A stretch of DNA of 64,000 nt, from positions 1-64,000 of the forward strand of contig JAZDQA010000004.1 of assembly GCA_043797085.1 (NCBI GenBank), in the 5' to 3' direction. Shown piece by piece: positions 1 through 64,000 of this stretch. A program made the translations under genes and the position numbers. The notes below the pieces were generated by a model. That model ran no database searches, had not been told where the DNA came from, and saw nothing but the letters and a program-made list of their open reading frames with translations. Within the stretch, counting starts at the first letter, position 1. Every line of letters starts with the position of its first letter. The DNA is from Pseudomonadota bacterium. GTDB lineage: Bacteria > Campylobacterota > Campylobacteria > Campylobacterales > Sulfurimonadaceae.

Positions 1-217
1 AGCTTGAAGAGACTCCATTGTGCTCGTTATAGAGTGTTTGAGTCCCCTCAATGATATAACGCCCTTCATCATCAATACTAAGAGTGGCATTGGTAAAGAT
101 AGAAGCTTGTTCTTCACAGGGAACTAAATAGAAACGTTCCCCTATTGGATTAACAAGTATGCTTTTATGGCTCTCATCAAGTGCGAGATCACAGTTGGTA
201 TGGTAAATTTTAGACAT
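1..217 (-). CDS. Hypothetical protein, N-terminal part only (runs off the left edge)
   Basis: ATG at 217 with GGAGG RBS (226-230); open frame MSKIYHTNCDLALDESHKSILVNPIGERFYLVPC... to the window edge; not in the ORF track. Confidence 0.6.
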   Translation of the reverse strand, partial: MSKIYHTNCDLALDESHKSILVNPIGERFYLVPCEEQASIFTNATLSIDDEGRYIIEGTQTLYNEHNGVSSS

Positions 218-721
218 GGAAATATCCTCCTCTGATTGGGTCTTTTTTTTTAATATTTGGTGACAATGGTAAAAATCTGATCAAGATTTAGGATTGTTTG
301 ATAAAAAGAGACGATAGCTAATCACCACTCTTTATCAGGAAAAATTTGAGAACGTTCTCGGTTGCAACTGGTAAAAGTTTACAGTGTTTTAGAATTATGT
401 GCAAGGGCATAAAGTGCAAATTTATTCCCTTGAAATGGGAATTTGAAGAAGGTTGTGTTTATTTTTAAAGTGAAAAAATGGAGGCTTTTTTTTCGCAAAT
501 GTCAAGAGGAGAAAGGGAGAGTTTTACTTTAGGTAAGTGATGCAAAACAGTTGTTTTCGTACACTCTCCTTATCAATAAAATTTAAATTGTAAAACCAAT
601 ACAAGATACGATTTTGGTTCAATAAATTAATTAACATTTATCACATACTATGATGTTTTTTGATAGAATCAAATATAAATAGTGCTAAAAGCTGGTAAAA
701 CTAATGAATTGTATAGTTTAA

Positions 722-3700
722 ATGGGATCATCGGATATTCTCTTTATTGATCTCGAAGTTGGCGTTCATACTTATAAAATAGATTTAGTAGGTGCGTGGC
801 TTAATAATATTACCTATAATGGTAAAAGTGTCAATTATATACGAGAACTTTATTTCCAGTATAAGCCTCCGTATATTTGCGGTCATAACTTCATCAATCA
901 CGATAAAAAGTTTTTATTAGAAACTTCTTTCAACCCCATTTTTGATACCGCGAAGATAATTGATACTTTTTATGTATCAATGCTTGTTTATCCGGACAAG
1001 CTTTCCCATAAACTTTCTAAGCCGTACAAAACCGATGTACATATTCAAAATGATCCTTTTGGCGATTGTGTTGCAACAAAAGATCTTTTAGAATTGATGA
1101 TCGAGAGGTTTCGAACCTATGGTCCCTCAATGCAATCGCTTTTGAGCTCTTTACTCAGAAAAAATCCCTATTATGAGGCTTTCTTCGAATATCTTAATGT
1201 AGAGCCTCAGTATATTGACGTATATGAATTTTTTAGCACAAAGATTAAATGTTCTAAACAACGTTTTTTAGAGCTTTTAGATGAGTCTCCAGCAGAGATG
1301 GGAATCATTCTGGTTTACCTAATGACAAAAAAGCGCACTTCACTCTCTTATGCTGTTCTTCAAACATTCCCCAAAACGGTTCAATTGCTCAAAGATCTGC
1401 TTTATAATCAAGAATCAATCGATTTAATTCAGTTTGCCAACGATGAGTTTGGTCTTCCGGGATTTAGAGAATTCGAAGCCAGAGACAGTGGAAGCGATCT
1501 CTTTAGCCATGAATTAGAAAACATCTCACAGCTCCATATTATTGAATCTGCTCTCAGAGGGGAATCTCTTTTAGCCATTTTGCCTACGGGTGGAGGGAAA
1601 ACATTTGCCTTCCAGATGCCTGCACTGATTAAAGCTCAAGCCTATAAAGCACTTACTATTGTTATCTCTCCACTGCAAGCGTTGATGAAAAACCATGTTG
1701 AGAGTTTTCGAGAGAAGAATCAAAATTTCAAAGTTGCCGCTATTAGTGGTTATCTCAGCCCGATTGAGCGTCTTAACGCTATCGCAGAAGTAGAAAACGG
1801 CATTATCGATATTCTTTATTTAGCACCCGAGGCACTACGTTCCCACTCGATTTTCAATGCACTTAAAAAAAGAATTATTGAGCGGTTTGTTATCGACGAA
1901 GCACACTGTTTTTCCTCATGGGGGCATGACTTCCGGCACGATTACAAATACATCGCATCTTTTATCCGTGATCTGCAAACAAGCTCACCATTTCAAGGAA
2001 TCATCCCGGTTTCATGTCTGACGGCAACGGCTAAGCCTGAAGTGCTCGATGATATCAAACGCTATTTTTCGGATAGACTGGATCTTACACTATCGGAGTA
2101 TTTGGCTTCTGCTAAACGAACCAATTTACACTATAACGCAATCGAAGTCGCCGATGATAAAGATAAATATGAAACCCTTGTCAAAGAGATCAATCGAATC
2201 GGTAAAAAAGCAATTATTATCTATATTCCCCAAAATGCCCGCATGTGTAAAGATTTATGCGACAAACTTCTACAAGACACCCGAATTATTTCTATGGGGC
2301 TGGAAATTGAGCCATTTTATTCAAAAATAGACAGTGAGATTGATGATGGGAAGCGTCATGGACGGAATAAATCTGATATTTTGAATGACTTTATCGATGA
2401 CAAGATTGATATTGTTATTGCTACCACAGCGTTTGGAATGGGAATAGATAAACCTAATATTGAAGCAGTCATCCACTATGAAACATCCGATTCACTTGAG
2501 TCATATTTACAAGAGTCAGGACGGGGAGGGCGATCAGATACAATTGATGCTGAGTGTATCGTACTCTATGCAAATAAAGATTTCGACAAACTCTTTAATC
2601 AACAAAACCGCTCAAAAATCGAATATGCAGAGATCAACCGTATTCTCAAAGAGATCAAAAAAGAGAAACGTAATCCTGCTATCCTCTCCACAAAACAAAT
2701 TGCCGAAAAAGCGGGGATCGATACCGAAGATAGTTCCAAAGACTACGATGTAATGATTAAAACGGCACTTCTTGAACTCGAAGAAGCCGGAATCATTAAA
2801 CGAGGACGTAACACTACTAAAATTTATGCTACCTCGGTCAAAAAAGAGGAAAACACCAGCGCTATGGAGTATGTCCATAAAGTACTTGATCCGGATAAAG
2901 AGATTTTAGAGTTATATGATGAGATGATCAGGATTATGAGTGTCATCATAGGGCGTAGTAAGCTCGATCCTATTGAAGTGGATGATTTATCCGAACACTC
3001 CGGTGTTAAACGAAGCGATGTCCATAAAGTTCTCTACGCACTAGCAGAGTACGAACTTATCGCTATGGAAAACGATATTAGCGCACACATTACCAAAGGG
3101 GTTAAAAAAGAGCTGGAAGCTCATTTTGCATTTGAGAATAAACTCGTGGAATTTTTTAAATCTTTACCAGACTATCAAAGAGAGTTTCATTTACGGGACG
3201 TTAATGATATGTTGGGTGAAAAGACAAACCATATCCGTTTGTCCAAAAAAATTATACAAAGTTTTACTCATCTAGCAGCATTGGCAAAGAAAAAGTTCAA
3301 AGTCAAATTCAAAAAAGATTTTTGTCTCATTCTTGAAAAAGGGGATATGACTAAAATCGCAGAGTTGATTGCAATACGACAAAAGATTGCACGAGGAATC
3401 GTCGATACACTTCTGGAAAAACACAGTGGTAATAACGATGAAATCGAGTTTTCCTCAACAGAGCTCAAAAAAACAATCAGTGAAGTTTCTAAAATGAGTA
3501 TCGAAGGGTTTCATCACACTCTCGTTTATATGCATGACACTCTAAAAGAGTTCAAACTTCGTCGTGGAAGGCTGATCTATTATCAGGCGTTTGCTATCGA
3601 AAAAACTGGACGGATGAGTGAAGCAAAACCTTATCAAAAAATGAGGGATTATAATAATAGCTTGAAGCTTTATTATGAGCGAAAAACTGAAGCAATCCAT

Positions 3701-5617
3701 ATTCTCATGGCATTTTTCAAAAAGCTTCTAAAAGAGGGATGGGAGAGATGCGTTAAATTTGTTAGTGACTATTTCTCGATGGAATATAACGCTTTTAAAA
3801 AGCTTTATAAGTTTGATGAGAAGATGATCAAGCTTCCTCTAACTGAAGAGCGCTATCGAGAAATTATTGCAAATCTCAATGAAGAACAATCCAAAGTTTT
3901 TGAAGATAAAACCAATCGAGCTGTGATGGTACTTGCAGGTCCAGGAAGTGGTAAAACAAAAACACTTGTTCATAAAATAGCTTCACTTATTACATTGGAG
4001 AATCATAAACCGGATCATTTCCTCATGCTCACCCACGGCAGGGCAGCAGCCAATGAGTTTCGTACACGGCTATACAATCTAATCGGCGGGTTGGCATATG
4101 AAGTAGATATTATGACTTTTCATTCGTATGCTTTGCAGCTGATAGGGAAAAAAATATCGGATGAAAATCAGCTCTCCAATGCTATTTCTCTTGCAACTGA
4201 GGGGATAGCACGAGGAGAAATTGAGATACCGTTTAAGACGATGTTGATTCTTGATGAGTATCAGGATGTGAGTTTAAAAACATACCGATTCATAACGATG
4301 ATCTTCAAAAAAATGGAAGCGAACAAACGGATTATTGCAGTAGGAGATGATGATCAGTGCATCAACAATTTCGATGGCGATGATTGTGCAGATGTGACCT
4401 TTATGAAAGCGTTCGAGACAGAATTTAATGATAGTGCATCAGTAGAAGAAGAGGATGAAACTTCCGGTAATTTTGCACGCTATTCTCTACTAAATAACTA
4501 CCGAAGCAAGCACAATATCGTAACCTTTGCCAACACATTTGCTCGAACCATTCCCAATCGTCTTAAGCAGGATGATTTAATCGCAAATGATACGGGAAAT
4601 GGATATATTCAGATCGTAAATTATTCTCAGAACACTTCTATGATTGCAAATATAGCCAAAGCTATAGAAAACGATCCCTCTGAAAATATCGCGGTACTAT
4701 GCCGAACAAACAATGCTGTTTTGACCCTTTATTCTATTCTCAAAGCCAAAGAGATCAATGTTAAATACATTACCTCTAAAGACGGTTTTAGATTGGGTCA
4801 GCTTGTGGAGTTACAGGATTTTTTAGAACAGTGGAAAAAGTCATCGTATGTTGAAGCGGAAGATTGGATAAAACTACGCTATTCATCATCAGCAAATTAT
4901 CCACTTGCGCAAAAAGTGATTGAGCGGTTCATTAATGAAAATAATACGGAAAGCTTGGTACCTGAGTATTTAGCAGCGGCATTTGAAGAGTATCTCTATG
5001 ATATTGAGTTTGACGAATTTGAGTTTACCAAGGCAAAAGTGATTGTTTCTACGATGCACAAAGCAAAAGGGAAAGAGTTTGATAGTGTCTATGTAATGGT
5101 TGAAAACAACTTCATTCAGGATGACTATCAGCGTAGACTTTTGTATGTTGCCATAACTCGCGCCAAAGAAAACCTCTACATTCACACACAAGATCGATGC
5201 TTCAAACCAATGGAGCCTTTAGCTAACGAAGTTGTATCGGTGACGCAAATGGATGCTGAACCAGATAGCATCATTTTTACGATGGGATTGGGAGATCTGG
5301 CTCTTGCCAGTGACGCTGCTGCAAAAGGGATCAAATTATCCAATCCACAAGCTGGGGAAATGGTACGAATAGAGAAAGTAATGAATGAAGATGGATCGAT
5401 TTGGTTCAAACTCTCAAAAGATAGCAGAACAATATGCGTTCTTTCTAAACCTGATGGTGGAAAAAATCGCTTGAGTGATAAAATCCTCCAAAAAGAGTTG
5501 GAGGGTTATAGTCTTAGCCCAGATGTGACAATCGAATACATTGTCCGATGGAAAGAGACAATGGGTGACGAACGATATGATCAGGTTTTATGCAAGGTGT
5601 CAATGCAAAAGTCGTGA
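722..5617 (+). CDS. Large RecQ-family helicase fusion: N-terminal DEDD-like exonuclease domain, SF2 RecQ core, C-terminal SF1 UvrD-like helicase
   Basis: IDLE..GHN..D exonuclease-like motifs; RecQ motifs PTGGGKT, SPLQALM, DEAHCFSSWGHDFR, TATA, AFGMGID, QESGRGGR; second Walker A AGPGSGKT, DEYQD, VGDDDQ, NYRS, TMHKAKGKEFD, YVAITRAK. Confidence 0.88.
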   Translation: MGSSDILFIDLEVGVHTYKIDLVGAWLNNITYNGKSVNYIRELYFQYKPPYICGHNFINHDKKFLLETSFNPIFDTAKIIDTFYVSMLVYPDKLSHKLSKPYKTDVHIQNDPFGDCVATKDLLELMIERFRTYGPSMQSLLSSLLRKNPYYEAFFEYLNVEPQYIDVYEFFSTKIKCSKQRFLELLDESPAEMGIILVYLMTKKRTSLSYAVLQTFPKTVQLLKDLLYNQESIDLIQFANDEFGLPGFREFEARDSGSDLFSHELENISQLHIIESALRGESLLAILPTGGGKTFAFQMPALIKAQAYKALTIVISPLQALMKNHVESFREKNQNFKVAAISGYLSPIERLNAIAEVENGIIDILYLAPEALRSHSIFNALKKRIIERFVIDEAHCFSSWGHDFRHDYKYIASFIRDLQTSSPFQGIIPVSCLTATAKPEVLDDIKRYFSDRLDLTLSEYLASAKRTNLHYNAIEVADDKDKYETLVKEINRIGKKAIIIYIPQNARMCKDLCDKLLQDTRIISMGLEIEPFYSKIDSEIDDGKRHGRNKSDILNDFIDDKIDIVIATTAFGMGIDKPNIEAVIHYETSDSLESYLQESGRGGRSDTIDAECIVLYANKDFDKLFNQQNRSKIEYAEINRILKEIKKEKRNPAILSTKQIAEKAGIDTEDSSKDYDVMIKTALLELEEAGIIKRGRNTTKIYATSVKKEENTSAMEYVHKVLDPDKEILELYDEMIRIMSVIIGRSKLDPIEVDDLSEHSGVKRSDVHKVLYALAEYELIAMENDISAHITKGVKKELEAHFAFENKLVEFFKSLPDYQREFHLRDVNDMLGEKTNHIRLSKKIIQSFTHLAALAKKKFKVKFKKDFCLILEKGDMTKIAELIAIRQKIARGIVDTLLEKHSGNNDEIEFSSTELKKTISEVSKMSIEGFHHTLVYMHDTLKEFKLRRGRLIYYQAFAIEKTGRMSEAKPYQKMRDYNNSLKLYYERKTEAIHILMAFFKKLLKEGWERCVKFVSDYFSMEYNAFKKLYKFDEKMIKLPLTEERYREIIANLNEEQSKVFEDKTNRAVMVLAGPGSGKTKTLVHKIASLITLENHKPDHFLMLTHGRAAANEFRTRLYNLIGGLAYEVDIMTFHSYALQLIGKKISDENQLSNAISLATEGIARGEIEIPFKTMLILDEYQDVSLKTYRFITMIFKKMEANKRIIAVGDDDQCINNFDGDDCADVTFMKAFETEFNDSASVEEEDETSGNFARYSLLNNYRSKHNIVTFANTFARTIPNRLKQDDLIANDTGNGYIQIVNYSQNTSMIANIAKAIENDPSENIAVLCRTNNAVLTLYSILKAKEINVKYITSKDGFRLGQLVELQDFLEQWKKSSYVEAEDWIKLRYSSSANYPLAQKVIERFINENNTESLVPEYLAAAFEEYLYDIEFDEFEFTKAKVIVSTMHKAKGKEFDSVYVMVENNFIQDDYQRRLLYVAITRAKENLYIHTQDRCFKPMEPLANEVVSVTQMDAEPDSIIFTMGLGDLALASDAAAKGIKLSNPQAGEMVRIEKVMNEDGSIWFKLSKDSRTICVLSKPDGGKNRLSDKILQKELEGYSLSPDVTIEYIVRWKETMGDERYDQVLCKVSMQKS

Positions 5618-5623
5618 TCTTCG

Positions 5624-7096
5624 TTACAGTGCCATCAACGTTTGATACTCTTTAAGCGCATAATCGTCAGTCATTCCGCTGATATAATCAAGCAGGAGTC
5701 GGCAGCGATAATACCACTCCAACATTAGTCTTTCCTTATCGGTATATTCTTCCTTGATGGCTTCGACACTGACAGAATAGGCAACAATGTGTTTTTGAGA
5801 TAAACGACGAAAAAACTTGGAAGCCAGCCCATAATCGATTTGCTCATCTTTGAGTAATTTAGCCATATCATCAAATGGAACTTCGAGAATCGGTTTATAG
5901 AGGTTGAGGAGTCCTGATAGTATCGTATGCCCTTTGAGCTCTAGTGTCTCGACTTCGCGGTTATGGTAGATATGTTTCGTTGAGATATTTTGGAGGATTT
6001 TGAGAGCAATAAAATATTTGCTTTTTTTGTCAAATTCGAGAAGAGGATAATTGAATGTCCCATTAAAAATCGCTTCGTGGTTATCGATATAAACCTTAGT
6101 GACTTGAGCAACCAATTTCCCGATTAAAGCAGCGCGGATGGAGACGAGGAACATATTGAAACGGTATGGCTTCTCTTCACTCTTTTGTGCTTTGTCGTAC
6201 GCTCCTTGTACTAAATCAACGAGATAGGTTTCCTCGGTTCCGTACTTTTCATTCACCTTTGGCGATTCCGCCATAATCAGAGCGTAGATTTTGTCTAACG
6301 TAAGGATCTTTTTATCGACGGCATCTTCGAGATCGGCGGTAAGGTACGAGATATCATCCGCTGCTTCCATGACATAAGTGATCGGAAAGCGTGTGCCTTT
6401 AGACATTTCAAGAGCTTGGCATACCGTCTCGACAAACTCTTTTTCGGAATAGTAGTATCCCGGTTTCTTTTGGAGATAGGAGAGAGTGTCTGATATGTCC
6501 GGTTTGCTCTCGAAAGCTCCACGTGTGTATTTGAGGATTGCCGCTGTCTGGGTGTAGGATAAGTTGAGGCGTTGAAGTTTATGCACGATACGGATCGCCT
6601 GCGCATTGCCGTCGAAATTACTCAGGTCTTTGATGAGCATATCTCGAAACGGATGTACTGCTTCAGACATATTGGGATAGAGGGCATTTAAAATTGTGGG
6701 AGCCTCTTTTGCCATCCATGCATTGATTGATTCTTCAGCTGAGTGACCAAAAGGAGGATTGCCAATATCGTGTAACAGACTTGCCATCTCGGCAGTGGAA
6801 ACGAAAGCATTGTCCATCTCTTCCAATCCAAATGTTTCAGTTAGGTCTTGTTTTTTGATTTCGGAAAGGATACTTTTAGCGATATACCGGCTCGTCTGCT
6901 GTACTTCGAGTGAATGTGTTAGACGGCTACGGACTGCTGCATTGAGTTCGAGGGCGAATACCTGTGTTCTTTTTTGGAGCCGACGCAGAGCTGGGGCGGA
7001 GATGATACGACCACGGTCGCTCTCAACCGAACCATCAATATTAGGAATCTCATTCATCGCTCTGTGAATCGTCAGCTTTTTACGATAATCAATCAT
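5624..7096 (-). CDS. dgt: dGTP triphosphohydrolase (HD family, Dgt type); candidate anti-phage dGTPase
   Basis: RRLQKRTQVF, RSRLTHSLEV, LLHDIGNPPFGH, FDGNAQ, EAADDISY, DYISGMTD. Confidence 0.92.
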   Translation of the reverse strand: MIDYRKKLTIHRAMNEIPNIDGSVESDRGRIISAPALRRLQKRTQVFALELNAAVRSRLTHSLEVQQTSRYIAKSILSEIKKQDLTETFGLEEMDNAFVSTAEMASLLHDIGNPPFGHSAEESINAWMAKEAPTILNALYPNMSEAVHPFRDMLIKDLSNFDGNAQAIRIVHKLQRLNLSYTQTAAILKYTRGAFESKPDISDTLSYLQKKPGYYYSEKEFVETVCQALEMSKGTRFPITYVMEAADDISYLTADLEDAVDKKILTLDKIYALIMAESPKVNEKYGTEETYLVDLVQGAYDKAQKSEEKPYRFNMFLVSIRAALIGKLVAQVTKVYIDNHEAIFNGTFNYPLLEFDKKSKYFIALKILQNISTKHIYHNREVETLELKGHTILSGLLNLYKPILEVPFDDMAKLLKDEQIDYGLASKFFRRLSQKHIVAYSVSVEAIKEEYTDKERLMLEWYYRCRLLLDYISGMTDDYALKEYQTLMAL

Positions 7097-8576
7097 TTAG
7101 TACCTTTCTGAGTTTTTGATGCACTCTGACCATCGCCAGTGTATCGAGTTTGCAGTATTCTAGGAGAGCATGGCGGATACGCTCTTGCTCTACCTCTTCC
7201 ATCGTTGCAAGCTTGGCGTAGGCGTTCATCGCTTCACCGCCGTTTTGGACTCCGTCGAGCTCTTTATAGGCTTGTGCCATCTCTGGGACGAGGGCAGGGA
7301 GGACGTATTTGATCGAATAGCTTCCGTTCATGGATGGGGTGACGTAATGCCCCTTTTGAAACGGCACCATCAGATCACGGATATTGGGGATGATGCTTTT
7401 GAGGCGTTCGCTGAGATCGGGGAAGCTAAGGGCTAGTTTTTCAATCACTCCTTTCTCGAAGCTCATGTTATACGCCAGTACCGTGACGTTGTCGGGGATA
7501 TCATTGATCAGCTGTTGCGCCAATGCGTAGCGCGGATCGGCTCCTGCGGGTGCCAGAAACTCCCGATGCTCCAGCTCCCCGTTCGCGTGCTCGATATGGA
7601 GCGAATACTGAAACGGTATTTGCTGATAGGGGCTGATCCCGTTCCATTGTGGAACCGCCTGTTGAAACGTCTCGAAATCGAGATGGTAGATCGGATAGGT
7701 GAGGGTGGAGAGAAACTCACGGATTGCGTCACTGTCGATGTAGGTACGCTGGCTTTTCCAGTTATCGACTTTTTGCTGTTGGATGGCGGTCATTTTGTAG
7801 CTATCGGGAATATCCTCGATACGAACGATCCCTTGATTGTACAGTTCGATCTGATTCTTGCTCCCGAGGTTAAAGATATTAAAGACGGAGTAATCGGGGA
7901 TGATTCGCTGTACTTTCCAGCAGTAGTGCATCGCGTCGCACTCATAGGGGTTTTTGCAGTGCTTGCCGATCTCAATGGCGGGTTCGTTCTCTCTATCTGC
8001 GAGATATGTTTCAAACTCGGCCAGTTTGGCAGGGACACCGCTCATCAGCGCATCTACTGCACCGCTCACATCGGCGACGGTAAAGAGGGCGCTTAGATCG
8101 AGTTCATCGCCCCGAACGTAGGAGGTGTCGATATGGACGACATAGCAGTTGGTGACGGTATGCCCGAGGCTCTCGATGACATAGCGCTGTATCGAGACAT
8201 CGCGCAGATAGATCTCCTTGACCTCCGAGGAGCTTTTAACCTCGTATATCTCTACACCATTGGGAGTAACGCGGAGGACATCGACCATCACGACGATCCC
8301 CTCATGGATAAACGTTGCTTCATAGATATACTCTAACCCCTCATCCATCCGCTCTCGTGTCAGCTCCGCCATCCCTGTGAAGTTTTTCTCCATATAGGGG
8401 ATTTCACGACCGTTTGGGAAGAGGGCGCATGCCAGATCGCCGACGATATTTCCTGTCTCGAATCGTGCGAGGGCGGTGGCATCGGGTGGAGTCAGCACCT
8501 CTGGGCTTTGTTTTTTCAGCCAGAGGGATTTCGGGCACTGGATTCCGCGGGTGTAGAGGGATTTGGAGAGAAGCAT
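7089..8576 (-). CDS. DUF2779-type protein: Cas4/AddB-like PD-(D/E)XK nuclease plus RNase H-like DEDDy domain
   Basis: LSKS..GIQCPK.LWL N-terminus; EATF..VDVL..YEVKSS; Cys cluster HCKNPYECDAMHYC; LDFETF, AYNMSFE, YCKLD. Confidence 0.8.
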   Translation of the reverse strand: MLLSKSLYTRGIQCPKSLWLKKQSPEVLTPPDATALARFETGNIVGDLACALFPNGREIPYMEKNFTGMAELTRERMDEGLEYIYEATFIHEGIVVMVDVLRVTPNGVEIYEVKSSSEVKEIYLRDVSIQRYVIESLGHTVTNCYVVHIDTSYVRGDELDLSALFTVADVSGAVDALMSGVPAKLAEFETYLADRENEPAIEIGKHCKNPYECDAMHYCWKVQRIIPDYSVFNIFNLGSKNQIELYNQGIVRIEDIPDSYKMTAIQQQKVDNWKSQRTYIDSDAIREFLSTLTYPIYHLDFETFQQAVPQWNGISPYQQIPFQYSLHIEHANGELEHREFLAPAGADPRYALAQQLINDIPDNVTVLAYNMSFEKGVIEKLALSFPDLSERLKSIIPNIRDLMVPFQKGHYVTPSMNGSYSIKYVLPALVPEMAQAYKELDGVQNGGEAMNAYAKLATMEEVEQERIRHALLEYCKLDTLAMVRVHQKLRKVLND

Positions 8577-8585
8577 AATAAAAAT

Positions 8586-10724
8586 TTATCCTATAATTTC
8601 ACATCTATTGAATGTATCAATAATAAAATTTTGATCATTTTCTGCATTTTCTAAAATAATCGAACAAAACGGTATATTATTATAGTAATCGATAAAATTA
8701 TAAAAACCTTCTAGTCTCTCAATAAAACCTTCAATAGTCATTTCAGCAATTACTATTTTTATATAACCTTCATTTTCATCAATATATATTTTTAACTTTT
8801 GATCAGGGTCTATTGTTTCAAAAATGGGTGTTGGTATATGGTTCATTAGTATATTTTCAATGTCGATAATATTTTGTGTTAAATTCAAAATCTCTATTAT
8901 TTGTGTTTTTGTATTCAAGTAGTCATTAAATTTTAAATATTTTTTCCCAATAATATAATTTTCTTCATTTGCACCAATAAACATATAGTCATTTCCAATA
9001 TTACTTTGAAGAATGAATTTTTTGTTATCTATAGATAATTCTAAGATATTACCTATAGCTTTAACCGTAAAAGAAATAGTTTTTTTATTTCCTATGTCAA
9101 TTATAATGACTTCATTGTTAATATGTTTTTGATATAGATTGTAAAACCAATTATTAAAATGAATTAATCCATCCTCATATTTTCCATTTTCAAAGAAGCA
9201 CATTGCTAAGCCATATAATGCAGTTGTATTGATTGGATTTAATTTTAATGCTTCTTTGAAAAGTTGTTTTGCTTTTGCATATTTACCTAAAAATCTTTCT
9301 ACTTCACCCTTCTGACTTAGTGCTTGTTCCATATTTTTATCTAGTGCGAGAGCTTTATCAAGATTTCTGAGTACATCATTATTTAAAGGATTTAAAATAT
9401 ATTGACAAATAGCTAAGTTTAAATAACTATTTTCAAAATGATCATTTTTTTCAATAGAGAGATTGAAATAATTTATTGCATTTTCTAAATCGTGTAAAAA
9501 CATATAGGACACAGCTATATTATAGAGAATCTTATCATCCAATTCGTGAGTATTTATTTTCATAAATACCGAAATAGCTTCCTCATATTTATGAAGTTTT
9601 CCTAAGCATATGCCATAGATCATTAAAAATTTTGTTGTATTGTTATATTTTTTACAAATTTCAATTGCTTCCTGATATTCATTCAATTGAACGTATATGG
9701 CAGAAATTTTATACTCTAAAGCTTCTGTTTGATCGTTTTGGTTTTCTACTTCTAAAATCTTTTTATATTTGATCAAGGCTTCTGGAAATTCTTGGTTTTG
9801 AATGCATTTTTCTGCTTCATAAATTTCAATAGTATGGTTCGGACATAGTTCTAAAATTTTATTTAACTCTATTAGCAGTTCTTTATTCGTATAAAAATCA
9901 AGTACTTTTTCTATATGGATTAATTTTAATAATCTATCTAAAACATTTCTATTTAATAATCTACTGGTCTTTTCTGAATTGCTGGATTTTTTTGATACAT
10001 CAAAATAAATAGAGCAAAAAAGTTGTTCCAGATTTGTTGTTCTGTCATATATTAATTTCTCCGATTTGAGTAATTCAGCTATTTCATGTTCAAGATTTTC
10101 AATATCTTCTTTTGGATCTGATACTTGTGAGATATCAAATCTTATTTTTTTCAAGAATTCTATAAAATCGTCTTTTTCTAGATCATCTTTGAAAGTAAAC
10201 AATTTACTTTTAATCTCTTTCGTTTTATGTTCTTTTGATTTTTTATCTTTTATGGTGTCAAGCCCCTTTTCTAATCGTTTTGTTGCATAAGTAATAAGAT
10301 TGTTTTTAATAATTAAAATGATATTGTCTGGAATTTCATATATACCCTTTTGACGGTTCTCATACCACTTTCTTAATTCCTTACCTGCTATTGGTTTAAA
10401 ATCAGAGTTTGTGATAAAATAAAATTCATCAACATCGTATTGGCGATTTAAGTTATAGAAATTTAATATAGATGAAATGAAATGTTCATCATTGATTCCA
10501 AGTTTGTCTGAATAGCTTTTTACTTGATGAAATGTATATTTTTGTGTATTTTGATCGTGTTCTCCAATGTCATCTTCCCATTCACAATAAATATCTATAT
10601 CATTGTCACAGATAAAATTATTTATCCATAGTTTCATCGTTTTTAAATACTGATAATGGAATCCTCGATTTGTAGCTATTGCATCTGTGTTTTCTTTGAA
10701 TATATGAAGTTCTTTATTTGACAT
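8586..10724 (-). CDS. Cap4/DUF4297-like dsDNA nuclease domain fused to TPR repeats
   Basis: N-terminal RGFHYQ..CEWEDDI..FHQVKS..FITN motif set; TPR-like repeats at about aa 300-530 (YNIAVSY..AINYFNLSIE, ALSQKGEV..AKQLFKEAL, ALYGLAMC); very AT-rich. Confidence 0.7.
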   Translation of the reverse strand: MSNKELHIFKENTDAIATNRGFHYQYLKTMKLWINNFICDNDIDIYCEWEDDIGEHDQNTQKYTFHQVKSYSDKLGINDEHFISSILNFYNLNRQYDVDEFYFITNSDFKPIAGKELRKWYENRQKGIYEIPDNIILIIKNNLITYATKRLEKGLDTIKDKKSKEHKTKEIKSKLFTFKDDLEKDDFIEFLKKIRFDISQVSDPKEDIENLEHEIAELLKSEKLIYDRTTNLEQLFCSIYFDVSKKSSNSEKTSRLLNRNVLDRLLKLIHIEKVLDFYTNKELLIELNKILELCPNHTIEIYEAEKCIQNQEFPEALIKYKKILEVENQNDQTEALEYKISAIYVQLNEYQEAIEICKKYNNTTKFLMIYGICLGKLHKYEEAISVFMKINTHELDDKILYNIAVSYMFLHDLENAINYFNLSIEKNDHFENSYLNLAICQYILNPLNNDVLRNLDKALALDKNMEQALSQKGEVERFLGKYAKAKQLFKEALKLNPINTTALYGLAMCFFENGKYEDGLIHFNNWFYNLYQKHINNEVIIIDIGNKKTISFTVKAIGNILELSIDNKKFILQSNIGNDYMFIGANEENYIIGKKYLKFNDYLNTKTQIIEILNLTQNIIDIENILMNHIPTPIFETIDPDQKLKIYIDENEGYIKIVIAEMTIEGFIERLEGFYNFIDYYNNIPFCSIILENAENDQNFIIDTFNRCEIIG

Positions 10725-10897
10725 AATTATTTCTCTTTAACGATATTTTTTGTTTCAGACCGTGCGAGTGCTGTCGCATCGGGAATAGGGATTTAGAGAA
10801 GGTTATATTATTCTCAATAGTTTAAATTTGCTTGAGGTTCTTTATGAGCTAATACGAGGCTCTAAAATAGAGTTCGCATTTAACGCTCTTAACTTCT

Positions 10898-11107
10898 CTA
10901 TACCTTTGAGTATCTATAAGTGCCTTTAATTGCAGATGCTAAATACCCACCAACTGAAGCTGCATGTTCTAATTCATTAAATATTCTCTCTGGAACATCA
11001 AAATATTGGTATGTTCCACCGTTTTTGAACTCAACTTGCAATGTTGAACTCTCTGCATCATAACCAATTGCTTGAATATTACTTGAATCTACATGTTTCA
11101 TTTCCAT
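10898..11107 (-). CDS. KTSC domain protein
   Basis: VDSSNIQAIGYD..LQVEFKNGGTYQYFDVP..AASVGGY..IK signature; AAGGA RBS. Confidence 0.92.
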   Translation of the reverse strand: MEMKHVDSSNIQAIGYDAESSTLQVEFKNGGTYQYFDVPERIFNELEHAASVGGYLASAIKGTYRYSKV

Positions 11108-11120
11108 TATTTGTTCCTTA

Positions 11121-12995
11121 TCATTTTATTTTATCTATCCTAGGGTTTTGAGCCCGCCATGTTTCAATTAATTCTTCATAATGGGGATTATCCTCCATTT
11201 TGATGCCCCAACCACCAGGATTTTGTGAATCTTCTAAAGATATTTCATCATAGATTATAGGGTCTTGACTATCTGGTCTTCTATTTTTTGGTGGTGCTTC
11301 TATTGTAGTTCTCATTGGCAATTTAACTGCTTCACCCAAAATAATGGCTTCCCCCGTTCTTAAAATAGGTAGCATACCAGTTAGTCCATCTAAATTATCA
11401 GATAATGCAGATGTTATGTGATTTCTATCTGAGGCATTAGTTAGCCTGAGTGCGAAAAAAGTACCGCATTGTGAAAGAATTGTTGAATTGATTTCTGAGG
11501 GTCGTTGACTTACAATCATGGCACCAATACCATACTTTCTTCCTTCTTTAACAATACGTTGAACGACTTTTGAAGCCATTCCTTTGAAGTCATCATTTAG
11601 ATAGATATGCGCTTCTTCCATAACTACTAACAATGGTCTATGTCTACCGCCTTGAGATAAATTTCTAGCCCAAAATAAAGCCTCATACAATAGTCTAAGA
11701 AGAGCGCCTATTGTTGTTTGTAAAATATCTGCAGGCACTCCAGATAAATCTAGTATTGTGACTGGTCTGTCACTACCAATCCAGTTTTTCAGTAAGCAAT
11801 CTAGATCTTCTGCGACTTTTCCATCAGCTTCTGGCATCCAAGTATCGGGTTTAAAAATGAAGTCATATCTAGGAATTCTGAGCTTTGTGCCCAATAACAA
11901 AACCTGTTTTCCTATATTTAAAGAACCTGGTAAATAATTTACTTTCACATCCCCAGTTGCAGTTGCAATATTTTTAAAAATAGGTGGTATACCTTTTAGT
12001 GCATCTCCTTTTAACTCTTTGCCACTCGCATCCGTTTCATAAGCTAAATTATCAATTGGTCTACCAGTTTTATTACCACTGTAATATGTTCCAAACACTT
12101 CAACATATAATTCATACCATAGATTATGAAGACTGAATGGGATGGGTGAATCTACACTTAGTATGTCTATAGATACACCTTTTTTTGGGTATTTTTCCAA
12201 TGATTCAATTTTATATTTATGAACTCTCTCCATCACTATATTTTTATCTTTTTCACTACTAAAATCACCAAAGCTAATTTCGCATAATTCATCAAAGTTT
12301 AATGCCCAAAAGGGAATATGCAATACTTTTTCTTTTAATTTTGAGCCTCTATCTCCATTTATCTTATATATATTTGCTTTTTCCTGTAAAGCCTGCCCAT
12401 ACTCACCATGAAGGTCTAACATGATAATTCTTGCAGACGGATATTTATCACTGTCAGATAAGGCGTTAATAATACTTGATACTGTCGTAGATTTACCAGA
12501 ACCTGTTGTGCCGACAACTGCTGAATGCCGAGTAATAAGTTTATTTACATCGACCAATGCAGGAATTGAGTCTGCATTTGAAATGTGACCTAATTTTACA
12601 AAATACGGCTTATCAGGTTGCCCATAAATATTTTTCAGTTCTTTTTCTGATACTAAATGCACTTCATCCCCAATAGTTGGGTATTGGGAAAGTCCTCTTT
12701 GAAAGACTCCATTTCTTGGACCTTCGCCTATTAATTGAATTGTCATCCATCTATTGCCATGAAGCTGACTTTCAGCTTGTTTTGTAGGCACAGCACTCGC
12801 TCCAACCTGACTTATAATTCCAAATAAATCATGAAAGCCTATAGGTATTCTAATAAAGCTGCCTATTTGACCAACTCTATATCCTTGTCCATCGATGTAT
12901 ACAAAACCTGTTAATGATTCTTTTGACAAGGAAATACTGACAGTAGTTCCATTAACATCTTGCACATCGCCAAGATAGGTTTCTTTGCTAGACAT
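11121..12995 (-). CDS. herA: HerA/DUF87 ATPase (HerA of a SIR2-HerA anti-phage system)
   Basis: N-terminal HAS-barrel-like region, HSAVVGTTGSGKS, LDLHGEY, MEEAH, RIVKEGRKYG, SQRPSE; overlaps the SIR2 gene by 8 bp. Confidence 0.92.
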   Translation of the reverse strand: MSSKETYLGDVQDVNGTTVSISLSKESLTGFVYIDGQGYRVGQIGSFIRIPIGFHDLFGIISQVGASAVPTKQAESQLHGNRWMTIQLIGEGPRNGVFQRGLSQYPTIGDEVHLVSEKELKNIYGQPDKPYFVKLGHISNADSIPALVDVNKLITRHSAVVGTTGSGKSTTVSSIINALSDSDKYPSARIIMLDLHGEYGQALQEKANIYKINGDRGSKLKEKVLHIPFWALNFDELCEISFGDFSSEKDKNIVMERVHKYKIESLEKYPKKGVSIDILSVDSPIPFSLHNLWYELYVEVFGTYYSGNKTGRPIDNLAYETDASGKELKGDALKGIPPIFKNIATATGDVKVNYLPGSLNIGKQVLLLGTKLRIPRYDFIFKPDTWMPEADGKVAEDLDCLLKNWIGSDRPVTILDLSGVPADILQTTIGALLRLLYEALFWARNLSQGGRHRPLLVVMEEAHIYLNDDFKGMASKVVQRIVKEGRKYGIGAMIVSQRPSEINSTILSQCGTFFALRLTNASDRNHITSALSDNLDGLTGMLPILRTGEAIILGEAVKLPMRTTIEAPPKNRRPDSQDPIIYDEISLEDSQNPGGWGIKMEDNPHYEELIETWRAQNPRIDKIK

Positions 12996-14304
12996 TCTGT
13001 CCTTCCTTAGGCGTTCCTATTATTTTTTTTAGAAAATTTGTAAATATAGAAAAGTCTCCAAGCTTGACTAAATTTTCATGCTCATCTGAACCATCATTTT
13101 TTTTAACATTAGCAATGAAATTCATAATATCGATATCTTCTTCGCTAGTATTTAGAGACTTTTTCCAGTCACCTAAATTTGTTCCGATTATGGCTTTGTC
13201 AAATGTCCAAATATTAAGATTATGCTGATTATTAGCCAAGCGATATGCCTCATGATAACGTTCTATGACTTTGCAAAACTCATTCAATTGGTATTGATAA
13301 TCCATTAGTGCTAAATTTATTTTAGTTGCTGACCATTTTAATTTTCCAAATTTCAAATGAATATTATTATTAGCAAACATTGTATATTTTTCAAACATTA
13401 ATCCAAGCACCATTGCCGTTGGATTTGCCTTTAGTGCATTTATGATTGTGTCATTTAAATGACCGTCATTAAATGAATAGCCAGATAAAATCAATAAAGA
13501 TGATTTTTTGCGAATAAATCTACTTAATTGATCAATTAATGCTAAATATGGCATTTTCCGACTTTCTTCATATTTCAAATGAGAAGGATAAATCAAATGA
13601 GATGCACCTTCCTTGATCTCTGAGGAACGATACACTTTTTTTTGACCTTCAACTTCTTCTTGATACCAATTAATAGAACCGTGTATTTTCCATAATCTTG
13701 ACCAATGGATAGGTATTAAATTGTCTTCAAGTGCTCTAAGATCAAAAAATGATCTTCTTGCTCCGACAAAACCATCGAAATATGCGACTTCCAAGTCTTC
13801 AAGTGCTTGTTCCATTAATAAATCGTAATTTGTTGTAAATAATTCGACGGAGACTTTTCTGTCTATTGACCTTATCCATTTACATAGACGGTGGTATGGT
13901 GTCTCTTGATCTGGTAGGCCTACGTCTAGTTTTTCTACAATTTTTGCAGAAATGATTTGTTCCAAACCTTTTAAGTCAGTTTCAGAAAGTCCTCTTACTT
14001 CACCGCCCTTAGAAACCAATAATAAGCTACGAAGAAAACTTAAAATGTCTTCTATATTTTCTATATTTTTTTCTGCCTTTTTCAATTCAGCTAACAGTAT
14101 TGTATATTTAGCATTATCTGTTAATTGCTCATTAATAAACTTTGTAAGACCTGCAACATCAGGTATTAATGGCCATTGACCTTCTGGCATATTTACTGAT
14201 AAAGGGCATCCTGCTGATATGAAAAATCCAATAGACTCATTATCTTGTGACAATGACTGGCGAAGATACTTTAAATGTCGAATAGGATCATGGTAATTAT
14301 TCAT
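12988..14304 (-). CDS. SIR2-family NADase (SIR2 of a SIR2-HerA system)
   Basis: FFISAG, TTNYDLLME, YFDGF, KIHGSINW, GYSFND.HLN motifs; CAGGAG RBS. Confidence 0.9.
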   Translation of the reverse strand: MNNYHDPIRHLKYLRQSLSQDNESIGFFISAGCPLSVNMPEGQWPLIPDVAGLTKFINEQLTDNAKYTILLAELKKAEKNIENIEDILSFLRSLLLVSKGGEVRGLSETDLKGLEQIISAKIVEKLDVGLPDQETPYHRLCKWIRSIDRKVSVELFTTNYDLLMEQALEDLEVAYFDGFVGARRSFFDLRALEDNLIPIHWSRLWKIHGSINWYQEEVEGQKKVYRSSEIKEGASHLIYPSHLKYEESRKMPYLALIDQLSRFIRKKSSLLILSGYSFNDGHLNDTIINALKANPTAMVLGLMFEKYTMFANNNIHLKFGKLKWSATKINLALMDYQYQLNEFCKVIERYHEAYRLANNQHNLNIWTFDKAIIGTNLGDWKKSLNTSEEDIDIMNFIANVKKNDGSDEHENLVKLGDFSIFTNFLKKIIGTPKEGQNV

Positions 14305-14344
14305 TTGATACTCCTGTATTTACTAAACATGGTGCACTGTCCAT

Positions 14345-16702
14345 TTACAACTCCACCACTCTCTCAAACATCTCCTTAATCTCAGTTTCATGAGAGATTA
14401 AAAATATCTGCCGATACGATTCGCTGATCGTGTGAAACGCTTCCATGATCTGGATGCGCCGTTCCTCGTCTTGTGAACCGAATACCTCGTCAAATGCCAA
14501 AAACCCAATATTGCCGCCACCGCTAAGTTCCCCAAGTGTTTTGGAGATGGCGATGCGCAGGACAAGGTTGGCGAGATCGATCTCTCCGCCGCTGAACCGC
14601 TCGATCGGGTAGCGCTCGCCGTTGTCGTAGATGTAGAAATCGAACTCGGGGCTAACTTCGATGTGCTGATAGCGTCCACGGGTGATGCGGCTGTACATGT
14701 CGCTGGCGACTTCGCCGATGCGGGGGGCGACGCGGGCGTTGATATGGGTTTTGAACTCGGACATGACTGCTTTGAGTTTCTCGTAGTCGGCTTGGTCATT
14801 TTCACGGGTTTTGAGAGATTCCCGCTGGGTTTCGTCGCGTTTGATCTCTTTGTCGATCGCTTCGATGTCGCGGCGGATGTTGGTCTGCTCTAGCACTGCG
14901 GCGTTCAGCTCGACCCCTTTGGCATCTTTAGTAGTTTCAGAAAGTTTCGCGTGGGTGATCGCTTCGTTATGGGTTTCTATACGGTAGGTGTCGGCGGCGA
15001 TAAGGGCTTGGGTAGCGGCGACAGAGGCTTCATCCGCTTTGATCTGCGTTTGGAGAGCTTGTAGGGCTTCGGTTTTAGACGGGATGGTGGAGATGAGCGC
15101 TTCGAGTTTGATGAGGGCTTCGACCTGCGGTTTGAGAGATTGATACTGCTCTTTGAGGGTGTTATGAGCGTTTTCATCGTAGGTGATGCTCCCAAGTTCT
15201 GCAAGGGCGACTTTGTTACTCATCCCCCGCGTTTCGACCTCACGGAATAACTCTTGGGCTTTGAGGAGGTCTTTGGATTTGCTCTGGAGGAGGGCGATCT
15301 GTGTTTGCAGGGCATTGCATTTGAGCTGTGCTTCGTCGGTGATCTTTTGGGAAGAAGCTTTTTGCTCGTTCAGGACGTTAAGGCGAAGTTGCAGGGCATT
15401 GATCTGCTTTTGGTAGACCTCATTGATCTCAGTGTGAAGCGATGCGATGACACTGTCATACTGCTCTATCAACGGACGGGTGCAGGTGGGGCAGGAGGAT
15501 TCCCGTCCCAGATCGGTGATCGTTTCGACCTGTTTGGTCACTTTCGCGATATTGGAGCGGTTGGAGCCGATCTCAGAGGTGAGGGCAGTGATCTCGGTGT
15601 CGAGTTTGAGGAAGGCCGCTTTAAGCTCTGAGAGGGCGGTTTGATCGCTATGGAGCTGTTTTTGCAGATCTTCCAGTGGAGTGATCTCATTAGTTAGCTG
15701 TGCCACTTCTTCTTTGCGTGTAGTGTACCCTTTTCGCAACTCCTCTTGCTCTTTTTCTAATCCGACTTTTTGGAGGAATTTGGTTTTTAGTTCGTCTTGG
15801 GCTTTAAGCGATAGCTCCAACGTGGCGAGTTGCGCTTTGAGAGGAAGTTGCGCCGTGTAATGGCTCTGGTGGGCGTTGAGGGTTTTGAGCTCGGTTTCGA
15901 GTTCGACAAGCTGTTTTTGGTGGAGGGCGAGCGTCTGTTGCGCTTTTTCGAGTGCATCGAGTTTCTTTTGCCGCTCTTCTTTGGCTTTTTGGTGGGTCTC
16001 TACGAGTGCTTTGGCGGCTTCGTAGGCGGTTTTTAGCTTTAGGGATTCCTCGGTGAGGGTTTTGAGGGTCGCTTCGAGGGTTTGGGAGAGGGCGGTTTTA
16101 GTGCTTAGGTCGTCGCGGTGCTGTTTGAGAACGTCATCACCGAGAAGAAACCCCGAAGCATTTTTGATATCACGGTTCAGCTCTCGCAGCTCCTCTCTGA
16201 TCATCTCCTCGATTTTATCAATCTTCTCCAACCCAAGCAATCGGCGCATCATCGCCTTGCGTTCGTCATTTTTCATCGAGCTGAGTGCCGTGAGTTCCTT
16301 TTGGGAGGCGAATACGGTGTGTAAAAACGCCTCTTTCCCCATGCCGAGTAGTTTCGTGATCGATAACGTTACCTCTTTAGCACCGGTGGCAATATTCTCA
16401 TCCCCCTCTTTGAGAGTTGCATAGGCGGTGAGGGCTTTCCCCCGGAACTCACGGATAGCGGTGTAACTTTTTCCTTCGATCTCAAAGTTCAGCTCAACTT
16501 TGACGCTTCCATCACTTCCGGCTGTAGGGATTAATTTTTTATCTGTTCGGTTTTCCCCGTATAGAGCAAAGAATACCCCGTCGAATATCGTCGATTTTCC
16601 CCGTCCATTGCGTCCGAGTATTCCGCACAGACCGCTTTCGAAAGTGATCTCATACGAGGCGTAGCGTTTGAAGTTCTGGAGTTTCAGCGATTCAAGCGTC
16701 AT
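14345..16702 (-). CDS. sbcC: SbcC/Rad50-like SMC ATPase
   Basis: GRNGRGKST Walker A, coiled coil with CPTC zinc hook, FSGGE signature, FDEVFGSQD, ISHE; start moved to ATG 16702 (MTLESLKLQNF), overlapping the sbcD stop. Confidence 0.88.
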   Translation of the reverse strand: MTLESLKLQNFKRYASYEITFESGLCGILGRNGRGKSTIFDGVFFALYGENRTDKKLIPTAGSDGSVKVELNFEIEGKSYTAIREFRGKALTAYATLKEGDENIATGAKEVTLSITKLLGMGKEAFLHTVFASQKELTALSSMKNDERKAMMRRLLGLEKIDKIEEMIREELRELNRDIKNASGFLLGDDVLKQHRDDLSTKTALSQTLEATLKTLTEESLKLKTAYEAAKALVETHQKAKEERQKKLDALEKAQQTLALHQKQLVELETELKTLNAHQSHYTAQLPLKAQLATLELSLKAQDELKTKFLQKVGLEKEQEELRKGYTTRKEEVAQLTNEITPLEDLQKQLHSDQTALSELKAAFLKLDTEITALTSEIGSNRSNIAKVTKQVETITDLGRESSCPTCTRPLIEQYDSVIASLHTEINEVYQKQINALQLRLNVLNEQKASSQKITDEAQLKCNALQTQIALLQSKSKDLLKAQELFREVETRGMSNKVALAELGSITYDENAHNTLKEQYQSLKPQVEALIKLEALISTIPSKTEALQALQTQIKADEASVAATQALIAADTYRIETHNEAITHAKLSETTKDAKGVELNAAVLEQTNIRRDIEAIDKEIKRDETQRESLKTRENDQADYEKLKAVMSEFKTHINARVAPRIGEVASDMYSRITRGRYQHIEVSPEFDFYIYDNGERYPIERFSGGEIDLANLVLRIAISKTLGELSGGGNIGFLAFDEVFGSQDEERRIQIMEAFHTISESYRQIFLISHETEIKEMFERVVEL

Positions 16703-17822
16703 TGTTGACCTCGTCATAGCGTGCAAAGAGTGTTGCTACTTTGGAGTTTAGACGTGTGAACTCTTCGGGTGTGGTGGTTTGCTCTTCTAAAAACGCGCCG
16801 AAATACTCCTGTAACGAGGCGGCATTCACACTCTCCGTCGCGGCAGAGGCTTCACTGCGTCGAAATTTGCGCTGGATTTGGACATTTAGGGCGGTAGGAA
16901 AACACCCTTCGATATCTCGGTTGGCAATGTCGATGGATTGGGTGGCACTGAGGTTTTCGAGGGTGATGGAGAGGAGAGCACCATCAACGACTAACGATTC
17001 AGCGTGTGATCGGAGTTCATCGAAAATATCCTCTGAGGTTTGGGCATCGACACGGAGACGGTGGCTGGGACGGAGGGTGATGGGGTGGAATATCACTTCA
17101 AAAGAATCCCCTAATGTTACGAGGACATATCCTTTGTCATTGCGTGCATCACCGCTGCTGGTTCGCTCTGTCGATCCGGCATAGTAGACGTTAGGGTGTT
17201 TGCCGACACTCCCAAACCCGTGCCAGTGACCGAGGGCAACGTAATCAATTTTCTCAAACAGCTCCTCTTTCTCACGCGGATAAACCCGCTCACCGTACTC
17301 CTCCATCATAAACTGCGCCCCGACGGAGCAGTGGAGCATCATGATGTTATGTTTATCCTCATCTACCGAAGCTTCACATTCCTCAATCGCCGCGAGGTTG
17401 GAGAGTTCATCGTTGATATGGGGGATACAGTGGAAATTGATATCATCAAATATTACTTTCTCGTACGCCTCTTCAAACACGGGATAGATATGATCGAGTG
17501 TCCGTAATGCCGCGAGGATCGGGGAAGCCGAACGGGTACGAGGAGTAGAGTGGTTTCCCGCGATGATAATCGTCGGGATCTGAGCGACACTGAGACGTTT
17601 GAGCTGAGTCAGACAAAAGCTGATAGCACGGTTGGATGGGTGAGGGCGGTGGAAGAGGTCTCCGGTATGGATAACGTAATCAGGTTTAGTCTCGATTATC
17701 GCATCGATCACCTGAGTAAAAGCATCGTAAAAATCGGCTTCACGTTGGTTGATGCCGAATTCATTGACGATCTCAAGATCGTTACAACCAAGATGCGTGT
17801 CAGAGAAGTGGAGAATTCTCAA
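16692..17822 (-). CDS. sbcD: SbcD/Mre11-like metallophosphoesterase nuclease
   Basis: HFSDTHLG, TGDLFH, AGNHS, YVALGHWH, YAGSTER; TTG start with AAGG RBS. Confidence 0.9.
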   Translation of the reverse strand: MRILHFSDTHLGCNDLEIVNEFGINQREADFYDAFTQVIDAIIETKPDYVIHTGDLFHRPHPSNRAISFCLTQLKRLSVAQIPTIIIAGNHSTPRTRSASPILAALRTLDHIYPVFEEAYEKVIFDDINFHCIPHINDELSNLAAIEECEASVDEDKHNIMMLHCSVGAQFMMEEYGERVYPREKEELFEKIDYVALGHWHGFGSVGKHPNVYYAGSTERTSSGDARNDKGYVLVTLGDSFEVIFHPITLRPSHRLRVDAQTSEDIFDELRSHAESLVVDGALLSITLENLSATQSIDIANRDIEGCFPTALNVQIQRKFRRSEASAATESVNAASLQEYFGAFLEEQTTTPEEFTRLNSKVATLFARYDEVNNDA

Positions 17823-17948
17823 TGAATACCTTTTAAATGAAAAATATTATTTTACATACAATAGTTGTTTTTTACTTAAAAGATGGAATTGGTAGTATAT
17901 ATTTGATTACAATAGATATTTTTATTTTCAAATCATCAAGGAATTCAT

Positions 17949-19115
17949 ATGTCAATTTTTATTAATCGTGAACAGTTGTATCATCAAGTATGGAAAATTC
18001 CTATGACAAAACTCGCACCTTTATATAATCTCTCCAATTATGAGCTCAAAAAGATATGTGATCGTTTTCTGATTCCAACGCCTAAAGCTGGATATTGGGC
18101 AAAACTCTCTTTTGGAAAACCTGAAGATATCGTACCTTTGCCCAAATGGAAAATTTGTGTGCCGCGTAGCATTCAAAGAAAACCAAAAACAGGAACAATA
18201 GCTCCGCATTCAAAAATAATTGATTCACCTATCTCGACACTAGAATCCGTTAAAATAATTGAACTCACTCCTAGAAAAGTGGATCATGGCATTGTGGTCA
18301 AAAAAACTCTTATACATATGCACTCATTAATTGAAAAAACACAACAAGCACTAAAAAAATCCAAAGCAGGTGAACATGGTAGATTATATCCCGGAAGTGA
18401 TGGAATAGCTATACATGTATCTCGTGAAAATGTAAAACGGTCATTATTGATTATGGATGCTATTTTTAAATGGTTTGAGAGTCGAGGGTATAAAATAATA
18501 AAACCTTTTAGTAACGATTCAAGAACATTTTTAAGTGTTGATGGTATTGATATTGAGATTGAATTATTTGAAAAGTCAAATGTAACTGGAAAGGTCAAAA
18601 GTAATTGGGGGTATGAGTACAATCAATATACACCATCTGGAAATATTACACTACAAATTAAATCATATACATATGGAACTAATATACGCACTCATTGGTC
18701 AGATGGTAAAAGACGAAAGGTAGAAGATTTATTAAACAGTTTTATTGATAGTTTTTTTGAGATCGTTGACTGGAATAAACGAGAAAATGAGCGAAGAGAA
18801 CGTGACCGTTTGGAACGAGAAGCTAGACGAATTGAACAAATTTATCAAGAACAGTGCCATCAATATGAAAATGAGATGTTTAATAATTTGATCCAAGAAT
18901 CTAATAATTTGGCTATGAGTACAAAAATAAAAGAATATGTATTTGCTGTAGAACAAAAGGCTAAATATAACTATCAAGAGAAAAATTATCCTAAAGACCT
19001 ATCTGATTGGTTTGAATGGGCGAAAAAACAAGCTAATAAGATTGATCCTTTAAAAGATAAATGGCCATCCTACATTGCATCTATTGAAATGATTGATAAA
19101 TCTAAAATACGATGA
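17949..19115 (+). CDS. Hypothetical protein with HTH-like N-terminus, typical of mobile regions
   Basis: 388-aa ORF with AAGGA RBS; REQLY..VW..PM..LA..Y.LS..L.K.C..IP.P..GYW N-terminal pattern; AT-rich. Confidence 0.7.
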   Translation: MSIFINREQLYHQVWKIPMTKLAPLYNLSNYELKKICDRFLIPTPKAGYWAKLSFGKPEDIVPLPKWKICVPRSIQRKPKTGTIAPHSKIIDSPISTLESVKIIELTPRKVDHGIVVKKTLIHMHSLIEKTQQALKKSKAGEHGRLYPGSDGIAIHVSRENVKRSLLIMDAIFKWFESRGYKIIKPFSNDSRTFLSVDGIDIEIELFEKSNVTGKVKSNWGYEYNQYTPSGNITLQIKSYTYGTNIRTHWSDGKRRKVEDLLNSFIDSFFEIVDWNKRENERRERDRLEREARRIEQIYQEQCHQYENEMFNNLIQESNNLAMSTKIKEYVFAVEQKAKYNYQEKNYPKDLSDWFEWAKKQANKIDPLKDKWPSYIASIEMIDKSKIR

Positions 19116-19211
19116 GAGTAAATTGTGACATAGATCAAACAGCAAGATAAGTGAGATAGGTCTGATAAGTTAAAAATGATAGGAGAGTTAGAATCAAGAT
19201 TGATAGTGAAT

Positions 19212-19288
<77 letters not shown>

Positions 19289-19300
19289 ACAAAAAAATAA

Positions 19301-19324
19301 AGTTGTACCCTAAGTTGTACCCTA
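19301..19324. repeat. Perfect tandem 12-bp direct repeat AGTTGTACCCTA x2; possible integrase arm-type site
   Basis: 19301-19312 is identical to 19313-19324; lies between the two tRNA-fMet genes. Confidence 0.7.
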
Positions 19325-19404
19325 GTGGTGCTTCAAACAATTCTTAAAAAGATTCTGAGTTAATGAAAAAGCTCTGAAAGTTCGTATTTATCGATGTTTG
19401 TAGT

Positions 19405-19481
<77 letters not shown>

Positions 19482-19490
19482 GTATAAAAG

Positions 19491-19565
19491 TGGATGGGGT
19501 GGAAGGACTCGAACCTTCAATCTACAGTACCAAAAACTGTTGGCATACCATTTGCCTACACCCCA
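19491..19565 (-). tRNA. tRNA-Gln (TTG)
   Basis: TGGGGTG/CACCCCA acceptor stem, ACAGT-TTTTGGT-ACTGT anticodon arm, GGTTCGAGTCC T-arm, CCA end. Confidence 0.95.
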
Positions 19566-19587
19566 ACATTCTCGTTGTGAGGCCGAA

Positions 19588-19616
19588 ATTATAGACTTTT
19601 TTTCGTAATTTGTCAA
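19588..19616 (-). promoter_or_regulatory. Consensus sigma70 promoter of the tRNA operon
   Basis: TTGACA (19616-19611), 17-bp spacer, TATAAT (19593-19588) on the minus strand. Confidence 0.85.
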
Positions 19617-19724
19617 GAGTATTGCGAAGCTTTTTAAAAATAAATGCTTTCATCCGGAATATGATGCTTTTTTAATCCTTTTTGATTATAATCTCTTCTA
19701 ATATATTAATTAAAAGAGATATCC

Positions 19725-20762
19725 ATGTCAGCAATACTTCGTGTACAAGAAGCGATAGAAGAGTTTAAAAAAGGGCGTATGGTCATCATGGTTGATGACG
19801 AAGATCGTGAAAATGAGGGTGACTTGGTTTATGCGTCTGTTTTTTCAACTCCGGATCATGTAAATTTCATGGCTACTCATGCCAAAGGGCTTATTTGTGT
19901 TGCTATCAATCCAAGCATCGCTAAACGTCTAAATTTGGAGCCTATGGTTAAAACCAATTCATCTATGCATGAGACAGCCTTTACGGTCTCTGTGGATGCT
20001 ACAGCGGCTACTACGGGTATTTCTACGCATGAGCGAGACATGACGATCAAAATTTTGGCAAATCCGGTAAGTCATGCGACTGAGCTGGTAATGCCGGGGC
20101 ATATTTTCCCTTTGATTGCAAAAGAGGGTGGAACGTTGGTTCGTATCGGTCATACGGAGGGATCAGTTGATTTGTGTCGTTTATCCGGTTTGGCAGAATC
20201 TGCGGTTATCTGTGAGATTATGAAAGAAGACGGCTCAATGGCTCGTCGAGATGATCTGGACATTTTTGCCAAAAAGCATTCACTTAAAACGGTTTATATT
20301 TCAGATATTGTTGAGTATCGTCTCGCCAATGAGATATTGGTCAAAGCAGTTTCGGAAGAAGAGATTGAGTTTTTTGGTGTTCATGTCAAAAAATATTGTT
20401 TTGAAGATCATCAAGGGGATCAGCATACTGCGATTGTTTTTTACAAAGCAGGAGAGACTGCTAATGTGAGAGTTCACAACGTTATCCCTGATATTGATCT
20501 TTTACTCAATCAAAATCGTTATTCTCAACTTATTGATTCGATACATTACTTGAAACAAAACAGCGGAGTATTGTTATTTATTAACAAACCACAGCATCAT
20601 TCGGCAAATATGAAAGAATACGGTATCGGAGCGCAGATACTCAAAATTTTAGGTGTACGACACATGCGACTTATTGCCGATTCTAAAAATGTTGAATTTG
20701 CTGCGTTAAGCGGATTTGGTTTGGATGTTGTGGAAGTTATCAATCCCACTGATGGGATATAA
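19725..20762 (+). CDS. ribB: 3,4-dihydroxy-2-butanone-4-phosphate synthase with C-terminal GTP cyclohydrolase II-like domain
   Basis: DDEDRENEGD, AFTVSVDA, PGHIFPL, GHTEGSVDL, ICEI; YGIGAQIL. Confidence 0.93.
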   Translation: MSAILRVQEAIEEFKKGRMVIMVDDEDRENEGDLVYASVFSTPDHVNFMATHAKGLICVAINPSIAKRLNLEPMVKTNSSMHETAFTVSVDATAATTGISTHERDMTIKILANPVSHATELVMPGHIFPLIAKEGGTLVRIGHTEGSVDLCRLSGLAESAVICEIMKEDGSMARRDDLDIFAKKHSLKTVYISDIVEYRLANEILVKAVSEEEIEFFGVHVKKYCFEDHQGDQHTAIVFYKAGETANVRVHNVIPDIDLLLNQNRYSQLIDSIHYLKQNSGVLLFINKPQHHSANMKEYGIGAQILKILGVRHMRLIADSKNVEFAALSGFGLDVVEVINPTDGI

Positions 20763-20764
20763 TA

Positions 20765-20784
20765 AGTAGGCTAGTAAGCCTACT
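20765..20784. terminator. Hairpin between convergent ribB and cysE
   Basis: AGTAGGCT-AGTA-AGCCTACT. Confidence 0.55.
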
Positions 20785-20801
20785 GAAGATTTAGAGGTAA
20801 C

Positions 20802-21503
20802 TTAGTTTTTCATTGCCTTAATGAACGATTCATAAATATTTTCAAGTTGAAGATCTTGCTCAAGAATTTCGGTATTGTCTTGTACCATATAGTGCTCTAA
20901 AACCGCAACACGTTTGAGAAGGTATTCAAACATCTCTTTGTTAATATCGGGAAGTTTGTTGTGGCTGAAGGGGTCTTTATCTCGCCCTTTTTGGATGACA
21001 TGAGCGGGAATTCCAATGGCGGTACTGTTTTCAGGAACATTTCGCACGACAACCGAGTTCGCTCCTACTTTGGAGTTCTCACCGATGGTAATATTCCCTA
21101 AAATTTTAGCTCCGGCACCGATAACCACACCGCGTTTGATCGTCGGGTGGCGCTTGCCTGCCGTTAAGCTTACTCCTCCAAGCGTTACCCCTTGATAGAT
21201 GAGAACATCATCTTCGATAATGGCGGTCTGACCGATAACAACACCCGTTCCATGGTCGATAAAAACACGTCGCCCGATGGTAGCACCCGGATGAATGTCT
21301 ATGTGGGTAATGATTTGATTAATACCCATGATGAGGCGGGAGATGGATTTGAAATTATTTCGGTAAAGTCGGTTAGCAATACGGTACCAAAAAATCGCCC
21401 ACACGCCCGGATAGTTGAACAACAACTCTATTCGTGAGCTGATTGCTGGGTCGTTCTTGTAAACGTTCGAAAAATCTTCGCTAATTTCAGAAAAAAGTCC
21501 CAA
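20802..21503 (-). CDS. cysE: Serine O-acetyltransferase
   Basis: DIHPGATIGRRVFIDHGTG, KRHPTI, GAGAKILG hexapeptide repeats; TTG start. Confidence 0.95.
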   Translation of the reverse strand: MGLFSEISEDFSNVYKNDPAISSRIELLFNYPGVWAIFWYRIANRLYRNNFKSISRLIMGINQIITHIDIHPGATIGRRVFIDHGTGVVIGQTAIIEDDVLIYQGVTLGGVSLTAGKRHPTIKRGVVIGAGAKILGNITIGENSKVGANSVVVRNVPENSTAIGIPAHVIQKGRDKDPFSHNKLPDINKEMFEYLLKRVAVLEHYMVQDNTEILEQDLQLENIYESFIKAMKN

Positions 21504-21512
21504 AAAAAATCC

Positions 21513-23342
21513 TTATCGTGTTGTGCGTAAATAACCATTTTGGTAAAGGTACATTTCGAGTTTTTGAAGTGTATCAGTTTTTTCTTCTTCTGCCATAAAT
21601 TCACTGGTTGCCAGTTTATTTTTAAGGTTCGTTAGAAGTTTTGAGCTGTCATATCCAATATCTTCAAGAATATTAAGAACATTGTCCGATTCAGTGAAGT
21701 TTTCAATCTCATATCCCGTGTCATTGATGAGAATCGTACATTCACTGGGGTGAGTAAAGAGGTTGTGGTTCATACCCAGTGTCTCTTGATAAGCTCCTAC
21801 GTTGAAAAAAGCAAGGAAATATTCTTCTTCGTCCAAATCAATATCGTGGAGATACAAAGGAGTCTCGGGTTTGAATTTTATTTCCCCATCGCTGTCACAG
21901 GTAATGTCCCAAAGACTCGCTGCACGAATGGCGGGGATATCCAGACGGTTAAGAGGCATGATAGGGAAGGGCTGTTGTAATCCCCAGTAATCGGGGATAC
22001 TTTGGAAAATTGAGCTGTTGATAAGATAGCGCTCTTGCAGTTTGACTTGAAGACGCTCGATTTCGGGTACGAGGTTGTCTTGGGAGAGGTAGAGTGATTT
22101 TTTGATAATCTGATGAACTAAGATTTCAGCATTGGAGCGATCCAAGAGATCAATATGACCTAGGTTGAAAAGAGTTAGCAAGGATTCCATGTGATCGAGG
22201 GCATCGTGCATGTATTCGATGCACGTACGTGGAGATAAAAGGGAATTCAACTCACGTAATTCTTCAATAAGAGGAGGATTTTTCTCTTTGAGTTTGAGTG
22301 ATTTTTCTTGATAGTCGTGTGAAAAAAGTTCCAGCACAGGAGAAATCAAAACGGAGTGTGAAGCTACGATAAATCGTCCTGATTCGGTATAAATATCGGG
22401 ATGATCAACGCCTTTTGCATTCATAATTTCACGTAGCAAAAAGACAACACTGTTTGAAAACTCTTCTAGGGTGTAGTTGCGAAGTCGTGTGGAAGTGTGC
22501 TGTGAATACTCAACCGCCAGTCCTCCTCCGATATTGATTGCTCCTAGTGCTGAGGCTCCCATTTTTTTGAGCTCTGCATAGATATTTCCCGATTCACGTA
22601 ATACACGCTTAAGTGTAGAGATATCTTGCATTTGTGAGCCGACATGAAAATGAATCATCGTGAAATGATCTACCATGTTATGCTCTTGCAGCATGCTCAT
22701 CGCTTCAATGAGCTCGGTAGAGGTAAGACCGAATTTGGCACTTAGACCGCTGCTTTTTGCCCAAATTCCGCTTCCTTCGCTTTGGAGACGAATACGGATA
22801 CCGATATTAGGGACTTTGAGGTTGCACGATTGCGCGACATCAATAATCCATTCAAGCTCACCGATTCCTTCGATGGTAATGGTAATATCATGCCCCATTT
22901 GCGCGGCAATGAAACTAAGCGTAACCATCTCTTCGTCTTTGAAACCATTTACGGTGATGGGGGAACCTAGAGGAGTTTTTGCCATTGCGAGGGCGAGTTC
23001 TGCTTTGGAACCTGCTTCTAAACCGTATCCGTATTTTTCGCCGTGTTCAACGATAGCATCGACGGCTTCTGGAAATTGATTGACTTTGAGTGGGAAAACG
23101 GCACGAAATTTTCCGGTGTAATCGTTTTCAAAAATGGCACGTTGAAAGTTCGAATAGAGTAAATCGATTTGTTTGCCGATAAGATGGGGAAAACGTAAAA
23201 TCAAGGGACCGCTAAGATTTGTTTTGCGAATTTTATGGGCAATTTCTATCAATGATGGGGAACTTTTATAGTTAACTTTTATCATCCCTTGGTCGATCAT
23301 AAAGTTGTTTTCGCCCCATATATCAATACCGTAATTATTCAT
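21513..23342 (-). CDS. speA: Biosynthetic arginine decarboxylase
   Basis: FPLKVNQ, GLEAGSKAE, HFHVGSQ, GGGLAVEY, DITCDSDG, GAYQE; start taken at MNNYG (23342), coupled to the hisS stop. Confidence 0.95.
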   Translation of the reverse strand: MNNYGIDIWGENNFMIDQGMIKVNYKSSPSLIEIAHKIRKTNLSGPLILRFPHLIGKQIDLLYSNFQRAIFENDYTGKFRAVFPLKVNQFPEAVDAIVEHGEKYGYGLEAGSKAELALAMAKTPLGSPITVNGFKDEEMVTLSFIAAQMGHDITITIEGIGELEWIIDVAQSCNLKVPNIGIRIRLQSEGSGIWAKSSGLSAKFGLTSTELIEAMSMLQEHNMVDHFTMIHFHVGSQMQDISTLKRVLRESGNIYAELKKMGASALGAINIGGGLAVEYSQHTSTRLRNYTLEEFSNSVVFLLREIMNAKGVDHPDIYTESGRFIVASHSVLISPVLELFSHDYQEKSLKLKEKNPPLIEELRELNSLLSPRTCIEYMHDALDHMESLLTLFNLGHIDLLDRSNAEILVHQIIKKSLYLSQDNLVPEIERLQVKLQERYLINSSIFQSIPDYWGLQQPFPIMPLNRLDIPAIRAASLWDITCDSDGEIKFKPETPLYLHDIDLDEEEYFLAFFNVGAYQETLGMNHNLFTHPSECTILINDTGYEIENFTESDNVLNILEDIGYDSSKLLTNLKNKLATSEFMAEEEKTDTLQKLEMYLYQNGYLRTTR

Positions 23343-24555
23343 GAGTTCCCTCTTTAAGTGAAATAGTAGACTCTTTTTGTTCAACCAAATCTTTTATCCA
23401 AATCGTATTATTCAGCCGTTCGTTCTCACCGATAACGGCACAATAGCGAGCATTGATACGATCGGCCCCTTTGAGATGGTTTTTGAGGCTTTTAGCGTCG
23501 TATTCAACGACAGCTTTATCCGTTTTACGAAAATTCTCAGCTGCTTTGAGAATGAGCGGTAACGACTCCTCTTCCATCGCACCCAGATAATATCCCTCAC
23601 GTACGGGTTCGGGCATTACAATGAGTTCCATCAAACGTTCGATTCCCAATGCAAATCCTACCGCAGGGGTTGGTTTACCGTCTAAAAATTCGATAAGGCG
23701 GTCATATCGTCCCCCACCGGCGATAGCACTTTGAGAGCCGATTGCATCACTGACGAATTCAAAGGCAGTTTTAGAATAATAATCCAGTCCGCGTACGAGG
23801 TTGGTATCAAGTTCATAATCAATTTGATGCTGATCTAAAATAGATTTGAGGGTTTCAAAATCCTTTTCGCACCCTGCACAGAGATGATTGAGGAGTTTGG
23901 GTGCTTGGGTATAAAGATTCTGGCACGCTTGGTTTTTACAGTCCAATACACGGATAGGATTGGTGGACTTTCGTCGTTGGCAGTCTTCGCAAATGGCATC
24001 ACCGCAGGTATCGATAAAAGCAATGAGCTTCTCACGGTAGGCTGGCATACAGTTTTGATCACCCAGAGAGTTGAGCTTTAGGCTGTAACCGATTCCTAAG
24101 GCTTTTAAAATATCAGCAACCATCATAATCATTAACGCATCTTCCATTACAGAGGCAACGCCGAAACTCTCTACTCCAAACTGGTGGAACTGACGCAACC
24201 GACCTTTTTGGGGACGTTCATAGCGAAACATCGAGCCATGATAGTAAAAGCGGTGAATTCCCCCTTTTTTATCCAGCTTGTTTTGGACAAAAGCACGAAC
24301 CACTCCTGCAGTTCCCTCGGGGCGTAAACACACGTCATTGCCACCTTTGTCGGTGAACTGATACATCTCTTTACCTACGATATCACTGCTTTCACCCACG
24401 GAGCGCTTGAAAAGGGATGTCTCTTCGAGAAGCGGGGTTTCGATGTAATGAAAACCGTAACGTTTAGCGATAGTGGAGGCAGTAGAAATAAAATACTCAA
24501 AACGTTCATAGTCGTTTGAGAGAATATCATTCATTCCGCGTAAAGATTGGATCAT
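23335..24555 (-). CDS. hisS: Histidine-tRNA ligase
   Basis: LRPEGTAG, FRYERPQKGR.RQFHQ, LVRGLDYY, GGGRYD. Confidence 0.97.
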   Translation of the reverse strand: MIQSLRGMNDILSNDYERFEYFISTASTIAKRYGFHYIETPLLEETSLFKRSVGESSDIVGKEMYQFTDKGGNDVCLRPEGTAGVVRAFVQNKLDKKGGIHRFYYHGSMFRYERPQKGRLRQFHQFGVESFGVASVMEDALMIMMVADILKALGIGYSLKLNSLGDQNCMPAYREKLIAFIDTCGDAICEDCQRRKSTNPIRVLDCKNQACQNLYTQAPKLLNHLCAGCEKDFETLKSILDQHQIDYELDTNLVRGLDYYSKTAFEFVSDAIGSQSAIAGGGRYDRLIEFLDGKPTPAVGFALGIERLMELIVMPEPVREGYYLGAMEEESLPLILKAAENFRKTDKAVVEYDAKSLKNHLKGADRINARYCAVIGENERLNNTIWIKDLVEQKESTISLKEGTHE

Positions 24556-25133
24556 TCGTTTCCTTTTATGAGACCGGCGATCTCGTTTGTAATAGTATCA
24601 ATAGATTGTGACGCATCGATTACAAAGGTTTGTATGCCTAGTGCTTGAGATGCTTTTATAAGTGCTTCTTGGATGTTTAGTAAATAATCAATTCCTCGTG
24701 CCTCGATAACGTCATGCTCTTTTTGAGAGAGTCGATTCGCTAGTTCTTGTGGAGAAAGTTTTAGGATAAAAACTTTCTCAGGGAGCTTTCCGCCAGTGGC
24801 AAGAGTGTTTAGAGATACAAGCGTCTCAATCTCACAAATATCTTGTACTAATGCGTATGCAACCCCTGAAACAGCGGAACGATCACTAATGATGAGAGAG
24901 TTGATATTTGGTAATATGATACTCTCGGTATGCTCTGCTCGATCAGCTAAGAAGAGGAGGAATTCCGCCATTTTACTTTTAAGTTCCCCATGCAGAACCA
25001 TCGATCGTATTTCAATACCGACAGCAGTCCCTCCCGGTTCTTTAGTATAAACAGCTTCCGGAAAAAGCGATTTTAAACACTCGATCTGGGTGCTTTTCCC
25101 CGCAGTATCAATCCCCTCTATTGCAATGTACAT
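24552..25133 (-). CDS. tmk: Thymidylate kinase
   Basis: IEGIDTAGKST, KEPGG, LFLADR, SDR. Confidence 0.95.
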   Translation of the reverse strand: MYIAIEGIDTAGKSTQIECLKSLFPEAVYTKEPGGTAVGIEIRSMVLHGELKSKMAEFLLFLADRAEHTESIILPNINSLIISDRSAVSGVAYALVQDICEIETLVSLNTLATGGKLPEKVFILKLSPQELANRLSQKEHDVIEARGIDYLLNIQEALIKASQALGIQTFVIDASQSIDTITNEIAGLIKGNE

Positions 25134-25615
25134 GAATTCATACTCCCGATAACTTTTTGAACCGATGCGGGTAAAAGGTGGTCGGTTTTAGCGTTGAATT
25201 TTAGCAGATTTCGGACGATGGAAGAGCTGATAAACGCATGTTTGAGTTTGGGCATCAAATAGACCGTTTCGATGGTGGGATCAAGAGAGTTGTTGAGATA
25301 TCCCAACTGCAATTCAAACTCAAAATCACTCACCGCACGAAGACCACGGATAAGGACGGTTGCCCCTAATGTTTTGGCAAGTTCTACGGTGAGGTTATCG
25401 AAGCCGACTACCCGTACGCGATCTAAATCTTTGATAGCAAGCTTTGTCATTTCTACACGCTCTTCGAGGCTAAACATGGGGCGCTTATCTCTCGAATCTG
25501 CCACAGCAATAATCACTTCGTCGAACAGTTTTAATCCCCGTTCAATAATATCAAAATGACCATTGGTTATGGGATCAAAAGTTCCGGGATAAAGGGCTAT
25601 TGTGTTGCATTTCAT
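25118..25615 (-). CDS. coaD: Pantetheine-phosphate adenylyltransferase
   Basis: YPGTFDPITNGH, RGLRAVSDFEFE, ISSS; ATGA overlap with the ubiX stop. Confidence 0.96.
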   Translation of the reverse strand: MKCNTIALYPGTFDPITNGHFDIIERGLKLFDEVIIAVADSRDKRPMFSLEERVEMTKLAIKDLDRVRVVGFDNLTVELAKTLGATVLIRGLRAVSDFEFELQLGYLNNSLDPTIETVYLMPKLKHAFISSSIVRNLLKFNAKTDHLLPASVQKVIGSMNSCTLQ

Positions 25616-26136
25616 TCGCCGCTCCACCGTTTATAAAGATTATTGTCAATTTTCATCAAATCCATCCATTTGCCTATCATAAAGTTTTCCATATCTTCCA
25701 AAGTCGTTTGTTCTCCATAATACGCCAAGGCTGGTGGTGCGATGATGACTCCCATCATGGACAGTTTGTGCATATTTTCCAGAGCAATCGGTGAAAACGG
25801 TATTTCTCGCGGTGCTAAAATCAATGTTTTACGCTCTTTTATCATCACGCTTGCTGCACGGGTTATAAGGTTGTCCGCGATCCCGCAGGAAATTTTAGCG
25901 AGAGTATTCATACTGCACGGCGTGATAATCATCGCATCTGCACCGTACGACCCTGAGGCAACGGATGCCCATATTTCAGTATTTTGATGAAAATTGGTAT
26001 TTTCTTCTTTTTCCAAAACAATATTAGCATGTTCAGAAACAATTAAATGTTTAATTATATCAGCAGGAAGCGCATGTAAAAATTTAAGTCCCAAGGAAGC
26101 ACCGCTGGCTCCGCTTATACCTACGACGATTTTCAT
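25612..26136 (-). CDS. ubiX: UbiX-family flavin prenyltransferase
   Basis: VGISGASG, ASGS, PCSMNTLA, RAASV.IKERK.LILAPRE.P. Confidence 0.93.
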   Translation of the reverse strand: MKIVVGISGASGASLGLKFLHALPADIIKHLIVSEHANIVLEKEENTNFHQNTEIWASVASGSYGADAMIITPCSMNTLAKISCGIADNLITRAASVMIKERKTLILAPREIPFSPIALENMHKLSMMGVIIAPPALAYYGEQTTLEDMENFMIGKWMDLMKIDNNLYKRWSGE

Positions 26137-26999
26137 TGAAGCTCCACTGCATTTTCTCCGATAATTTTGGCACGGACGCGTTTGCTGTCGGCTTTTTCGA
26201 TTGTAATAATATCATACAGTGCGCCCTCTTGCATGGCGGTTGCGATAAACTCTACAATTACGGTGTCATTTTTGACTTGGACACTCACTTTTGAACCGCG
26301 TAAAACGAGGGGAATGGATTCGATATGGCGATCAAGCAGAGGCGTATCATTTTTTAGTGATGTTTTATATCGACTCATTTTATCCGGAAGAGAGATAAGA
26401 GGTTTGCTTCTAAATGAGCTAAAAGGGATCGTTTTTATGGCGCAATTATTCAGTGAAACGACCTCTTTGCGAGATGTTTTTTGGCTCGTATGGAGGACGC
26501 TCAAGGTTGCATCAACCGTGAAATCAAAATAGTGGCGGATACCATTGTTGTCGGGGACGTAAAAAGTGCCTTTATTTTTAGTCGCCATATTTTTATCAAA
26601 AACGGCATGTCCGTTCTTGGGAAGTGATTGGATATAGCCATGAGGAAAAACTTGGATGGATTGGATACTGATAGTAGGATATTGTTCGGTAAAAAAAGTG
26701 GTGAGCTGATTTTGAAGCAGAGTATAATCGCTATCACTTCGTTTTGAAAAGGTCACAAACCGAACTTTACCGCTCTCCAGTGCGCACCCGTTGAGTTCAA
26801 AAGTTTTCAGAAGTATTTGGGCATTCACACGATAGGACGTTTTTCCATCAGGGATAAGGAGAATTTCAAACGATTTTGGACAGCTTACATTCAAATCCGC
26901 TGACGTAATTGTTGGATGAGTAAAGGTATAGCTCTGTTGCAGGGTATTAGCATAGAGACCAGAGAGAAAAAAAGTGATAATAAAGATAAATTTGCCCAT
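26133..26999 (-). CDS. flgA: Flagellar basal-body P-ring formation chaperone FlgA
   Basis: Signal peptide; C-terminal LV.RG..V....A..QEG..D.I SAF/ChapFlgA pattern; conserved position next to ubiX-coaD in Campylobacterota. Confidence 0.8.
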   Translation of the reverse strand: MGKFIFIITFFLSGLYANTLQQSYTFTHPTITSADLNVSCPKSFEILLIPDGKTSYRVNAQILLKTFELNGCALESGKVRFVTFSKRSDSDYTLLQNQLTTFFTEQYPTISIQSIQVFPHGYIQSLPKNGHAVFDKNMATKNKGTFYVPDNNGIRHYFDFTVDATLSVLHTSQKTSRKEVVSLNNCAIKTIPFSSFRSKPLISLPDKMSRYKTSLKNDTPLLDRHIESIPLVLRGSKVSVQVKNDTVIVEFIATAMQEGALYDIITIEKADSKRVRAKIIGENAVELQ

Positions 27000-27086
27000 T
27001 AGAGTGTAATTGTAACACAGTGACATTTGTTTTTTAACAAGTTTGCGTTATTCTTTAAGTTCCAAATAATAATAAAGCGTAGTGAT

Positions 27087-29429
27087 ATGATTTTTAGAAA
27101 AAAAGAATTTTTATTAGAACTTAATGCAGAAGAAAATGCTCAGATGCGTCAAGAGCAAGTAAAAATTATGTACAAACAAGCATTAGCCTCAGTATTTGCT
27201 CTATTTTTCGGTGCAATAATCATTGTTTATATTTTTTCTTCAACACCTCTTGAAAAACCGATTTTAATTTGGTTTGTCGCAGTTAGTATAACTTTGATTT
27301 GGCGTTTATGGGTCTTGAATTCTTATTATACTCATCCCGAAAGCCATGATAATGCAACATTTGAAAAGCGGCTTGTGTACGCAATGTATGCTTCTGCTTT
27401 AGTGTGGGGAAGTATTGCTTTTTTTATTTTTAAATCTTCTAGTTTATCGCAACAATTTTTTCTTATCTTTCTATTAACAGGTATTGCTTCCGTCGCATCA
27501 GGGACACTTGCCTCTTTGCTAAAAGTTGCAATGATTTTTTTAGCGCTTCTTTTAGTTCCACTGTTTATTGTGTTATTTTTTCACGGTGGGTTTGAGTTTC
27601 AGATGATGGGAATCTTTATTGTGATTTATTATTTTTTGATTATCAGTGCTGCAAAGCGGATAAACATCAATATTAAAAGTGCCATAACATCAAAAATATT
27701 GCATGAAAAAGCGACAAGAGAACTACATATTTCTGAAGAGCATTTTGTAACGATTTTCAAAGAAGCACCGACAGGGATCTTTTTTTATAATAATGATCTT
27801 ATTGTATTGGACTCTAATTCTGAGATGCTCAATATTCTCCAAATTAGTCGCGAGCGGATGGTCGGGTTGGATTTACGAAATCTACCTGACCCCTGCTTGG
27901 ATGAAGCACTCACTGCTTATCAGCGTGGAGAAAAAGGATTTTATGAAGGTCCGTATACGACAATGATTAACAAGCTTCAGCTTTGGATTACTCTCAAAAC
28001 ATCACCGATTTATGATGATAATCGGAGGATCGTCGGTGGAGTTGCGATTGTCAATGATATTACCGAGCGAAGGATAGCCCAAGAAAAAATGCAGCATCAA
28101 GCCTATTTTGATGCGCTTACGGATATTCCTAACCGGTTATTGCTCACAGATCGCATTGAACAGTCATTGGCTCAGTATCGACGTCATCATAATTTGTTGG
28201 CGGTATTGTTTTTGGATTTAGATCATTTTAAAAGTGTGAACGATTCATTGGGACATCATATTGGTGATATATTGCTCATTGAGACGGCAAAACGATTGGT
28301 AAGTGTATGTCGTGAAGGGGACACGGTTGCGCGTTTGGGTGGTGATGAATTTGTCATTTTACTCAACGAGCTTGGAAACGATCCTCATCTTGCTGCAACA
28401 AAGGCAGAGGTTGTTGCTGAAAAAATTCATGAAGTTCTTTCAAAAGCTTTTGATGTAGGACTAAATGAGCCGATCATCACAAGTTCCAGTATCGGTATTT
28501 CATTGGTAGGTTCCAATGAACATACAGCGGATGATTTGCTTAAATTTGCAGATACGGCGATGTATCAAGCAAAAAAAGAAGGACGCAGTACCACTCGTTT
28601 TTACCAAGAACAAATGGATCAATGGATTAAAAAGCAGATTTTTTTAGAAAATACTCTTCGTAATGCTATTAAAAATGGAGAGCTTGAAGTTTATTATCAA
28701 CCATTGGTCGAAGTAAAATCAAAAAATATTGTTGGGGCAGAAGCACTATTGCGCTGGAACCATTCGACGCTTGGGCTAGTAATGCCTGATGAAATGATCA
28801 GTATCGCAGAAGAGAGTGGGCTGATTATTCCTATCGGGGATTGGGTACTTAAAGAGGCCTGTACGCAATTTGTAAGCTGGAAAAGTAATCATCCGCGCGG
28901 AAGTGAGCTAAGACGACTCGCCGTAAATGTGAGTGTTATTCAATTTCGTCAAAACGATTTTGTAGCAAAAGTTATGGACATTATTACCAAAACGGGCATG
29001 GACCCTTCTATGCTTGAAATAGAGCTGACTGAATCGGTGATTATTGAAAAAATGGATATGATTATTGAGAAAATGAAGCAGTTGAAAGTTTTTGGGATAG
29101 GAATGTCCATGGATGATTTTGGTACGGGTTATTCCTCTTTAAGCTCTTTAAAACAGCTTCCGATTTCGACGTTGAAAATTGATCGCAGCTTCATCCGCGA
29201 TATTATGATTGATGGAGATGATGCTGCTTTAGTTGAAACGATTATTGCGATGGCATCCATTTTTAAACTGGATATTATCGCAGAGGGAGTAGAAACAATG
29301 GACCAGTTACTCTTTTTAGAATCATTCAAATGCCGTTATTTTCAAGGATATTTGTGCAGTAAACCGATTGCTGTTGAGGAGTTTGAAGTGTTATTAGAGA
29401 CTAATTTTAGCACAGAGTTCTCCAAATGA
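27087..29429 (+). CDS. Membrane-bound PAS-GGDEF-EAL diguanylate cyclase/phosphodiesterase
   Basis: About 6 TM helices, PAS-like segment, REGD I-site with RLGGDEF, EALLRW, DDFGTGYSS; start taken at ATG 27087. Confidence 0.92.
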   Translation: MIFRKKEFLLELNAEENAQMRQEQVKIMYKQALASVFALFFGAIIIVYIFSSTPLEKPILIWFVAVSITLIWRLWVLNSYYTHPESHDNATFEKRLVYAMYASALVWGSIAFFIFKSSSLSQQFFLIFLLTGIASVASGTLASLLKVAMIFLALLLVPLFIVLFFHGGFEFQMMGIFIVIYYFLIISAAKRININIKSAITSKILHEKATRELHISEEHFVTIFKEAPTGIFFYNNDLIVLDSNSEMLNILQISRERMVGLDLRNLPDPCLDEALTAYQRGEKGFYEGPYTTMINKLQLWITLKTSPIYDDNRRIVGGVAIVNDITERRIAQEKMQHQAYFDALTDIPNRLLLTDRIEQSLAQYRRHHNLLAVLFLDLDHFKSVNDSLGHHIGDILLIETAKRLVSVCREGDTVARLGGDEFVILLNELGNDPHLAATKAEVVAEKIHEVLSKAFDVGLNEPIITSSSIGISLVGSNEHTADDLLKFADTAMYQAKKEGRSTTRFYQEQMDQWIKKQIFLENTLRNAIKNGELEVYYQPLVEVKSKNIVGAEALLRWNHSTLGLVMPDEMISIAEESGLIIPIGDWVLKEACTQFVSWKSNHPRGSELRRLAVNVSVIQFRQNDFVAKVMDIITKTGMDPSMLEIELTESVIIEKMDMIIEKMKQLKVFGIGMSMDDFGTGYSSLSSLKQLPISTLKIDRSFIRDIMIDGDDAALVETIIAMASIFKLDIIAEGVETMDQLLFLESFKCRYFQGYLCSKPIAVEEFEVLLETNFSTEFSK

Positions 29430-31090
29430 AAAAAAGCTTATTCAAGCTTTTAGAGCCAAAACTAATCACCTATATCAAAAAAAATGGCTATACGAAAGAA
29501 GATTTTTTTAAAGATGCTCTCTCGGGCCTTTCGGTTGCTATTGTTGCATTACCGCTTGCCATGGCGATCGCGATTGCTTCGAATCTTCCCCCTGAACGAG
29601 GTCTTTTTACCGCCATCGTAGCAGGATTTTTAATCTCGGCGCTGGGAGGAAGCCGTTATCAAGTGGGTGGTCCAACTGCCGCATTTATCGTTACGGTTGC
29701 CCTAGTTGCGATGAAACACGGTTACGAAGGATTGGTTCTTGCCACAATTATGGCAGGATTTTTGCTAATAATTATGGCCTTTGTCCGTGCAGGGGAACTC
29801 ATTAAATTTATCCCTTATCCTGTTATCACTGGATTTACTTCCGGTATTGCACTTTTGATCGTCTTTTCTCAGTTACGTGATTTTTTCGGTTTATCCATTA
29901 CCACGATGCCTCCTGATTTTATTGACAAGCTCATTCTTTATATCACCCATCTGCATGAAACCAATTTTTATGCCGTCATCGTTGCCTTAATCTCCATCGG
30001 TATTATCCTTTTGATGACCAAGAAATATCCGAAGATTCCCGGACCGATTGTAGTGGTAGTATTTTCAGCGTTAGCCGTATGGCTCTTAAATATACAGATC
30101 GATACCATCGAGAGCCGTTTCGGTGCTATTCCCTCGATGCTTCCAACTCCTACCTTTCCTGCAATTACGTTTGAAAAAATTCGCTTGCTGTTTCCCGATG
30201 CGATTACGATTGCTGTTTTGGCGGCCATAGAATCTCTTCTTTCTGCTGTTGTAGCGGATGGAATGGCGGGGACGAAGCATAAACCTAATACAGAACTTTT
30301 AGCGCAAGGAGTTGCCAATATCGCTTCTTCAGTTTTCGGCGGACTGCCTGCTACTGGAGCCATTGCTCGAACGGCGACGAATATCAAAGCAGGGGCGGTA
30401 TCACCGATTTCAGGAATCATGCACGCTTTTTGGCTTTTGCTCTTCATGATTCTTTTGGCTCCTATGATTGTTAAAGTCCCGCTTGCCGCTCTGAGCGCTA
30501 TTTTGATAGTGGTGGCGTGGAACATGGCTGAGATCAAACATATACGCTCTATCATGAAAGCACCTCGCTCGGATCGTGTTGTCCTTTTTGTCACTTTTGC
30601 GTTGACGGTTCTGGTTGATTTGAACTTCGCGATACAAGCTGGTATATCCCTTGCTGCGATCTTATTTATTCATTCGATGATGCAGGCTGTGGAGATCAAG
30701 TCGTATAACGATGATGATGAAGAGAATGATGATCCGGATGCGACATCTAAAAAAATCATACCTATCGGAGTCGAAGTGTATGAAATAAACGGACCGCTCT
30801 TTTTTGGAATTGCTGAAAAATTGGTGGATACTCTTGCTCTTTTTGAAGCCCCTCCGAAGGCATTTATTTTACGGCTTCGTCATGTACCGATGATTGATGC
30901 AGCTGGTCTTCATGCCTTGGAAGTGTTAAATCAAAGACTTCAAGAACAACATTCAGTTTTGATATTATCGGGAGTCAATAAAACGGTACGGATGTATATT
31001 CGTAACTCAAAATTGGATAAAAAAATAGGGGAAGCCAATATCGTGGATCACATCGACAAAGCGATTCACCGAGCAAAAGAGTGTTGTTAG
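29426..31090 (+). CDS. SulP-family anion transporter with STAS domain
   Basis: VALPLAMAIAIAS, GGPT, ELLAQGVAN, GAIART, GPLFFG, IDAAG. Confidence 0.93.
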   Translation: MKKSLFKLLEPKLITYIKKNGYTKEDFFKDALSGLSVAIVALPLAMAIAIASNLPPERGLFTAIVAGFLISALGGSRYQVGGPTAAFIVTVALVAMKHGYEGLVLATIMAGFLLIIMAFVRAGELIKFIPYPVITGFTSGIALLIVFSQLRDFFGLSITTMPPDFIDKLILYITHLHETNFYAVIVALISIGIILLMTKKYPKIPGPIVVVVFSALAVWLLNIQIDTIESRFGAIPSMLPTPTFPAITFEKIRLLFPDAITIAVLAAIESLLSAVVADGMAGTKHKPNTELLAQGVANIASSVFGGLPATGAIARTATNIKAGAVSPISGIMHAFWLLLFMILLAPMIVKVPLAALSAILIVVAWNMAEIKHIRSIMKAPRSDRVVLFVTFALTVLVDLNFAIQAGISLAAILFIHSMMQAVEIKSYNDDDEENDDPDATSKKIIPIGVEVYEINGPLFFGIAEKLVDTLALFEAPPKAFILRLRHVPMIDAAGLHALEVLNQRLQEQHSVLILSGVNKTVRMYIRNSKLDKKIGEANIVDHIDKAIHRAKECC

Positions 31091-31104
31091 CTAGAAGGTA
31101 AAAT

Positions 31105-31413
31105 TTATTCTTTTGGTTTTATGAGTGCTGGGAGCTCTTTTGGAGCTTTAATCCGAAGCTGTTTGTTCACATTCATACGTCCATATACCACCTCGAAGTC
31201 TGATGGTGAAACTTTAAATTCTTTTGCCAAAAAACGGACCATATGATCGGTTGCTTTACCGGAGACAGGTGCGGCTGTAACGCTTATCTTGAGCTGATTT
31301 CCTTTGGCTTTTCCTATGGCATCTCGTTTGGAACTTGGGGTTCCTAAAACATTGAGAACAAGAATGTCACCTTCCCATTGATAAAAGACATTAGTAAGAT
31401 TTTTTGTTTTCAC
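31105..31413 (-). CDS. DUF167/YggU family protein
   Basis: LKISVTAAPVSGKA motif, 102 aa. Confidence 0.85.
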   Translation of the reverse strand: MKTKNLTNVFYQWEGDILVLNVLGTPSSKRDAIGKAKGNQLKISVTAAPVSGKATDHMVRFLAKEFKVSPSDFEVVYGRMNVNKQLRIKAPKELPALIKPKE

Positions 31414-31424
31414 TTATGAGGCCT

Positions 31425-32000
31425 TTAAGATTTATAAAACGCAACCGTACAATCATTGTCGTAATATCCCCGACGAAAAATGATCCGTGCTCCTAATTTT
31501 TGACCCAGTTTTTCAATTTTATTGGCTTGGAGATAATTGTAGGTCTTGGATTCTTTTTTCCCTTCCAAAAAGTTAAAAATCAATCCTCTTGTAGATGCTT
31601 CATAGCAACGTTGGATAAACAAGTAGCCACCTTCACGTGTGAGGATATTAAGAGCACCGCTGCAGACATAAAATTCCCCTTCGATTAGAGGATCATGTAA
31701 AATATCACAGCAATGAATCGGTTTTCCGGTTCGTTGCTGTGCTTCTTTGACCATAGTCTCAAGAGCATCCAGTCCGACATACTCAACTCCCTCTTTACCT
31801 TTTGAAAGCAAATAGAGATATAGATCTCCAAATCCGCATCCTGCATCGACGATAGACGCAGTGTTGAAGGGTAAAAGGGAGAGAATCTCATGAAAACGAA
31901 CTTCTTGTGATTGTTTGGAATGCCATCTCAGACCTTCTGAGGTTAATCCATGCTCATAAATAGCATCATCATAAAATGCTTGCTTGTCTACTCTGTCCAT
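31425..32000 (-). CDS. Class I SAM-dependent methyltransferase
   Basis: L.W.SKQSQ.VRF, IVDAGCGFGDLY, YVGLD. Confidence 0.85.
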   Translation of the reverse strand: MDRVDKQAFYDDAIYEHGLTSEGLRWHSKQSQEVRFHEILSLLPFNTASIVDAGCGFGDLYLYLLSKGKEGVEYVGLDALETMVKEAQQRTGKPIHCCDILHDPLIEGEFYVCSGALNILTREGGYLFIQRCYEASTRGLIFNFLEGKKESKTYNYLQANKIEKLGQKLGARIIFRRGYYDNDCTVAFYKS

Positions 32001-32092
32001 ATATGTTATTCCTTTTAAAATTATTTGTTACCCGATAAATCGTTTACGCATTCCAAAAATAAATACGTAGTCGCTCAAAGCGGTTTTTTGCC

Positions 32093-33190
32093 TCACATGC
32101 TATCAGAAACCTTTGTTTCCGTAATAATCGTATTTATTTGCTGCTGCAGATAGTCGGGAAGACTGGGGACATGCAAATCTAAAAACCCTTCGATAATGAG
32201 TGATTTTGCTTTCTCCTCTTCGATACCGGATGCCATCAAATATGCCAGCTCATCTTTGGAGATCATTCCAACACTCGCTTCATGAGAGAGTTCCAAATGG
32301 GGGTTTTCACCGATAAGCTCTGGAATAGCATGGATAATCCCTTTTTCACTGAGTAAAAGTCCGTTACACGACATTGACCCGCGTCCGCCGGATTCTTTTC
32401 CAATGATTTTACCGCGCGTGATAACCTTTCCTCCGTTGGAAACGACACGGCTGATAATCTGTGAGGAGGTATTTTTCCCATTTAATAATACCGTCGAACC
32501 GACATCATATACAGAGCCTTCGGGAGCATAGATGACGGAGTAAAATTCTCCTAAACCTCCTTCTTCTATGATGGCTAATGGATCCATACTAAGCATTTTA
32601 ACACCACTTAGGGATATATACGTTGATATAAATTTAGCGTTTTTACCTACATGAGCAGCACTTCGGGGATAGACTTCTACCTCTTTACCCCAACTGTGGA
32701 TCATGGTGTTAGTAACGACTGCATCTTCGTGGATGAAGAATTCGGTAACACCGATATGGCGCCCTGAGAGTGCATGAGCATTGCTCGTACAGCCACTGAT
32801 GAGGTGAAATTCTGCTCCTTTTTCGGCGATGACAATGTTGTGAGTACACTGAGTGAAGCTGCTCGTATCAATCATATAGCATGTGTAAAGAGGAAGGGGA
32901 ACTTTTTTTCCTGCTTTGACGCGGATAAAATAGCCTAGTTTATCACCATTATCAGCAACCTGCTTGACATATTCGTCTTGGTCAGAGTTTATTAGGGTAA
33001 AGCTCAGTTGTGAGAGCCATTCATATTTTTTCAGGGCAATGGCGATAGGCAGGATTTCGATCGCATCAGTGGCAGAGTAGGTATCGAGAATCTCGCTGTC
33101 ACGGACAAAAAAGTTAGCAGACTTTTCCTGTTCATAATCATAGGCAACATTTTTCAGGCTTTGTAGTGTTGCATCATCATACGTCTTCAT
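32093..33190 (-). CDS. SufB/SufD-family Fe-S scaffold (SmsB-like)
   Basis: HNIVIAE.GA, HSW..VYPRS, SRVVS, CNGLL, PEL..LSHEASVG, YLMASGI; ATG 33190 with AAGGA RBS. Confidence 0.88.
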   Translation of the reverse strand: MKTYDDATLQSLKNVAYDYEQEKSANFFVRDSEILDTYSATDAIEILPIAIALKKYEWLSQLSFTLINSDQDEYVKQVADNGDKLGYFIRVKAGKKVPLPLYTCYMIDTSSFTQCTHNIVIAEKGAEFHLISGCTSNAHALSGRHIGVTEFFIHEDAVVTNTMIHSWGKEVEVYPRSAAHVGKNAKFISTYISLSGVKMLSMDPLAIIEEGGLGEFYSVIYAPEGSVYDVGSTVLLNGKNTSSQIISRVVSNGGKVITRGKIIGKESGGRGSMSCNGLLLSEKGIIHAIPELIGENPHLELSHEASVGMISKDELAYLMASGIEEEKAKSLIIEGFLDLHVPSLPDYLQQQINTIITETKVSDSM

Positions 33191-33939
33191 TGGATTTCCT
33201 TGCGGCTTTGAATACACCGTACGCATCCAGAAAAACCGTGCTGCTTAATGTCTTCCATGATATCCATTGGATTGCCGCTGCAGATGATTTTGCCATTCAT
33301 GAATACATGCCCAACATCGGCATGAATGGTGTTGAGTATATGCCCTGTGTGGGTGATTATAAGGGCAGATCGTTCACGTGCTGCTATGGGAGAACCTTTT
33401 TGCAGCATTGTATTGATCGTATTGGAGATAACCGCTATATTTTCTATGTCAACGCCCGATTCTGGTTCGTCAATCAGCAGTAAATCAGGACTTTGTGCAT
33501 AGAGTTTGAGAATTTCGGCGCGCTTAAGTTCACCTCCGGAAAACCCGACATTAAGCTCTCGATTTAAAAACGGTTCCATATTGAGCGCTTTGATTGCATG
33601 GTCAAGATCGCAGCATCGATTGATGGCTTTGAGGAAACTGTTCAGCGTTACCCCCTTGATCTTTGGAGGATGTTGAAAGGACATACCGACTCCAAAATTG
33701 GCAATGGCATCGGTGGTAAGCCCAGTGGTATCGCTACCGTGTATACGAATATTTCCTTGAGTGATGAGATATCCGGGCAATTGCATAATGGCTGATAGAA
33801 GTGTGGATTTACCTGATCCGTTTGGACCGAAAAGGATATGCACTTCCCCTTTTTTGATCGTAAGATCAATCCCCTTAATAATCTCTTTTGCATCAACAGT
33901 GACGTGCAGACCAGTGATATCCAATACGTTTGCATCCAT
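33187..33939 (-). CDS. sufC: SufC-like ABC ATPase (SmsC-like)
   Basis: GPNGSGKST, SFQHPP, R.LNVGFSGGE.KR.EI, DEPESGVD, ITHTG; C-terminal GCVRC. Confidence 0.9.
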   Translation of the reverse strand: MDANVLDITGLHVTVDAKEIIKGIDLTIKKGEVHILFGPNGSGKSTLLSAIMQLPGYLITQGNIRIHGSDTTGLTTDAIANFGVGMSFQHPPKIKGVTLNSFLKAINRCCDLDHAIKALNMEPFLNRELNVGFSGGELKRAEILKLYAQSPDLLLIDEPESGVDIENIAVISNTINTMLQKGSPIAARERSALIITHTGHILNTIHADVGHVFMNGKIICSGNPMDIMEDIKQHGFSGCVRCIQSRKEIQ

Positions 33940-34178
33940 GATAGCTTTCCATTTCAAAATAGTATAAATTTATTATAGCAACGTTGAGTGTTTAATTTAT
34001 GAGATCAATTATAACTTAGTAACTGATGTTACGCACATAATACACATTGAGTAATTTTTTTGTAAATTCAACTCTAAACTTCATTTGTTACGAAACAGTG
34101 GTGCTTTTGTTTTAGATAATTTAGCACGTGAGTCTTTGAATTTTCAAAAAAATCACTCAATGTGTGTAAGGTAAATTA

Positions 34179-35129
34179 CTAATGCGTATGTTCCGTATGA
34201 CCGCTGCAGTGAATATTATTTTCTCCGGCGTATTTTTGCGTTTCGGGCTGAAGGAGGATATGGGTTGCTCCGGCGTGAGTGAGATCATGACGGAGAACTT
34301 CAATGATATTTTCAACCTCGACAAGGCTTAGAGTCTCTTCGAGTACGATATGGGCTGAAAAATAGTGTTCACGGCTGGAAGGGCGTATAAGATGGACATC
34401 ATGTATTTCTAACACCGATGGATGATTGGTGATGACTGCTGAGAATTTGGCAACTGTTTTGGGATCGGTGCGATCCATAAGACTGGAAAATGATTGGGTA
34501 ATCAGTTTAGCGCTGGCGATCAAGATTACTGCCGCAAAGATGAGGGATAAAACTGAATCAATCCATGGTATCCCCCACACTATCATTGCAGCACCTCCCA
34601 ATACAACGGCGAGGGAGAGAATTGCATCGCTTGCCATGTGCCAAAAAGCGGCACGGACGTTTAGATCGTGGTGGTGACTTTCGTCATCGTGGGTGTGTGA
34701 ATGAGCATGTCCACCTAAAATGACCGCACTGGCAGTATTGACGACAAGTGCAATTCCTGCGGTAACCATCGTCAGCCATCCATCAACAGGCATTGGGTGA
34801 AGGAGACGATTTACCGCTTCAACCGCTACCCATAGCATCAAGAGGGATAAAAAACCTGCATTGATAAACGTCGCCATCATCTCAGAACGTACATAGCCAT
34901 ACGTCATCGTTGATGAGGCAGCACGAGCACCAAGCCCAAGAGCAATCATTGTGACCATGAGGGCTAGGACATCGCTCAGGTTATGCCATGCGTCGGAGAG
35001 GAGGGCGAGTGAACCGCTAATGACCCCGACCGTGCTTTCAATGATGACAATGATAATATTAAGTAGTATGACCAATACTACACGGCGTTGATCGGAAGAA
35101 AGGTTTGTGAAAAATGAGTTAATTTGCAT
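34179..35129 (-). CDS. Cation diffusion facilitator (CzcD/ZitB-like)
   Basis: SLALLSDAWHNLSD, TYGY.R.E, His-rich loop, NVRAAFWHMASD. Confidence 0.92.
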   Translation of the reverse strand: MQINSFFTNLSSDQRRVVLVILLNIIIVIIESTVGVISGSLALLSDAWHNLSDVLALMVTMIALGLGARAASSTMTYGYVRSEMMATFINAGFLSLLMLWVAVEAVNRLLHPMPVDGWLTMVTAGIALVVNTASAVILGGHAHSHTHDDESHHHDLNVRAAFWHMASDAILSLAVVLGGAAMIVWGIPWIDSVLSLIFAAVILIASAKLITQSFSSLMDRTDPKTVAKFSAVITNHPSVLEIHDVHLIRPSSREHYFSAHIVLEETLSLVEVENIIEVLRHDLTHAGATHILLQPETQKYAGENNIHCSGHTEHTH

Positions 35130-35217
35130 GAAGGCTCTTTTAAAAATATTTCTTATTATAGCGAATGTGCTTTGATTAGATCGACGATTTAAGCGACATT
35201 GAGAAGTTTTCCGGTAC

Positions 35218-36480
35218 TCATGACTTCAGAAGTATTCGAAAACAGTTAAGCCCTGAATCGCAGTGGTACTCGAGTCTAAACCCGTGCTTTTGGAGAATGG
35301 AGTTGGTGAGATACAGCCCTAATCCCAATCCTGCTGAGGAGTTTTCATATTCACGGTTGAACGGTTTGGAAAAATCACGTTTTTCTTCCGGAATCGGATT
35401 ACCGACATTACAAATTTCGATAGTGTGGCTTAAAATCATCAGAGTTGGTTTAGTTGTAGAATATTTCAGTGCATTATCGAGAATGTTTTTAAGGGCGATA
35501 GCAAAAAGTTCAAAATCTACTTTCACAATCAACTGAAATTCTTCTCCTTTAATCGTAAGACTTTTTTTATCGCAGAGGAGTATATCGCAGGCATGATCGA
35601 CCAAATCGACGAAACGGTATTCTTGGAAATTAAGCTGCCACTCATCACTGCTAAATCGCTCCATCTGTGTAAACTCATTTAAAAGATAATCCATGCGAGT
35701 AAAAATTTGCTTTAAACGCTCTTGATCCACAGAGGCTTCCAAGCAATCGGTAGTGAGAGCACCTTTCATAATCGGTGTTTTAAGCTCATGTAAGATGTTG
35801 CGCAAAAAGAGTGAACGTGCTTCACGCATTGATGCTATTTTCTCCAATGTATGGTTAAATTCCTGGGTAATTTGGGAAATTTCATCTTCACCTGTGATGG
35901 GGATATTTAAAGAAGTATCACCCTCTTTAAATGCAATAATGGCGTTTTTAAGACGATGTAGCGGGAGAAGTTTAGCCAGTAAATAAGCATAAAAAAGTAA
36001 TATTAATGTATCTACCCCTGCCAATACTATCCAAAACATTACTAATGAATGGGGCTGAATGTCTTTAAGAACCATGGAATGAAAATGATTCATCTCAGGT
36101 GGTGGCGGTGGTCTGAACTCAAATTTATTGAAAAAATGTGGAGGTGGTGGAGGTCCTAGCTTTACAAAGAATGTATGACCGTTCATCTCTATCATTTTTC
36201 CAAACGGTAAAGTAATGATAGTAGAGCCTTGTGACAATAGTTTTTTACTCGAAAGTGTTGAGGGTTGAATCATTAATTGTGATAATTCAGGAGAAAAATC
36301 GCGCTGATTATGTCCAAAAAAGAATAAGCGATCGGCGAGGAGAAATCGACGTATTTGTTCTACTTCTTGCTGTTTAGAGAAGTGTTCATGCGCTATCCAA
36401 AAAAGCCCATTAATAAGGATAAAAATCAGGACAAAAAATAACGTGATAAGACGAATGATGGAGTGTTTATTTATTAACAA
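35218..36480 (-). CDS. Sensor histidine kinase (HAMP-HisKA-HATPase)
   Basis: 2 TM helices, HAMP, HELKTP, NILDNALKYS, GLGLGL. Confidence 0.92.
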   Translation of the reverse strand: MLINKHSIIRLITLFFVLIFILINGLFWIAHEHFSKQQEVEQIRRFLLADRLFFFGHNQRDFSPELSQLMIQPSTLSSKKLLSQGSTIITLPFGKMIEMNGHTFFVKLGPPPPPHFFNKFEFRPPPPPEMNHFHSMVLKDIQPHSLVMFWIVLAGVDTLILLFYAYLLAKLLPLHRLKNAIIAFKEGDTSLNIPITGEDEISQITQEFNHTLEKIASMREARSLFLRNILHELKTPIMKGALTTDCLEASVDQERLKQIFTRMDYLLNEFTQMERFSSDEWQLNFQEYRFVDLVDHACDILLCDKKSLTIKGEEFQLIVKVDFELFAIALKNILDNALKYSTTKPTLMILSHTIEICNVGNPIPEEKRDFSKPFNREYENSSAGLGLGLYLTNSILQKHGFRLEYHCDSGLNCFRILLKS

Positions 36481-37135
36481 ATTTGTATCCTACCCCTCGA
36501 ACTGAGACAATATAACGGGGATTTTTAGTATCATCGCCGATTTTTTGGCGTATACGACCCATGATAACGTCAATACTTTTGAGACTGCTCTCATATTTTA
36601 TCGAGCCGATATTCATCAGTAATTCTTCGCGTGAAATAACGTAACGCTCTTTTTTAATCATATACGAAACAATGTCGTATTCGGCTTGTGTGAGCCGAAG
36701 AAGTAAACTATCTTTGGAAATTTCATGTCGTGCTTCATCGATTTCAAAGGGTGTGAGTTTTTTAGGCATAGTGGGATGAATACGGCGCATGATTGCATCG
36801 ATTCTGAAAATTAACTCCTGTGGATCATAGGGTTTTGGGAGATAATCATCCGCACCGCGTGAAAACCCCATCATTTTATCCCGTATGTCCGAGCGTGCCG
36901 AGGAAATGATGATAGGGATGTTACTTTCTTGACGAATCAGACGACAAATCTCCATCCCATCCATTTGTGGTAAAGAGAGATCCAACACCAGTAAATCATA
37001 TATGTTTGTTTGAAAAAGACTTAAACCCTCTAATGGAGTTGAAGCAATTGTCATTCTAATATCATCTTTCTCCAGACGTGTTTTTAACAACTGCGCCAAC
37101 TCAATATCATCTTCAATCATTAAAACATTAATCAT
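36467..37135 (-). CDS. OmpR-family response regulator
   Basis: IEDD, LDLSLP.MDG, GADDYLPKP, winged helix VRGVGYK; start taken at ATG 37135. Confidence 0.93.
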   Translation of the reverse strand: MINVLMIEDDIELAQLLKTRLEKDDIRMTIASTPLEGLSLFQTNIYDLLVLDLSLPQMDGMEICRLIRQESNIPIIISSARSDIRDKMMGFSRGADDYLPKPYDPQELIFRIDAIMRRIHPTMPKKLTPFEIDEARHEISKDSLLLRLTQAEYDIVSYMIKKERYVISREELLMNIGSIKYESSLKSIDVIMGRIRQKIGDDTKNPRYIVSVRGVGYKFVNK

Positions 37136-37196
37136 AAGCCGATTATATCGGGGAGAGAGTAAATAAAAAGTAACATACCCGTAAGGGCATGCCCAC

Positions 37197-37868
37197 TTAA
37201 GCACTGATGCTTAAAAGAGAAGTAGAACTTGCTGTGGAGGTATTGTTCCCATAATAGGAAAGTATGTTTTTGAGCATAATGTCGCTGAATTTCTGAGAGG
37301 CATTCTCTGTTTGAGACGTTGTGGATGCTGCAGAGGAATCCGTTGCTGATGCCGTACCATTGTTTTTATTGGACGAATCAGTTTTTGAATTCCCTAAAGC
37401 TGCCAATAACTCGTCGATACTGACTGTTCCGTCTTGATTGGTATCCATTGCGTCAATAATGTCACTACTGCTTGAACTCTCAGATGTTGAGGATGAATCA
37501 CTTGGAGGAGGGGGAGGCATTCCGCCGGGAGGTGGTGGCATATCCCCTTTACCCTCAGGCGGTTTCATATTTTTAAGAGATGCAACCAGTTCTTCGGTAC
37601 TCATACTTCCGTTACTGTCGGTATCGAGGGTAGAAAAAATATCCGTTGCAGCTGAACTGCTAGTAGTGCTGCTGCTTGAACTGGAGGCGAGTGCTTGCGC
37701 CGCCGCACTAAATTCGGCTTTATCGATTGAACCGCTTTTATCCGTATCCAACGAGCTCAGTAATTCCTGAGCCATCTTTTCAAAATCGGGTTTTCCCTTT
37801 TGTGAAGCAGATGAGACGCCGGAGTAACTATTAGACGAATACGCACTGTAGTTAGAATTAACTGTCAT
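37197..37868 (-). CDS. EF-hand domain protein, Ser/Pro-rich
   Basis: Three EF loops DTDKSGSIDKAE, DTDSNGSMSTEE, DTNQDGTVSIDE; AGGAG RBS. Confidence 0.88.
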   Translation of the reverse strand: MTVNSNYSAYSSNSYSGVSSASQKGKPDFEKMAQELLSSLDTDKSGSIDKAEFSAAAQALASSSSSSTTSSSAATDIFSTLDTDSNGSMSTEELVASLKNMKPPEGKGDMPPPPGGMPPPPPSDSSSTSESSSSSDIIDAMDTNQDGTVSIDELLAALGNSKTDSSNKNNGTASATDSSAASTTSQTENASQKFSDIMLKNILSYYGNNTSTASSTSLLSISA

Positions 37869-37931
37869 GGTAAACTCCTTATCAGGTGTAGCAAGAAAAT
37901 TTCTTACTCAACTGCAAGCATAAAATGGATA

Positions 37932-37949
37932 GGGTAACTAATGGGTAAC
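37932..37949. promoter_or_regulatory. Direct repeat GGGTAAC-N4-GGGTAAC, candidate OmpR-family operator
   Basis: 11-bp periodic repeat about 65-80 bp upstream of the EF-hand gene. Confidence 0.45.
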
Positions 37950-37985
37950 ACTATTTTATTTATAACTGACCTTACGCACTTCATC

Positions 37986-38071
37986 GGAAGTGGGGCTTTA
38001 GCCCCGCCAAAAACTTAGCTTGCATTGTAATTTCCATCAAAGTAACTAGGCGAGGCTAAAGCCTCACTTCC
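37986..38071. repeat. REP-like inverted doublet
   Basis: GGAAGTGGGGCTTTAGCCCCGCC (37986-38008) and inverted GGCGAGGCTAAAGCCTCACTTCC (38049-38071), each internally palindromic. Confidence 0.8.
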
Positions 38072-38124
38072 AAAAATAGCATTTCAGATGCAAATTTTTA
38101 CAAAAGTACGCAATGTGCGAAACA

Positions 38125-38182
38125 TCACTTAATAATGTCAAACTCTTGTGAAATAACAGCTTTAAAGCGGGAAGCTTCGATT
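38125..38182 (-). repeat. Diverged duplicate of the lolA 3' end
   Basis: 51/58 nt identical to 39336-39393; encodes IEASRFKAVISQEFDIIK* versus LolA IEASRFKAVIPQGFDVIK*. Confidence 0.9.
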
Positions 38183-39014
38183 AAAATTTAAATGATTTTA
38201 TATTCTCCTTTAATATATCTATAAGTGTAATGGATTTTATTTCTTGATGATCATAGTGAACAATATTTGTTACTTTGTCTTTTGCTATTGAAATAGAATG
38301 GTTATGATCTCGAATATAAAAATTTTGATCATCATTAAAAATAAGAGAACCATGAATAGTTTGATTATTTTCTATTTGCAAATTTATTTCTGTTTTTTGC
38401 ATATTAGCCAATGTAAAACCTTTAGCATTAATCAATAAAGCAATTGTGAATGATAGCGATAGAAGGTATCCAATTAAATGTGCAGGGTTTAAGTATTTTT
38501 TTTCCTCATAATATTCAATCATTATTCTATAAAATGCTATATTAATAAATGTGAGAAAACTATATCTCCAATCAATAAAGAAAATAAGAATAATTCCAAA
38601 TCCAATGAACATCAAAATATCTATATACTTTTCTTTTGTTTTGTTGGTGCTTTCATCTCTTCCTGATGATTCAAATTTTGATAAATTATTACTATGATAA
38701 AAGCCTACTAGAATCATTAAAATAAGTGTAATTGTGAAGTTCTGAAATAATAAAGGTGTCATACTTGATACAAAAAATGCTAAAAAAATATTGAAATGAC
38801 CAAATTGAGATAGTAATATAATTGGTAATGAGATAAAAAGCATCAATAGGCCAAAAGCTGATAAAAATGTTAAATCAGGAACAATAAAAGCAAAGCCATT
38901 TATTTGCATATAGAAAGCAAATGTTAAATATCCAAAGAAAAAAACACCAAAAGCAAGTAGTTGCCAATTATTTTTTAATTGTTCAATAAATTTTGAAATA
39001 GTTTCATTTTGCAT
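38181..39014 (-). CDS. Hypothetical AT-rich polytopic membrane protein
   Basis: 277 aa with many hydrophobic segments and a soluble C-terminal tail; GGAG RBS. Confidence 0.75.
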   Translation of the reverse strand: MQNETISKFIEQLKNNWQLLAFGVFFFGYLTFAFYMQINGFAFIVPDLTFLSAFGLLMLFISLPIILLSQFGHFNIFLAFFVSSMTPLLFQNFTITLILMILVGFYHSNNLSKFESSGRDESTNKTKEKYIDILMFIGFGIILIFFIDWRYSFLTFINIAFYRIMIEYYEEKKYLNPAHLIGYLLSLSFTIALLINAKGFTLANMQKTEINLQIENNQTIHGSLIFNDDQNFYIRDHNHSISIAKDKVTNIVHYDHQEIKSITLIDILKENIKSFKF

Positions 39015-39335
39015 AATTTTATTGTCTCCAAATTAAAAGTACGAGCTGTATTTCAAAAGTTTTAGGAGGTTTAGTATAACCATTAGTTTGATAGTTTGAA
39101 GTTGGAATTGTAAATCATTCATGCAGAAAACCCCTCCGTTTGCACATTGTAAAGAGGTGGGAGAGGTATGTTAAGGAAATTATCACGAAAATAAGCTTTG
39201 AAATTTATTACACCTATGAATAAATTTTGTTTACAGAGGTAGTTTGATTCAAAAAAATCCATTCATGTCCCATAACAAAAAATCATTATAGTTATTATAG
39301 CTAAAGTGAATTCTTATTTAGATTATTTATTGATT

Positions 39336-39848
39336 TTATTTAATAACGTCAAACCCTTGGGGAATAACAGCCTTAAAGCGGGAAGCTTCGATTGCTTTGT
39401 TGGTTGTTGGGGTTAAGAATTTTATGATGACTTGATTTTCGTAACTGTCGGAATAGCTGATGGACGTCAATGTATCGTTGGAAAAATCAATAAAATAGGT
39501 TTGATTATTCACCGTAGCACTGTAGCGTGAGGCATCAATGGGTTTGGCTTTTTTGATTATTTCGAGAAAATCTATGTCGCCATTGAGTGTTCGGACAGTG
39601 GCTTGTTCGATGAGTGGTTCTATGAGAGTCAGGCGTGAACCGTTGATATAAACACTTTTTTGAATCGGTTTTTGGTAGGTCCATAAAGCATTTTGAGGTT
39701 TCGCTGCCCATAGTTCTCCGGTATAGACCAGCTTTTTTTTATGCTCATCGATAATTGTCTGGGTGAAGGTGGAGTGAAAAGAGTTAATGTCTTTTGGAGC
39801 TGCCAAGAGAGAAAGAGCCGATAAAAGAGTGAAGATGAAAATGCGCAT
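39336..39848 (-). CDS. lolA: Outer-membrane lipoprotein carrier LolA
   Basis: Signal peptide, F.Q, P..ALW.Y.KP, EP.IEQAT; divergent from secA as in Campylobacterota. Confidence 0.85.
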   Translation of the reverse strand: MRIFIFTLLSALSLLAAPKDINSFHSTFTQTIIDEHKKKLVYTGELWAAKPQNALWTYQKPIQKSVYINGSRLTLIEPLIEQATVRTLNGDIDFLEIIKKAKPIDASRYSATVNNQTYFIDFSNDTLTSISYSDSYENQVIIKFLTPTTNKAIEASRFKAVIPQGFDVIK

Positions 39849-39968
39849 ATTTTTCCTTTTTTTTTAAGTGAGACATTGTATCCAATCGCCATTAACCAAA
39901 ACAATAGTTTCTATATGATAAAATCGTCAACTTTTTAAATACAGTCCATACTATACAGAAGGCAATCA

Positions 39969-42536
39969 ATGCTCCAATCGTTCGTAGGAAAATTATTCGG
40001 AACTCAAAACGACCGTGAAATAAAAAAATACAGCAAACGTGTTGAACTAATAAATGCTCGCGAAGCGTATTTTACTGATATGAGTGATGAGGCTTTACAA
40101 GAAGCGTTTAATGCTCTCAAAGCATCCGTTCTCTCAGGTAACAAATCACTAAATGACGTTTTGGTTGATTCTTTTGCTATTACTAGAGAAGCCAGTAAGC
40201 GTGTTCTTGGGATGCGCCATTTTGATGTTCAGCTCATCGGCGGGATGGTTTTGCACGAGGGTCGAATCGCAGAGATGAAGACAGGGGAGGGGAAAACTCT
40301 CGTTGCTACTCTCGCGGTTATTCTCAATGCAATGAGCGAGCAAGGGGTACATGTCGTCACAGTCAATGATTACCTAGCTTCTCGTGACAGCTCAGAAATG
40401 GCTCCGCTTTATTCTTTTTTAGGGTATGAGACAGGCGTGATTTTAGAAGGTGAATACAATCCTGCCGCAAAACGTCTTCAATACGCCGCAGATATTACCT
40501 ACGGTACCAACAACGAATTTGGATTTGATTATCTTCGTGACAATATGACCTACACGAAAGAGCACATGGTTCAGCGCGGACATTCATTCGTTATTGTTGA
40601 TGAAGTGGATTCTATTCTTATTGATGAAGCACGTACTCCGCTAATCATTTCAGGACCTACGAATCGTACACTCGAAAACTACACTCGTGCGGATGCAGTG
40701 GCAAAAGCGTTAGTAAAAGATGAGCATTTTACCGTTGATGAGAAAGATCGTCTTATCCTCATAACCGAAGAGGGGATCATCAAAGCTGAAGAGCTTTTCG
40801 GTGTGGGCAATATTTACAGTGTTGAAAATGCCTCACTTTCGCATCACCTCGATCAAGCGCTTAAAGCCAACTACATTTTTGAAGTGGATGTTGATTATGT
40901 TTTACGTGATAATCAAGTAGTGATCGTTGATGAGTTTACCGGACGTCTCTCTGAGGGGCGACGCTATTCTGAAGGTTTACATCAAGCACTCGAAGCAAAA
41001 GAGGGTGCTCTTATCAAAGAAGAGACTCAAACTCTTGCCGACATTACCTTCCAAAACTATTTTAGAATGTATAAAAAAATCGCTGGGATGACAGGTACTG
41101 CCCAGACTGAAGCGACTGAGTTTGCCCAAATATACAATCTTGACGTTGTCTCGATTCCTACGAATGTGACCGTTATCCGTCAAGATCTCAATGATTTGAT
41201 TTATAAAACCGAAGCCGAAAAGTTTGCCGCCGTTATAGCCAAAGTCAAAGAGTTAAGTGCAAAAGGGCAACCGGTTCTGATCGGTACAGCGTCCATTGAA
41301 AAATCCGAAAAATTGCATCAGATTATTAAAGCAGAAAAAATTCCGCATACCGTTTTGAATGCAAAAAATCATACACAAGAATCTGAAATCATCAAAAGTG
41401 CCGGCGCAAAAGGTGCTGTAACGATTGCTACCAATATGGCAGGACGTGGTGTTGATATTAAAGTAGACGATGAGATCAAAGCGCTTGGCGGTTTGTATAT
41501 CATCGGAACCGAACGCCATGAAAATCGCCGTATTGACAATCAGCTTCGGGGGCGTTCAGGGCGTCAGGGCGATCCGGGAATCAGTCAGTTTTATTTGAGT
41601 TTAGATGACAGCCTTCTTCGTATTTTTGGTTCAGATAAGATCAAATCGATTATGGAGCGTTTAGGGGTTGAAGATGGCGAGTATATCGAATCTGCCATGG
41701 TAACACGTGCGGTTGAAAAAGCTCAGAAAAAAGTTGAGAATATGCACTTTGAAGGGCGAAAACACATTGTTGAGTACGATGATGTTGCCAATGAACAACG
41801 TAAAATTGTTTATAAATTTCGGGGTGAATTGCTTGACCCTGACTATGATATCTCAACTAAAATCGACTCCATCCGTGAAGAATACGCAGTACGACTGTTA
41901 AGTGAATGTTCGATTTATGACGGAATGCAAAAGGATGAGATGGATTTGGATCATCTCAAAAAACGGATTTTAGAAGATGTAAATATTGAGGTAGAATTTA
42001 ATTTTGTAGATGAGATTACTTACGCGAGTTTATTAAGTCTGGTATCTGGACAGCTTAAAGAAAATTATGATGAAAAAATGTCTCAAATCGATTCAACGAC
42101 ACGTTCTGCGATCGAAAAAGAGATTTATCTCAAAACATTAGATACTGCATGGCGTGAACATCTTTATCAAATGGACAGTATGAAAACAGGGATTCGTCTT
42201 CGTGCTTACAATCAAAAAGATCCATTGGTTGAGTATAAAAAAGAGAGTTATAATCTCTTTACTGAGTTGGTCAGTGCAATTAAATACGATACGATCAAAA
42301 CACTTCATGTGATTCAATTTAGAGTTGAGCATGCAGAAGAGGAAGCAGAAGCATTGGCTCATCGTATGGAGATTGAAAAACGTCAAGAAGAGCTTCAAAT
42401 GTCACTAATGGGAGCGCCATCGGAGTTGGAAAGCTCTAAAGTTTCACGCAATGATGATTGTCCGTGCGGCAGTGGATTAAAATACAAAAACTGCTGTGGA
42501 AAATCAGGACCTAAAAAAGGGATTTTTGCCTCTTGA
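39969..42536 (+). CDS. secA: Preprotein translocase ATPase SecA
   Basis: [50 protein letters not shown] motif CPCGSG. Confidence 0.98.
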
Positions 42537-43729
42537 GTATCGTAAGCTACCTCGTCAAACGTTTTTTGCGCTTTGATAAAGAGCAACCTTTTATTTTTCT
42601 CTCTGCTCTTCTAGCCTTTTTAGGGATTGCCCTTGGGGTGATGGTTCTTATCATCGCCATGGCTCTTATGAACGGTTTTGATAATGAGTTCAAGAAAAAA
42701 CTCACCGTTATGAACTACCCTCTTACGATTCAGCCCAAATTTTTTGGTTCAGTTGATAAAACATTATTGCTTAAACTCGAAGAAAAATTTCCCGAACTCT
42801 CTTTCAGCCCCTATTTAACTTCTTCTGTTTTGTCCCGTTATGATACTATGCTTGAGGGTGGGTATCTTTTTGGGGTTGATTTTAAACGGGAAGCAGCAGT
42901 AAATGACATTGTAGCACTGGGTTTGAAGCAACATATCCCAACAGGTTTTGAAGTCATGAGCGGTAAAGGTCTTATCGAAGAATATGGTATCTCAAAAAAC
43001 GAAAAACTAACGTACATATTCACACAGCTTGAGCCGGGCGGCATTGCCATGACCCCTAAGATGAAACGTTTTAAGATAACCGCAACGTTTGATTCGGGTT
43101 TAAGTGCATACGATAAAGGGTATTCGTATACCACAATTGAATCCATGCAAAAGGTATTAGGTATTCCAGACGGGCTTTATGATGGAATACATGTTCATTC
43201 GCTTAATCCTGAAGCCGATATCAGCAAAGTTTCCGCTGTATTGCCCGAATCCGTCTCAATTCGCGGATGGTGGGAAGATAATAGTAACTTTTTTGCTGCG
43301 CTCAAAATGGAAAAAATGTCTCTTTTCATTGTCCTAATGCTCATAATACTCATCGCTGCTATCAATATTATCTCTTCGCTTCTAATGACAGTGATGAACC
43401 GTCGCAGTGAAATTGCTCTATTAATTTCACTTGGAGCATCCAAGCAAGAGGTAAAAAAAGTATTTTTGATTTTAGGTGTAGTGATTGGGGTATTGGGAAT
43501 TATCACAGGTTCTATTCTCGGATTTTTCGGAATATGGGTTTTGGGTACGTTTGATATTATCTCATTGCCCGCTGATGTATATCCAACTTCAACGCTTCCG
43601 CTTGATTTGACTTTAGGTGACTTTTTATCGATAATCATCGGGGCATTCTTTATTGTTCTAGCCTCAGCATGGTATCCTGCTAAAAAAGCGGCCGATGTGG
43701 ATGTCCTCACGGTATTAAGAAACGAGTAG
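42533..43729 (+). CDS. LolC/E-family lipoprotein-releasing ABC permease
   Basis: [33 protein letters not shown]. Confidence 0.88.
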
Positions 43730-43878
43730 GTTTCGCTATAATATCCTCACTTTAACAGTGAGGCACATAATTTGTCACTTTTTCAAAAATCTGTTTTAAA
43801 TTCTATCAAACAAGATGAAAGCATAGTCGCTACGCGATGGGCACAGTATCAAAATTTATTTAAAGATAAGGTATTGTC

Positions 43879-45231
43879 ATGTTAATGACACTTATTTTTA
43901 TAATAGCTTTATTAACATTATATTTTATCATCAAATCCAAAAAACAATCCAATCAAACATTCACACAACCTGATGTTAAAAGAAATACTGCTTCATATAA
44001 TGCACATCTCATGGACGCACAACCATCCCGCATAACAAATAATTTTTCACCCGTTAAGATCGTGGAAAATGATAACGAGTTAGAAAAAATTGTTCCCAAT
44101 TTTCATACAAGAAGAGAAAATAAAATAGTTGAATTAACAGATAGTTTGGGTAAAGCACTTCCTAATGATGTTATTTGGGGGATTTTACAAGATTTAATTT
44201 TAGAGTATATTTTAAAAGATCACAAGATATATATCAATACTTTCTATCAACAAGGTTTATTGCTACAAAAAGAGAAAAAATATAAACAAGCTATCACACA
44301 CTACTCGTATGGTTTATATTATCTAATGAATTTCTATAAAGCGGATTTTAATCCCACTTCTCACATTATAGATTTAGTACGCAACGAAATACAATTAATA
44401 GAAATGGCTCAGTATAAGTTCATCAATAAAATACAAATTTGTATGAAAAAAGAGGAGCTTACGGTTGATGAAGTAAAGGATTTATCTTACAAATTGATAA
44501 AAAATAGCTCTTTTCCTTATTTGAACTTTGAGCAATTTTTTGTAATTATAGAACCACATATTCGACTAAAAAATAAAGTTGAATTTGAAGAGGGAACTAT
44601 TGGAAGCTTACAAGATAAGCCGTTGTCTGAATGGATTAGAGATAACGATGATATTATCAGTGGCTTAGAGTTTAATGCAACTTTGCAACTTAGAACACCG
44701 TTAGAAGTGTTAATTCATCATGGTGAAGTTTTTAGCAGAAAGGAGGGGCGACCCCCTCAATATGCAAAAGAAGCATGGCAAGGTATATGGACGCATAAAT
44801 TAAAATCATGGAAAGAAATTGATCCTGATTTAGACTGTATGCCTGAATTACCTTTTGGTACGACGGCTTCAGATATAGGGAGTTTAGAACCTGATGAAGT
44901 AAAAGAATATTTAGATTTTTTAATCAAATTTCATACAATCGCTGAAAGTGATTTAACCGCAGATGAAAAAATCAAACAGATTAAACAATTAGAAAAAAGT
45001 GATTCTAATTTTAGAGCCTATTATAAAAAGCAAAGTAAGGGAGATAAAGAATTTTTAGAGTCTTATTTCAACCTGCTTATTAAAAATATACTCCCACCAA
45101 AAGTTACAAAAAGTTTGAATGATACTGGTTATAGAATACTGAAAGATTTAAAAGGCGTTGATCCCAAAGAGTTATTAAAATTAGAGGGAGTCGGTAAAGC
45201 TACGATTGATAAGTTAGTTCAATATTTATAG
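43879..45231 (+). CDS. Hypothetical membrane-anchored protein with C-terminal helix-hairpin-helix
   Basis: N-terminal TM; FNATLQLRTPL segment; LLKLEGVGKATIDKL HhH; AT-rich. Confidence 0.7.
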   Translation: MLMTLIFIIALLTLYFIIKSKKQSNQTFTQPDVKRNTASYNAHLMDAQPSRITNNFSPVKIVENDNELEKIVPNFHTRRENKIVELTDSLGKALPNDVIWGILQDLILEYILKDHKIYINTFYQQGLLLQKEKKYKQAITHYSYGLYYLMNFYKADFNPTSHIIDLVRNEIQLIEMAQYKFINKIQICMKKEELTVDEVKDLSYKLIKNSSFPYLNFEQFFVIIEPHIRLKNKVEFEEGTIGSLQDKPLSEWIRDNDDIISGLEFNATLQLRTPLEVLIHHGEVFSRKEGRPPQYAKEAWQGIWTHKLKSWKEIDPDLDCMPELPFGTTASDIGSLEPDEVKEYLDFLIKFHTIAESDLTADEKIKQIKQLEKSDSNFRAYYKKQSKGDKEFLESYFNLLIKNILPPKVTKSLNDTGYRILKDLKGVDPKELLKLEGVGKATIDKLVQYL

Positions 45232-45252
45232 AAATGTTAAGGCTAAAGAAAA

Positions 45253-45966
45253 ATGAATAGAATAGATACTTTCATCACAAAAATAGATACGATAGGTGAT
45301 CAGTTTTTAGAAACTATTATCAAACCAATAGCTAAAGGTGCTTTGAACTTAGCTATCAATGATACAAAACTGACACAATCTTATTTAACACTAAAAACAG
45401 CTTTTATGGAAAATAAAATATCAATTTTTTTGCAGTATCTCAGTGAAAAAAATAATATTGATGCTATCAATTTTATTGATGATCTTAATGATGCAGAAAA
45501 AAAGTTTTTTATTGAAAGTGTAAATAAAGTAATCGATCTTGATAATAGCCTTCAAATTTATATATTGGCTCTACTAACTAAAAATTTTATTACCAACGGA
45601 AAATTAAATTATTATGAAAAATCCCTTTATTATGGGATCAATCAGATTTCAGAAGATGATTTTACGATTTATTACTGCTTTTATTCTAAAAAAATTCTTG
45701 GAAATGAAAAGACTGGAAGTTTTTATATAGACTACGAACTTGAAAATAAAGAAGTTATCGAAATAGTATTAAATAAATTTATTTCATTGGGCATAATAAA
45801 AGATGCCAGCACTGATAAAGGTTTTCGAATTGAATTATTTGAATTTTCAAAAGTGTTATATCAATATTTAGCTGATTATTTTGATGCTCAAGTTGTGTGT
45901 GATGATTGGATGCGAGTTAATCCAAATAAGACTGGAATGTGGAAGATAAAAATGGTTGGCATTTAA
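45253..45966 (+). CDS. Hypothetical AT-rich protein
   Basis: 237-aa ORF, same orientation as and close to its neighbours. Confidence 0.7.
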   Translation: MNRIDTFITKIDTIGDQFLETIIKPIAKGALNLAINDTKLTQSYLTLKTAFMENKISIFLQYLSEKNNIDAINFIDDLNDAEKKFFIESVNKVIDLDNSLQIYILALLTKNFITNGKLNYYEKSLYYGINQISEDDFTIYYCFYSKKILGNEKTGSFYIDYELENKEVIEIVLNKFISLGIIKDASTDKGFRIELFEFSKVLYQYLADYFDAQVVCDDWMRVNPNKTGMWKIKMVGI

Positions 45967-46017
45967 ATCAAAATGACTAAACAATTAGATGAGATAGTGA
46001 TTGTGGAGGGGAAATAA

Positions 46018-46827
46018 ATGAGCGGTAAAGAAAATCAGAGTTCTGAAGACAATTTTAATGAAGCTCGTTTGACGAATAGAGGTTATGAAACTCTTTTCAA
46101 AGCACAGCAATCGATTAATGTATTCTCTAATAAAAATGCCCACAATTATTTCAGACATGGTGTGATTGTTAGGCTTTGTCTCATTATAGAGAGTAGAAAT
46201 CTATTGGTAGACCTCATATCTAAAAAAAATGGAAATCGCACCGATACAACTTTAGAAAATATTTATTTGAATTCCATGTATATTAATATGATAGCTACTT
46301 TTGATAATGTAGCATGGGCACTTCAGCATGAACATAATCTAATCGAAGGTGCAAATGAAAATAACCCACAGAAGAGAGAGATAGGTATTTATAACACAAA
46401 ATTTTTTGAGAAATTGAGAATAGAGGATGAAAATCTACATATTAATTTAAAAGTGTATAAAGCTTGGTATGAAAAACTCAAAGATTTCAGAGATCCTGTT
46501 GCACATAGAATACCTTTATATTGTCCTCCAATAAGTATTACAGATGCTAAAGAATTCGAAGAATATAATAATCTTAATACAAAACTCTCTGAAGTAAAAT
46601 ATAAAGATAATCCTCAACAATACATGGAATTAGTAGATAAGCTACATCACATAGGTTCATTTCAGCCTGTTTTTATAGTTTTGAGTGAAAATGAGATATT
46701 AAGCTATGATTTACGTAAAACAACACATGCAGATTACAAATCTTTTTTAGAGGTAATGGATATGTTTTTTACGTGGATAAGTAAGAGAGAACGGGGACAG
46801 GCTGAATTAAATGAGGGAAAAGCGTGA
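46018..46827 (+). CDS. Putative HEPN-domain protein (Cthe_2314-like)
   Basis: LKDFRDPVAHRIP contains the HEPN Rx4H motif; DNVAW upstream; GGAGG RBS. Confidence 0.65.
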   Translation: MSGKENQSSEDNFNEARLTNRGYETLFKAQQSINVFSNKNAHNYFRHGVIVRLCLIIESRNLLVDLISKKNGNRTDTTLENIYLNSMYINMIATFDNVAWALQHEHNLIEGANENNPQKREIGIYNTKFFEKLRIEDENLHINLKVYKAWYEKLKDFRDPVAHRIPLYCPPISITDAKEFEEYNNLNTKLSEVKYKDNPQQYMELVDKLHHIGSFQPVFIVLSENEILSYDLRKTTHADYKSFLEVMDMFFTWISKRERGQAELNEGKA

Positions 46828-46870
46828 ACAAATGATGGTATAGAAATTGAGGTGATACCTATAACTAATC

Positions 46871-46939
46871 GGAAGTGGGACTTTAGTCCCGCACTATGGC
46901 GAAGCTGATACCCAATGGGGCAGACCCAGCCTCACTTCC
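46871..46939. repeat. Second REP-like inverted doublet, same family as 37986-38071
   Basis: GGAAGTGGGACTTTAGTCCCGC, then GGCGAAGCT-[21-nt insert]-AGCCTCACTTCC. Confidence 0.75.
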
Positions 46940-46984
46940 AACAATAAGGGTCAAGTATTCAATCTTCATTTTTTAAAAACGATG

Positions 46985-47110
46985 AGGGGGGCAAGGGGTA
47001 AAACCCCTTCACATACGGTTTTTGGAGGACAAAAAAAAAGGTCAAGGGTAATTACTCCCTCGACCTTCTCTTGTCGCTCCATTAACCGTATGGAAAGTTT
47101 TGTATTAGCG
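46985..47110 (-). ncRNA. Candidate structured sRNA (long hairpin)
   Basis: About 80-nt rod hairpin 47012-47092, TGnTATAAT at 47124-47116, terminal hairpin 46993-47009. Confidence 0.45.
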
Positions 47111-47164
47111 ATAAAATTATATCACAGAAAATAAATAAAAACTGTAGATAGTCTCAATATTAAT

Positions 47165-47240
47165 GATTGTAAAAGGGAAGTTAAAAACGTTGCTGGAAGT
47201 TACCCCTTGAAAACAAGGGGAGCGCATAAAGCGATTTATG
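47165..47240 (-). ncRNA. Candidate short sRNA
   Basis: TGnTACAAT at 47254-47246; hairpins 47225-47240 and 47203-47220; two AACUUCC motifs. Confidence 0.35.
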
Positions 47241-47347
47241 AAAGTATTGTAGCACAATTAGCTCTAAAAATGATTAAACAGTAAAGTCTATAATCTCATT
47301 TTAGATATACTTTCTCCAGTATATTATCCCCTAATTTGAGATGAGAA

Positions 47348-48343
47348 ATGGTAAAACCTTCGATTAAAACAACAAAACAAAAAAAAGTAATTAAAAAAAT
47401 AAAACCAAAAAAAGTTAGCAGTTTTAAGTGGCTCCTTCTAAGTATTTTGATGATAATCTTAGTATTCATAGCCTATCTATTGACATCTGTAACATCACCA
47501 AAAATCGTTTATATTCCACAAGGATCAGCCTTTACGAGCATAGCGCATCTTCAGGATGAAGGGGTAGATGTTTATAAGGCAGATGCCATTATTCTTCGTC
47601 TTTTGGGTAAGCCTCAGCAGGGGTGGATAGATCTAAAAAAAGAGAAACATACTCGTATTGAATTTCTTTATCGTCTCACTACGGCAAAAGCGGCAACTCA
47701 TGAGATAACATTAATCCCAGGTGAGACTACGACCGTATTTTTAGATCAACTTTCCCAACAACTCTCCTTGGACAGTAAAAAGCTGCATGCCCTCTACAAA
47801 GAGTCTGAAGAGATTTCAGAGGGGATGTTTGTTCCTGATACCTACAGTATTCCAAAAGAAATTGATGAAGAACAGATTATAAAATTTTTGTTAGAGCGAT
47901 CCAAACAAAAACAAAAAGAGCTCTCTATTGAGCTTACCGGAAGCTATGATAAAGAAAAATGGTTACATATTGTAACACTTGCGTCGGTCATTCAAAAAGA
48001 AGCAGCCTCAGTAGCCGATATGCCGATGGTAAGCTCCGTGATCCAAAATCGACTGGCAAAAAACATGCGATTGCAGATGGACGGGACCTTAAATTACGGT
48101 AATTACTCCCATCAAAAGGTAACAGCAGCACGAATCCGTAGTGATAAAACCTCCTATAATACCTACAAACACCGAGGTTTGCCGGAGTTTCCTGTCTGTA
48201 ATGTGAGCAAAGAAGCATTGTTGGCTGCACTGCATCCAAAAAAGACGGATTACCTCTATTTCGTACGGGGTAAAGATGGCGAGCATATTTATAGTAGTTA
48301 CTTTTCTACACACCATAGAAACATAGTAAATGCTACAAAATGA
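47348..48343 (+). CDS. mltG: Endolytic transglycosylase MltG
   Basis: EG.F.PDTY, LASVIQKEA, NRL.K.MRLQMD, YNTYK..GLP, YLYFV. Confidence 0.93.
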   Translation: MVKPSIKTTKQKKVIKKIKPKKVSSFKWLLLSILMIILVFIAYLLTSVTSPKIVYIPQGSAFTSIAHLQDEGVDVYKADAIILRLLGKPQQGWIDLKKEKHTRIEFLYRLTTAKAATHEITLIPGETTTVFLDQLSQQLSLDSKKLHALYKESEEISEGMFVPDTYSIPKEIDEEQIIKFLLERSKQKQKELSIELTGSYDKEKWLHIVTLASVIQKEAASVADMPMVSSVIQNRLAKNMRLQMDGTLNYGNYSHQKVTAARIRSDKTSYNTYKHRGLPEFPVCNVSKEALLAALHPKKTDYLYFVRGKDGEHIYSSYFSTHHRNIVNATK

Positions 48344-48445
48344 AACACATTGGAAGATTTCTCCCTCCGGTTAAGGGACAAATAGAAAAAAAGGTTTAAG
48401 TAAGTGTTATGATGCTTTCATAAAAAAAAATGACAGGAGAACCTG

Positions 48446-50641
48446 ATGGCAAAAATCATTTGGTCAGTAATTGATGAAGCACCGGCACTAGCGACATATT
48501 CGCTACTTCCAATCGTAAATGCATTCACACTAGCCGCAGGCGTTGAAGTTGTAACAAGTGATATTTCACTTGCAGGTCGTGTTATCGCTACATTCCCCGA
48601 ACGTATGAGCGATACTCAGCGTATTCCCGATAATCTTGCTGAACTTGGTAAGATTGCATTGCAACCAGATGGTAACATCATCAAACTCCCAAATATCTCT
48701 GCTTCTATTCCACAGCTTAAAGCGTGTATTGAAGAGCTTCAAGGTCAAGGTTACGATCTTCCTAACTACCCTGAAGAACCAAAAACCGATGAAGAAAAAG
48801 AGATTTTTGCTCGTTATGCAACCTGTCTTGGTTCTGCGGTTAATCCGGTTCTTCGTGAAGGTAATTCAGATCGTCGTGCAGCCGTTGCAGTTAAAAACTT
48901 TGCTAAGAAAAATCCACATAAACTACGTGCATGGGATGAGGGTTCAAAAACTCGCGTTGCTCACATGAACAGTGGTGATTTTTACGCAAATGAGCAGTCA
49001 GTTATCAAAAATGGCGATGGTAAAGTAACAATCTCTCTTAATGGCAATGTTCTTAAAGAGATCAATGCAGTTGATAAAGAAGTGCTTGACGGTACATTCA
49101 TGAGCGTAAAAGCATTCCGTTCATTTATTGCTGATTCGATTGCTGAAGCGAAAGAAAAAAATATTCTTTGGTCAATTCACTTGAAAGCTACCATGATGAA
49201 AGTTTCTGACCCAATTATGTTTGGTCACGCGGTTGAAGTATTCTTTAAAGATGTATTTGCAAAATACGGTGCTGAGTTCAAAGAAATTGGTGTTAGTGCT
49301 AATCTTGGTCTGGGCGATCTTTACAAAAAATTGGCTAAATTACCTGCTGATAAAAAAGCGGAAATTGAAGCGGCTATTATGGCTGTTTACCCAACGCAAC
49401 CTGCAATGGCAATGGTTGATTCGGATAAAGGTATCACAAACCTTCACGCGTCAAACGATGTTATTATCGATGCATCACTTCCGGTAGTTGTACGTGACGG
49501 CGGTAAAATGTGGAATCCAGCAGGTAAAGTAGAGCAATGTGTTGTGACTATTCCTGACCGTTGTTATGCTACTATGTACGCAGAATGTATTGAAGATTGT
49601 AAGAAAAACGGACAATTCGATGTAACGACTATGGGTTCTGTTTCAAATGTCGGTTTGATGGCTCAAAAAGCAGAAGAGTACGGTTCACATCCGACAACAT
49701 TTGAGCTTGCAGAAGGCGGCGTTGTTACCGTTACTGATGACAGCGGCGTATTAATGACTTTCAATGTTGAGAAGGGTGATATTTGGCGTATGTCTCGTGC
49801 TAAAGATGTTCCGATCAAAGACTGGGTACGTCTTGCAGTAGAGCGTGCAGAGATCGAAAATATCCCAGTTGTATTCTGGTTAGATGAAAATCGTGCACAT
49901 GATGCGCAGATCATCAAAAAAGTAAACGAGTATCTTCCTGAATTCAATAAATCAGGTATTGAGTACCATATTATGGCTCCTGAAAAAGCGATGGCGTTTT
50001 CATTGAAACGTGTACGTGCGGGTCAAAACACCATTTCAGCAACGGGGAATGTTCTTCGTGACTATTTAACGGACTTGTTTCCAATCCTTGAGCTTGGAAC
50101 GTCGGCTAAAATGCTCTCTATCGTTCCTCTTCTTGCAGGCGGAGGATTGTTTGAAACAGGTGCGGGCGGATCGGCTCCGAAACACGTTGAGCAATTCGTA
50201 AACGAGGGGCACCTTCGTTGGGATTCATTGGGTGAGTTCTTGGCATTGGCTGAGTCACTTCGCCACATCAACAAAACAAAAAAAGACAACAAATTGAGCG
50301 CTCTTACAGCAGCTCTTGATGAAGCAAACGCGGCGTATTTGGATAATAACAAAGAGCCGTCACGTAAAGCGGGTGAGCCGGATAACAAAGCAAGTCACTT
50401 TTTCCTTGCACAATACTGGGCAAAAGCATTGGCTGAGCAAACTATTGATGCAGAACTTGCATCAAAATTTGCTAACGTAGCTGCGTCATTGAGTTCAAAT
50501 GAAGCTAAAATTATGGAAGAACTTCTCAGCGTAGAAGGAAAACATCAAGATATCGGTGGTTATTATCACCCTGATCTTGCAAAAGTAACAGCGGCAATGC
50601 GCCCAAGCGCGACATTGAATGCAATTATTGCTTCAATCTAA
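48446..50641 (+). CDS. icd: Monomeric NADP-dependent isocitrate dehydrogenase
   Basis: DEAPALATYS, IIKLPNISAS, NPVLREGNSDRRA, HLKATMMKVSDP, FETGAGGSAPKH. Confidence 0.97.
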   Translation: MAKIIWSVIDEAPALATYSLLPIVNAFTLAAGVEVVTSDISLAGRVIATFPERMSDTQRIPDNLAELGKIALQPDGNIIKLPNISASIPQLKACIEELQGQGYDLPNYPEEPKTDEEKEIFARYATCLGSAVNPVLREGNSDRRAAVAVKNFAKKNPHKLRAWDEGSKTRVAHMNSGDFYANEQSVIKNGDGKVTISLNGNVLKEINAVDKEVLDGTFMSVKAFRSFIADSIAEAKEKNILWSIHLKATMMKVSDPIMFGHAVEVFFKDVFAKYGAEFKEIGVSANLGLGDLYKKLAKLPADKKAEIEAAIMAVYPTQPAMAMVDSDKGITNLHASNDVIIDASLPVVVRDGGKMWNPAGKVEQCVVTIPDRCYATMYAECIEDCKKNGQFDVTTMGSVSNVGLMAQKAEEYGSHPTTFELAEGGVVTVTDDSGVLMTFNVEKGDIWRMSRAKDVPIKDWVRLAVERAEIENIPVVFWLDENRAHDAQIIKKVNEYLPEFNKSGIEYHIMAPEKAMAFSLKRVRAGQNTISATGNVLRDYLTDLFPILELGTSAKMLSIVPLLAGGGLFETGAGGSAPKHVEQFVNEGHLRWDSLGEFLALAESLRHINKTKKDNKLSALTAALDEANAAYLDNNKEPSRKAGEPDNKASHFFLAQYWAKALAEQTIDAELASKFANVAASLSSNEAKIMEELLSVEGKHQDIGGYYHPDLAKVTAAMRPSATLNAIIASI

Positions 50642-50647
50642 CTAACT

Positions 50648-50671
50648 TCCAGCTTCGGCTGGATCGTTTTT
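50648..50671 (+). terminator. Terminator-like hairpin after icd
   Basis: TCCAGC-TTCG-GCTGGA followed by a T-run. Confidence 0.55.
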
Positions 50672-50824
50672 TATCTGTAGAGTTAATCTCTATAGATAAA
50701 AGACGATAGGTTATCGTCTACGGTTTATCTCTCTGATCCTATGCTTATGAGTGTTTTCGTTGGCGAAAGCAGTTTTGAGTATATTGAAGAGAGAGCAACC
50801 TATTTTGACACTAGGAGTTCAAAT

Positions 50825-51781
50825 ATGGGAAAAGGTAAACGTGTCGGAATTATTGGAGCTGGTAATGTAGGCTCCACAATCGCTTATTCTCTTGCGATGT
50901 TAGGCAGTTGTCATGAAATTATCTTACGTGATAATAAAATGGAAATTGCAAAAGGAAAAGCGCTTGATATGTCACAAGCTGCTGCTGCTGTTCGTTCTCA
51001 TACCGTAGTAAGCGTTGCAGAAAAGATGTCTGATTTGACGGATTGTGATATCGTGGTTATTACCGCCGGAAGTCCTCGTCTTCCAGGAATGAGTCGTGAT
51101 GACTTATTGATGATTAATGCAAAAATCACCCGTGAAGTGGTTGCAGGTATTGCGAAATACTCTCCTAATGCCATTATTATTATGGTTTCTAATCCTCTTG
51201 ATGTAATGACATACGTTGCCCTTCGTGAAAGCGGATTTGAACGCAGTCGAGTCATTGGCATGGCGGGTATTTTGGACAGCGCACGTATGGCTGCCTTTAT
51301 CCAAGAGAAACTGGGTTACGGCGGAGGACAAATCCGTGCTTCTGTTATGGGCGGTCATGGCGATGATATGGTTCCATTACCTCGTTATTCGACGGTTGCT
51401 GGTGTTCCACTTTCTGATTTATTGACCCAAGATGAGATTGACGGCATCGTTCAACGCACACGAAAGGGCGGAGCAGAGATTGTTGCATTGTTACAAACAG
51501 GATCAGCGTATTATGCCCCTGCAAAATCAACAGCCATCATGATTGAAGCAATTTTGAAAGATACCAAGCAAATCCATGCATGCGCTGTCTATTTAGACGG
51601 TGAATACGGTTATAACGATGTTGTCAGCGGTGTTCCTGTTATGTTAGGTGCCAATGGAGTAGAAAAAATAATTCAAATTACTTTAAATGATGCGGAAAAA
51701 AAGATGTTCGCTGATTCTTGTCAATCGGTACAAACGTTGATCGATACTCTTAACACTAACAATTTTTTTCAAGGAGAATAA
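50825..51781 (+). CDS. mdh: Malate dehydrogenase (LDH-like)
   Basis: [38 protein letters not shown]; start ATG 50825 after an AGGAG RBS. Confidence 0.95.
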
Positions 51782-51783
51782 AC

Positions 51784-53175
51784 ATGGGTTTTCGCATAGA
51801 AAAAGACACAATGGGGGAAGTTCGAGTTCCGAATGATACCTACTGGGGAGCGCAAACACAGCGTTCATTAGAAAACTTTCAAATTGGTGAAGAAAAAATG
51901 CCATACGAAATCACTCGTGCATTTTCTCTTTTGAAAAAAGCGGTTGCTTTGGTCAATTGTGATCTTGGAATGTTAAGTAAAGAAAAAGCGGATGCTATCG
52001 CGCAAGCGGCGGATGAGATGCTTGAGGGAAAACTCGACGCACATTATCCTCTTGTCGTTTGGCAAACGGGTTCAGGTACACAATCCAATATGAATAACAA
52101 TGAAGTATTGGCAGCTCGTGCGACTGAGATTTTGGGTGGTGATTTTAGAACTCAAAAATTGGTTCATCCTAATGATGATGTTAATAAATCACAAAGTTCA
52201 AACGATACCTATCCTACAGCATTGCACGTTGCGGCGATTATTGCAGTGGAAACACGTCTTCTCCCTGCTATTGAGCATTTGCGTTCAACGCTTGATGCAA
52301 AAGCCAAAGAGTTCAATGATATCGTTAAAATCGGACGTACGCACTTGCAAGACGCCACTCCGTTAACTCTTGGTCAAGAGATTAGCGGTTGGGTTGAAAT
52401 GCTCAATAAATGCGAAAAAATGGCAAAAACTTCTCTTGAATCCGTTCGTGAGCTTGCTCTTGGCGGAACAGCTGTTGGGACAGGGCTTAATGCCCATCCA
52501 GAACTTGGAGAGCGTGTAGCTGCAAAACTTACAGAGCTTACGGGTCATCAGTTTGTTACTGCACCGAATAAGTTTCATGCTCTAACGTCACATGATGCGC
52601 TTGTGTTTGCCCACGGTGCGCTTAAAGCATTGGCAGCGGATATGATGAAAATCGCCAATGACGTTCGCTGGTTAGCATCAGGTCCTCGTTGCGGTATCGG
52701 TGAAATCACCATTCCGGAAAACGAACCGGGTTCATCGATTATGCCGGGTAAAGTTAATCCGACTCAAAGCGAAGCAGTAACGATGGTAGCGTGTCAAGTT
52801 ATGGGGAACGATACCTGTATCGGTTTCGCTGCAAGTCAAGGAAATTTTGAGCTCAATGTATTCAAACCGGTAATTGCCTATAACTTCTTACAATCTGTAC
52901 GTTTATTGGCGGATTCTATGAATTCGTTTAACGATAACTGTGCAGTAGGAATTGAGCCGGTACGTGAGCAAATCGACCATTATCTCAACAATTCACTGAT
53001 GTTGGTAACTGCATTGAATCCGTACATCGGATATGAAAATGCAGCGAAAATCGCTAAAACAGCCCATAAAGACAATTCGACACTCCGAGCAACAGCAATA
53101 AAGCTAGAGCTTATGAGTGGAGAAGATTTCGATAAATACGTCATCCCTGAAGAGATGACAAGACCAATCGCGTAA
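51784..53175 (+). CDS. fumC: Class II fumarate hydratase
   Basis: [33 protein letters not shown]. Confidence 0.97.
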
Positions 53176-53195
53176 ACTTAAACAGGAGGAAATAA

Positions 53196-54365
53196 ATGAA
53201 TATTCATGAATATCAAGCAAAAGAGTTATTCAAAAAATACAATGTACCTACACCACGCGGTCACATTGTATTTACACCCGATGAGGCGGTAAAAGCAGCA
53301 CAAGAGTTAGGTGGCAGTATTTGGGTTGTTAAAGCTCAAATTCATGCTGGCGGTCGCGGACTTGGTGGAGGTGTTAAATTGGCACGCTCAACGTCAGAAG
53401 TACGTGCATTGGCAGCTGAAATTTTGGGTATGACACTTGTTACTCACCAAACAGGTCCTGAAGGTAAACTGGTACAAAAAGTTTACATCGAAGAGGGTGC
53501 AGACATCAAAAAAGAGTACTATCTTGGGCTTCTTCTTGACCGCGCACTTGAAATGCCTATTATGATGGCATCCACTGAAGGTGGTATGGCAATCGAAGAT
53601 GTTGCCCACAATACTCCTGAAAAGATCATCAAAGTTGCTATCGATCCATTAACTGGTTTCCAACCATTCCATGGTCGTAAATTGGCATTTGGCTTGGGTC
53701 TTCCAACCGAAGAGATCAATGCGTTTATCAAATTCGCATCTGCACTTTATAAAGTTTACATGGATCACGATGCAGAGATGATCGAGATCAATCCATTGGT
53801 TAAAACCGGTGATGGCAAATTTTTGGCACTGGATGCCAAAATGGGCTTTGATAACAATGCATTGTATCGTCAAGATCAAGTTCGTGAAATGCGCGATTTA
53901 AGTGAAGAAGAGCCAACAGAAATCGAAGCGGATAAATACGGTTTGAGTTATATCAAACTAGATGGTAACGTCGGATGTATGGTTAACGGAGCAGGGCTTG
54001 CAATGGGAACTATGGATACCATTAATTATGAAGGTGGAAAGCCTGCTAACTTCCTTGATGTAGGCGGTTCAGCTAGTGCAGAAACTGTTGCAAAAGGGTT
54101 TGATATTATTCTTAAAGATCCTAACGTAAAAGTAATTTTTGTTAATATTTTTGGTGGAATCGTCCGTTGTGATCGTGTTGCGAATGGTATTATTGAAGCA
54201 ACAAAGATTACAAATGTCAATGTACCCATTATTGTTCGTCTCGATGGCACCAATGCTATCGAAGCAGCAGATATTTTGAATAATGCAGGGATTGCAAACA
54301 TCGTAGCAGCAACGGATCTTGCAGACGGTGCACGCAAAGCCGTAGCAGCAGCGAAAGGAGAATAA
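53196..54365 (+). CDS. sucC: Succinyl-CoA synthetase beta subunit
   Basis: [36 protein letters not shown]. Confidence 0.97.
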
Positions 54366-54368
54366 TAA

Positions 54369-55244
54369 ATGTCAATTTTGGTCAACAAAGATACAAAAGT
54401 TATCGTTCAAGGTTTCACAGGTAAAGAGGGCACTTTCCATGCAGAGCAATGTATGGCATATGGTACTAAAATCGTTGGTGGTGTAACACCGGGTAAAGGT
54501 GGTCAAGAGCACTTAGGACAACCGGTTTTTAATACTGTTTCTGAAGCAGTCGCAGCTACTGGTGCAACTGTTTCCATGATTTTTGTTCCACCTGCTTTTG
54601 TTTCGGATGCAGTGATGGAAGCAGCAGACGCGGGTATTACTCTTGCAGTCATCATTACCGAGGGTGCACCGGTTAAAGATATGATGTTTGCAAAAGCATA
54701 CGCAGTGAAAAAAGACATGATGACTATCGGGCCAAACTGTCCTGGAATTATTACGGCTGATGAATGTAAAATCGGAATTATGCCGGGCTTCATTTTCAAA
54801 AAAGGAAATGTTGGTTTAATCTCTAAGTCAGGTACATTGACCTACGAATCAGCGAACCAAGTCGTTAAAGAAGGCTATGGTATTACGACCGCTGTCGGTA
54901 TCGGCGGCGATCCGATTATCGGGTTGAGTTACAAACAATTGTTACCGATGTTTGAAGCAGATCCTGAAACACATGCTATTGTTATGATCGGTGAAATCGG
55001 TGGTGATTTGGAAATCCAAGCAGCAGCGTACATCAAAGAACATATTACAAAGCCTGTTGTTGCTTTTATCGCTGGTCAAACAGCACCGGCTGGTAAACGT
55101 ATGGGTCATGCGGGTGCGATTATCTCTGGTAGTGCAGGTACAGCGCAGGAGAAAATGGCAGCACTAGAAGCCGCTGGAGTTACGGTTGTCGTTTCTCCGG
55201 CAGATATTGGCAAAGCGATTGCTAAGGTAATGGCAGCATTATGA
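54369..55244 (+). CDS. sucD: Succinyl-CoA synthetase alpha subunit
   Basis: QGFTG, GPNCPG, SGTLTYE, GIGGD, RMGHAGA. Confidence 0.97.
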
Positions 55245-55540
55245 TTCATATTTTTGAAGTAGCTAATGTACGTTGTGGCGGTTGTGCTAATACGATTACA
55301 AAAGAGCTTCAAAAGTTTGGATTAAACGACGTGAGCGTTGATCTATCGTGCGAGCCTCGGAAAGTAACAGTAGAAGCTACTGACGAGGCGCAATTAGCAC
55401 AGGTTCAAGCGATATTAAGAAACCTCGGTTATCCTCTTAGTACAGAGGAAAATGGCGGTCTTGATAATGCTGCATTAAAAGTCAAGAGCTTTGTCTCTTG
55501 TGCTGTTGGTAAATTTTCAAACGAAAAAACGTCAGATTAA
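55241..55540 (+). CDS. Heavy-metal-associated (HMA, CopZ-like) domain protein
   Basis: [12 protein letters not shown] metal-binding motif, LGYP, KSFVSCA. Confidence 0.85.
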
Positions 55541-55562
55541 TTTCAAATTGTGAGGAGAATAG

Positions 55563-55892
55563 ATGTTTAAAACGATCAATCCCGGTAATGTCCCTGTATG
55601 GGTCAACACCGACAACTGTAAAGCATGTGATATTTGTGTATCAGTATGTCCATCTGGAGTACTTGGTATGCGTTATGAGCCAACATCGACATTGGGTGCA
55701 ATGATTTCAATCGATCATCCGGAAGCATGTATCGGCTGTAATGAGTGTGAACTCACATGTCCGGATTTTGCTATTTATGTTGCGGATAAAGCAGATTATA
55801 AATTTGCAAAACTTACCGATGATTCTAAAGCTCGTCAAGCGGCTATTATCGCTAATAAGTATATGTCTTTAGACCAAGCAGGAGTGAAATAA
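55563..55892 (+). CDS. oorD: 2-oxoglutarate:ferredoxin oxidoreductase delta subunit
   Basis: Two CxxCxxCxxxCP motifs; first gene of oorDABC. Confidence 0.92.
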   Translation: MFKTINPGNVPVWVNTDNCKACDICVSVCPSGVLGMRYEPTSTLGAMISIDHPEACIGCNECELTCPDFAIYVADKADYKFAKLTDDSKARQAAIIANKYMSLDQAGVK

Positions 55893-57046
55893 TGGCACGA
55901 GAAGTAATTTCTACCGGTAATGAATTATCGGCATTAGCAGCATTTGATGTTGAATGTATGTTTTTTGGGGGTTATCCAATCACCCCTTCGTCGGAAGTAA
56001 TGCATGAAATGTCAGATCTTTTACCGACAGTAGGCGGTAAATTTATCCAGATGGAAGATGAGATTGCAGGTATATCCGTTGCACTCGGCGCTTCAATGGC
56101 GGGTACAAAATCAATGACTGCTACATCAGGTCCCGGTATTTCACTTAAAGCAGAGCAAATCGGTTTGGCGTTCATCGCTGAAATCCCTTTGGTTATCGTT
56201 AACGTTATGCGTGGCGGTCCATCAACCGGTCTTCCAACACGTGTATCGCAAGCCGATATCGGTCAAGCACAGTATCCAACCCACGGTGACTATGCTTCAA
56301 TCACTCTTTGTGCCGGTTCACTCGATGAGTGCTATACACAAACAGTTCGCGGATTTAACTTGGCTGAAAAATATATGACTCCTGTTTTTGTTCTTTTGGA
56401 TGAGACAGTAGGGCACATGCACGGAAAAGCGGTTATTCCTGATTTAGAAGAAGTAAAAGCCAACATTGTACGTCGTAAACGTTATGATGGACCAAAAGAG
56501 GATTACAAACCGTATAAAGCGGAAATGAATGAAGCAGCGGTTCTTAACCCTATGTTTGAAGGGTATCGTTATCATATGACTGGTCTTCATCACGGTGAGA
56601 CAGGCTTTCCAACAGAAGATGCTGATCAATGTCAATTTAACATCGCTCGTTTGATGGGGAAAATCAATACAGTAGCCGCTGAGAATGATGGTCTTGATGA
56701 TCTTCCAGACTATGAAGAATTTATGCTTGATGATGACTGTGATGTTGTTTTGATCGCATACGGTTCAATCAGTCGCGGTGCGAAAGAAGCGGTTGTTAAG
56801 CTTCGTGCAGACGGAATTAAAGCGGGATTATTCAGACCGATTACATTGTGGCCAAGTCCTGCAAAACGACTCAAAGAGATCGGTGATAAATTTGAGAAAA
56901 TTTTCATTACTGAGCTTAACATGGGTCAATACATGAGAGAAATCGAGCGTGTTATGCACCGCAGCAATTTTGCTTCATTGCACAAAGCAAACGGTCGCCC
57001 AATTGCACCACTTGAGATGGTAGCTAAAGTTAAGGAGATGTTCTAA
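55892..57046 (+). CDS. oorA: 2-oxoglutarate:ferredoxin oxidoreductase alpha subunit
   Basis: GYPITPSSE, QMEDEI, ATSGPG, RGGPSTG.PT. Confidence 0.95.
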   Translation: MAREVISTGNELSALAAFDVECMFFGGYPITPSSEVMHEMSDLLPTVGGKFIQMEDEIAGISVALGASMAGTKSMTATSGPGISLKAEQIGLAFIAEIPLVIVNVMRGGPSTGLPTRVSQADIGQAQYPTHGDYASITLCAGSLDECYTQTVRGFNLAEKYMTPVFVLLDETVGHMHGKAVIPDLEEVKANIVRRKRYDGPKEDYKPYKAEMNEAAVLNPMFEGYRYHMTGLHHGETGFPTEDADQCQFNIARLMGKINTVAAENDGLDDLPDYEEFMLDDDCDVVLIAYGSISRGAKEAVVKLRADGIKAGLFRPITLWPSPAKRLKEIGDKFEKIFITELNMGQYMREIERVMHRSNFASLHKANGRPIAPLEMVAKVKEMF

Positions 57047-57900
57047 TGGCTTTTAATTATGATCAATATTTACGTGTAGAGAAAATGCCGACACTTTGGT
57101 GTTGGGGTTGTGGCGATGGAGTAATCCTAAAAGCGTGTATCCGTGCTATCGAAAAGATGCAATGGGATATGGATAAAGTATGTGTCGTATCGGGTATCGG
57201 TTGTTCTGGACGTTTTAGTTCATACATCAATTGTAATACTGTACACACTACGCATGGTCGTACAATCGCCTATGCTACAGGTATCAAACTAACTCGTCCG
57301 GATGCACACGTTATCGTCGTTGCAGGAGACGGTGACGGACTTGCTATCGGTGGTAACCATACGATTCACGGATGTCGTCGTAATATCGATTTGAACTTTA
57401 TTTTGATTAATAACTTCATCTACGGTTTGACCAATTCACAAATCTCACCAACGACTCCTCAGGGTATGTGGTGTGTATCGGCACAAAACGGTAATATCGA
57501 CCCGACTTTTGATGCATGTAAGCTTGCTATTGGTGCAGGTGCTTCATTTGTAGCGCGTGAGAGTATGCTTGACCCTAAAAAATTGGAAAAAATCTTTGTT
57601 AAAGGATTCTCTCATAAAGGATTCTCGTTCATGGATATTATGTCAAACTGCCATATTAACCTTGGTCGTAAAAACAAGATGGCAAGTGCGATGGAAAATC
57701 TTGAATGGATTGACAGTATTACTACACCATTGAAAAAATGGGAAGCATTAAGCCCTGAAGAGCAAATGAACAAATTCCCTACGGGCGTATTGCGTGAAGT
57801 CCAACAAGCTGAATATTGTGAAATGTATGACATGGTTATTGAAGCAGCACAAGGTAAGCGCGGAAAAATCACACAAGACGATTTTGCGAAAAAAATCTAA
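57046..57900 (+). CDS. oorB: 2-oxoglutarate:ferredoxin oxidoreductase beta subunit
   Basis: WCWGCG, GIGCS, HTTHGR, GDGD, NN.IYGLT. Confidence 0.95.
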   Translation: MAFNYDQYLRVEKMPTLWCWGCGDGVILKACIRAIEKMQWDMDKVCVVSGIGCSGRFSSYINCNTVHTTHGRTIAYATGIKLTRPDAHVIVVAGDGDGLAIGGNHTIHGCRRNIDLNFILINNFIYGLTNSQISPTTPQGMWCVSAQNGNIDPTFDACKLAIGAGASFVARESMLDPKKLEKIFVKGFSHKGFSFMDIMSNCHINLGRKNKMASAMENLEWIDSITTPLKKWEALSPEEQMNKFPTGVLREVQQAEYCEMYDMVIEAAQGKRGKITQDDFAKKI

Positions 57901-57909
57901 GGAGAAACC

Positions 57910-58473
57910 ATGAGAAGTACGATACGATTTACAGGAGTAGGTGGACAGGGTGTTCTTCTCGCCGGTGAGATTATGGCTGCGGCTAAAATCAAACTTGGCG
58001 GTCATGGCCTTAAAACAGCTACGTATACATCACAAGTTCGTGGTGGGGCAACCGTTGTTGATATTACGTTAGATGATACTGAAATTTTTTACCCATATGC
58101 AAATGAAGGTGAAATTGACTTTATGCTTTCGGTTGCAAATGTCAGTTATCAACAATTCAAAAATGGGGTTAAACCAGGTGGAATTATTGTAATTGAGCCA
58201 AACTTGGTTCACCCGACAGAAGAAGACCGTCAAAAATGGATCATTGTAGAGATTCCAATCATCACCATTGCAAAAGAAGAAGTGGGTAATGTTATTACTC
58301 AATCGGTTGTTGCATTGGGTATCACCAATGAGTTTACCGGCGTACTTGATCCCGAAACTCTTCGTGAAGTAATGCTTTCGAAAGTTCCAAAAAAAGTACA
58401 TGAAGTAAATAATACAGCATGGGCTTTAGGCATCAAATATGCCAAAGAAGCGAAAGCTAAACTCGGAATGTAA
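57910..58473 (+). CDS. oorC: 2-oxoglutarate:ferredoxin oxidoreductase gamma subunit
   Basis: GVGGQG, YTSQVRGG. Confidence 0.94.
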   Translation: MRSTIRFTGVGGQGVLLAGEIMAAAKIKLGGHGLKTATYTSQVRGGATVVDITLDDTEIFYPYANEGEIDFMLSVANVSYQQFKNGVKPGGIIVIEPNLVHPTEEDRQKWIIVEIPIITIAKEEVGNVITQSVVALGITNEFTGVLDPETLREVMLSKVPKKVHEVNNTAWALGIKYAKEAKAKLGM

Positions 58474-58478
58474 TTTTT

Positions 58479-58507
58479 TGTTATTTCCCTTGTTTTGGGA
58501 AATAACA
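58479..58507 (+). terminator. Hairpin after oorC
   Basis: TGTTATTTCCC-N7-GGGAAATAACA. Confidence 0.65.
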
Positions 58508-58613
58508 CTAGGTTCTCCTTAAATCTATCTTCTAAAATTCTCAAAAAAACTTCATTTTTACTTTTTTTTACTCTATATATGTTAAAATAACAAAATATAA
58601 TAGATGGATTTTA

Positions 58614-59816
58614 ATGAAGATATTTTTTGCTTTATTGGTAGTTTTTTTTACTTTTGCTTTGAATGCGGATACTCAAAGTAAAAAACGGATTTTTATTTTG
58701 CATTCCTATGCCCAAGAGTACGAATGGACAAAATTGCAACACCTAAAATTTGTTTCAAGCTTGGAAGAATCGTTATCTTTTCCATTAGAAATTTCGACAG
58801 AGTATTTGGATACCAAACGTCTTAAATTTGATGAAGAATATCAATCATTTTTTCTTCACTATTTGCAAAAAAAATATAATGAATACAATCCGGATGTCAT
58901 TTATGTTACCGATGATAATGCGCTAACTTTTTTTTCAAACCATCAAAAAGCATTATTTGTCGGAAAACCGATCTTTTTTTCAGGTATTAACAACCTTTTT
59001 TTGCTAAGTTCATTGGATCCAAAAAAGTTCACAGGAGTTTATGAGACTAAAGATATTGAACCGAATATTGAATTAATCAAACAATTTTCTCCTCAAACAC
59101 GTGATATATGGATTGTAGGTGACAGATCAACGACGTATCAGGCCATTGAATCGGATATTAAAAAAAAGATACATCATTTTCCTAAATATACGTTTCATTT
59201 TCTTTCAACCGATAAAATTGATGAGATTATGCAGCAGCTTCCAAAAACTCCAAAGTCTTTTGTTCTCCTGACTACAATCGGAGGATGGAGTGATCAAAGC
59301 GGTAGAATTTTGACGCTTAAAGAATCAATCAATACCTTAAAAAGCAATAAGCACCTAATCCTTTGCAGCATGGAAGATGCTTACTTACTTGGAGGAGTTG
59401 TCGGAGGATTCGTAACCAGCGGAGCGAATCAAGGGCTTGAAGCGGCTAAATTGGCTACACGTTATTTTAGTGGTGAACCTCTTTCATCGATACATTCTAT
59501 TATCAAAAGTCCTAATGGTTATATTTTTGATAGACGAGCGCTTATTGAATCAAGATTGATTCTTTCTGAATATACTGCACGTAATGCAATTATTTTAAAT
59601 GAAAAGAAAAACTTTTTCGAGCAGCATCAGGAGATGATTTTAAATACTCTATTTATCGTAATGACTTTATTTTTAATTTTTCTTATCATTGTCTATTTTG
59701 TCGCCTTACAAAAAAAATCACACTTGCATCAAGTAGAATCAGAGCTTGATGAATGTTCTACAGAATTATTAGTGCTAAAAGAGAAACTTGCTTTGATGAA
59801 GCAACAATATGAATAA
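58614..59816 (+). CDS. Periplasmic ABC substrate-binding-like sensor with a C-terminal TM helix and short coiled coil
   Basis: Signal peptide, LHSY..YEWT, EYLDTKR, DDNA, PIFFSGIN, TGVYE, G.VGG; no cytoplasmic catalytic domain. Confidence 0.75.
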   Translation: MKIFFALLVVFFTFALNADTQSKKRIFILHSYAQEYEWTKLQHLKFVSSLEESLSFPLEISTEYLDTKRLKFDEEYQSFFLHYLQKKYNEYNPDVIYVTDDNALTFFSNHQKALFVGKPIFFSGINNLFLLSSLDPKKFTGVYETKDIEPNIELIKQFSPQTRDIWIVGDRSTTYQAIESDIKKKIHHFPKYTFHFLSTDKIDEIMQQLPKTPKSFVLLTTIGGWSDQSGRILTLKESINTLKSNKHLILCSMEDAYLLGGVVGGFVTSGANQGLEAAKLATRYFSGEPLSSIHSIIKSPNGYIFDRRALIESRLILSEYTARNAIILNEKKNFFEQHQEMILNTLFIVMTLFLIFLIIVYFVALQKKSHLHQVESELDECSTELLVLKEKLALMKQQYE

Positions 59817-60390
59817 AAAAATCACATTAGCCGTATTATTTTTCATTTTTTTATTAATTGCTGTGCCTGCAATTCAATCATTATTTTTTGCCCAACAAAC
59901 AACAGGCAAAATAATAGTCAATAAAAATATTGAGGCCCCTTATCTCGCTTCTGCTGATAAAGATTTAATACTGGTCTTTTTTGGATATGTAGGTTGTGTT
60001 AAAGTATGTAGTCCTATTTTACAGCAACTTAGCAATTTTTATGACTCTTCCGAATTTGCTCCTGTCCAGCCGTTTGTTTCTTTTTCGTTTGTTAATCTAA
60101 TGCCACAATTGGAATCCGATCAGCCTGATCTCTTTGCAAAATCATTTAATCCGGAATTTAAGGGCATTTATTTGAGCCAAAAAGAGTTGATGGGCATTGA
60201 CAGACAATTTAGCCTTTTCTTTTCAAATAGCTTGCGTGATGAAGGTGAGATTGATCACAGTGATCATCTTTATTTACTGCAACGGCAAAAGAATGGGCTA
60301 TTGCTATTGAAAAATATCTATACAACGCATCCTCTTAACCAAAAAAGACTCATTCATGATATACTTGAAATACAAAAGGAAACAGAATGA
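59809..60390 (+). CDS. SCO (SenC/PrrC) family protein
   Basis: FFGYVGCVKVCSP (CxxxC) and IDHSD His ligand; N-terminal TM. Confidence 0.85.
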   Translation: MNKKITLAVLFFIFLLIAVPAIQSLFFAQQTTGKIIVNKNIEAPYLASADKDLILVFFGYVGCVKVCSPILQQLSNFYDSSEFAPVQPFVSFSFVNLMPQLESDQPDLFAKSFNPEFKGIYLSQKELMGIDRQFSLFFSNSLRDEGEIDHSDHLYLLQRQKNGLLLLKNIYTTHPLNQKRLIHDILEIQKETE

Positions 60391-62315
60391 ATCGTGCTAC
60401 GCTTGAACATTTATTGACATTTCCAAAAGTACCAAAATTTGCGACTGAAAATTTTAATGAGCATTTTATCCAAGCAGATAAAGTTATGCTCGTATTGCTG
60501 GCCATACATTGGTTTATAGCAATTTTTATTACGTCTATTAGTTACGATACTTATAAATATGGCTTATTAAGTGGAGGTCTTATACTGCTTCCCCTTTTAG
60601 TTGCATACCGTTATTTTAGCGGTACACAGGTGATGCGTGCTCTTGTTGCAGTAGGTCTAATGTTGTTTTCACTGGTATTTATACAACAGCATCTTGGTCG
60701 TATTGAGATGCACTTTCATGTTTTTATTGCCATGGCGATGCTCACACTTTATAAAGATATTATTCCGGTTTTTGTAGCAGCAGCGACTACGATTGTTCAC
60801 CATATTGTTTTCAACTATCTTCAGTTGTATGAAGTATCATTATTCGATATGCCTGTGATGATTTTTAATTACGGATGCGGTTTTGATATTGTCTTGTTGC
60901 ATGCTGTTTTTGTGATAGCAGAAGCATTTGTGCTGGGTTACATTATAAAATTGCAAATAGAATATGCTGTGGAACTCAACCGATCTGAAAATGAGATCTC
61001 AGGACTTAATAAAAACCTTAGTTATACTTCTTTGCATGATTCATTGACAGGTCTCGCCAATCGTCAAAGCTTGTATTCACAATTAACTTTGATGGTAGAC
61101 AATGCCAATCGGTATAAAATAAAATTTGCTGTTTTATTTTTAGATTTGGACCATTTTAAAAATATTAACGATACTCTTGGTCATAATGTAGGTGATACTC
61201 TCCTTAAAGCAGTCTCCAAAAAATTAACGTCTATTGTACGAGGAAATGATGTGGTCTCACGCATTGGCGGAGATGAGTTTATTGTTATCGTAAATGATGT
61301 AAATAACCATGCTTCACTTGAACAGGTTATTGTCAAAATTTTGGAAGCATTTAGAACGGAATGGATTATCAAAGGGCATATCCTGAGATTATCGACAAGT
61401 ATTGGAGTAGCAATCTATCCGGATGATTCGCATGATATCAATGAATTAATGAAGTACGCAGATATCGCCATGTACAAATCAAAAGCAGAAGGACGTGATC
61501 AATTTAGTTTTTTTACTACCGAATTGAATCATCAAATTCATGAAGAAGTCAACATTGCTAATGATATGCAGCGTGCATTGAAAAAAGAAGAATTTGTTTT
61601 GTTTTATCAGCCGAAGATTGAAATTGAAACAGGTAAAATTATTGGTTCAGAAGCATTGATTCGTTGGAAACATCCGAAAAAAGGGCTTATTTCTCCCATT
61701 AGTTTTATACCCATTGCTGAAAATACCGGTTTTATTTTGAGTTTAGGGACGTGGGTTATCAATGAAACGGTTAAAATGATTAGGCGGATGGAAAATGCAG
61801 GATTTAATGATGTGCATGTTTCGTGTAATGTTTCAACCCGTCAGTTCCAAAACGTTAACCTCTATGCTGATATTGAATACGCCATGCAAACAAACGGGAT
61901 AAATCCTACACTCTTTGCGATTGAAATTACAGAAAGTATCATGATGGAATATCTGGAGACAACACTTGACGTACTTAAAAAGATAAAAACACTCGGAATT
62001 CATATTTGTATGGATGATTTTGGTACTGGGTATTCTTCACTTTCCTATTTGCGTAAATTCCCGATTGATTCACTGAAAATTGACAAAAGTTTTGTGGATG
62101 ATATTACAGAAGGTTCTGACAATGAGCATATTTTGATTAATACCATTATCGCTATGGGACAAACACTAAATCTTCATGTTATTGCAGAAGGGGTCGAAAA
62201 GGAGTATCAAATGGAATATTTACGTGAAAAAGGGTGTGCCTACTATCAAGGATATTATTTCTCTAAGCCTGTTCCGGAAGATGAATTTTTTATATTACTT
62301 GAAAAAAATCGTTGA
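60387..62315 (+). CDS. Membrane GGDEF-EAL protein
   Basis: His-rich TM domain (EMHFH, HH, LLHA), RGND I-site with RIGGDEF, EALIRW, DDFGTGYSS. Confidence 0.92.
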   Translation: MNRATLEHLLTFPKVPKFATENFNEHFIQADKVMLVLLAIHWFIAIFITSISYDTYKYGLLSGGLILLPLLVAYRYFSGTQVMRALVAVGLMLFSLVFIQQHLGRIEMHFHVFIAMAMLTLYKDIIPVFVAAATTIVHHIVFNYLQLYEVSLFDMPVMIFNYGCGFDIVLLHAVFVIAEAFVLGYIIKLQIEYAVELNRSENEISGLNKNLSYTSLHDSLTGLANRQSLYSQLTLMVDNANRYKIKFAVLFLDLDHFKNINDTLGHNVGDTLLKAVSKKLTSIVRGNDVVSRIGGDEFIVIVNDVNNHASLEQVIVKILEAFRTEWIIKGHILRLSTSIGVAIYPDDSHDINELMKYADIAMYKSKAEGRDQFSFFTTELNHQIHEEVNIANDMQRALKKEEFVLFYQPKIEIETGKIIGSEALIRWKHPKKGLISPISFIPIAENTGFILSLGTWVINETVKMIRRMENAGFNDVHVSCNVSTRQFQNVNLYADIEYAMQTNGINPTLFAIEITESIMMEYLETTLDVLKKIKTLGIHICMDDFGTGYSSLSYLRKFPIDSLKIDKSFVDDITEGSDNEHILINTIIAMGQTLNLHVIAEGVEKEYQMEYLREKGCAYYQGYYFSKPVPEDEFFILLEKNR

Positions 62316-62364
62316 TTCAACTATCGCAGAAGCCCGCTCTAATTCAATTTTTCCTATAATGTCA

Positions 62365-62691
62365 CAGGTACACAGGTGATAGCTTGAGCATGTCTCAAGA
62401 GGAAAGTCCGGGCTGCTGTAGGACACGGTTCCATCTAACTGATGGCCACGGTAACGTGAGGGACAGTGCAACAGAGAGTAGACCGCCACATATTCGTATG
62501 GGGTGAGGGTGAAACGGCGGGGTAAGAGCCCACCAGTCTCATAGGTAACTATGAGAGCTATGTAAACCCAACCGCGCAGCAAGAAACAGATGGTTAGCGT
62601 CCTACATTGCTATTGTTTCGCTAGAGGTCATGAGTGATCATGGCAGTAGATTAATTATCACTTCATCCAGAACCCGGCTTATGTGTACCTG
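62365..62691 (+). ncRNA. rnpB: RNase P RNA (type A)
   Basis: GAGGAAAGTCCGGGC, AGTGCAACAGAGAG, GGGTGAAACGG, AGAACCCGGCTTA; P1 CAGGTACAC/GTGTACCTG; TATAAT at 62355-62360. Confidence 0.97.
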
Positions 62692-62713
62692 CTTACCTTC
62701 AAGAATGTAGAGT

Positions 62714-62854
62714 TTATCTCTTACTCCATTTTGCATCTTTGGAATTTTCACCCCATTCTCTTTTATTCCAGAACACATAATCAATTGTTACTGCTGCTAA
62801 AAACAGCATACCTAAAATAAAAATCTCGCATTCAACGCAATCTTGAAAAAACAT
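62714..62854 (-). CDS. Small 46-aa single-TM protein with CxxC
   Basis: AGGAG RBS before ATG 62854; MFFQDCVECEIFILGMLFLAAVTIDYVFW... Confidence 0.55.
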   Translation of the reverse strand: MFFQDCVECEIFILGMLFLAAVTIDYVFWNKREWGENSKDAKWSKR

Positions 62855-63181
62855 CTTTTCTCCTTCTTCAGCAGTGATTCGGTCGACGGCATAGGATGGG
62901 ATCACATTTTTCCTTTGCTTCTACGTCCGTCACGACTTGATATATTCGTAAATACACCCATTTGCCACGTATGAGTCCAACATAAACCCATTAACCGATT
63001 GGGATGTCTAACATTTTAATTCTTTAATATGATTTTTTTATGTAGTTTATGTTAGGAATAGTAAAATAGACTCTATTCTGTTTCGTCTAATGTGTCACAT
63101 CTCCACGATTAAGAGAGTTGATAAAGTATATATTGGGATAAATGTGTGGTAAGTCCCCAAATGAATGGGGAGAAGGAGAAA

Positions 63182-64000
63182 TTAAATAAAATTAACTTTG
63201 GTAACGTGGTGATTGAGTCCTAGCTCGGCTGGAGTACATCCTAGTGCAAGACCTATCATCTGCTGCATATGAAGGACAGGAAGAGAGACGTCACGACCAA
63301 TAGCAACGGATGCATGGTGGGTTTGGGTATCAAGTTTAAGGTGGCAAAGAGGACATGGCGTAACCATCCAATCCGCATTGGCATCCATAGCACCTGCTAC
63401 TGCATTTCCGGTTAGAACAGCAGCCGTATGAGGTGCTTGAAGCTCAGCATGGAAACCGCAACATTTGTTTTTCTCAACATAATCAACATTCTTACCGCCA
63501 CATGCGATGATAAGATCATCGAGCGATGTTGGGGTATAAGGATTTTCGTGACCTTTATGAGTCTCATTTTGAAGCTCTGAGGGACGAATGTTGTGACAAC
63601 CGTAAAACGGTGCAATGTTAAATTGGCTTAAAGGTTTTACAACCATTTCTTTAATCTTATCTAAACCAAAATCGTCGATGATAGCATACAAGAAGTGAGT
63701 AATCAGTGAAGTACCTTTGTACTCCAAACCAACTTCTGCAAGTTTTTCATTGACTTTTGCTTTTAGTTCTGCATTTTGGTCAAGTCTATGTTTTGTCATC
63801 GCCGTGTTGAGCTGACAAGTATTACAGATAGTAACCATTGTTAGACCATGCATTTCAGCATAAGCAATATTCCGTGCATTTAAAACTAAAGATAAAAAGT
63901 CATCATAATCTTGCAAGTGTGAAGCGCCACAACATGAAGCTTCAGTAAGTTCTATGAGTTCTATTCCAAGTTTCTTTGCAACTGCCAGTGTAGACATCAT
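63182..64000 (-). CDS. CCG-domain HdrB-like subunit (SdhE/MfrE type), 5' end probably truncated by the window
   Basis: SCCGAS, ICNTC, FYGCH, KCCGFH, PCPLC. Confidence 0.88.
   Translation of the reverse strand: MMSTLAVAKKLGIELIELTEASCCGASHLQDYDDFLSLVLNARNIAYAEMHGLTMVTICNTCQLNTAMTKHRLDQNAELKAKVNEKLAEVGLEYKGTSLITHFLYAIIDDFGLDKIKEMVVKPLSQFNIAPFYGCHNIRPSELQNETHKGHENPYTPTSLDDLIIACGGKNVDYVEKNKCCGFHAELQAPHTAAVLTGNAVAGAMDANADWMVTPCPLCHLKLDTQTHHASVAIGRDVSLPVLHMQQMIGLALGCTPAELGLNHHVTKVNFI

Follow-up and report, generated by a model that had tools for sequence, protein, structure and literature searches.

Anti-phage systems of bacteria can gather at hotspots with conserved flanks, as described for the core defence hotspots of Pseudomonas aeruginosa (PMC10250203), the defence-island repertoire of E. 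coli (PMC10121019) and the P2/P4 hotspots (PMC9122126). In the portions of these sources available to us, such sites combine fixed flanks with a cargo that varies between genomes and abounds in anti-phage systems. The locus described here is organized in the same manner. However, its flanks are accessory nuclease genes (sbcDC and a gene for a DUF2779 protein) rather than core or phage genes, its cargo is co-directional and abuts the stop and start codons of the flanks, and the site occurs in many genera of a single order. A further relative, again judged from parts of the sources, is the archaeal herA-mre11-rad50-nurA end-resection operon (PMC5715905, PMC3326311), which likewise unites a Mre11-like protein, a Rad50-like protein, HerA and a nuclease in one co-directional cluster. 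In the present locus, by contrast, HerA belongs to a swappable SIR2-HerA cargo and not to the conserved genes, here termed the frame, and the nuclease is a DUF2779 protein rather than NurA. The surroundings are those of an island integrated at a tRNA gene, with an intact tRNA, a displaced 3ʹ copy, a tyrosine integrase, odd composition and absence in relatives; they differ from such islands in that the integrase is at the distal end, beside the repeat, as also in genome G014, and in that the island is distributed over two contigs.

The window, meaning the whole stretch of DNA analysed, comprises 64,000 nucleotides from the start of one contig (termed C4) in a 14-contig draft genome of the Sulfurimonadaceae (Campylobacterales); its features are collected in Table 1. 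We judge the island at its left end to be a defence island with a novel form of the defence hotspot at its core. The full explanation, a tRNA-fMet island that has a Campylobacterales-wide defence hotspot as its core, is one that we consider highly probable. Window positions 1–19211 would be the tRNA-proximal part of an element that a tyrosine recombinase inserted in the 3ʹ part of tRNA-fMet. Inside the frame, unrelated anti-phage systems fill a slot that begins at the stop codon of sbcC and ends at the start codon of DUF2779. The slot of this genome holds SIR2-HerA-KTSC and a rare protein that joins a Cap4-type nuclease to TPR repeats; a RecQ-UvrD double helicase stands outside the frame. Directly observed are the genes present, the conserved frame, the variable cargo with its defence genes, and the att repeat with its integrase.

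Table 1. Features of the island and its borders (window coordinates unless prefixed with C3, another contig of the same assembly)
Feature	Position	Strand	Evidence or remark
Contig start	1-721	.	5ʹ part of ORF 2-217 (minus strand) running off the contig, then AT-rich spacer
Fused RecQ-UvrD helicase, 1631 aa	722-5617	+	Pfam DEAD, Helicase_C, UvrD-helicase, UvrD_C
dGTP triphosphohydrolase, E. coli Dgt type, last frame gene	5624-7096	-	Start overlaps DUF2779 stop by 8 nt
DUF2779 protein, right slot wall	7089-8576	-	PF11074, 160.8 bits vs gathering threshold 23.3
Cap4/LmuA-like nuclease + TPR + C-domain without assigned fold, 712 aa	8586-10724	-	Slot cargo, GC ~26%
KTSC-domain protein, 69 aa	10898-11107	-	PF13619, 85.2 bits; 13 nt after HerA
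HerA-type ATPase	11121-12995	-	PADLOC HerA PDLC04105, 548.8 bits, residues 3-617; Pfam DUF87, HerA_C
SIR2-family (SIR2_2) protein	12988-14304	-	PADLOC SIR2 PDLC04093, 504.9 bits, residues 1-433; Pfam SIR2_2
Short SbcC/Rad50-like ABC ATPase (785-793 aa), left slot wall	14345-16726	-	Walker A, CPTC hook, SGGE, Walker B
SbcD/Mre11-like phosphoesterase, first frame gene	16692-17822	-	Metallophos; motifs DTH, GDLFH, GNH
Divergent intergenic region upstream of sbcD	17823-17948	.	Conserved with the frame in relatives
388-aa protein, between sbcD and tRNA	17949-19115	+	No known family
Island-proximal tRNA-Met(CAT)/tRNA-fMet	19212-19288	-	ARAGORN + Rfam; CCA end at 19212
Second tRNA-fMet copy	19405-19481	-	ARAGORN + Rfam
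tRNA-Gln	19491-19565	-	ARAGORN + Rfam
ribBA	19725-20762	+	Conserved core flank, with second tRNA-fMet and tRNA-Gln
Tyrosine integrase, 442 aa	C3:14840-16168		Phage_integrase domain, E=1.1e-15; 81 nt from the 50-nt repeat

A first-pass annotation, made from the letters alone, had proposed a mosaic defence island of ten consecutive accessory genes that ends at the CCA end of tRNA-fMet and switches abruptly in base composition between blocks. This description holds. Ten ORFs occupy positions 722–19115, up to the 3ʹ end of the tRNA, and the GC content (600-nt windows) ranges from 25% to 54%: 0.25–0.27 at 8.8–10.6 kb, 0.30–0.37 at 11–14.2 kb, and 0.50–0.54 at 7.2–8.6 and 14.4–17.8 kb, compared with 0.398–0.419 for the contigs of the genome. 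These switches coincide with gene borders. The proposed mosaic defence island at tRNA-fMet is supported by full-length PADLOC matches for SIR2 and HerA, by the tRNA repeat with its integrase and by the variability of the locus in relatives. While tRNA-Gln, tRNA-fMet and ribBA are kept in all eight congeners examined, none of the eight encodes a homologue of even one of the ten island proteins within the 18–20 kb past the tRNA (tblastn, E<=1e-5). An exception to absence in relatives is G067, which also has the frame at this tRNA/ribBA locus; in G002, the tRNA locus has a frame remnant behind a different 23.8-kb island. Among 61 genomes of the genus, an SbcC-like protein is present in 18 (full length in 12), DUF2779 in 17 and the RecQ-UvrD fusion in five. 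These counts contradict the view that the genes are core and syntenic in all relatives, one part of the outcome that the first pass had named as refuting its proposal.

RecQ, UvrD, SbcCD and Dgt are housekeeping family names, and the region could on that account be read as core syntenic housekeeping genes with composition jumps that are mere noise. This reading is scarcely credible given the absence of the genes from this site in eight congeners, the low tallies in the genus, the separate RecQ-like and UvrD-like genes elsewhere in the window's genome, and a GC content of 0.25–0.54 on a contig that has 0.40. A chimera of assembly or binning, a thought suggested by a draft assembly and a window that opens at a contig end in a repeat, is very improbable, since the contrast of GC-rich frame and AT-rich cargo recurs with the same junctions in 25 other frames, several of them in single-contig genomes.

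Since ARAGORN and Rfam place tRNA-Met(CAT) at 19212–19288 on the minus strand, its CCA end lies at 19212. This tRNA has a C1/A72 mismatch and, in its anticodon stem, GGG/CCC, which we take to be initiator marks and which would make it a tRNA of the initiator type. The 3ʹ end of this copy is the island border on the attL side. An exact copy (50/50 nt) of tRNA positions 28–77 lies at C3:16249–16298 and is the sole displaced tRNA fragment in the assembly. The two tRNA-fMet copies beside the island differ in a single compensatory base pair of the anticodon stem, and the displaced 50 nt match the second copy exactly. An integrase and a repeat of the tRNA 3ʹ end had been predicted to the left of the window; both were found on C3, which puts the island at 35 kb or more, given the putative join of C4 to C3. 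The C3 part also carries a Type I R-M system. Genome G014 has the same layout on one contig (tRNA-fMet, 24.7 kb, an integrase homologue, then a 47-nt repeat), and G002 has a 47-nt repeat 23.8 kb away from its tRNA.

Attempts to join C4 to C3 or C9 through end overlaps failed: the ends of C4 and C3 do not overlap, and both are repeats. Bases 1–370 of the window share 96% identity with the right end of C9, read outward, and therefore represent a repeat at which the assembly broke. Positions 1–721 have no PHROG match. Within the window, no repeats were found except the tRNA duplication, and Rfam detects tRNAs only.

These borders also accommodate a tandem or composite arrangement, in which the frame block is an older resident and the C3 block with the integrase and the Type I R-M system is an independent element that only uses the same tRNA site. 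The frame remnant of G002 lies beyond the displaced tRNA fragment; because it is thus outside the att-bounded island, the frame and the integrase element need not be one unit. Moreover, the integrase island of G014 is of similar make-up and has no frame, and other integrases adjoin the frames of G066 and G070. Nevertheless, we lean against a composite, while giving it appreciable weight, in view of the single displaced fragment, which is host-type and identical to the second tRNA copy, and of the lack of any internal tRNA fragment of >=12 nt in C4:1–19211 or C3:1–16248 (sequence between the contigs is outside the assembly).

The core of the island is the frame itself, which has the co-directional order sbcD-sbcC, slot, DUF2779, in some cases a second slot, and dGTPase. 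There are 26 complete frames, seven in the genus and 19 in other genera of the Campylobacterales. In eight genomes of the genus, sbcC and DUF2779 share one contig and strand with gaps of 0.04–8 kb, and homology between the loci of the genus ends at the sbcC stop codon and restarts at the DUF2779 ATG. All 19 loci of other genera (16 genomes) read sbcD-sbcC-[1.6–9.6 kb]-DUF2779. The first cargo ORF begins <=40 nt past the sbcC stop in 19 of the 26 frames, the last ends <=20 nt from the DUF2779 start in 23, and nearly all cargo ORFs are co-directional (60/62 in other genera and 23/23 in the genus). Slot GC (0.24–0.39) is lower than frame GC at every locus. On the outer side of sbcD, nucleotide homology to relatives begins at about window position 17880–17940, and this upstream intergenic region persists beside sbcDC deletion scars in G002 and G011.

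Shared flanks with differing cargo, the mark of a hotspot, are thus present in 26 complete frames, and known or candidate defence genes dominate the cargo. In other genera, 15 of the 19 slots have a PADLOC match (E<=1e-15), with systems that include Gabija, Lamassu, DRT, Mokosh, Ppl, Old-like, PDC-S06 and PDC-S53; PADLOC returned no match for the remaining four, and a gene pair of 115 and ~585 aa in two genomes is likewise without a known match. Slots of the genus hold Hachiman, Gabija, PDC-S37/Hhe, AriA-like, Ppl-like, Borvo, Tmn and PDC-S05/S15/S22/S23/S31. In one respect the locus departs from a hotspot: its flanks are not core genes, being present in 66 (SbcC-like) and 97 (DUF2779) of 401 Campylobacterales genomes. 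In four genomes, sbcC and DUF2779 are on the same contig yet >200 kb apart, and sbcDC lies upstream of DUF2779 at only 4 of 80 loci bacteria-wide, many of the 80 being short.

Cargo may be swapped between genomes via homologous recombination inside the conserved frame genes, and the frame's promoter might read through the cargo. Promoter-like and terminator-like sites are not in excess over the shuffled expectation, and co-transcription is therefore unsupported either way. The frame could also be a functional super-operon and not a passive landing site. Its Mre11/Rad50-like and Cas4-like/exonuclease proteins would then cooperate with the cargo, for instance by generating or breaking down DNA ends that many of the cargo systems may sense, or would aid cargo capture. 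We regard this as unlikely. Single-gene cassettes might in that case enter via Campbell-type recombination through the 80–135-nt 3ʹ end of sbcC, which would explain both the codon-exact junctions across the order and the repeated sbcC 3ʹ copies. The left borders of these copies are variable. An attC-like (integron-like) structure at the repeated sbcC 3ʹ end is not supported, as this end folds no better than shuffled sequences (z = -1.1).

The functions given here to all parts of the island are predictions. The sbcC-like and sbcD-like genes overlap, pairing an ABC ATPase with a coiled coil and a CxxC hook with a phosphoesterase. Both proteins retain all Rad50/Mre11 motifs, with the CPTC zinc hook central in the former. 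They score best against archaeal Mre11/Rad50 models, and the best solved relatives of the SbcD-like protein are the Mre11 entries 3auz and 4tug (68 bits); the NCBIfam cut-offs for SbcC, SbcD, Rad50 and Mre11 are not reached (at best 77.3 vs 77.65 for TIGR00619, and 151 vs 700 for NF003034). The frame genes are accessory and single-copy in this genome, which has no second SbcC-like copy. The DUF2779 protein is predicted to be a Cas4-like PD-(D/E)XK nuclease with four Cys, joined to a DEDDy-type 3ʹ to 5ʹ exonuclease domain, a domain reading taken from the portions of PMC13621843 and PMC3985635 available to us. Invariant residues across 29 sequences are D99, E112, K114, Q130, C14, C207, C213, C219, D300, E302, D401, Y474 and D478, and the protein of the window has all of them. 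It has homologues in 2809 clusters (E<=1e-30), and a profile search of solved structures gave no match. SbcCD and DUF2779 had been put forward as candidate new defence components, a proposal that fails for them as cargo: both are the conserved frame around the slot.

The dGTPase completes the frame and lies directly after DUF2779 in seven Sulfuricurvum loci and in 4 of the 19 loci of other genera. This HD-domain protein passes the models for Dgt-type enzymes (NF003429, 556.7 bits, cut-off 405) and for dGTPases (TIGR01353, 332 vs 152) and matches the PADLOC dGTPase model (207.9 bits); its best solved relative is 4x9e (402 bits, full length). Anti-phage dGTPases were reportedly described by Tal et al. 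2022. Like these and like E. coli Dgt, the enzyme is an HD-domain dGTP triphosphohydrolase. However, its gene is translationally coupled to DUF2779 within the frame, and the protein fits the Dgt-type model and not the curated anti-phage ones (NF041026, 171.4 vs 400; NF003701, 142.9 vs 383). Of the earlier reading as an established anti-phage module, then, the dGTPase stands, whereas the anti-phage clade does not, and the gene belongs to the frame.

Such findings invite the reading that the frame is an accessory operon for DNA repair and nucleotide housekeeping, devoid of an immune role and tolerated as a landing pad for cargo. We put this close to an even chance without quite reaching it. It accords with the intact Rad50/Mre11 motifs and zinc hook, with the housekeeping Dgt type of the dGTPase (NCBIfam), and with frame GC that tracks host GC in other genera, as expected of a long-resident gene set. 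Additionally, in two Acutalibacteraceae MAGs, DUF2779 comes after canonical sbcDC and defence cargo is not in evidence, a linkage that a repair role fits as well as a defence role. It accords less well with the patchy presence of the frame across the order, with its repeated deletion or replacement (for example, by RmuC), with a homologous SbcD/SMC pair among defence-like genes on an Arcobacter plasmid, and with the ties of the frame to a dGTPase or a RecQ-UvrD helicase, both of which have defence relatives. The frame may serve defence or DNA repair alone; in the hotspot explanation that we prefer, its nucleases and dGTPase would act on foreign DNA ends and the dGTP pool.

Within the slot of this genome, the SIR2-HerA pair named by the first-pass annotation is present as two adjacent genes, with the SIR2 stop overlapping the HerA start by 8 nt. 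Adjacent overlapping genes and full-length PADLOC matches are shared with the SIR2-HerA system, as far as the available portions of its descriptions go (PMC11472057, PMC13434337). The clade of the window differs in that it adds a conserved third gene for a KTSC protein and in that it stays below the NCBIfam anti-phage equivalog cut-offs (SIR2_antiphage, 59.6 vs 500; HerA_antiphage_2, 239.4 vs 850). KTSC also follows HerA in G037, G036, G070 and a Sulfurimonas MAG and is linked to SIR2-HerA in 14 of 14 plasmid loci checked. Judged by this linkage, KTSC is the conserved third gene of the window's SIR2-HerA clade, and the suggestion that it is a separate candidate defence component is withdrawn. 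The text of PMC13434337 contains the term 0 times, and KTSC is tied to HerA-like ATPases in one remark only, in PMC9503650. SIR2-HerA-KTSC would act by abortive infection via NAD+ depletion, with HerA as ATPase/nickase.

The second cargo is the nuclease-TPR gene, whose product is probably a sensor-nuclease. Its N-terminal 260–420 residues resemble LmuA of Lamassu/ABC-three-component systems: residues 1–300 alone match Cap4_nuclease (28.1 bits vs 26.2), PADLOC LmuA gives 39 bits over residues 11–421, and the stored Atlas model of residues 12–264 aligns to a Cap4_nuclease cluster (TM 0.61/0.71). Unlike LmuA, the protein has C-terminal TPR repeats (TPR families in Pfam) and a 180-aa domain of unassigned family. 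Unlike Lamassu, moreover, its gene has no adjacent LmuB (the SMC-like ATPase) or LmuC; it stands alone after SIR2-HerA-KTSC, between KTSC and DUF2779. A split Lamassu composed of this protein and SbcC was rejected, as SbcC is 3.6 kb away, differs in GC and comes with a Mre11-like partner and a zinc hook of its own. Homologues form three clusters, the N-domain is found in one of 401 Campylobacterales genomes (the window's own, and 0 of 400 others), and a metagenome scan found no relatives. The gene remains a good candidate for a new defence component by its position in the slot.

Position likewise keeps the RecQ-UvrD fusion a good candidate, for it recurs next to the frame: a homologue directly follows DUF2779 in G045 and G380. 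G055 has a 94% identical protein with a different left flank. The protein comprises a conserved N-domain without known fold (~1–260), a RecQ-like SF2 core (261–650), a winged-helix region, a UvrD-like SF1 core (1047–1495) and a C-tail without known fold. It exceeds the cut-off of TIGR00614 recQ_fam (230.8 vs 219.8 bits) and falls far below those of the RecQ (248 vs 640) and UvrD equivalog models. At least 120 full-length cluster representatives share 40–93% identity with it; the family is widespread and uncharacterised, and its members recur alongside the frame. One might tentatively guess at a DnaQ-like exonuclease in the N-domain from the invariant D10, E12, H55, N56, D61 and D115; Pfam, a PDB sequence search and hhalign against the DUF2779 exonuclease returned nothing for this domain. 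The 388-aa protein at the other end of the island has no Pfam, PADLOC, NCBIfam or PHROG match; it has 20 homologous clusters, and a 62% identical copy occupies the same place beside sbcD in G066. In the accessible parts of the literature, we found no description of the frame, of a three-gene SIR2-HerA-KTSC unit or of the fused helicase as a defence gene.

While a tRNA-borne defence island is ordinary, the useful part is the rule behind its mosaic: across the Campylobacterales, a fixed pair of accessory nuclease modules flags a slot whose immune system changes from nearly every genome to the next. The slot may serve as a search key for new systems, beginning with the 4 of 19 unmatched slots, the pair of 115- and ~585-aa genes and the Cap4-nuclease-TPR gene. 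The codon-exact borders of the cargo pose a mechanistic question on how defence genes are exchanged. Furthermore, the SIR2-HerA clade, plasmid copies from E. coli, Klebsiella and Citrobacter included, would be a three-gene system with a third part as yet unstudied.

The region at the start of the window is a real mosaic defence island, organized around a frame of co-directional sbcD, sbcC and DUF2779 genes (with or without a dGTPase gene) and a slot of variable cargo between the sbcC stop and the DUF2779 start. The window covers the initial 64 kb of contig C4 in a 2.40-Mb genome of 14 contigs. Ten ORFs occupy positions 722-19115, and 96 nt separate the last of them from the 3ʹ end of a tRNA-Met(CAT), beyond which lie a second copy of the tRNA, tRNA-Gln and ribBA. 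C1 and A72 of the tRNA are mismatched and its anticodon stem has GGG/CCC, presumably the marks of an initiator. GC content ranges from 0.25 to 0.54 in 600-nt windows, against 0.40 for the contig, and its jumps coincide with gene borders; the run of accessory genes ending at the tRNA and the abrupt composition switches described in the first-pass annotation are both borne out. Their accessory nature is also evident in eight same-genus genomes, all of which retain tRNA-Gln, tRNA-fMet and ribBA; in none of them do the 18-20 kb beyond the tRNA encode a homologue of any of the island's ten proteins. Two of the eight carry different islands at the site, with Type I restriction-modification (R-M) systems and integrases. 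SbcC, SbcD, dGTPase and DUF2779 each occur only once in the genome under study, which does have stand-alone RecQ-like and UvrD-like genes elsewhere.

Several identities can be refined beyond those listed in the table. The dGTPase scores below the curated cut-off for anti-phage dGTPases (171 versus 400), and its top solved relative is 4x9e. The DUF2779 protein has PD-(D/E)XK residues, four cysteines and DEDDy residues, all invariant when 29 members of the family are aligned, and these agree with the Cas4-like and exonuclease reading of PMC13621843 and PMC3985635.

Features of the island and of related loci (G, genomes; L, fetched loci; C1, a contig of G247)
Feature	Locus	Coordinates	Match or content
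RecQ-like and UvrD-like helicase fusion	window	722-5617	1631 aa
dGTPase, E. coli-type Dgt	window	5624-7096	NCBI Dgt model, 557 vs cut-off 405
DUF2779 protein	window	7089-8576	
Cap4/LmuA-like nuclease with TPR repeats	window	8586-10724	C-domain of no assigned family
KTSC-domain protein	window	10898-11107	
HerA	window	11121-12995	full-length PADLOC match, 549 bits
SIR2	window	12988-14304	full-length PADLOC match, 505 bits
Short SbcC/Rad50-like ATPase	window	14345-16726	Walker A and Walker B motifs, central CPTC hook
SbcD/Mre11-like nuclease	window	16692-17822	
388-aa protein	window	17949-19115	no family match in four libraries
tRNA-Met(CAT)	window	19212-19288 (minus strand)	
Slot	G037		SIR2-HerA-KTSC, FRG-domain genes
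Slot	G036		RhuM-Fic, SIR2-HerA-KTSC and DUF2971; also Borvo
Slot	G070		SIR2-HerA-KTSC, protein pair of 115 and 581 aa
Slot	G033		KilA-N, same pair as G070 (115 and ~581-587 aa)
Slot	G066		MBL, Hachiman
Slot	G065		Gabija, PDC-S37/Hhe
Slot	G067		AriA-like ATPase, 430-aa protein
Slot	G051, G007		Ppl-like proteins
Slot	G002		Tmn
Slot	G046		no cargo; 42 nt long
Two frames	G247:C1	~411-420 kb (L152); 1467-1474 kb (L151)	
sbcDC loss site	L054	4854-7041	
sbcDC loss site	L142	6511-8540	
sbcDC loss site	L055	5761-6036 (oriented)	
sbcDC loss site	L143	3376-3584	
sbcC 3ʹ-end copies	L049	9664-9794, 10670-10772 (oriented)	
sbcC 3ʹ-end copies	L050	5312-5387, 6403-6534 (oriented)	
sbcC 3ʹ-end copy	L051	9400-9528 (oriented)	
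sbcC 3ʹ-end copy	L143	4097-4219 (as fetched)	

A search of the genus found that the two GC-rich blocks, sbcDC and DUF2779-dGTPase, travel together. In 8 genomes sbcC and DUF2779 share a contig and strand, with a gap of 0.04-8 kb. Relatives match the window at the nucleotide level between about 17880-17940 and the sbcC stop (14345); homology is regained exactly at the DUF2779 ATG (8576) and reaches the dGTPase stop (5624). The dGTPase gene directly follows DUF2779 at seven loci. In two genomes the gene after DUF2779 is a Mokosh-like helicase: G007, where it precedes the dGTPase gene, and G037, in which the search for a dGTPase gave none. The interval between DUF2779 and dGTPase holds a RecQ-UvrD homologue in G045. 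GC content in seven loci is 0.49-0.57 for the frame and 0.26-0.33 for the slot. The protein pair of 115 and 581-587 aa, which adjoins DUF2779 in two genomes (L048, oriented 10217-12324; L054, 10418-12507), has no Pfam or PADLOC match and is a candidate for a new system of two genes. The DUF2779 protein of G046 (768 aa; L047, oriented 9610-11916) carries a DUF676/PGAP1-like esterase domain fused at its N-terminus.

The same arrangement extends across Campylobacterales: of 401 genomes, 66 (27 of 96 genera) have an SbcC-like gene and 97 have DUF2779. SbcC and DUF2779 matches no more than 10 kb apart were taken as loci, giving 19 places in 16 genomes, and all 19 have the order sbcD-sbcC, 1.6-9.6 kb, DUF2779. 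In four genomes the two genes share a contig at a distance of over 200 kb; seven further genomes, with the matches on different contigs, are uninformative on linkage. Slot ORFs are co-directional in 60 of 62 cases, and at every one of the 19 loci the slot has a lower GC content than the frame. Of 26 complete frames, 23 have a last cargo ORF that reaches to within 20 nt of the start of DUF2779, and 19 have a first cargo ORF that begins at most 40 nt beyond the sbcC stop. Cargo matched PADLOC models (E<=1e-15) in 15 of the 19 slots: Gabija four times (one broken), Lamassu and Old/AriA-like three times each, Ppl twice, a DRT UG6 set, Mokosh, PDC-S06, and PDC-S53 with PDC-S15. Four slots from other genera (L152, L158, L168 and L161, the last scanned only in part) hold cargo without a match at that threshold. 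Three genomes (G247, G340 and G229) each hold two complete frames with differing cargo. Outside the order the link is rare, with sbcDC upstream in 4 of 80 DUF2779 loci (one Sulfuricurvum, one Sulfurovum and two Acutalibacteraceae, the last with canonical SbcCD). A Desulfuromonadaceae MAG (L124, 9986-18341) has the same families as the window in another order: co-directional DUF2779, a 510-aa gene, SIR2, HerA and an Mre11/SbcD-like gene.

Since the window begins at a contig end, the integrase and tRNA 3ʹ-end repeat that the first-pass annotation had suggested seeking to its left were sought in the whole genome, and both lie on contig C3. Positions 28-77 of the tRNA are duplicated exactly (50 nt) at C3:16249-16298, and a 442-aa tyrosine integrase gene starts 81 nt from this copy. 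Also within C3:1-16248 are an AAA_25/primase-helicase-like gene and a Type I R-M system (L001, 1686-11671), in which two genes are embedded between hsdM-hsdS and hsdR. These two encode a 320-aa protein without an assigned family and a 596-aa Schlafen/AlbA_2 and HATPase_c_4 protein; hsdR is followed by a YgjP-like metallopeptidase gene. Contig C9 has a similar set close to its right end. A continuous example of the layout exists in G014: tRNA-fMet, 24.7 kb, an integrase homologue (33% identity by tblastn in one search, 35% in another) and a 47-nt repeat 156 nt away. One compensatory base pair separates the island-proximal tRNA from the second copy (19405-19481), and the displaced C3 fragment equals the second copy. 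Such a change is expected if the 3ʹ part of the island-proximal tRNA came from the element, and the difference fits replacement by element DNA. The island-proximal tRNA-fMet of G002 (L014, 18497-18573) is likewise changed in the anticodon stem, at the neighbouring pair. A join between C4 and C3 is putative: their ends do not overlap, and assembly breaks here fall at repeats. Window positions 1-370 repeat the right end of C9 (96%), and C3:1-140 is an IS-like end present at four other places (C5, C11, C2 and C6). The C9 end also carries a 96% counterpart of the gene that begins at window position 217.

Within the slot, KTSC comes after HerA wherever the genus has SIR2-HerA as cargo, and likewise in one Sulfurimonas MAG, at identities to the window copies of 29-34% for SIR2, 38-40% for HerA and 44-47% for KTSC. 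On plasmids, all 13 of the best HerA matches (H6-H18) have a KTSC match immediately downstream, and KTSC is annotated directly downstream of HerA at a Citrobacter locus. Going by this linkage in the genus, the MAG and plasmids, SIR2-HerA-KTSC is a three-gene unit of Alpha-, Gamma- and Epsilonproteobacteria. The sole mention found in the literature is one remark in PMC9503650 that connects KTSC and HerA-like ATPases; the word KTSC is absent from a 2026 classification of E. coli Sir2-HerA (PMC13434337).

The nuclease-TPR gene is rare. It has three homologous clusters (62-76% identity) in a large protein collection, a search crowded by TPR words, and no relatives in the 400 other Campylobacterales genomes or in a metagenome scan. 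Its N-domain, scanned alone, meets the Pfam Cap4_nuclease cut-off; D44, E48, E50-D52, Q67 and K69 are invariant among four sequences, and its stored Atlas model aligns with Cap4 and ABC-three-component effector clusters. A defence role is argued for because the gene occupies the slot. Cluster P0122, a homologue of the nuclease-TPR protein at 76% identity, and P0295, a truncated homologue (86%) of the 388-aa protein, both give 13,406 bases as their longest contig, a hint of the same arrangement in an independent metagenome. RecQ-UvrD belongs to a widespread full-length family whose members are named only 'RecQ family helicase', and no family matched its N- and C-domains. Of the 61 genomes in the genus, 5 have it; it directly follows DUF2779 in G045 and G380, is convergent to the dGTPase gene in the window and is a single insertion between core-like genes in G003.

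The frame is itself subject to change. Deletion scars of sbcDC are frequent; they retain the promoter of sbcD along with the final 80-135 nt of sbcC. Loss has been precise and recurrent: besides the promoter, sbcD keeps its first 24-29 codons and sbcC its last 25-45. Between these remnants, G070 and G015 have RmuC in place of sbcDC. Behind each single-gene RhuM/Bro-N, ORF6N or RhuM-Fic cassette lies a copy of the terminal 80-135 nt of sbcC. Four copies have one left border in common, and the repeated segment has no special fold. These copies would fit a putative Campbell-type insertion of circular cassettes.

Beyond the observed anatomy, conservation, cargo content and att sites, cargo may pass between genomes via homologous recombination inside sbcC and DUF2779 and would be transcribed together with the frame. 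To go by published abstracts, SIR2-HerA(-KTSC) would deplete NAD+, with HerA as gate. The Cap4-TPR protein may cut DNA once a trigger engages its TPR part; the dGTPase would lower dGTP. For sbcDC and DUF2779, attack on foreign DNA and a role in host repair only are finely balanced, each reading being given slightly less than an even chance.

Compared with known hotspots with conserved flanks, the island is of the same kind, in a new variant. The first-pass reading of a mosaic defence island stands; as for its uncharacterised members as new components, KTSC becomes the third SIR2-HerA gene, and Cap4-TPR and RecQ-UvrD stay candidates worth pursuing. The frame, additionally, may be used as a search key.

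Follow-up and report, generated by a model that had tools for sequence, protein, structure and literature searches.

The operon and its AT-rich interior

The window, as we call the whole 64,000-nt stretch of DNA analysed, contains eight ORFs between positions 5624 and 17822, all on the minus strand and running down the operon in the order sbcD, sbcC, SIR2, HerA, KTSC, Cap4-nuclease-TPR, DUF2779 and dgt. Gene families were assigned with Pfam, PADLOC and NCBIfam. Neighbouring genes overlap by 35 nt (sbcD/sbcC) or 8 nt (SIR2/HerA and DUF2779/dgt), or are separated by 40 nt (sbcC/SIR2), 13 nt (HerA/KTSC), 173 nt (KTSC/Cap4-nuclease-TPR) and 9 nt (Cap4-nuclease-TPR/DUF2779). The first-pass annotation had described eight co-oriented genes with short gaps, three of them GC-richer than the host and enclosing an AT-rich stretch with sharp edges, and each of these points is borne out. 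Measured against the whole 2.40 Mb genome (mean 40.8% GC, sd 3.4%, 4775 windows of 1.5 kb), SbcD (50.0%), SbcC (51.1%) and DUF2779 (51.8%) fall in the top 0.3%, 0.1% and 0.06% of values, respectively. The 5.8 kb separating sbcC from DUF2779 is 25-36% GC, with SIR2 (31.8%) in the bottom 1.3% and the Cap4-TPR gene (25.2%) in the bottom 0.02%, and dgt (43.3%) is ordinary for the genome. Sliding-window GC switches at both flanking genes, from 0.507 (8201-8600) to 0.225 (8601-9000) at the DUF2779 edge and from 0.335 (14001-14400) to 0.545 (14401-14800) at the sbcC edge.

The left backbone consists of SbcD and SbcC. SbcD (16692..17822, minus strand) is a Mre11-like phosphoesterase of 376 aa (Pfam Metallophos, 60.7 bits) that scores 77.3 bits against TIGR00619, just below the 77.65 cut-off, and whose best NCBIfam model is archaeal Mre11. 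SbcC (14345..16726, minus strand) is a short Rad50-like ATPase matching Pfam AAA_23, SMC_N and SbcC_Walker_B that has a coiled coil and, in mid-protein, a CPTC zinc hook; among NCBIfam models, those for Rad50 fit it best (151 bits). The ORF has 793 codons from a TTG, and ATGs at codons 4 and 9 would give 790 or 785 aa. The right backbone begins with the DUF2779 protein (7089..8576, minus strand; PF11074, 160.8 bits), for which we predict, from alignments, an N-terminal Cas4-like PD-(D/E)XK domain and a C-terminal DEDD 3'-5' exonuclease domain. Residues D99/E112/K114, C14/C207/C213/C219 and D300/E302/D401/Y474/D478 are invariant in 17 homologues, 7 of which are matched by Cas_Cas4 below threshold, and family-B polymerase exonuclease domains align with the C-terminal domain (Z 14.6). 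It is followed by a dGTP triphosphohydrolase of the Dgt type (5624..7096, minus strand; NF003429, 556.7 bits against a cut-off of 405; PADLOC dGTPase, 207.9 bits).

Between these backbones lies a slot bounded on the left by the sbcC stop codon and on the right by the DUF2779 start codon, which here holds two cargo modules with a decayed 5' fragment of DUF2779 between them. Module 1 comprises a SIR2 NADase-like protein (12988..14304, minus strand; PADLOC SIR2 PDLC04093, 504.9 bits; Pfam SIR2_2), a HerA ATPase (11121..12995, minus strand; PADLOC HerA PDLC04105, 548.8 bits; Pfam DUF87 and HerA_C) and a 69-aa KTSC-domain protein (10898..11107, minus strand; Pfam KTSC, 85.2 bits). The same triad is found in G025, G043, G024, G062 and L069, and KTSC recurs as the third gene of this SIR2-HerA subtype; a coupling of KTSC with HerA is mentioned in PMC9503650. 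The DUF2779 fragment (10740..10812, minus strand; blastn match to the DUF2779 5' region at 10783-10740) spans codons about 2-8 and 30-45 and has undergone an internal deletion and a frameshift. Its translation, PDATALARSETKNIV, corresponds to PDATALARFETGNIV in DUF2779, and it aligns locally with a score of 52, whereas 500 shuffled sequences average 23 (sd 3.7) and reach 46 at most. Judged from this match, the fragment is a probable recombination scar separating the two modules. Module 2 is a single gene for a 712-aa Cap4-like nuclease with TPRs (8586..10724, minus strand, 25% GC), assigned from Pfam Cap4_nuclease (E 1.1e-4, under the cut-off), TPR families and PADLOC LmuA (PDLC03848, 39 bits). 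Full-length homologues numbered only 3 in a search of 5.8 billion proteins and the gene is present in 1 of 401 genomes of the order, making it a rare, candidate single-gene effector-sensor.

Flank linkage and cargo variation across the order

The genome and its 66-genome comparison set probably represent the genus Sulfuricurvum. Full-length SbcC was found in 12 of the 66 genomes, close full-length DUF2779 in 10 and SbcD in only 15; one match excepted, this is the sole type of SbcCD in the genus. In 8 of the 12 SbcC-bearing genomes, one contig carries both genes with order and orientation unchanged, DUF2779 lying 0.87-8.1 kb downstream. Every genus locus examined carries different cargo. PADLOC identified Hachiman, Gabija with PDC-S37/Hhe, Ppl-like, AriA/Old-like, Borvo and Tmn systems, SIR2-HerA variants, and small genes of the PDC-S05, S15, S22, S23 and S31 types; on one contig, which is cut, Gabija follows sbcC.

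Across the order, the analysis covered 55 DUF2779 loci with 8 kb or more of sequence upstream. In 36 of these, the upstream region holds an SbcCD pair in the same orientation, or what remains of one: 24 carry the present SbcC class, 9 a second class with a longer SbcC (SbcD of 393-403 aa, SbcC of 1027-1193 aa) and 3 only sbcC remnants. The remaining 19 have no SbcCD within 10 kb, which counts against a conserved bracket. Distant DUF2779 paralogues also sit elsewhere, for example beside ribosomal protein genes (L049). Outside the genus, the cargo that PADLOC recognises in the order comprises Gabija, Hachiman, Lamassu, SIR2-HerA, Ppl, Mokosh, DRT UG6, PDC-S06, S46 and S53, Old and dCTPase. Some slots are empty or nearly so: the second-class SbcCD directly adjoins DUF2779 in L105 and L064, and only 416 bp (L117) or 0.87 kb (G034) intervene elsewhere. 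The 80 comparison loci are the closest relatives of the query, 8 of them from the same genus, and are thus neither an unbiased nor an independent sample. The sbcC-DUF2779 slot is a real defence hotspot across the order, set within an accessory nuclease operon. The earlier proposal of a conserved SbcCD-DUF2779 unit with variable defence cassettes inside it is supported, in that its flanks are linked in other genomes and enclose cargo that varies from locus to locus and is largely made up of recognised defence systems; sbcD-sbcC, DUF2779 and usually dgt form a conserved backbone unit in Campylobacterales. It had also been suggested that this short, island-borne SbcC might detect DNA ends in the service of defence rather than repair; its shortness is not diagnostic, because long SbcC proteins occupy the same bracket in 13 other loci.

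Scars, mosaic flanks and a probable island context

The slot retains probable traces of exchange, partial copies of both flank genes standing between its cassettes. Twelve partial copies of the sbcC 3' end were found in 8 loci, with left ends that vary (query positions 225-326) and right ends that without exception lie within approximately 10 nt of the stop codon, and DUF2779 5' fragments, including the one in the window, mark the right edges of cassettes. Cassettes are shared with their scars between different species, as in a RhuM-Fic unit (87.7% over 1225 bp) and an ORF6N unit (86.6% over 1009 bp). The flanks themselves are mosaic. Over the coiled coil, the DNA of divergent sbcC alleles is 55-70% identical; over the final ~480 bp, identity climbs to 87-94%. 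Alleles of dgt fall into two classes, and the change from one class to the other comes at the DUF2779/dgt junction. Part of the 3' conservation of sbcC reflects purifying selection, since in every allele the protein encoded by the last 93 codons is 97-100% identical. At four-fold degenerate sites, G021 sbcC is identical at 74/184 in codons 1-620 against 42/58 in codons 621-793; the synonymous signal is weak in G034 (40/61 vs 102/192), and G043, from another family, shows no 3' rise (11/34 vs 17/60 and 19/72). In this species-level comparison, which includes many fragmented metagenome bins, the partial flank-gene copies and mosaic flanks argue for homology-anchored recombination, as the first-pass annotation had supposed.

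The unit probably belongs to an integrase-bearing island. A tRNA-Met (19212..19288, minus strand; ARAGORN) has its 3' end facing the island and is therefore probably where integration took place and where the island ends on the right; ARAGORN also called another tRNA-Met (19405-19481) and a tRNA-Gln (19491-19565). A 49-bp copy of the tRNA-Met 3' half (contig C3, 16251-16299) lies beside an integrase, and this integrase and a type I R-M system are on the probable far end. The same RibBA-tRNA-Gln-tRNA-Met-tRNA-Met context adjoins sbcD in G084, and G062 has the arrangement dgt-integrase-tRNA-Leu. Against the island reading, C3 and the contig of the window (C4) are not joined in the assembly, and five island-free genomes do not keep the gene order beyond the tRNA. 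Upstream and divergent from sbcD, orf388 (17949..19115, plus strand, 32% GC) has no Pfam, NCBIfam or PADLOC match and falls in Atlas clusters annotated only as hypothetical protein; a 62% identical homologue adjoins sbcD in G081, and orf388 is probably part of the island. At the other end, a 1631-aa RecQ-like and UvrD-like fused helicase (722..5617, plus strand; Pfam DEAD/Helicase_C and UvrD domains) converges on dgt. This helicase often accompanies the backbone: in L081, L100, L118 and L043 a homologue comes immediately after DUF2779. We regard sbcCD as accessory because the genome has no other SbcD, SbcC or dgt and SbcD occurs in so few of the genus genomes; together with the adjoining tRNA-Met, this agrees with the original description of SbcC as island-borne.

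Proposed origin of the hotspot and comparison with known systems

Taken together, these data are best explained by a hotspot within an accessory, horizontally mobile nuclease operon, in which interchangeable, AT-rich and co-oriented anti-phage cassettes occupy the interval from the sbcC stop to the DUF2779 start, a reading to which we give a probability of roughly 80%. Homologous recombination would pass cassettes between strains and species, the crossovers falling in the conserved flank genes. Arrays may grow by homology-facilitated illegitimate recombination: sbcC or DUF2779 would anchor one end, the other would be joined illegitimately, and a truncated copy of the flank gene would be left. 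A cassette lying between a pair of sbcC 3' copies could also be excised as a loop and reinserted by a RecA-type single crossover, and the entire unit would travel on an integrative island linked to a tRNA. The backbone proteins may constitute a set for processing DNA ends and hairpins, with a role in repair or defence that is independent of the cargo.

It is also conceivable, if doubtful, that SbcCD and DUF2779 (with dgt or the helicase) form one defence machine with the embedded cassette, which might sense or guard SbcCD activity or pass DNA ends to the backbone nucleases, so that co-expression demands the bracket. Persistence of the bracket across families with two non-orthologous SbcCD classes would fit such a machine, as would cargo that abuts the sbcC stop and DUF2779 start within a few nt, is co-oriented (all ORFs between the flanks in genus loci, 54/62 ORFs in 18 loci outside it) and consists in good part of systems that pair an ATPase or helicase with a nuclease (Gabija, Lamassu, Ppl, Old, Hachiman, SIR2-HerA). 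However, slots can be empty or nearly so, cargo remains where sbcDC is deleted (G024 C37) or rmuC is substituted (G062, G015), and two-scar cassettes sit apart from any backbone in L032 and L033. Moreover, Gabija, Hachiman and SIR2-HerA are reported to act autonomously in heterologous hosts, which again counts against such a machine.

Less probable still is site-specific capture, with the last ~30 bp of sbcC, stop included, serving as the attachment site of an integron-like or Xer-like recombinase and cassettes entering singly. In its favour, the left junction is always the sbcC stop codon, the minimal copies (31-35 bp; L024, L029, L033) all three begin at query positions 324-326, and cassettes stack head-to-tail with a copy after each (L024, L034, L033). 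Yet that common left end is explicable by descent of one KilA-N/ORF6N cassette, the remaining partial copies begin anywhere from 225 to 277, nothing is conserved past the sbcC stop codon, and the right edges are DUF2779 5' fragments of variable length with no second site. Neither the window nor most other loci have a recombinase gene within or next to the slot, and none of the window's repeats conspicuously flanks the modules. Least credible of all is an ordinary mosaic, tRNA-linked defence island in which the adjacency of sbcDC and DUF2779 is meaningless hitch-hiking. The adjoining tRNA-Met, the integrase and type I R-M at the probable far end, extra flanking defence genes elsewhere (type I R-M in G081 and G076; NERD and NOV_C in G025) and variable surroundings beyond the unit are what such an island would show; but order and orientation are kept in 33/55 loci of several families around variable intervening sequence, insertion points are repeatedly the sbcC stop and DUF2779 start, and the scars derive specifically from these two genes.

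The preferred reading, cassette exchange within a mobile nuclease operon, has partial precedents. Chromosomal defence hotspots and islands, such as those of the E. coli pan-genome (PMC10121019), likewise combine conserved flanks, variable AT-rich anti-phage cargo and occasional empty sites. Here, however, the flanks are an accessory GC-rich nuclease operon (12/66 genus genomes) rather than core housekeeping genes, the slot lies inside that operon, exactly stop-to-start with co-oriented cargo, the bracket is order-wide with two SbcCD classes, and the unit itself probably sits on tRNA-linked islands. For Vibrio cholerae T6SS effector-immunity arrays, PMC5361080 proposes homologous and homology-facilitated illegitimate recombination. 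There, as in Rhs/CDI C-terminal displacement, modules enter beside a conserved upstream gene, displaced 3' orphans persist and arrays lengthen; in our case the anchors are DNA-repair-type nucleases, the cargo is whole anti-phage systems rather than toxin tips or immunity genes, and both flank genes have left scars, sbcC 3' and DUF2779 5'.

The SIR2 and HerA genes overlap and match PADLOC strongly, in common with the SIR2-HerA anti-phage system (PMC11472057), from which this subtype differs in its third, KTSC-domain gene; the NCBIfam anti-phage equivalog cut-offs are far from reached (SIR2 59.6 vs 500; HerA 239.4 vs 850). Lastly, the backbone pair resembles E. coli SbcCD and archaeal Mre11-Rad50 in having a phosphoesterase nuclease whose reading frame overlaps that of an ABC-type ATPase with a coiled coil and CxxC zinc hook. 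Unlike these, SbcC here has 785-793 aa and scores far under the curated NCBIfam SbcC/Rad50 cut-offs (SbcD narrowly misses its own), and the pair is accessory and followed by DUF2779, a predicted double nuclease, and dgt.

A recurrent slot for defence genes between sbcC and DUF2779

Comparison of gene content across genomes indicates that the slot between the sbcC stop codon and the DUF2779 start codon of an accessory sbcDC-DUF2779(-dgt) operon is a real, recurrent site for defence genes. This bears out the main inference of the first-pass annotation, that the flanks are conserved whilst the cargo between them varies. In the window the operon (5624-17822, minus strand) has the eight genes and the spacing originally described. 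Pfam, PADLOC and NCBIfam matches assign these to SbcD, SbcC (14345-16726), SIR2 (12988-14304), HerA (11121-12995), a KTSC-domain protein (10898-11107), a Cap4-like nuclease fused to TPR repeats (8586-10724), DUF2779 (7089-8576) and a Dgt-type dGTPase (5624-7096). Sliding-window GC likewise reproduced the sharp switches noted at the slot edges: GC drops at 8600 (about 0.51 to 0.23) and climbs at 14400 (0.34 to 0.55). Measured against 4775 windows of 1.5 kb from the same genome (40.8% GC, sd 3.4%), sbcD, sbcC and DUF2779 at 50-52% GC fall in the top 0.06-0.3%, the Cap4-TPR gene at 25.2% in the bottom 0.02%, and dgt at 43.3% is ordinary. Scans for promoter-like sites (72 found, 57.7 expected) and terminator-like sites (10 found, 15.1 expected) were uninformative.

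Full-length SbcC is encoded in 12 of the 66 genomes compared within the genus and a close full-length DUF2779 in 10. The two predictions on which the proposal turned, that the flanks are linked elsewhere and that the cargo changes, both held. In 8 genus genomes sbcC and DUF2779 share a contig, order and orientation, at distances of 0.87 kb (G034), 2.6 kb (G021), 3.2 kb (G076 and G084), 4.7 kb (G081), 4.8 kb (G007), 5.8 kb (the window) and 8.1 kb (G025). As for the remaining four genomes with SbcC, the contig stops 28 codons into DUF2779 in G026 and within the cargo in G063, the parts lie on two contigs in G024, and G011 has cargo with only a weak DUF2779 fragment.

Every locus examined, in the genus and beyond, held different cargo genes. 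G025, G043, G062 and contig C37 of G024 carry SIR2-HerA-KTSC variants that share just 29-40% identity with those of the window, partnered by FRG/PDC-S15, DUF2971/PDC-S31 or genes of no assigned family. Elsewhere the slot holds an MBL-fold gene with Hachiman HamA/HamB (G081), Gabija GajA/GajB with a PDC-S37/Hhe helicase-nuclease (G063), Ppl-like genes (G076, G007 and G015), an AriA/Old-like ATPase with a gene of no assigned family (G084), two PDC-S05 genes, one PDC-S22 and Borvo BovA (contig C47 of G024), PDC-S23 (RhuM-Fic) with an SMC-like gene (G011) and Tmn (G002). Directly 5′ of DUF2779 in G021 (locus L029:13477-15584, minus strand) and G062 (L039:12418-14507, plus strand) lies a two-gene cassette. 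One gene encodes a 115-aa protein whose tail is hydrophobic, the other a ~585-aa protein, and the two products are 69% and 73% identical between the genomes. The pair has no Pfam or PADLOC match and is a candidate defence module.

The window's SIR2 and HerA genes overlap by 8 nt and match PADLOC profiles PDLC04093 (504.9 bits) and PDLC04105 (548.8 bits). Both fall below the NCBIfam equivalog cut-offs; matching defence-type profiles, the pair is a predicted defence module. A protein search with Cap4-TPR returned three homologues, and the gene was not found in 400 other genomes of the order. Two metagenome scans, with the single protein and with a 4-sequence alignment, returned no locus. Cap4-TPR together with SbcC was considered as a Lamassu system and rejected, since the LmuA match (PDLC03848) is weak at 39.1 bits, no LmuB or LmuC adjoins it, and the only nearby SMC-like protein is SbcC, which is coupled to SbcD.

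The same arrangement extends across the order. An even sample of the order yielded DUF2779 in 97 of 401 genomes. A DUF2779 scan of species-representative genomes gave 80 loci, which span Sulfurimonadaceae, Sulfurospirillum, Sulfurovum, Arcobacter and relatives, Campylobacter and one Marithrix. These are the loci most closely related to the query, 8 of them from its own genus, so that fractions describe this sample, not the whole order: among the 55 loci for which 8 kb or more of upstream sequence is available, an SbcCD pair lies upstream of DUF2779 in 33, with SbcC of the window type in 24 and of a second class in 9, whilst 3 have sbcC remnants only and 19 none. All 24 window-type SbcC genes are co-oriented with DUF2779, at 42-92% identity and a distance of 0.4-9.6 kb. 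In the second class (13 loci in all) SbcD has 393-403 aa and SbcC is of the canonical long form (1027-1193 aa); in L105 and L064 this SbcC directly abuts DUF2779, leaving the slot empty. Near-empty slots are found in L117 (416 bp with a 90-aa ORF6N fragment) and in G034. Downstream, dgt lies 3′ of DUF2779 in 23 of the 80 loci, 10 nt away or less in 15.

PADLOC identified the cargo as largely known or candidate defence genes, as had been suspected: Gabija, Hachiman, Lamassu, SIR2-HerA, Ppl, Mokosh and a UG6 DRT. Further matches in the order-wide slots were to PDC-S06, PDC-S46, PDC-S53, Old and dCTPase, and some cargo genes had none. Outside the genus 54 of 62 cargo ORFs (18 loci) are co-oriented with the backbone, and cargo ORFs stop within a few nt of the DUF2779 start. 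The commonest first cassette after the sbcC stop is a small Bro-N/RhuM, ORF6N, KilA-N or RhuM-Fic gene (PADLOC PDC-S05/S22/S23), found with both SbcCD classes and in several genera (L024:4114-7017, L025:4010-4936, L028:10619-11623, L097, L088 and L117). Over 26 loci cargo GC is 0.22-0.39 whatever the host, and flank GC lies anywhere from 0.27 to 0.59; it tracks the host and in most cases exceeds that of the DNA further downstream by a few points. One idea for this excess is GC-biased gene conversion at a recombination hotspot.

Identity and decay of the backbone genes

The window SbcC is a real SbcC/Rad50-like protein, with a split ABC head, a long coiled coil and a mid-protein CPTC zinc hook. 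It matches AAA_23 (36.6 bits), SMC_N over residues 11-791 and, just below the cut-off of 27, SbcC_Walker_B (26.0). SbcD is a Mre11-type calcineurin-like phosphoesterase (Metallophos 60.7 bits, cut-off 21.5) in which D8, H10, D55, N90, H91 and H199/H201, which we take to be the Mre11-type phosphoesterase motifs, are conserved in 16 homologues. The pair misses the curated NCBIfam cut-offs for SbcC (TIGR00618, 89 vs 478.5), SbcD (TIGR00619, 77.3 vs 77.65), Rad50 (NF003034, 151.3 vs 700) and Mre11 (NF041031, 117.7 vs 500), and is therefore a divergent SbcCD-like pair rather than an equivalog; the best NCBIfam models for SbcC are archaeal Rad50. A check for a separate core sbcCD found only the window pair matching SbcC/SbcD family models in this 95.9%-complete genome, in which dgt is also single-copy. 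SbcD model matches occur in 15 of the 66 genus genomes, all but one (G014) of the window type. Therefore, the pair is accessory, which agrees with its odd base composition.

DUF2779 (PF11074, 160.8 bits) was examined through an alignment of 17 proteins and an AlphaFold model (mean pLDDT 77). Invariant residues are D99...E112-x-K114 with C14, C207, C213 and C219 in the N-terminal part, and D300, E302, D401, Y474 and D478 in the C-terminal part; we presume that D99/E112/K114 form a PD-(D/E)XK-like motif and the C-terminal set a DEDDy-like one. Residues 293-495 of the model align with family-B polymerase 3′-5′ exonuclease domains (Z 14.6, rmsd 3.2 Å, 174 aligned), and the C-terminal domain also aligns with the MrfB exonuclease (Z 13.1). 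On this model the C-terminal part is a predicted DEDD 3′-5′ exonuclease fold. The match of the N-terminal half to a Cas4-like PD-(D/E)XK domain is weak: Cas_Cas4 matches 7 of the 17 members below threshold (best E 0.0031), the Cas4-Cas1 structure 7mi4 ranked 45th among Foldseek matches to the model, and a PDB sequence search with the DUF2779 profile gave no meaningful match (best E 0.45). A Cas4-like assignment agrees with those published in PMC3985635 and PMC13621843, the latter HHpred-based and made for a homologue.

DUF2779 is kept beside SbcCD of two distinct classes, which speaks for a functional link between DUF2779 and SbcCD. The backbone gene dgt reaches the equivalog cut-off of NF003429 (556.7 vs 405). 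It stays below that of the anti-phage dGTPase model NF041026 (171.4 vs 400) and scores 207.9 bits with PADLOC dGTPase. Two dgt allele classes, of ~58% and 86-92% protein identity to the window's, sit behind DUF2779 genes that are 74-90% identical, with the switch of class at the DUF2779/dgt boundary. A 1631-aa fusion of RecQ-like and UvrD-like helicases (window 722-5617, plus strand), which has PADLOC DpdF/PsyrT and GajB-like matches, may be an optional fourth backbone gene; homologues lie directly 3′ of DUF2779 in L081, L100, L118 and the genus locus L043.

The backbone itself decays in some genomes. On contig C37 of G024, sbcD runs from codon ~29 straight into the final 25 codons of sbcC. 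In G062 (L039:6856-9041) rmuC (626 aa) lies between a 5′ fragment of sbcD and a 3′ fragment of sbcC, where one DNA-recombination nuclease appears to have displaced another. G015 (L032:6511-8540) has rmuC directly before an sbcC 3′ fragment, with no sbcD fragment found. In G033 (L031:13365-17406) sbcC is cut after 291 codons beside phage CI-repressor-like and tyrosine integrase genes, which suggests that a mobile element disrupted it; a separate contig (L043) carries the C-terminal part of DUF2779, a homologue of the helicase and dgt. In G034 (L027:13585-15891, minus strand) the DUF2779 frame is open for 768 codons and begins with a DUF676/PGAP1-like serine-esterase domain, being either an in-frame fusion or a very tight gene pair. 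Over its first 600 bp the DUF2779 part shares just 53-61% identity with that of the window.

Probable setting of the operon on integrative elements

The operon probably lies on an island of at least 35 kb whose two parts, on contigs C3 and C4 (the latter starting with the window), are not joined in the assembly. A cluster of tRNA-Met, a second tRNA-Met and tRNA-Gln lies at 19212-19565, between orf388 and ribBA, and the 3′ end of the first tRNA-Met (19212-19288) faces the operon; in G084 the operon sits at the same cluster. No integrase is present in window 1-19211. A 49-bp copy of the tRNA-Met 3′ half (98% identity) occurs at C3:16251-16299 and is oriented as it should be at the far end of an island. 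Inward of it are a tyrosine integrase (Phage_integrase ORF, C3:14840-16168), an AAA_25 helicase-like gene and then a type I restriction-modification operon. This stretch (C3:1-16299, L131) includes hsdM, hsdS and hsdR, with a Schlafen/AlbA_2-HATPase_c_4 gene and a 320-aa gene between hsdS and hsdR.

The two contigs do not overlap. The 5′ end of C4 (window 1-519) is 89% identical to the reverse complement of the 3′ end of C9, and C3 begins with a 140-bp multi-copy repeat, further copies of which are found at the ends of C2, C5 and C11 or close to them; the assembly breaks around the island are therefore due to repeats. Synteny gave no far boundary, as the DNA beyond tRNA-Met differs in each of five island-free genomes, in which orf177 and orf271 of C3 were not found either. 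In G062 the operon ends in dgt, an integrase and tRNA-Leu. This context, set against tRNA-Met in the window, suggests that the operon has travelled on more than one integrative element.

Scars, mosaic flanks and the movement of cargo

Left-over flank sequence gives the strongest clue to how cargo moves. Eight loci contain a total of twelve partial copies of the sbcC 3′ end, each placed between cassettes or following one. They measure 31-132 bp and share 85-95% identity with the window sequence. The left ends of these scars vary (query positions 225-326), the right ends all fall within ~10 nt of the stop codon, and no homology was found past that codon. Partial copies of the DUF2779 5′ end occur at cassette right edges in the genus and in L080, L083, L085, L099, L116 and L121, and cassettes with both scars sit at backbone-free places in L032 and L033. 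Moreover, cassette-plus-scar units recur between species: two genomes share a RhuM-Fic unit at 87.7% identity over 1225 bp, and an ORF6N unit is 86.6% identical over 1009 bp between species and 66-69% identical to Arcobacter-group loci. The window carries a DUF2779 5′ copy at 10740-10812, between KTSC and Cap4-TPR, with remnants of codons 2-8 and 30-45. It is detectable only by gapped alignment (score 52 vs 23 for 500 shuffles, sd 3.7, maximum 46), and a gapless repeat search of 5500-19300 found no outstanding repeat bracketing modules. The window cargo is therefore made up of two modules with distinct origins, and their GC differs as well (0.32-0.36 vs 0.25).

The flanks themselves are mosaic. 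Identity between sbcC alleles rises from 55-70% in the coiled coil to 87-94% in the last 480 bp, which is partly due to purifying selection, as protein identity over the final 93 codons is 97-100%. At four-fold degenerate sites G021 matches the window at 74 of 184 in codons 1-620 vs 42 of 58 in codons 621-793. The rise is likewise seen in G011 and G084, is weak in G034 and does not occur in G043, from another family.

Together, the scars of both flank genes and the mosaic flanks point to the recombination in conserved flanks that the first-pass annotation had proposed. We suggest that cassettes are exchanged by recombination anchored in the flanks and that arrays may grow by homology-facilitated illegitimate recombination, a process put forward for T6SS effector-immunity arrays and Rhs loci in PMC5361080. 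A fixed end at a gene boundary, a variable inner end and growing arrays are what this process predicts. A cassette with the intact sbcC 3′ end on one side and a scar on the other has direct repeats at its borders, so that a single homologous crossover could also remove or add it. A rival explanation is site-specific capture of cassettes, as in integrons. We rate this unlikely, because no recombinase was found within the slot or next to it, and the sequence beyond the sbcC stop showed no conserved core; moreover, the left ends of the partial copies vary. Flank-anchored exchange would leave the scars as a readable record of defence-cassette swapping that needs no dedicated recombinase, testable in naturally transformable relatives.

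These findings define a precise, order-wide hotspot for mining new anti-phage systems in Campylobacterales, recognisable by two anchor genes alone. Cargo genes of no family include Cap4-TPR, the 115-aa/~585-aa pair of G021 and G062, and genes in L103, L114 and L096. The widespread DUF2779 double nuclease gains a concrete functional lead from its place beside SbcCD of two classes, often with dgt. A broader reading, to which we give little credence at present, is that sbcDC-DUF2779(-dgt/helicase) is both a recombinase-free platform for gene capture and a functional chassis, whose nucleases would act jointly with the embedded systems or be guarded by them. If so, the sbcC 3′ and DUF2779 5′ ends would be portable homology 'handles' and DUF2779 a dedicated third subunit or partner of SbcCD. 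It would also explain why DNA-end-sensing ATPase-nuclease systems pile up here, always co-oriented and tightly packed. A limited literature search found no published description of an sbcC/DUF2779-flanked hotspot, which is no proof of absence. Set beside known systems, the slot belongs to the familiar 'defence hotspot' kind and is not a new defence system; on the broader reading, scar-bearing cassettes captured and lost by RecA-type crossover would make it an analogue of the integron built on host recombination.

Follow-up and report, generated by a model that had tools for sequence, protein, structure and literature searches.

The AT-rich block at positions 8586-14304 of the 64,000-nucleotide stretch of DNA analysed here (the window) very probably consists of two anti-phage elements that are independent of each other and have come to lie together in a chromosomal defence hotspot: a split SIR2-HerA system and a stand-alone nuclease-TPR protein. 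Judged from its sequence, the first (10898-14304) belongs to the known SIR2-HerA systems typified by Paenibacillus sp. 453MF, in a common split-gene form. By sequence and fold, the KTSC protein encoded by its third gene corresponds to the distal part of the C-terminal arm of the Paenibacillus 453MF HerA, here detached, and does not extend the known system.

Gene content of the SIR2-HerA unit

All four genes, found where an earlier note on this DNA had placed them, lie on the minus strand. SIR2, an NADase-type effector (12988-14304, 438 aa), is followed by HerA (11121-12995, 624 aa), and the two ORFs overlap by 8 nt, ATGTCTAG, which bears out the coupling claimed for them. The KTSC ORF (10898-11107, 69 aa) starts 13 nt past the HerA stop, and an AAGGA motif in this spacer (11108-11120) agrees with the proposal that it has its own ribosome-binding site. 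A structured gap of 173 nt (10725-10897) marks the boundary with the 712-aa nuclease-TPR gene (8586-10724).

The SIR2 protein scored 2.1e-16 against PF13289 and 3.8e-152 against the PADLOC SIR2 model PDLC04093, and it matched the Paenibacillus SIR2 chain 8w9l_A with an E value of 1.3e-90. Its motifs TTNYD (157-161) and HGS (208-210) line up with N163, D165, and H212 of the prototype, which are the catalytic residues of the Paenibacillus system according to excerpts of its description (Liao et al., NAR 2024, PMC11472057). HerA scored 5.1e-36 against PF01935 and 3.6e-165 against the PADLOC HerA model PDLC04105, and its residues 2-582 aligned with residues 8-581 of 8wiv_A at an E value of 1.1e-199. 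It carries the Walker A motif GTTGSGKS at residue 162 and LVVMEE at 456. In alignment to the prototype, the catalytic motifs of both proteins are intact, and a Walker A/B HerA ATPase is encoded directly after SIR2, as systems of the Paenibacillus 453MF type require.

The prototype (8WIV, 8WJ3, 8WLD, 8WOF) shares with the window the SIR2 and HerA families, their catalytic motifs, the SIR2-then-HerA order, and a HerA module that ends in the KTSC fold. It differs in that its HerA forms a single chain of 696 aa that includes KTSC, whereas the window has 624 aa and a separate 69 aa, and in that its SIR2 is shorter (381 aa against 438 aa, the extra segment of the window's protein lying at ~306-345). 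The E. coli-type SIR2-HerA (8J4U, 8SU9, and related entries) is likewise a two-component SIR2 and HerA defence, but it is far more distant (2.3e-34 for the window's HerA and 9.7e-15 for its SIR2). Excerpts of Liao et al. (PMC11472057) give 28% and 23% identity between the E. coli-type and Paenibacillus proteins and describe a different SIR2 oligomer and interface.

The KTSC ORF matched PF13619 (2.4e-24), found no match among the PADLOC models, and aligned with residues 631-696 of 8wiv_A, the last 66 of 696 aa, at an E value of 1.4e-14. Its AF2 model (pLDDT 95.7) superposed on the HerA chains 8wld, 8wof, 8wj3, and 8wiv with Z of 11.2-12.6 and rmsd of 1.2-1.4 Å over 67 residues, and in the Paenibacillus cryo-EM maps, both of HerA alone and of SIR2-HerA, the KTSC fold is resolved. 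The word KTSC occurs 0 times in PMC11472057, where the region is named "arm domain"; excerpts of that paper define the C-terminal arm as HerA residues 576-696 and describe it as wrapping the neighbouring RecA-like domain and stabilising the split spiral. The window has this prototype-type feature, a C-terminal arm ending in a KTSC fold, but in trans. A literature search for a three-gene SIR2-HerA found nothing.

Conservation, splitting, and fusion of KTSC

Counting SIR2-HerA loci followed by KTSC, a check that the earlier note had named, returned 34 of 34 related loci. These comprise 29 usable loci from genome contigs (a 30th, a 799-bp fragment, was left out) and five divergent triads of the same bacterial family, with the order SIR2-HerA-KTSC in 29/29 and 5/5, respectively. 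They span several phyla, with identity down to ~38-43% for HerA and to 43-48% for KTSC. KTSC is a separate ORF in 33/34 loci, 0-14 nt past the HerA stop, and is fused in frame in one; within the 29 usable loci the fusion is L021, and the spacers of the other 28 mostly hold GGAG or AGGA. Frame breaks in SIR2 or HerA occur in four of the 29 (L004, L021, L023, and L029). Ten columns are invariant among the 29 KTSC sequences, and the ORF in the window is the sole KTSC in its source genome. The earlier view of KTSC as an accessory holds to the extent that it belongs to the SIR2-HerA unit, adjoining HerA at every related locus, but it is not an add-on; it corresponds to HerA's own last domain.

Among the 120 closest HerA homologues, KTSC is fused in 15 and split in 105. 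Mapped on the HerA tree, this state changes at least eight times, with at least six of the changes forced by well-supported branches, and close homologues (proteins at least 81% identical) show the two forms intermingled. Such frequent interchange between proteins this similar argues that the two forms are functionally equivalent and that covalent attachment is no bar to function.

The gene split could instead have a purpose of its own, with KTSC acting as a dissociable regulator or nucleic-acid sensor whose binding and release set the threshold for HerA activation. The split form is the commoner one in both samples above, and the arm is described as stabilising a low-activity split spiral of HerA alone (excerpts of PMC11472057). 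Stand-alone KTSC proteins of the same fold and size also exist, namely 7X8C from Methanolobus vulcani and 4RGI (Z 15.2-15.4, rmsd 0.6-0.8 Å, 39-41% identity), but these are orphan structures, whereas the window's KTSC is tied to HerA; for 7X8C, a literature search on function found no linked paper. Iyer and colleagues predicted KTSC to be "DNA-binding" (excerpts of PMC9503650) and "RNA-binding" (excerpts of PMC7824862), and on the earlier note's statement that KTSC domains are reported to bind single-stranded nucleic acid, our literature search returned these predictions from one laboratory and no binding data. As the recurrent interchange of fused and split forms also speaks for their equivalence, we consider a dissociable regulator rather unlikely and prefer to see KTSC as HerA's arm module translated apart.

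More speculatively, a free KTSC subunit may make the arm an exchangeable control point of SIR2-HerA, a clamp that could be titrated, released, or displaced, and phage KTSC mimics might then disarm or trip the system. We regard this as improbable. Among 50,697 phage records, 17 contain a stand-alone KTSC protein, the best of them, from Caulobacter phage Seuss, being 53.6% identical at full length.

The nuclease-TPR gene and its place in the hotspot

The nuclease-TPR protein has a nuclease domain (residues 1-~300), a TPR region (~300-525, with repeats at about 310-525), and an uncharacterised C-terminal domain (526-712). The earlier assignment to Cap4/DUF4297-like nucleases holds at the level of the fold. 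Against Cap4_nuclease (PF14130) the protein reached 22.9 bits (E 1.1e-4), short of the cut-off of 26.2 bits; of the PADLOC models it matched LmuA (2.7e-10) and not DUF4297. The AF2 model of residues 1-300 (pLDDT 89.9) is about equally near in Foldseek to the nuclease domains of LmuA, HerA-DUF4297 (9c1m_G, TMq 0.50), HamA, Cap4, and Avs3, all with probability 1.00 and TMq of 0.45-0.51, and a set of 53 homologues shows no variation at D52, Q67, and K69. Neither an NTPase family (Pfam) nor a P-loop motif was found in the protein. For the C-terminal domain, ESM Atlas gave no usable feature match, and all structure matches had TM ≤0.43.

Full-length homologues number only three (P0122-P0124). No relative turned up in the metagenome and viral contigs scanned, and 100 related genomes gave matches at the TPR level only, so that any link to SIR2-HerA is judged here from the 34 related loci and these genomes. 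Relatives of the N-domain are the N-termini of NACHT, NB-ARC, and nSTAND3 proteins with TPR, WD40, or pentapeptide sensors, and the TPR-C-terminal module recurs in a stand-alone Metabacillus plasmid protein (29% identity, E 8e-31) with no SIR2 or HerA nearby. Avs3 (8dgc_A) and LmuA (9nxx, 9hr5) share with the nuclease-TPR protein an N-terminal Cap4-like nuclease effector, but Avs/STAND proteins have a central NTPase between effector and repeat sensor, which is missing here. It would count as a relative of Avs-type sensors that consists of one protein and has no NTPase.

The block is AT-rich, as had been pointed out: GC is 0.318 in SIR2, 0.356 in HerA, 0.338 in KTSC, and 0.252 in the nuclease-TPR gene, all below the flanking genes (0.50-0.52) and the whole window (0.390). 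Across the gap at 10725-10897, GC falls from 0.34 to 0.25. The hairpins reported in this gap are real in the sense that its structure exceeds the shuffle level (MFE -36.9 kcal/mol, z -3.7), and a consensus scan of it called no terminator-like site and no strong promoter. With every gene in the same direction and no terminator call, read-through into the nuclease gene is possible. In one RNA-library run, in which DNA may be present, identical contigs bridge KTSC-HerA (10929-11295) and HerA-SIR2 (12753-13059), and others map to the nuclease gene, among them one at 10427-10780, with none over 10781-10928; contigs of this kind do not reveal transcripts or transcript ends.

Genes on the minus strand border the block on both sides. 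On one side are an SbcC/SMC-like ATPase (14345-16726) and an SbcD-like metallophosphoesterase (16692-17822), both assigned by Pfam; on the other are a DUF2779 protein (7089-8576) and a dGTPase-like HD protein (5624-7096), assigned by Pfam and PADLOC. In G025, a genome of the same genus, the SbcC/SMC-like and SbcD-like genes recur as a pair at 92% identity, next to a SIR2-HerA-KTSC allele other than that of the window. DUF2779, which closes the variable slot at its opposite end, has 88-92% identity in genomes of that genus. What lies between KTSC and DUF2779 varies in five relatives: PDC-S31, FRG/PDC-S15 genes, uncharacterised genes, or just 13 bp. Separately, one DNA contig of a relative, with 25 differences over 396 bases, runs from ~8570 straight to 10938 and leaves out the nuclease gene, which weakly suggests an empty site.

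The earlier note had read the four genes as a possible dual-effector system, in which one HerA motor serves both SIR2 and the Cap4/DUF4297-like nuclease-TPR, with KTSC as accessory sensor. The shared orientation and AT-richness of the genes and the likeness of the nuclease fold to that of HerA-DUF4297 lend this some appeal, and excerpts of Iyer et al. (PMC9503650) mention HerA-KTSC variants with an endoDNase, though one that replaces the sirtuin. The co-occurrence with SIR2-HerA that it proposed for both genes stands for KTSC but fails for the nuclease, of which no homologue was found at any of the 34 SIR2-HerA-KTSC loci or, beyond the TPR-level matches, among the 100 related genomes. The nuclease gene also differs from SIR2-HerA-KTSC by about 8-10 points of GC, its slot is filled by unrelated genes or empty in relatives, its fold is no closer to DUF4297 than to LmuA, HamA, Cap4, or Avs3, and its relatives are fused to STAND NTPases, unpaired with HerA, or stand alone. 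The comparison with DUF4297-HerA itself (HerA-DUF; 9C1M, 8ZIQ, 8XAU) points the same way: its HerA is related to that of the window (E 1e-49 to 1e-55) and its nuclease shares the Cap4/DUF4297 fold, but there the nuclease gene is the conserved partner of its own HerA, whereas here it comes after KTSC and the gap, with TPRs and an extra domain. A dual-effector system is therefore highly improbable in our view. As a second effector of SIR2-HerA, the nuclease-TPR protein is not supported, and we read it as an unrelated neighbour in a defence-gene hotspot.

A Lamassu system formed by the nuclease and the SMC-like gene was considered and rejected. The latter matches LmuB (1.6e-28), yet it overlaps the SbcD-like gene and lies 3.6 kb off, beyond SIR2-HerA-KTSC, and G025, a genome without the nuclease, has it at 92% identity. 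In Lamassu, LmuA comes with LmuB (and LmuC), whereas the nuclease-TPR gene has no dedicated LmuB or LmuC partner; its SMC-like neighbour forms a pair with an SbcD-like gene, and this pairing is also found in relatives that have no nuclease.

Proposed mechanism and significance

KTSC follows this system in its distribution: in a 201-genome sample of the family it occurs in 10 genomes, at intact triads in six and at a HerA 3' remnant in two. In G235 and G237, SIR2-HerA has been replaced, and an intact KTSC ORF (70-71% identical) persists next to a HerA 3' remnant of ~113 bp, with a PDC-S06 gene alongside; adjacency of KTSC to HerA sequence alone is therefore no proof of function. SIR2-HerA might instead work here as a plain two-gene system, with the KTSC ORF a functionless remnant or a passenger gene unrelated to it, as these two genomes and the lack of any match between KTSC and the E. 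coli-type SIR2-HerA chains (only the 8wiv group matched) could suggest. This is hardly credible in view of the adjacency of KTSC to HerA at all 34 loci across several phyla despite falling HerA and KTSC identity, its ten invariant columns, its preserved starts and ribosome-binding motifs, the recurring in-frame HerA-KTSC fusions, and the ordered KTSC domain in the solved HerA.

With KTSC taken as the detached arm module, the following mechanism can be proposed. The 624-aa HerA ATPase, which appears to stop after the proximal arm helices, should assemble as a hexamer and bind the SIR2 ring, and complex formation should turn on the NADase/nuclease activity of SIR2 and the ATPase/helicase activity of HerA, by analogy with the solved complex. 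The distal arm module, translated apart, would dock non-covalently on HerA at the position of the fused domain and may help to keep neighbouring subunits in the split-spiral state. The second element would be a rare stand-alone protein acting without HerA, in which the TPR and C-terminal module might sense a signal and control the Cap4-like DNA nuclease.

SIR2-HerA is catalogued as a two-gene system, and PADLOC contains no model for KTSC, but the common form in the window's clade has three genes, the third being a domain already visible, though unnamed, in the solved structure. A clone of "SIR2+HerA" that omits the 69-aa ORF of a split locus may yield an incomplete HerA, and the natural split offers a simple handle on the function of the arm domain. 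Seeing the nuclease-TPR gene as a mere neighbour removes the dual-effector idea and draws attention to a rare protein that is a candidate for single-gene defence, as well as to a clearly delimited hotspot flanked by the SbcCD-like pair and DUF2779.

The KTSC protein and the prototype HerA

As the earlier note had placed them, four ORFs lie on the minus strand: SIR2 (12988-14304, 438 aa), HerA (11121-12995, 624 aa), KTSC (10898-11107, 69 aa) and a nuclease-TPR gene (8586-10724, 712 aa). The SIR2 and HerA ORFs share 8 nt. KTSC begins 13 nt past the HerA stop with its own AAGGA ribosome-binding motif ahead of it, as also noted earlier, and a 173-nt gap separates KTSC from the nuclease-TPR gene. 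Pfam and PADLOC strongly support the identities of SIR2, HerA and KTSC; by homology the catalytic N/D/H residues of SIR2 are intact, and HerA carries Walker motifs. The block is AT-rich throughout, as claimed, but not uniform, with a GC content of 0.32-0.36 in SIR2-HerA-KTSC (the triad) and 0.25 in the nuclease-TPR gene, against 0.50-0.52 in flanking genes.

In a PDB sequence search, the top match of the 69-aa KTSC was not a KTSC orphan but the C-terminus of a HerA (8wiv_A, 696 aa). Residues 631-696 of this chain matched KTSC (E 1.4e-14) and residues 8-581 matched the window HerA (E 1.1e-199). 8WIV and its sister entries are structures of SIR2-HerA from Paenibacillus sp. 453MF, the prototype. 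The AF2 model of the window KTSC (pLDDT 95.7) superposed on HerA chains from the HerA-alone maps as well as the SIR2-HerA maps (Z 11.2-12.6, rmsd 1.2-1.4 A over 67 residues, 48% identity), and therefore the KTSC fold is ordered in the solved machine. According to the structural paper, a “C-terminal arm domain (aa 576-696)” wraps the adjacent RecA-like domain, and this “unique C-terminal extension” stabilizes the HerA split-spiral hexamer (PMC11472057); a term search of this paper gave zero occurrences of KTSC. We suspect that its helices alpha19-20 correspond to the KTSC helix pair, whose linker would be the conserved A-x-S-x-G motif. The earlier proposal that KTSC is a system component thus holds, though not as an accessory: the window KTSC supplies in trans a C-terminal domain that the prototype already has, rather than extending the system.

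Split, fused and relic forms

Scanning one genome per species gave 30 loci with HerA 63-91% identical, one of them a 799-bp fragment. The other 29, from Gamma-, Beta- and Alphaproteobacteria, Bacteroidota and Desulfuromonadota-type records, all keep the order SIR2, HerA, KTSC. KTSC has a separate ATG or GTG 0-14 nt past the HerA stop in 28 of them, usually with GGAG or AGGA ahead, and is in frame with HerA in the last (L021); SIR2 or HerA is frame-broken in four (L004, L021, L023, L029). Five further genomes, from a 201-genome sample of the window's own bacterial family, carry a far more divergent triad (SIR2 29-33%, HerA 38-43%, KTSC 43-48% identity), again with KTSC directly 3' of HerA in every case. 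The check proposed earlier, counting SIR2-HerA loci with KTSC next to them, therefore gives 34 of 34 related loci. The flanks of three yet more distant HerA genes (26-35% identical) contain no KTSC; none occurs anywhere in two of these genomes (G198, G224), and the third, G105, has its sole KTSC at its triad.

KTSC is present in 10 of the 201 family genomes: at six intact triads, at two HerA remnants and beside a 963-965-aa protein in two. At the remnants (G235, G237), KTSC adjoins a ~113-bp piece of the HerA 3' end, with a PDC-S06 ATPase alongside, and the DNA matches window 10899-11233 at 74-77% identity. These sites are relics of a replaced triad, in which SIR2-HerA was exchanged and KTSC left behind. 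Their KTSC ORFs are intact (about 6303-6656 in G235, locus L057, and 6477-6830 in G237, locus L056), 70-71% identical to the window's and neighbour a PDC-S06 AAA_13 gene. In the remaining two genomes, a divergent KTSC (38-39% identical) adjoins the 963-965-aa protein (G130, L058 3294-6729; G144, L059 1579-4998), for which Pfam and PADLOC gave no family; the two together may form a further system with a KTSC partner.

The protein collection's 120 closest HerA homologues (81-95% identical) comprise 15 fusions with KTSC (693-700 aa) and 105 proteins of 620-634 aa, so that the split form, as in the window, is the commoner. In a tree that leaves out the KTSC part, fusion has to change state at least eight times, with at least six of the changes forced by well-supported branches; shuffled labels average 14.3. 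The two forms exchange among close homologues, and one protein module therefore exists in two interchangeable versions. Twelve longer proteins with a close KTSC were retrieved, including nine full-length HerA-KTSC fusions and one HerA_C-KTSC fragment. Two scan loci contain a further KTSC copy downstream of the first one (L005 10147-10353; L017 11034-11222).

The nuclease-TPR gene and its chromosomal slot

The nuclease had been proposed as a possible second effector, which was not borne out: no homologue occurs in the 34 triad loci or in 100 related genomes, and the slot it occupies is variable in five relatives. It is a neighbour of SIR2-HerA, not its second effector. In those relatives (L049-L053), a SIR2-HerA-KTSC triad sits in the same slot, between an SbcC/SbcD-like pair (or an SbcC-like remnant of 41-46 codons) and a DUF2779 gene. 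The KTSC-DUF2779 interval holds 13 bp in L050, one PDC-S31/DUF2971 gene in L049, two FRG/PDC-S15 genes together with one DUF7379-like gene in L051, and uncharacterized genes in L052 and L053; nuclease-TPR occurs only in the window. The interval from the SbcC/SbcD-like pair to DUF2779-dGTPase (window 5624-17822; L049-L053, L056, L057) is a defence hotspot, containing divergent SIR2-HerA-KTSC alleles, PDC-S31, FRG/PDC-S15, PDC-S06 or unknown genes in relatives.

Several other features were observed in and around such loci. In two same-genus genomes, the last 41-46 SbcC/SMC-like codons alone remain upstream of SIR2 (L049 6394-6531; L052 6919-7041), and the rest of that gene seems to have been deleted. 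The window DUF2779 gene (7089-8576) begins 9 nt past the nuclease-TPR stop, and in L015 a 41% identical homologue, also matching RNase_H_2, immediately precedes SIR2 (5284-6741). In 11 of 29 loci (L001 5040-6449 and ten others), SIR2 is closely preceded, on the same strand, by a gene for a DUF2130 protein (PF09903 at 1e-92). On the plus strand, the island edge carries a 1631-aa fusion of DEAD/DpdF-like and UvrD/GajB-like helicases (722-5617; PADLOC DpdF 5.4e-70), and a 388-aa ORF without a Pfam or PADLOC family lies beside the island (17949-19115). Groundwater metatranscriptome contigs from one run include exact matches to nuclease-TPR, KTSC-HerA and HerA-SIR2 (window 8919-13059), which document presence in an RNA library and are not proof of transcription.

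The earlier call of a nuclease is weak in Pfam (PF14130, 22.9 bits, under the 26.2 cut-off) but holds because of the PADLOC LmuA match (2.7e-10), D52/Q67/K69 conserved across 53 homologues, and an AF2 domain model (pLDDT 89.9) matching the LmuA, HerA-DUF4297, HamA, Cap4 and Avs3 nuclease domains. Only three full-length homologues (62-76% identical) were found among 5.8 billion clusters. The first 300 residues have 211 representative relatives. Of 34 of these scanned with Pfam, 20 have NACHT, NB-ARC, nSTAND3 or another AAA-type NTPase after the nuclease and 16 have TPR, WD40/beta-propeller or pentapeptide repeats. This Avs-like architecture of nuclease, NTPase and repeats differs from that of the window protein, which has no NTPase in Pfam and no P-loop. 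Residues 304-703 (TPR plus C-terminal part) share 29% identity (E 8e-31) with a 680-aa protein of a Metabacillus plasmid. That protein differs in its N-terminus and has neither SIR2 nor HerA in its vicinity; on a Niallia plasmid, this module is a separate gene. Of the two Bacillaceae plasmid loci (L054 4218-6260; L055 3995-6029), one has the module behind a different N-terminal domain and the other encodes it on its own after a 338-aa ORF. Read most simply, the window protein is a stand-alone, modular combination of effector and sensor placed in the hotspot.

Proposed mechanism and significance

Defence by the Paenibacillus system was reportedly first demonstrated by Gao et al. in 2020, and Garb et al. 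in 2022 are said to have described its NAD+ depletion. In the prototype, the HerA hexamer and SIR2 ring bind, and complex formation is described as switching on NADase, nuclease, ATPase and helicase activities (PMC11472057). By analogy, the window HerA hexamer would bind a SIR2 ring and activate the same functions, with the arm holding the split spiral stable. Free KTSC would dock on HerA at the place of the fused domain, completing the arm. Published sources give nucleic-acid binding by KTSC only as a prediction (PMC9503650, PMC7824862).

Of the dual-effector reading as a whole, KTSC as a component survives, and KTSC as an extension and the nuclease as second effector do not. As one side lead, KTSC proteins are encoded in 17 of 50,697 phage records and are possibly mimics. 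The rare NTPase-less nuclease-TPR protein is the other, and the window unit belongs to the known SIR2-HerA system in a common split-gene form.
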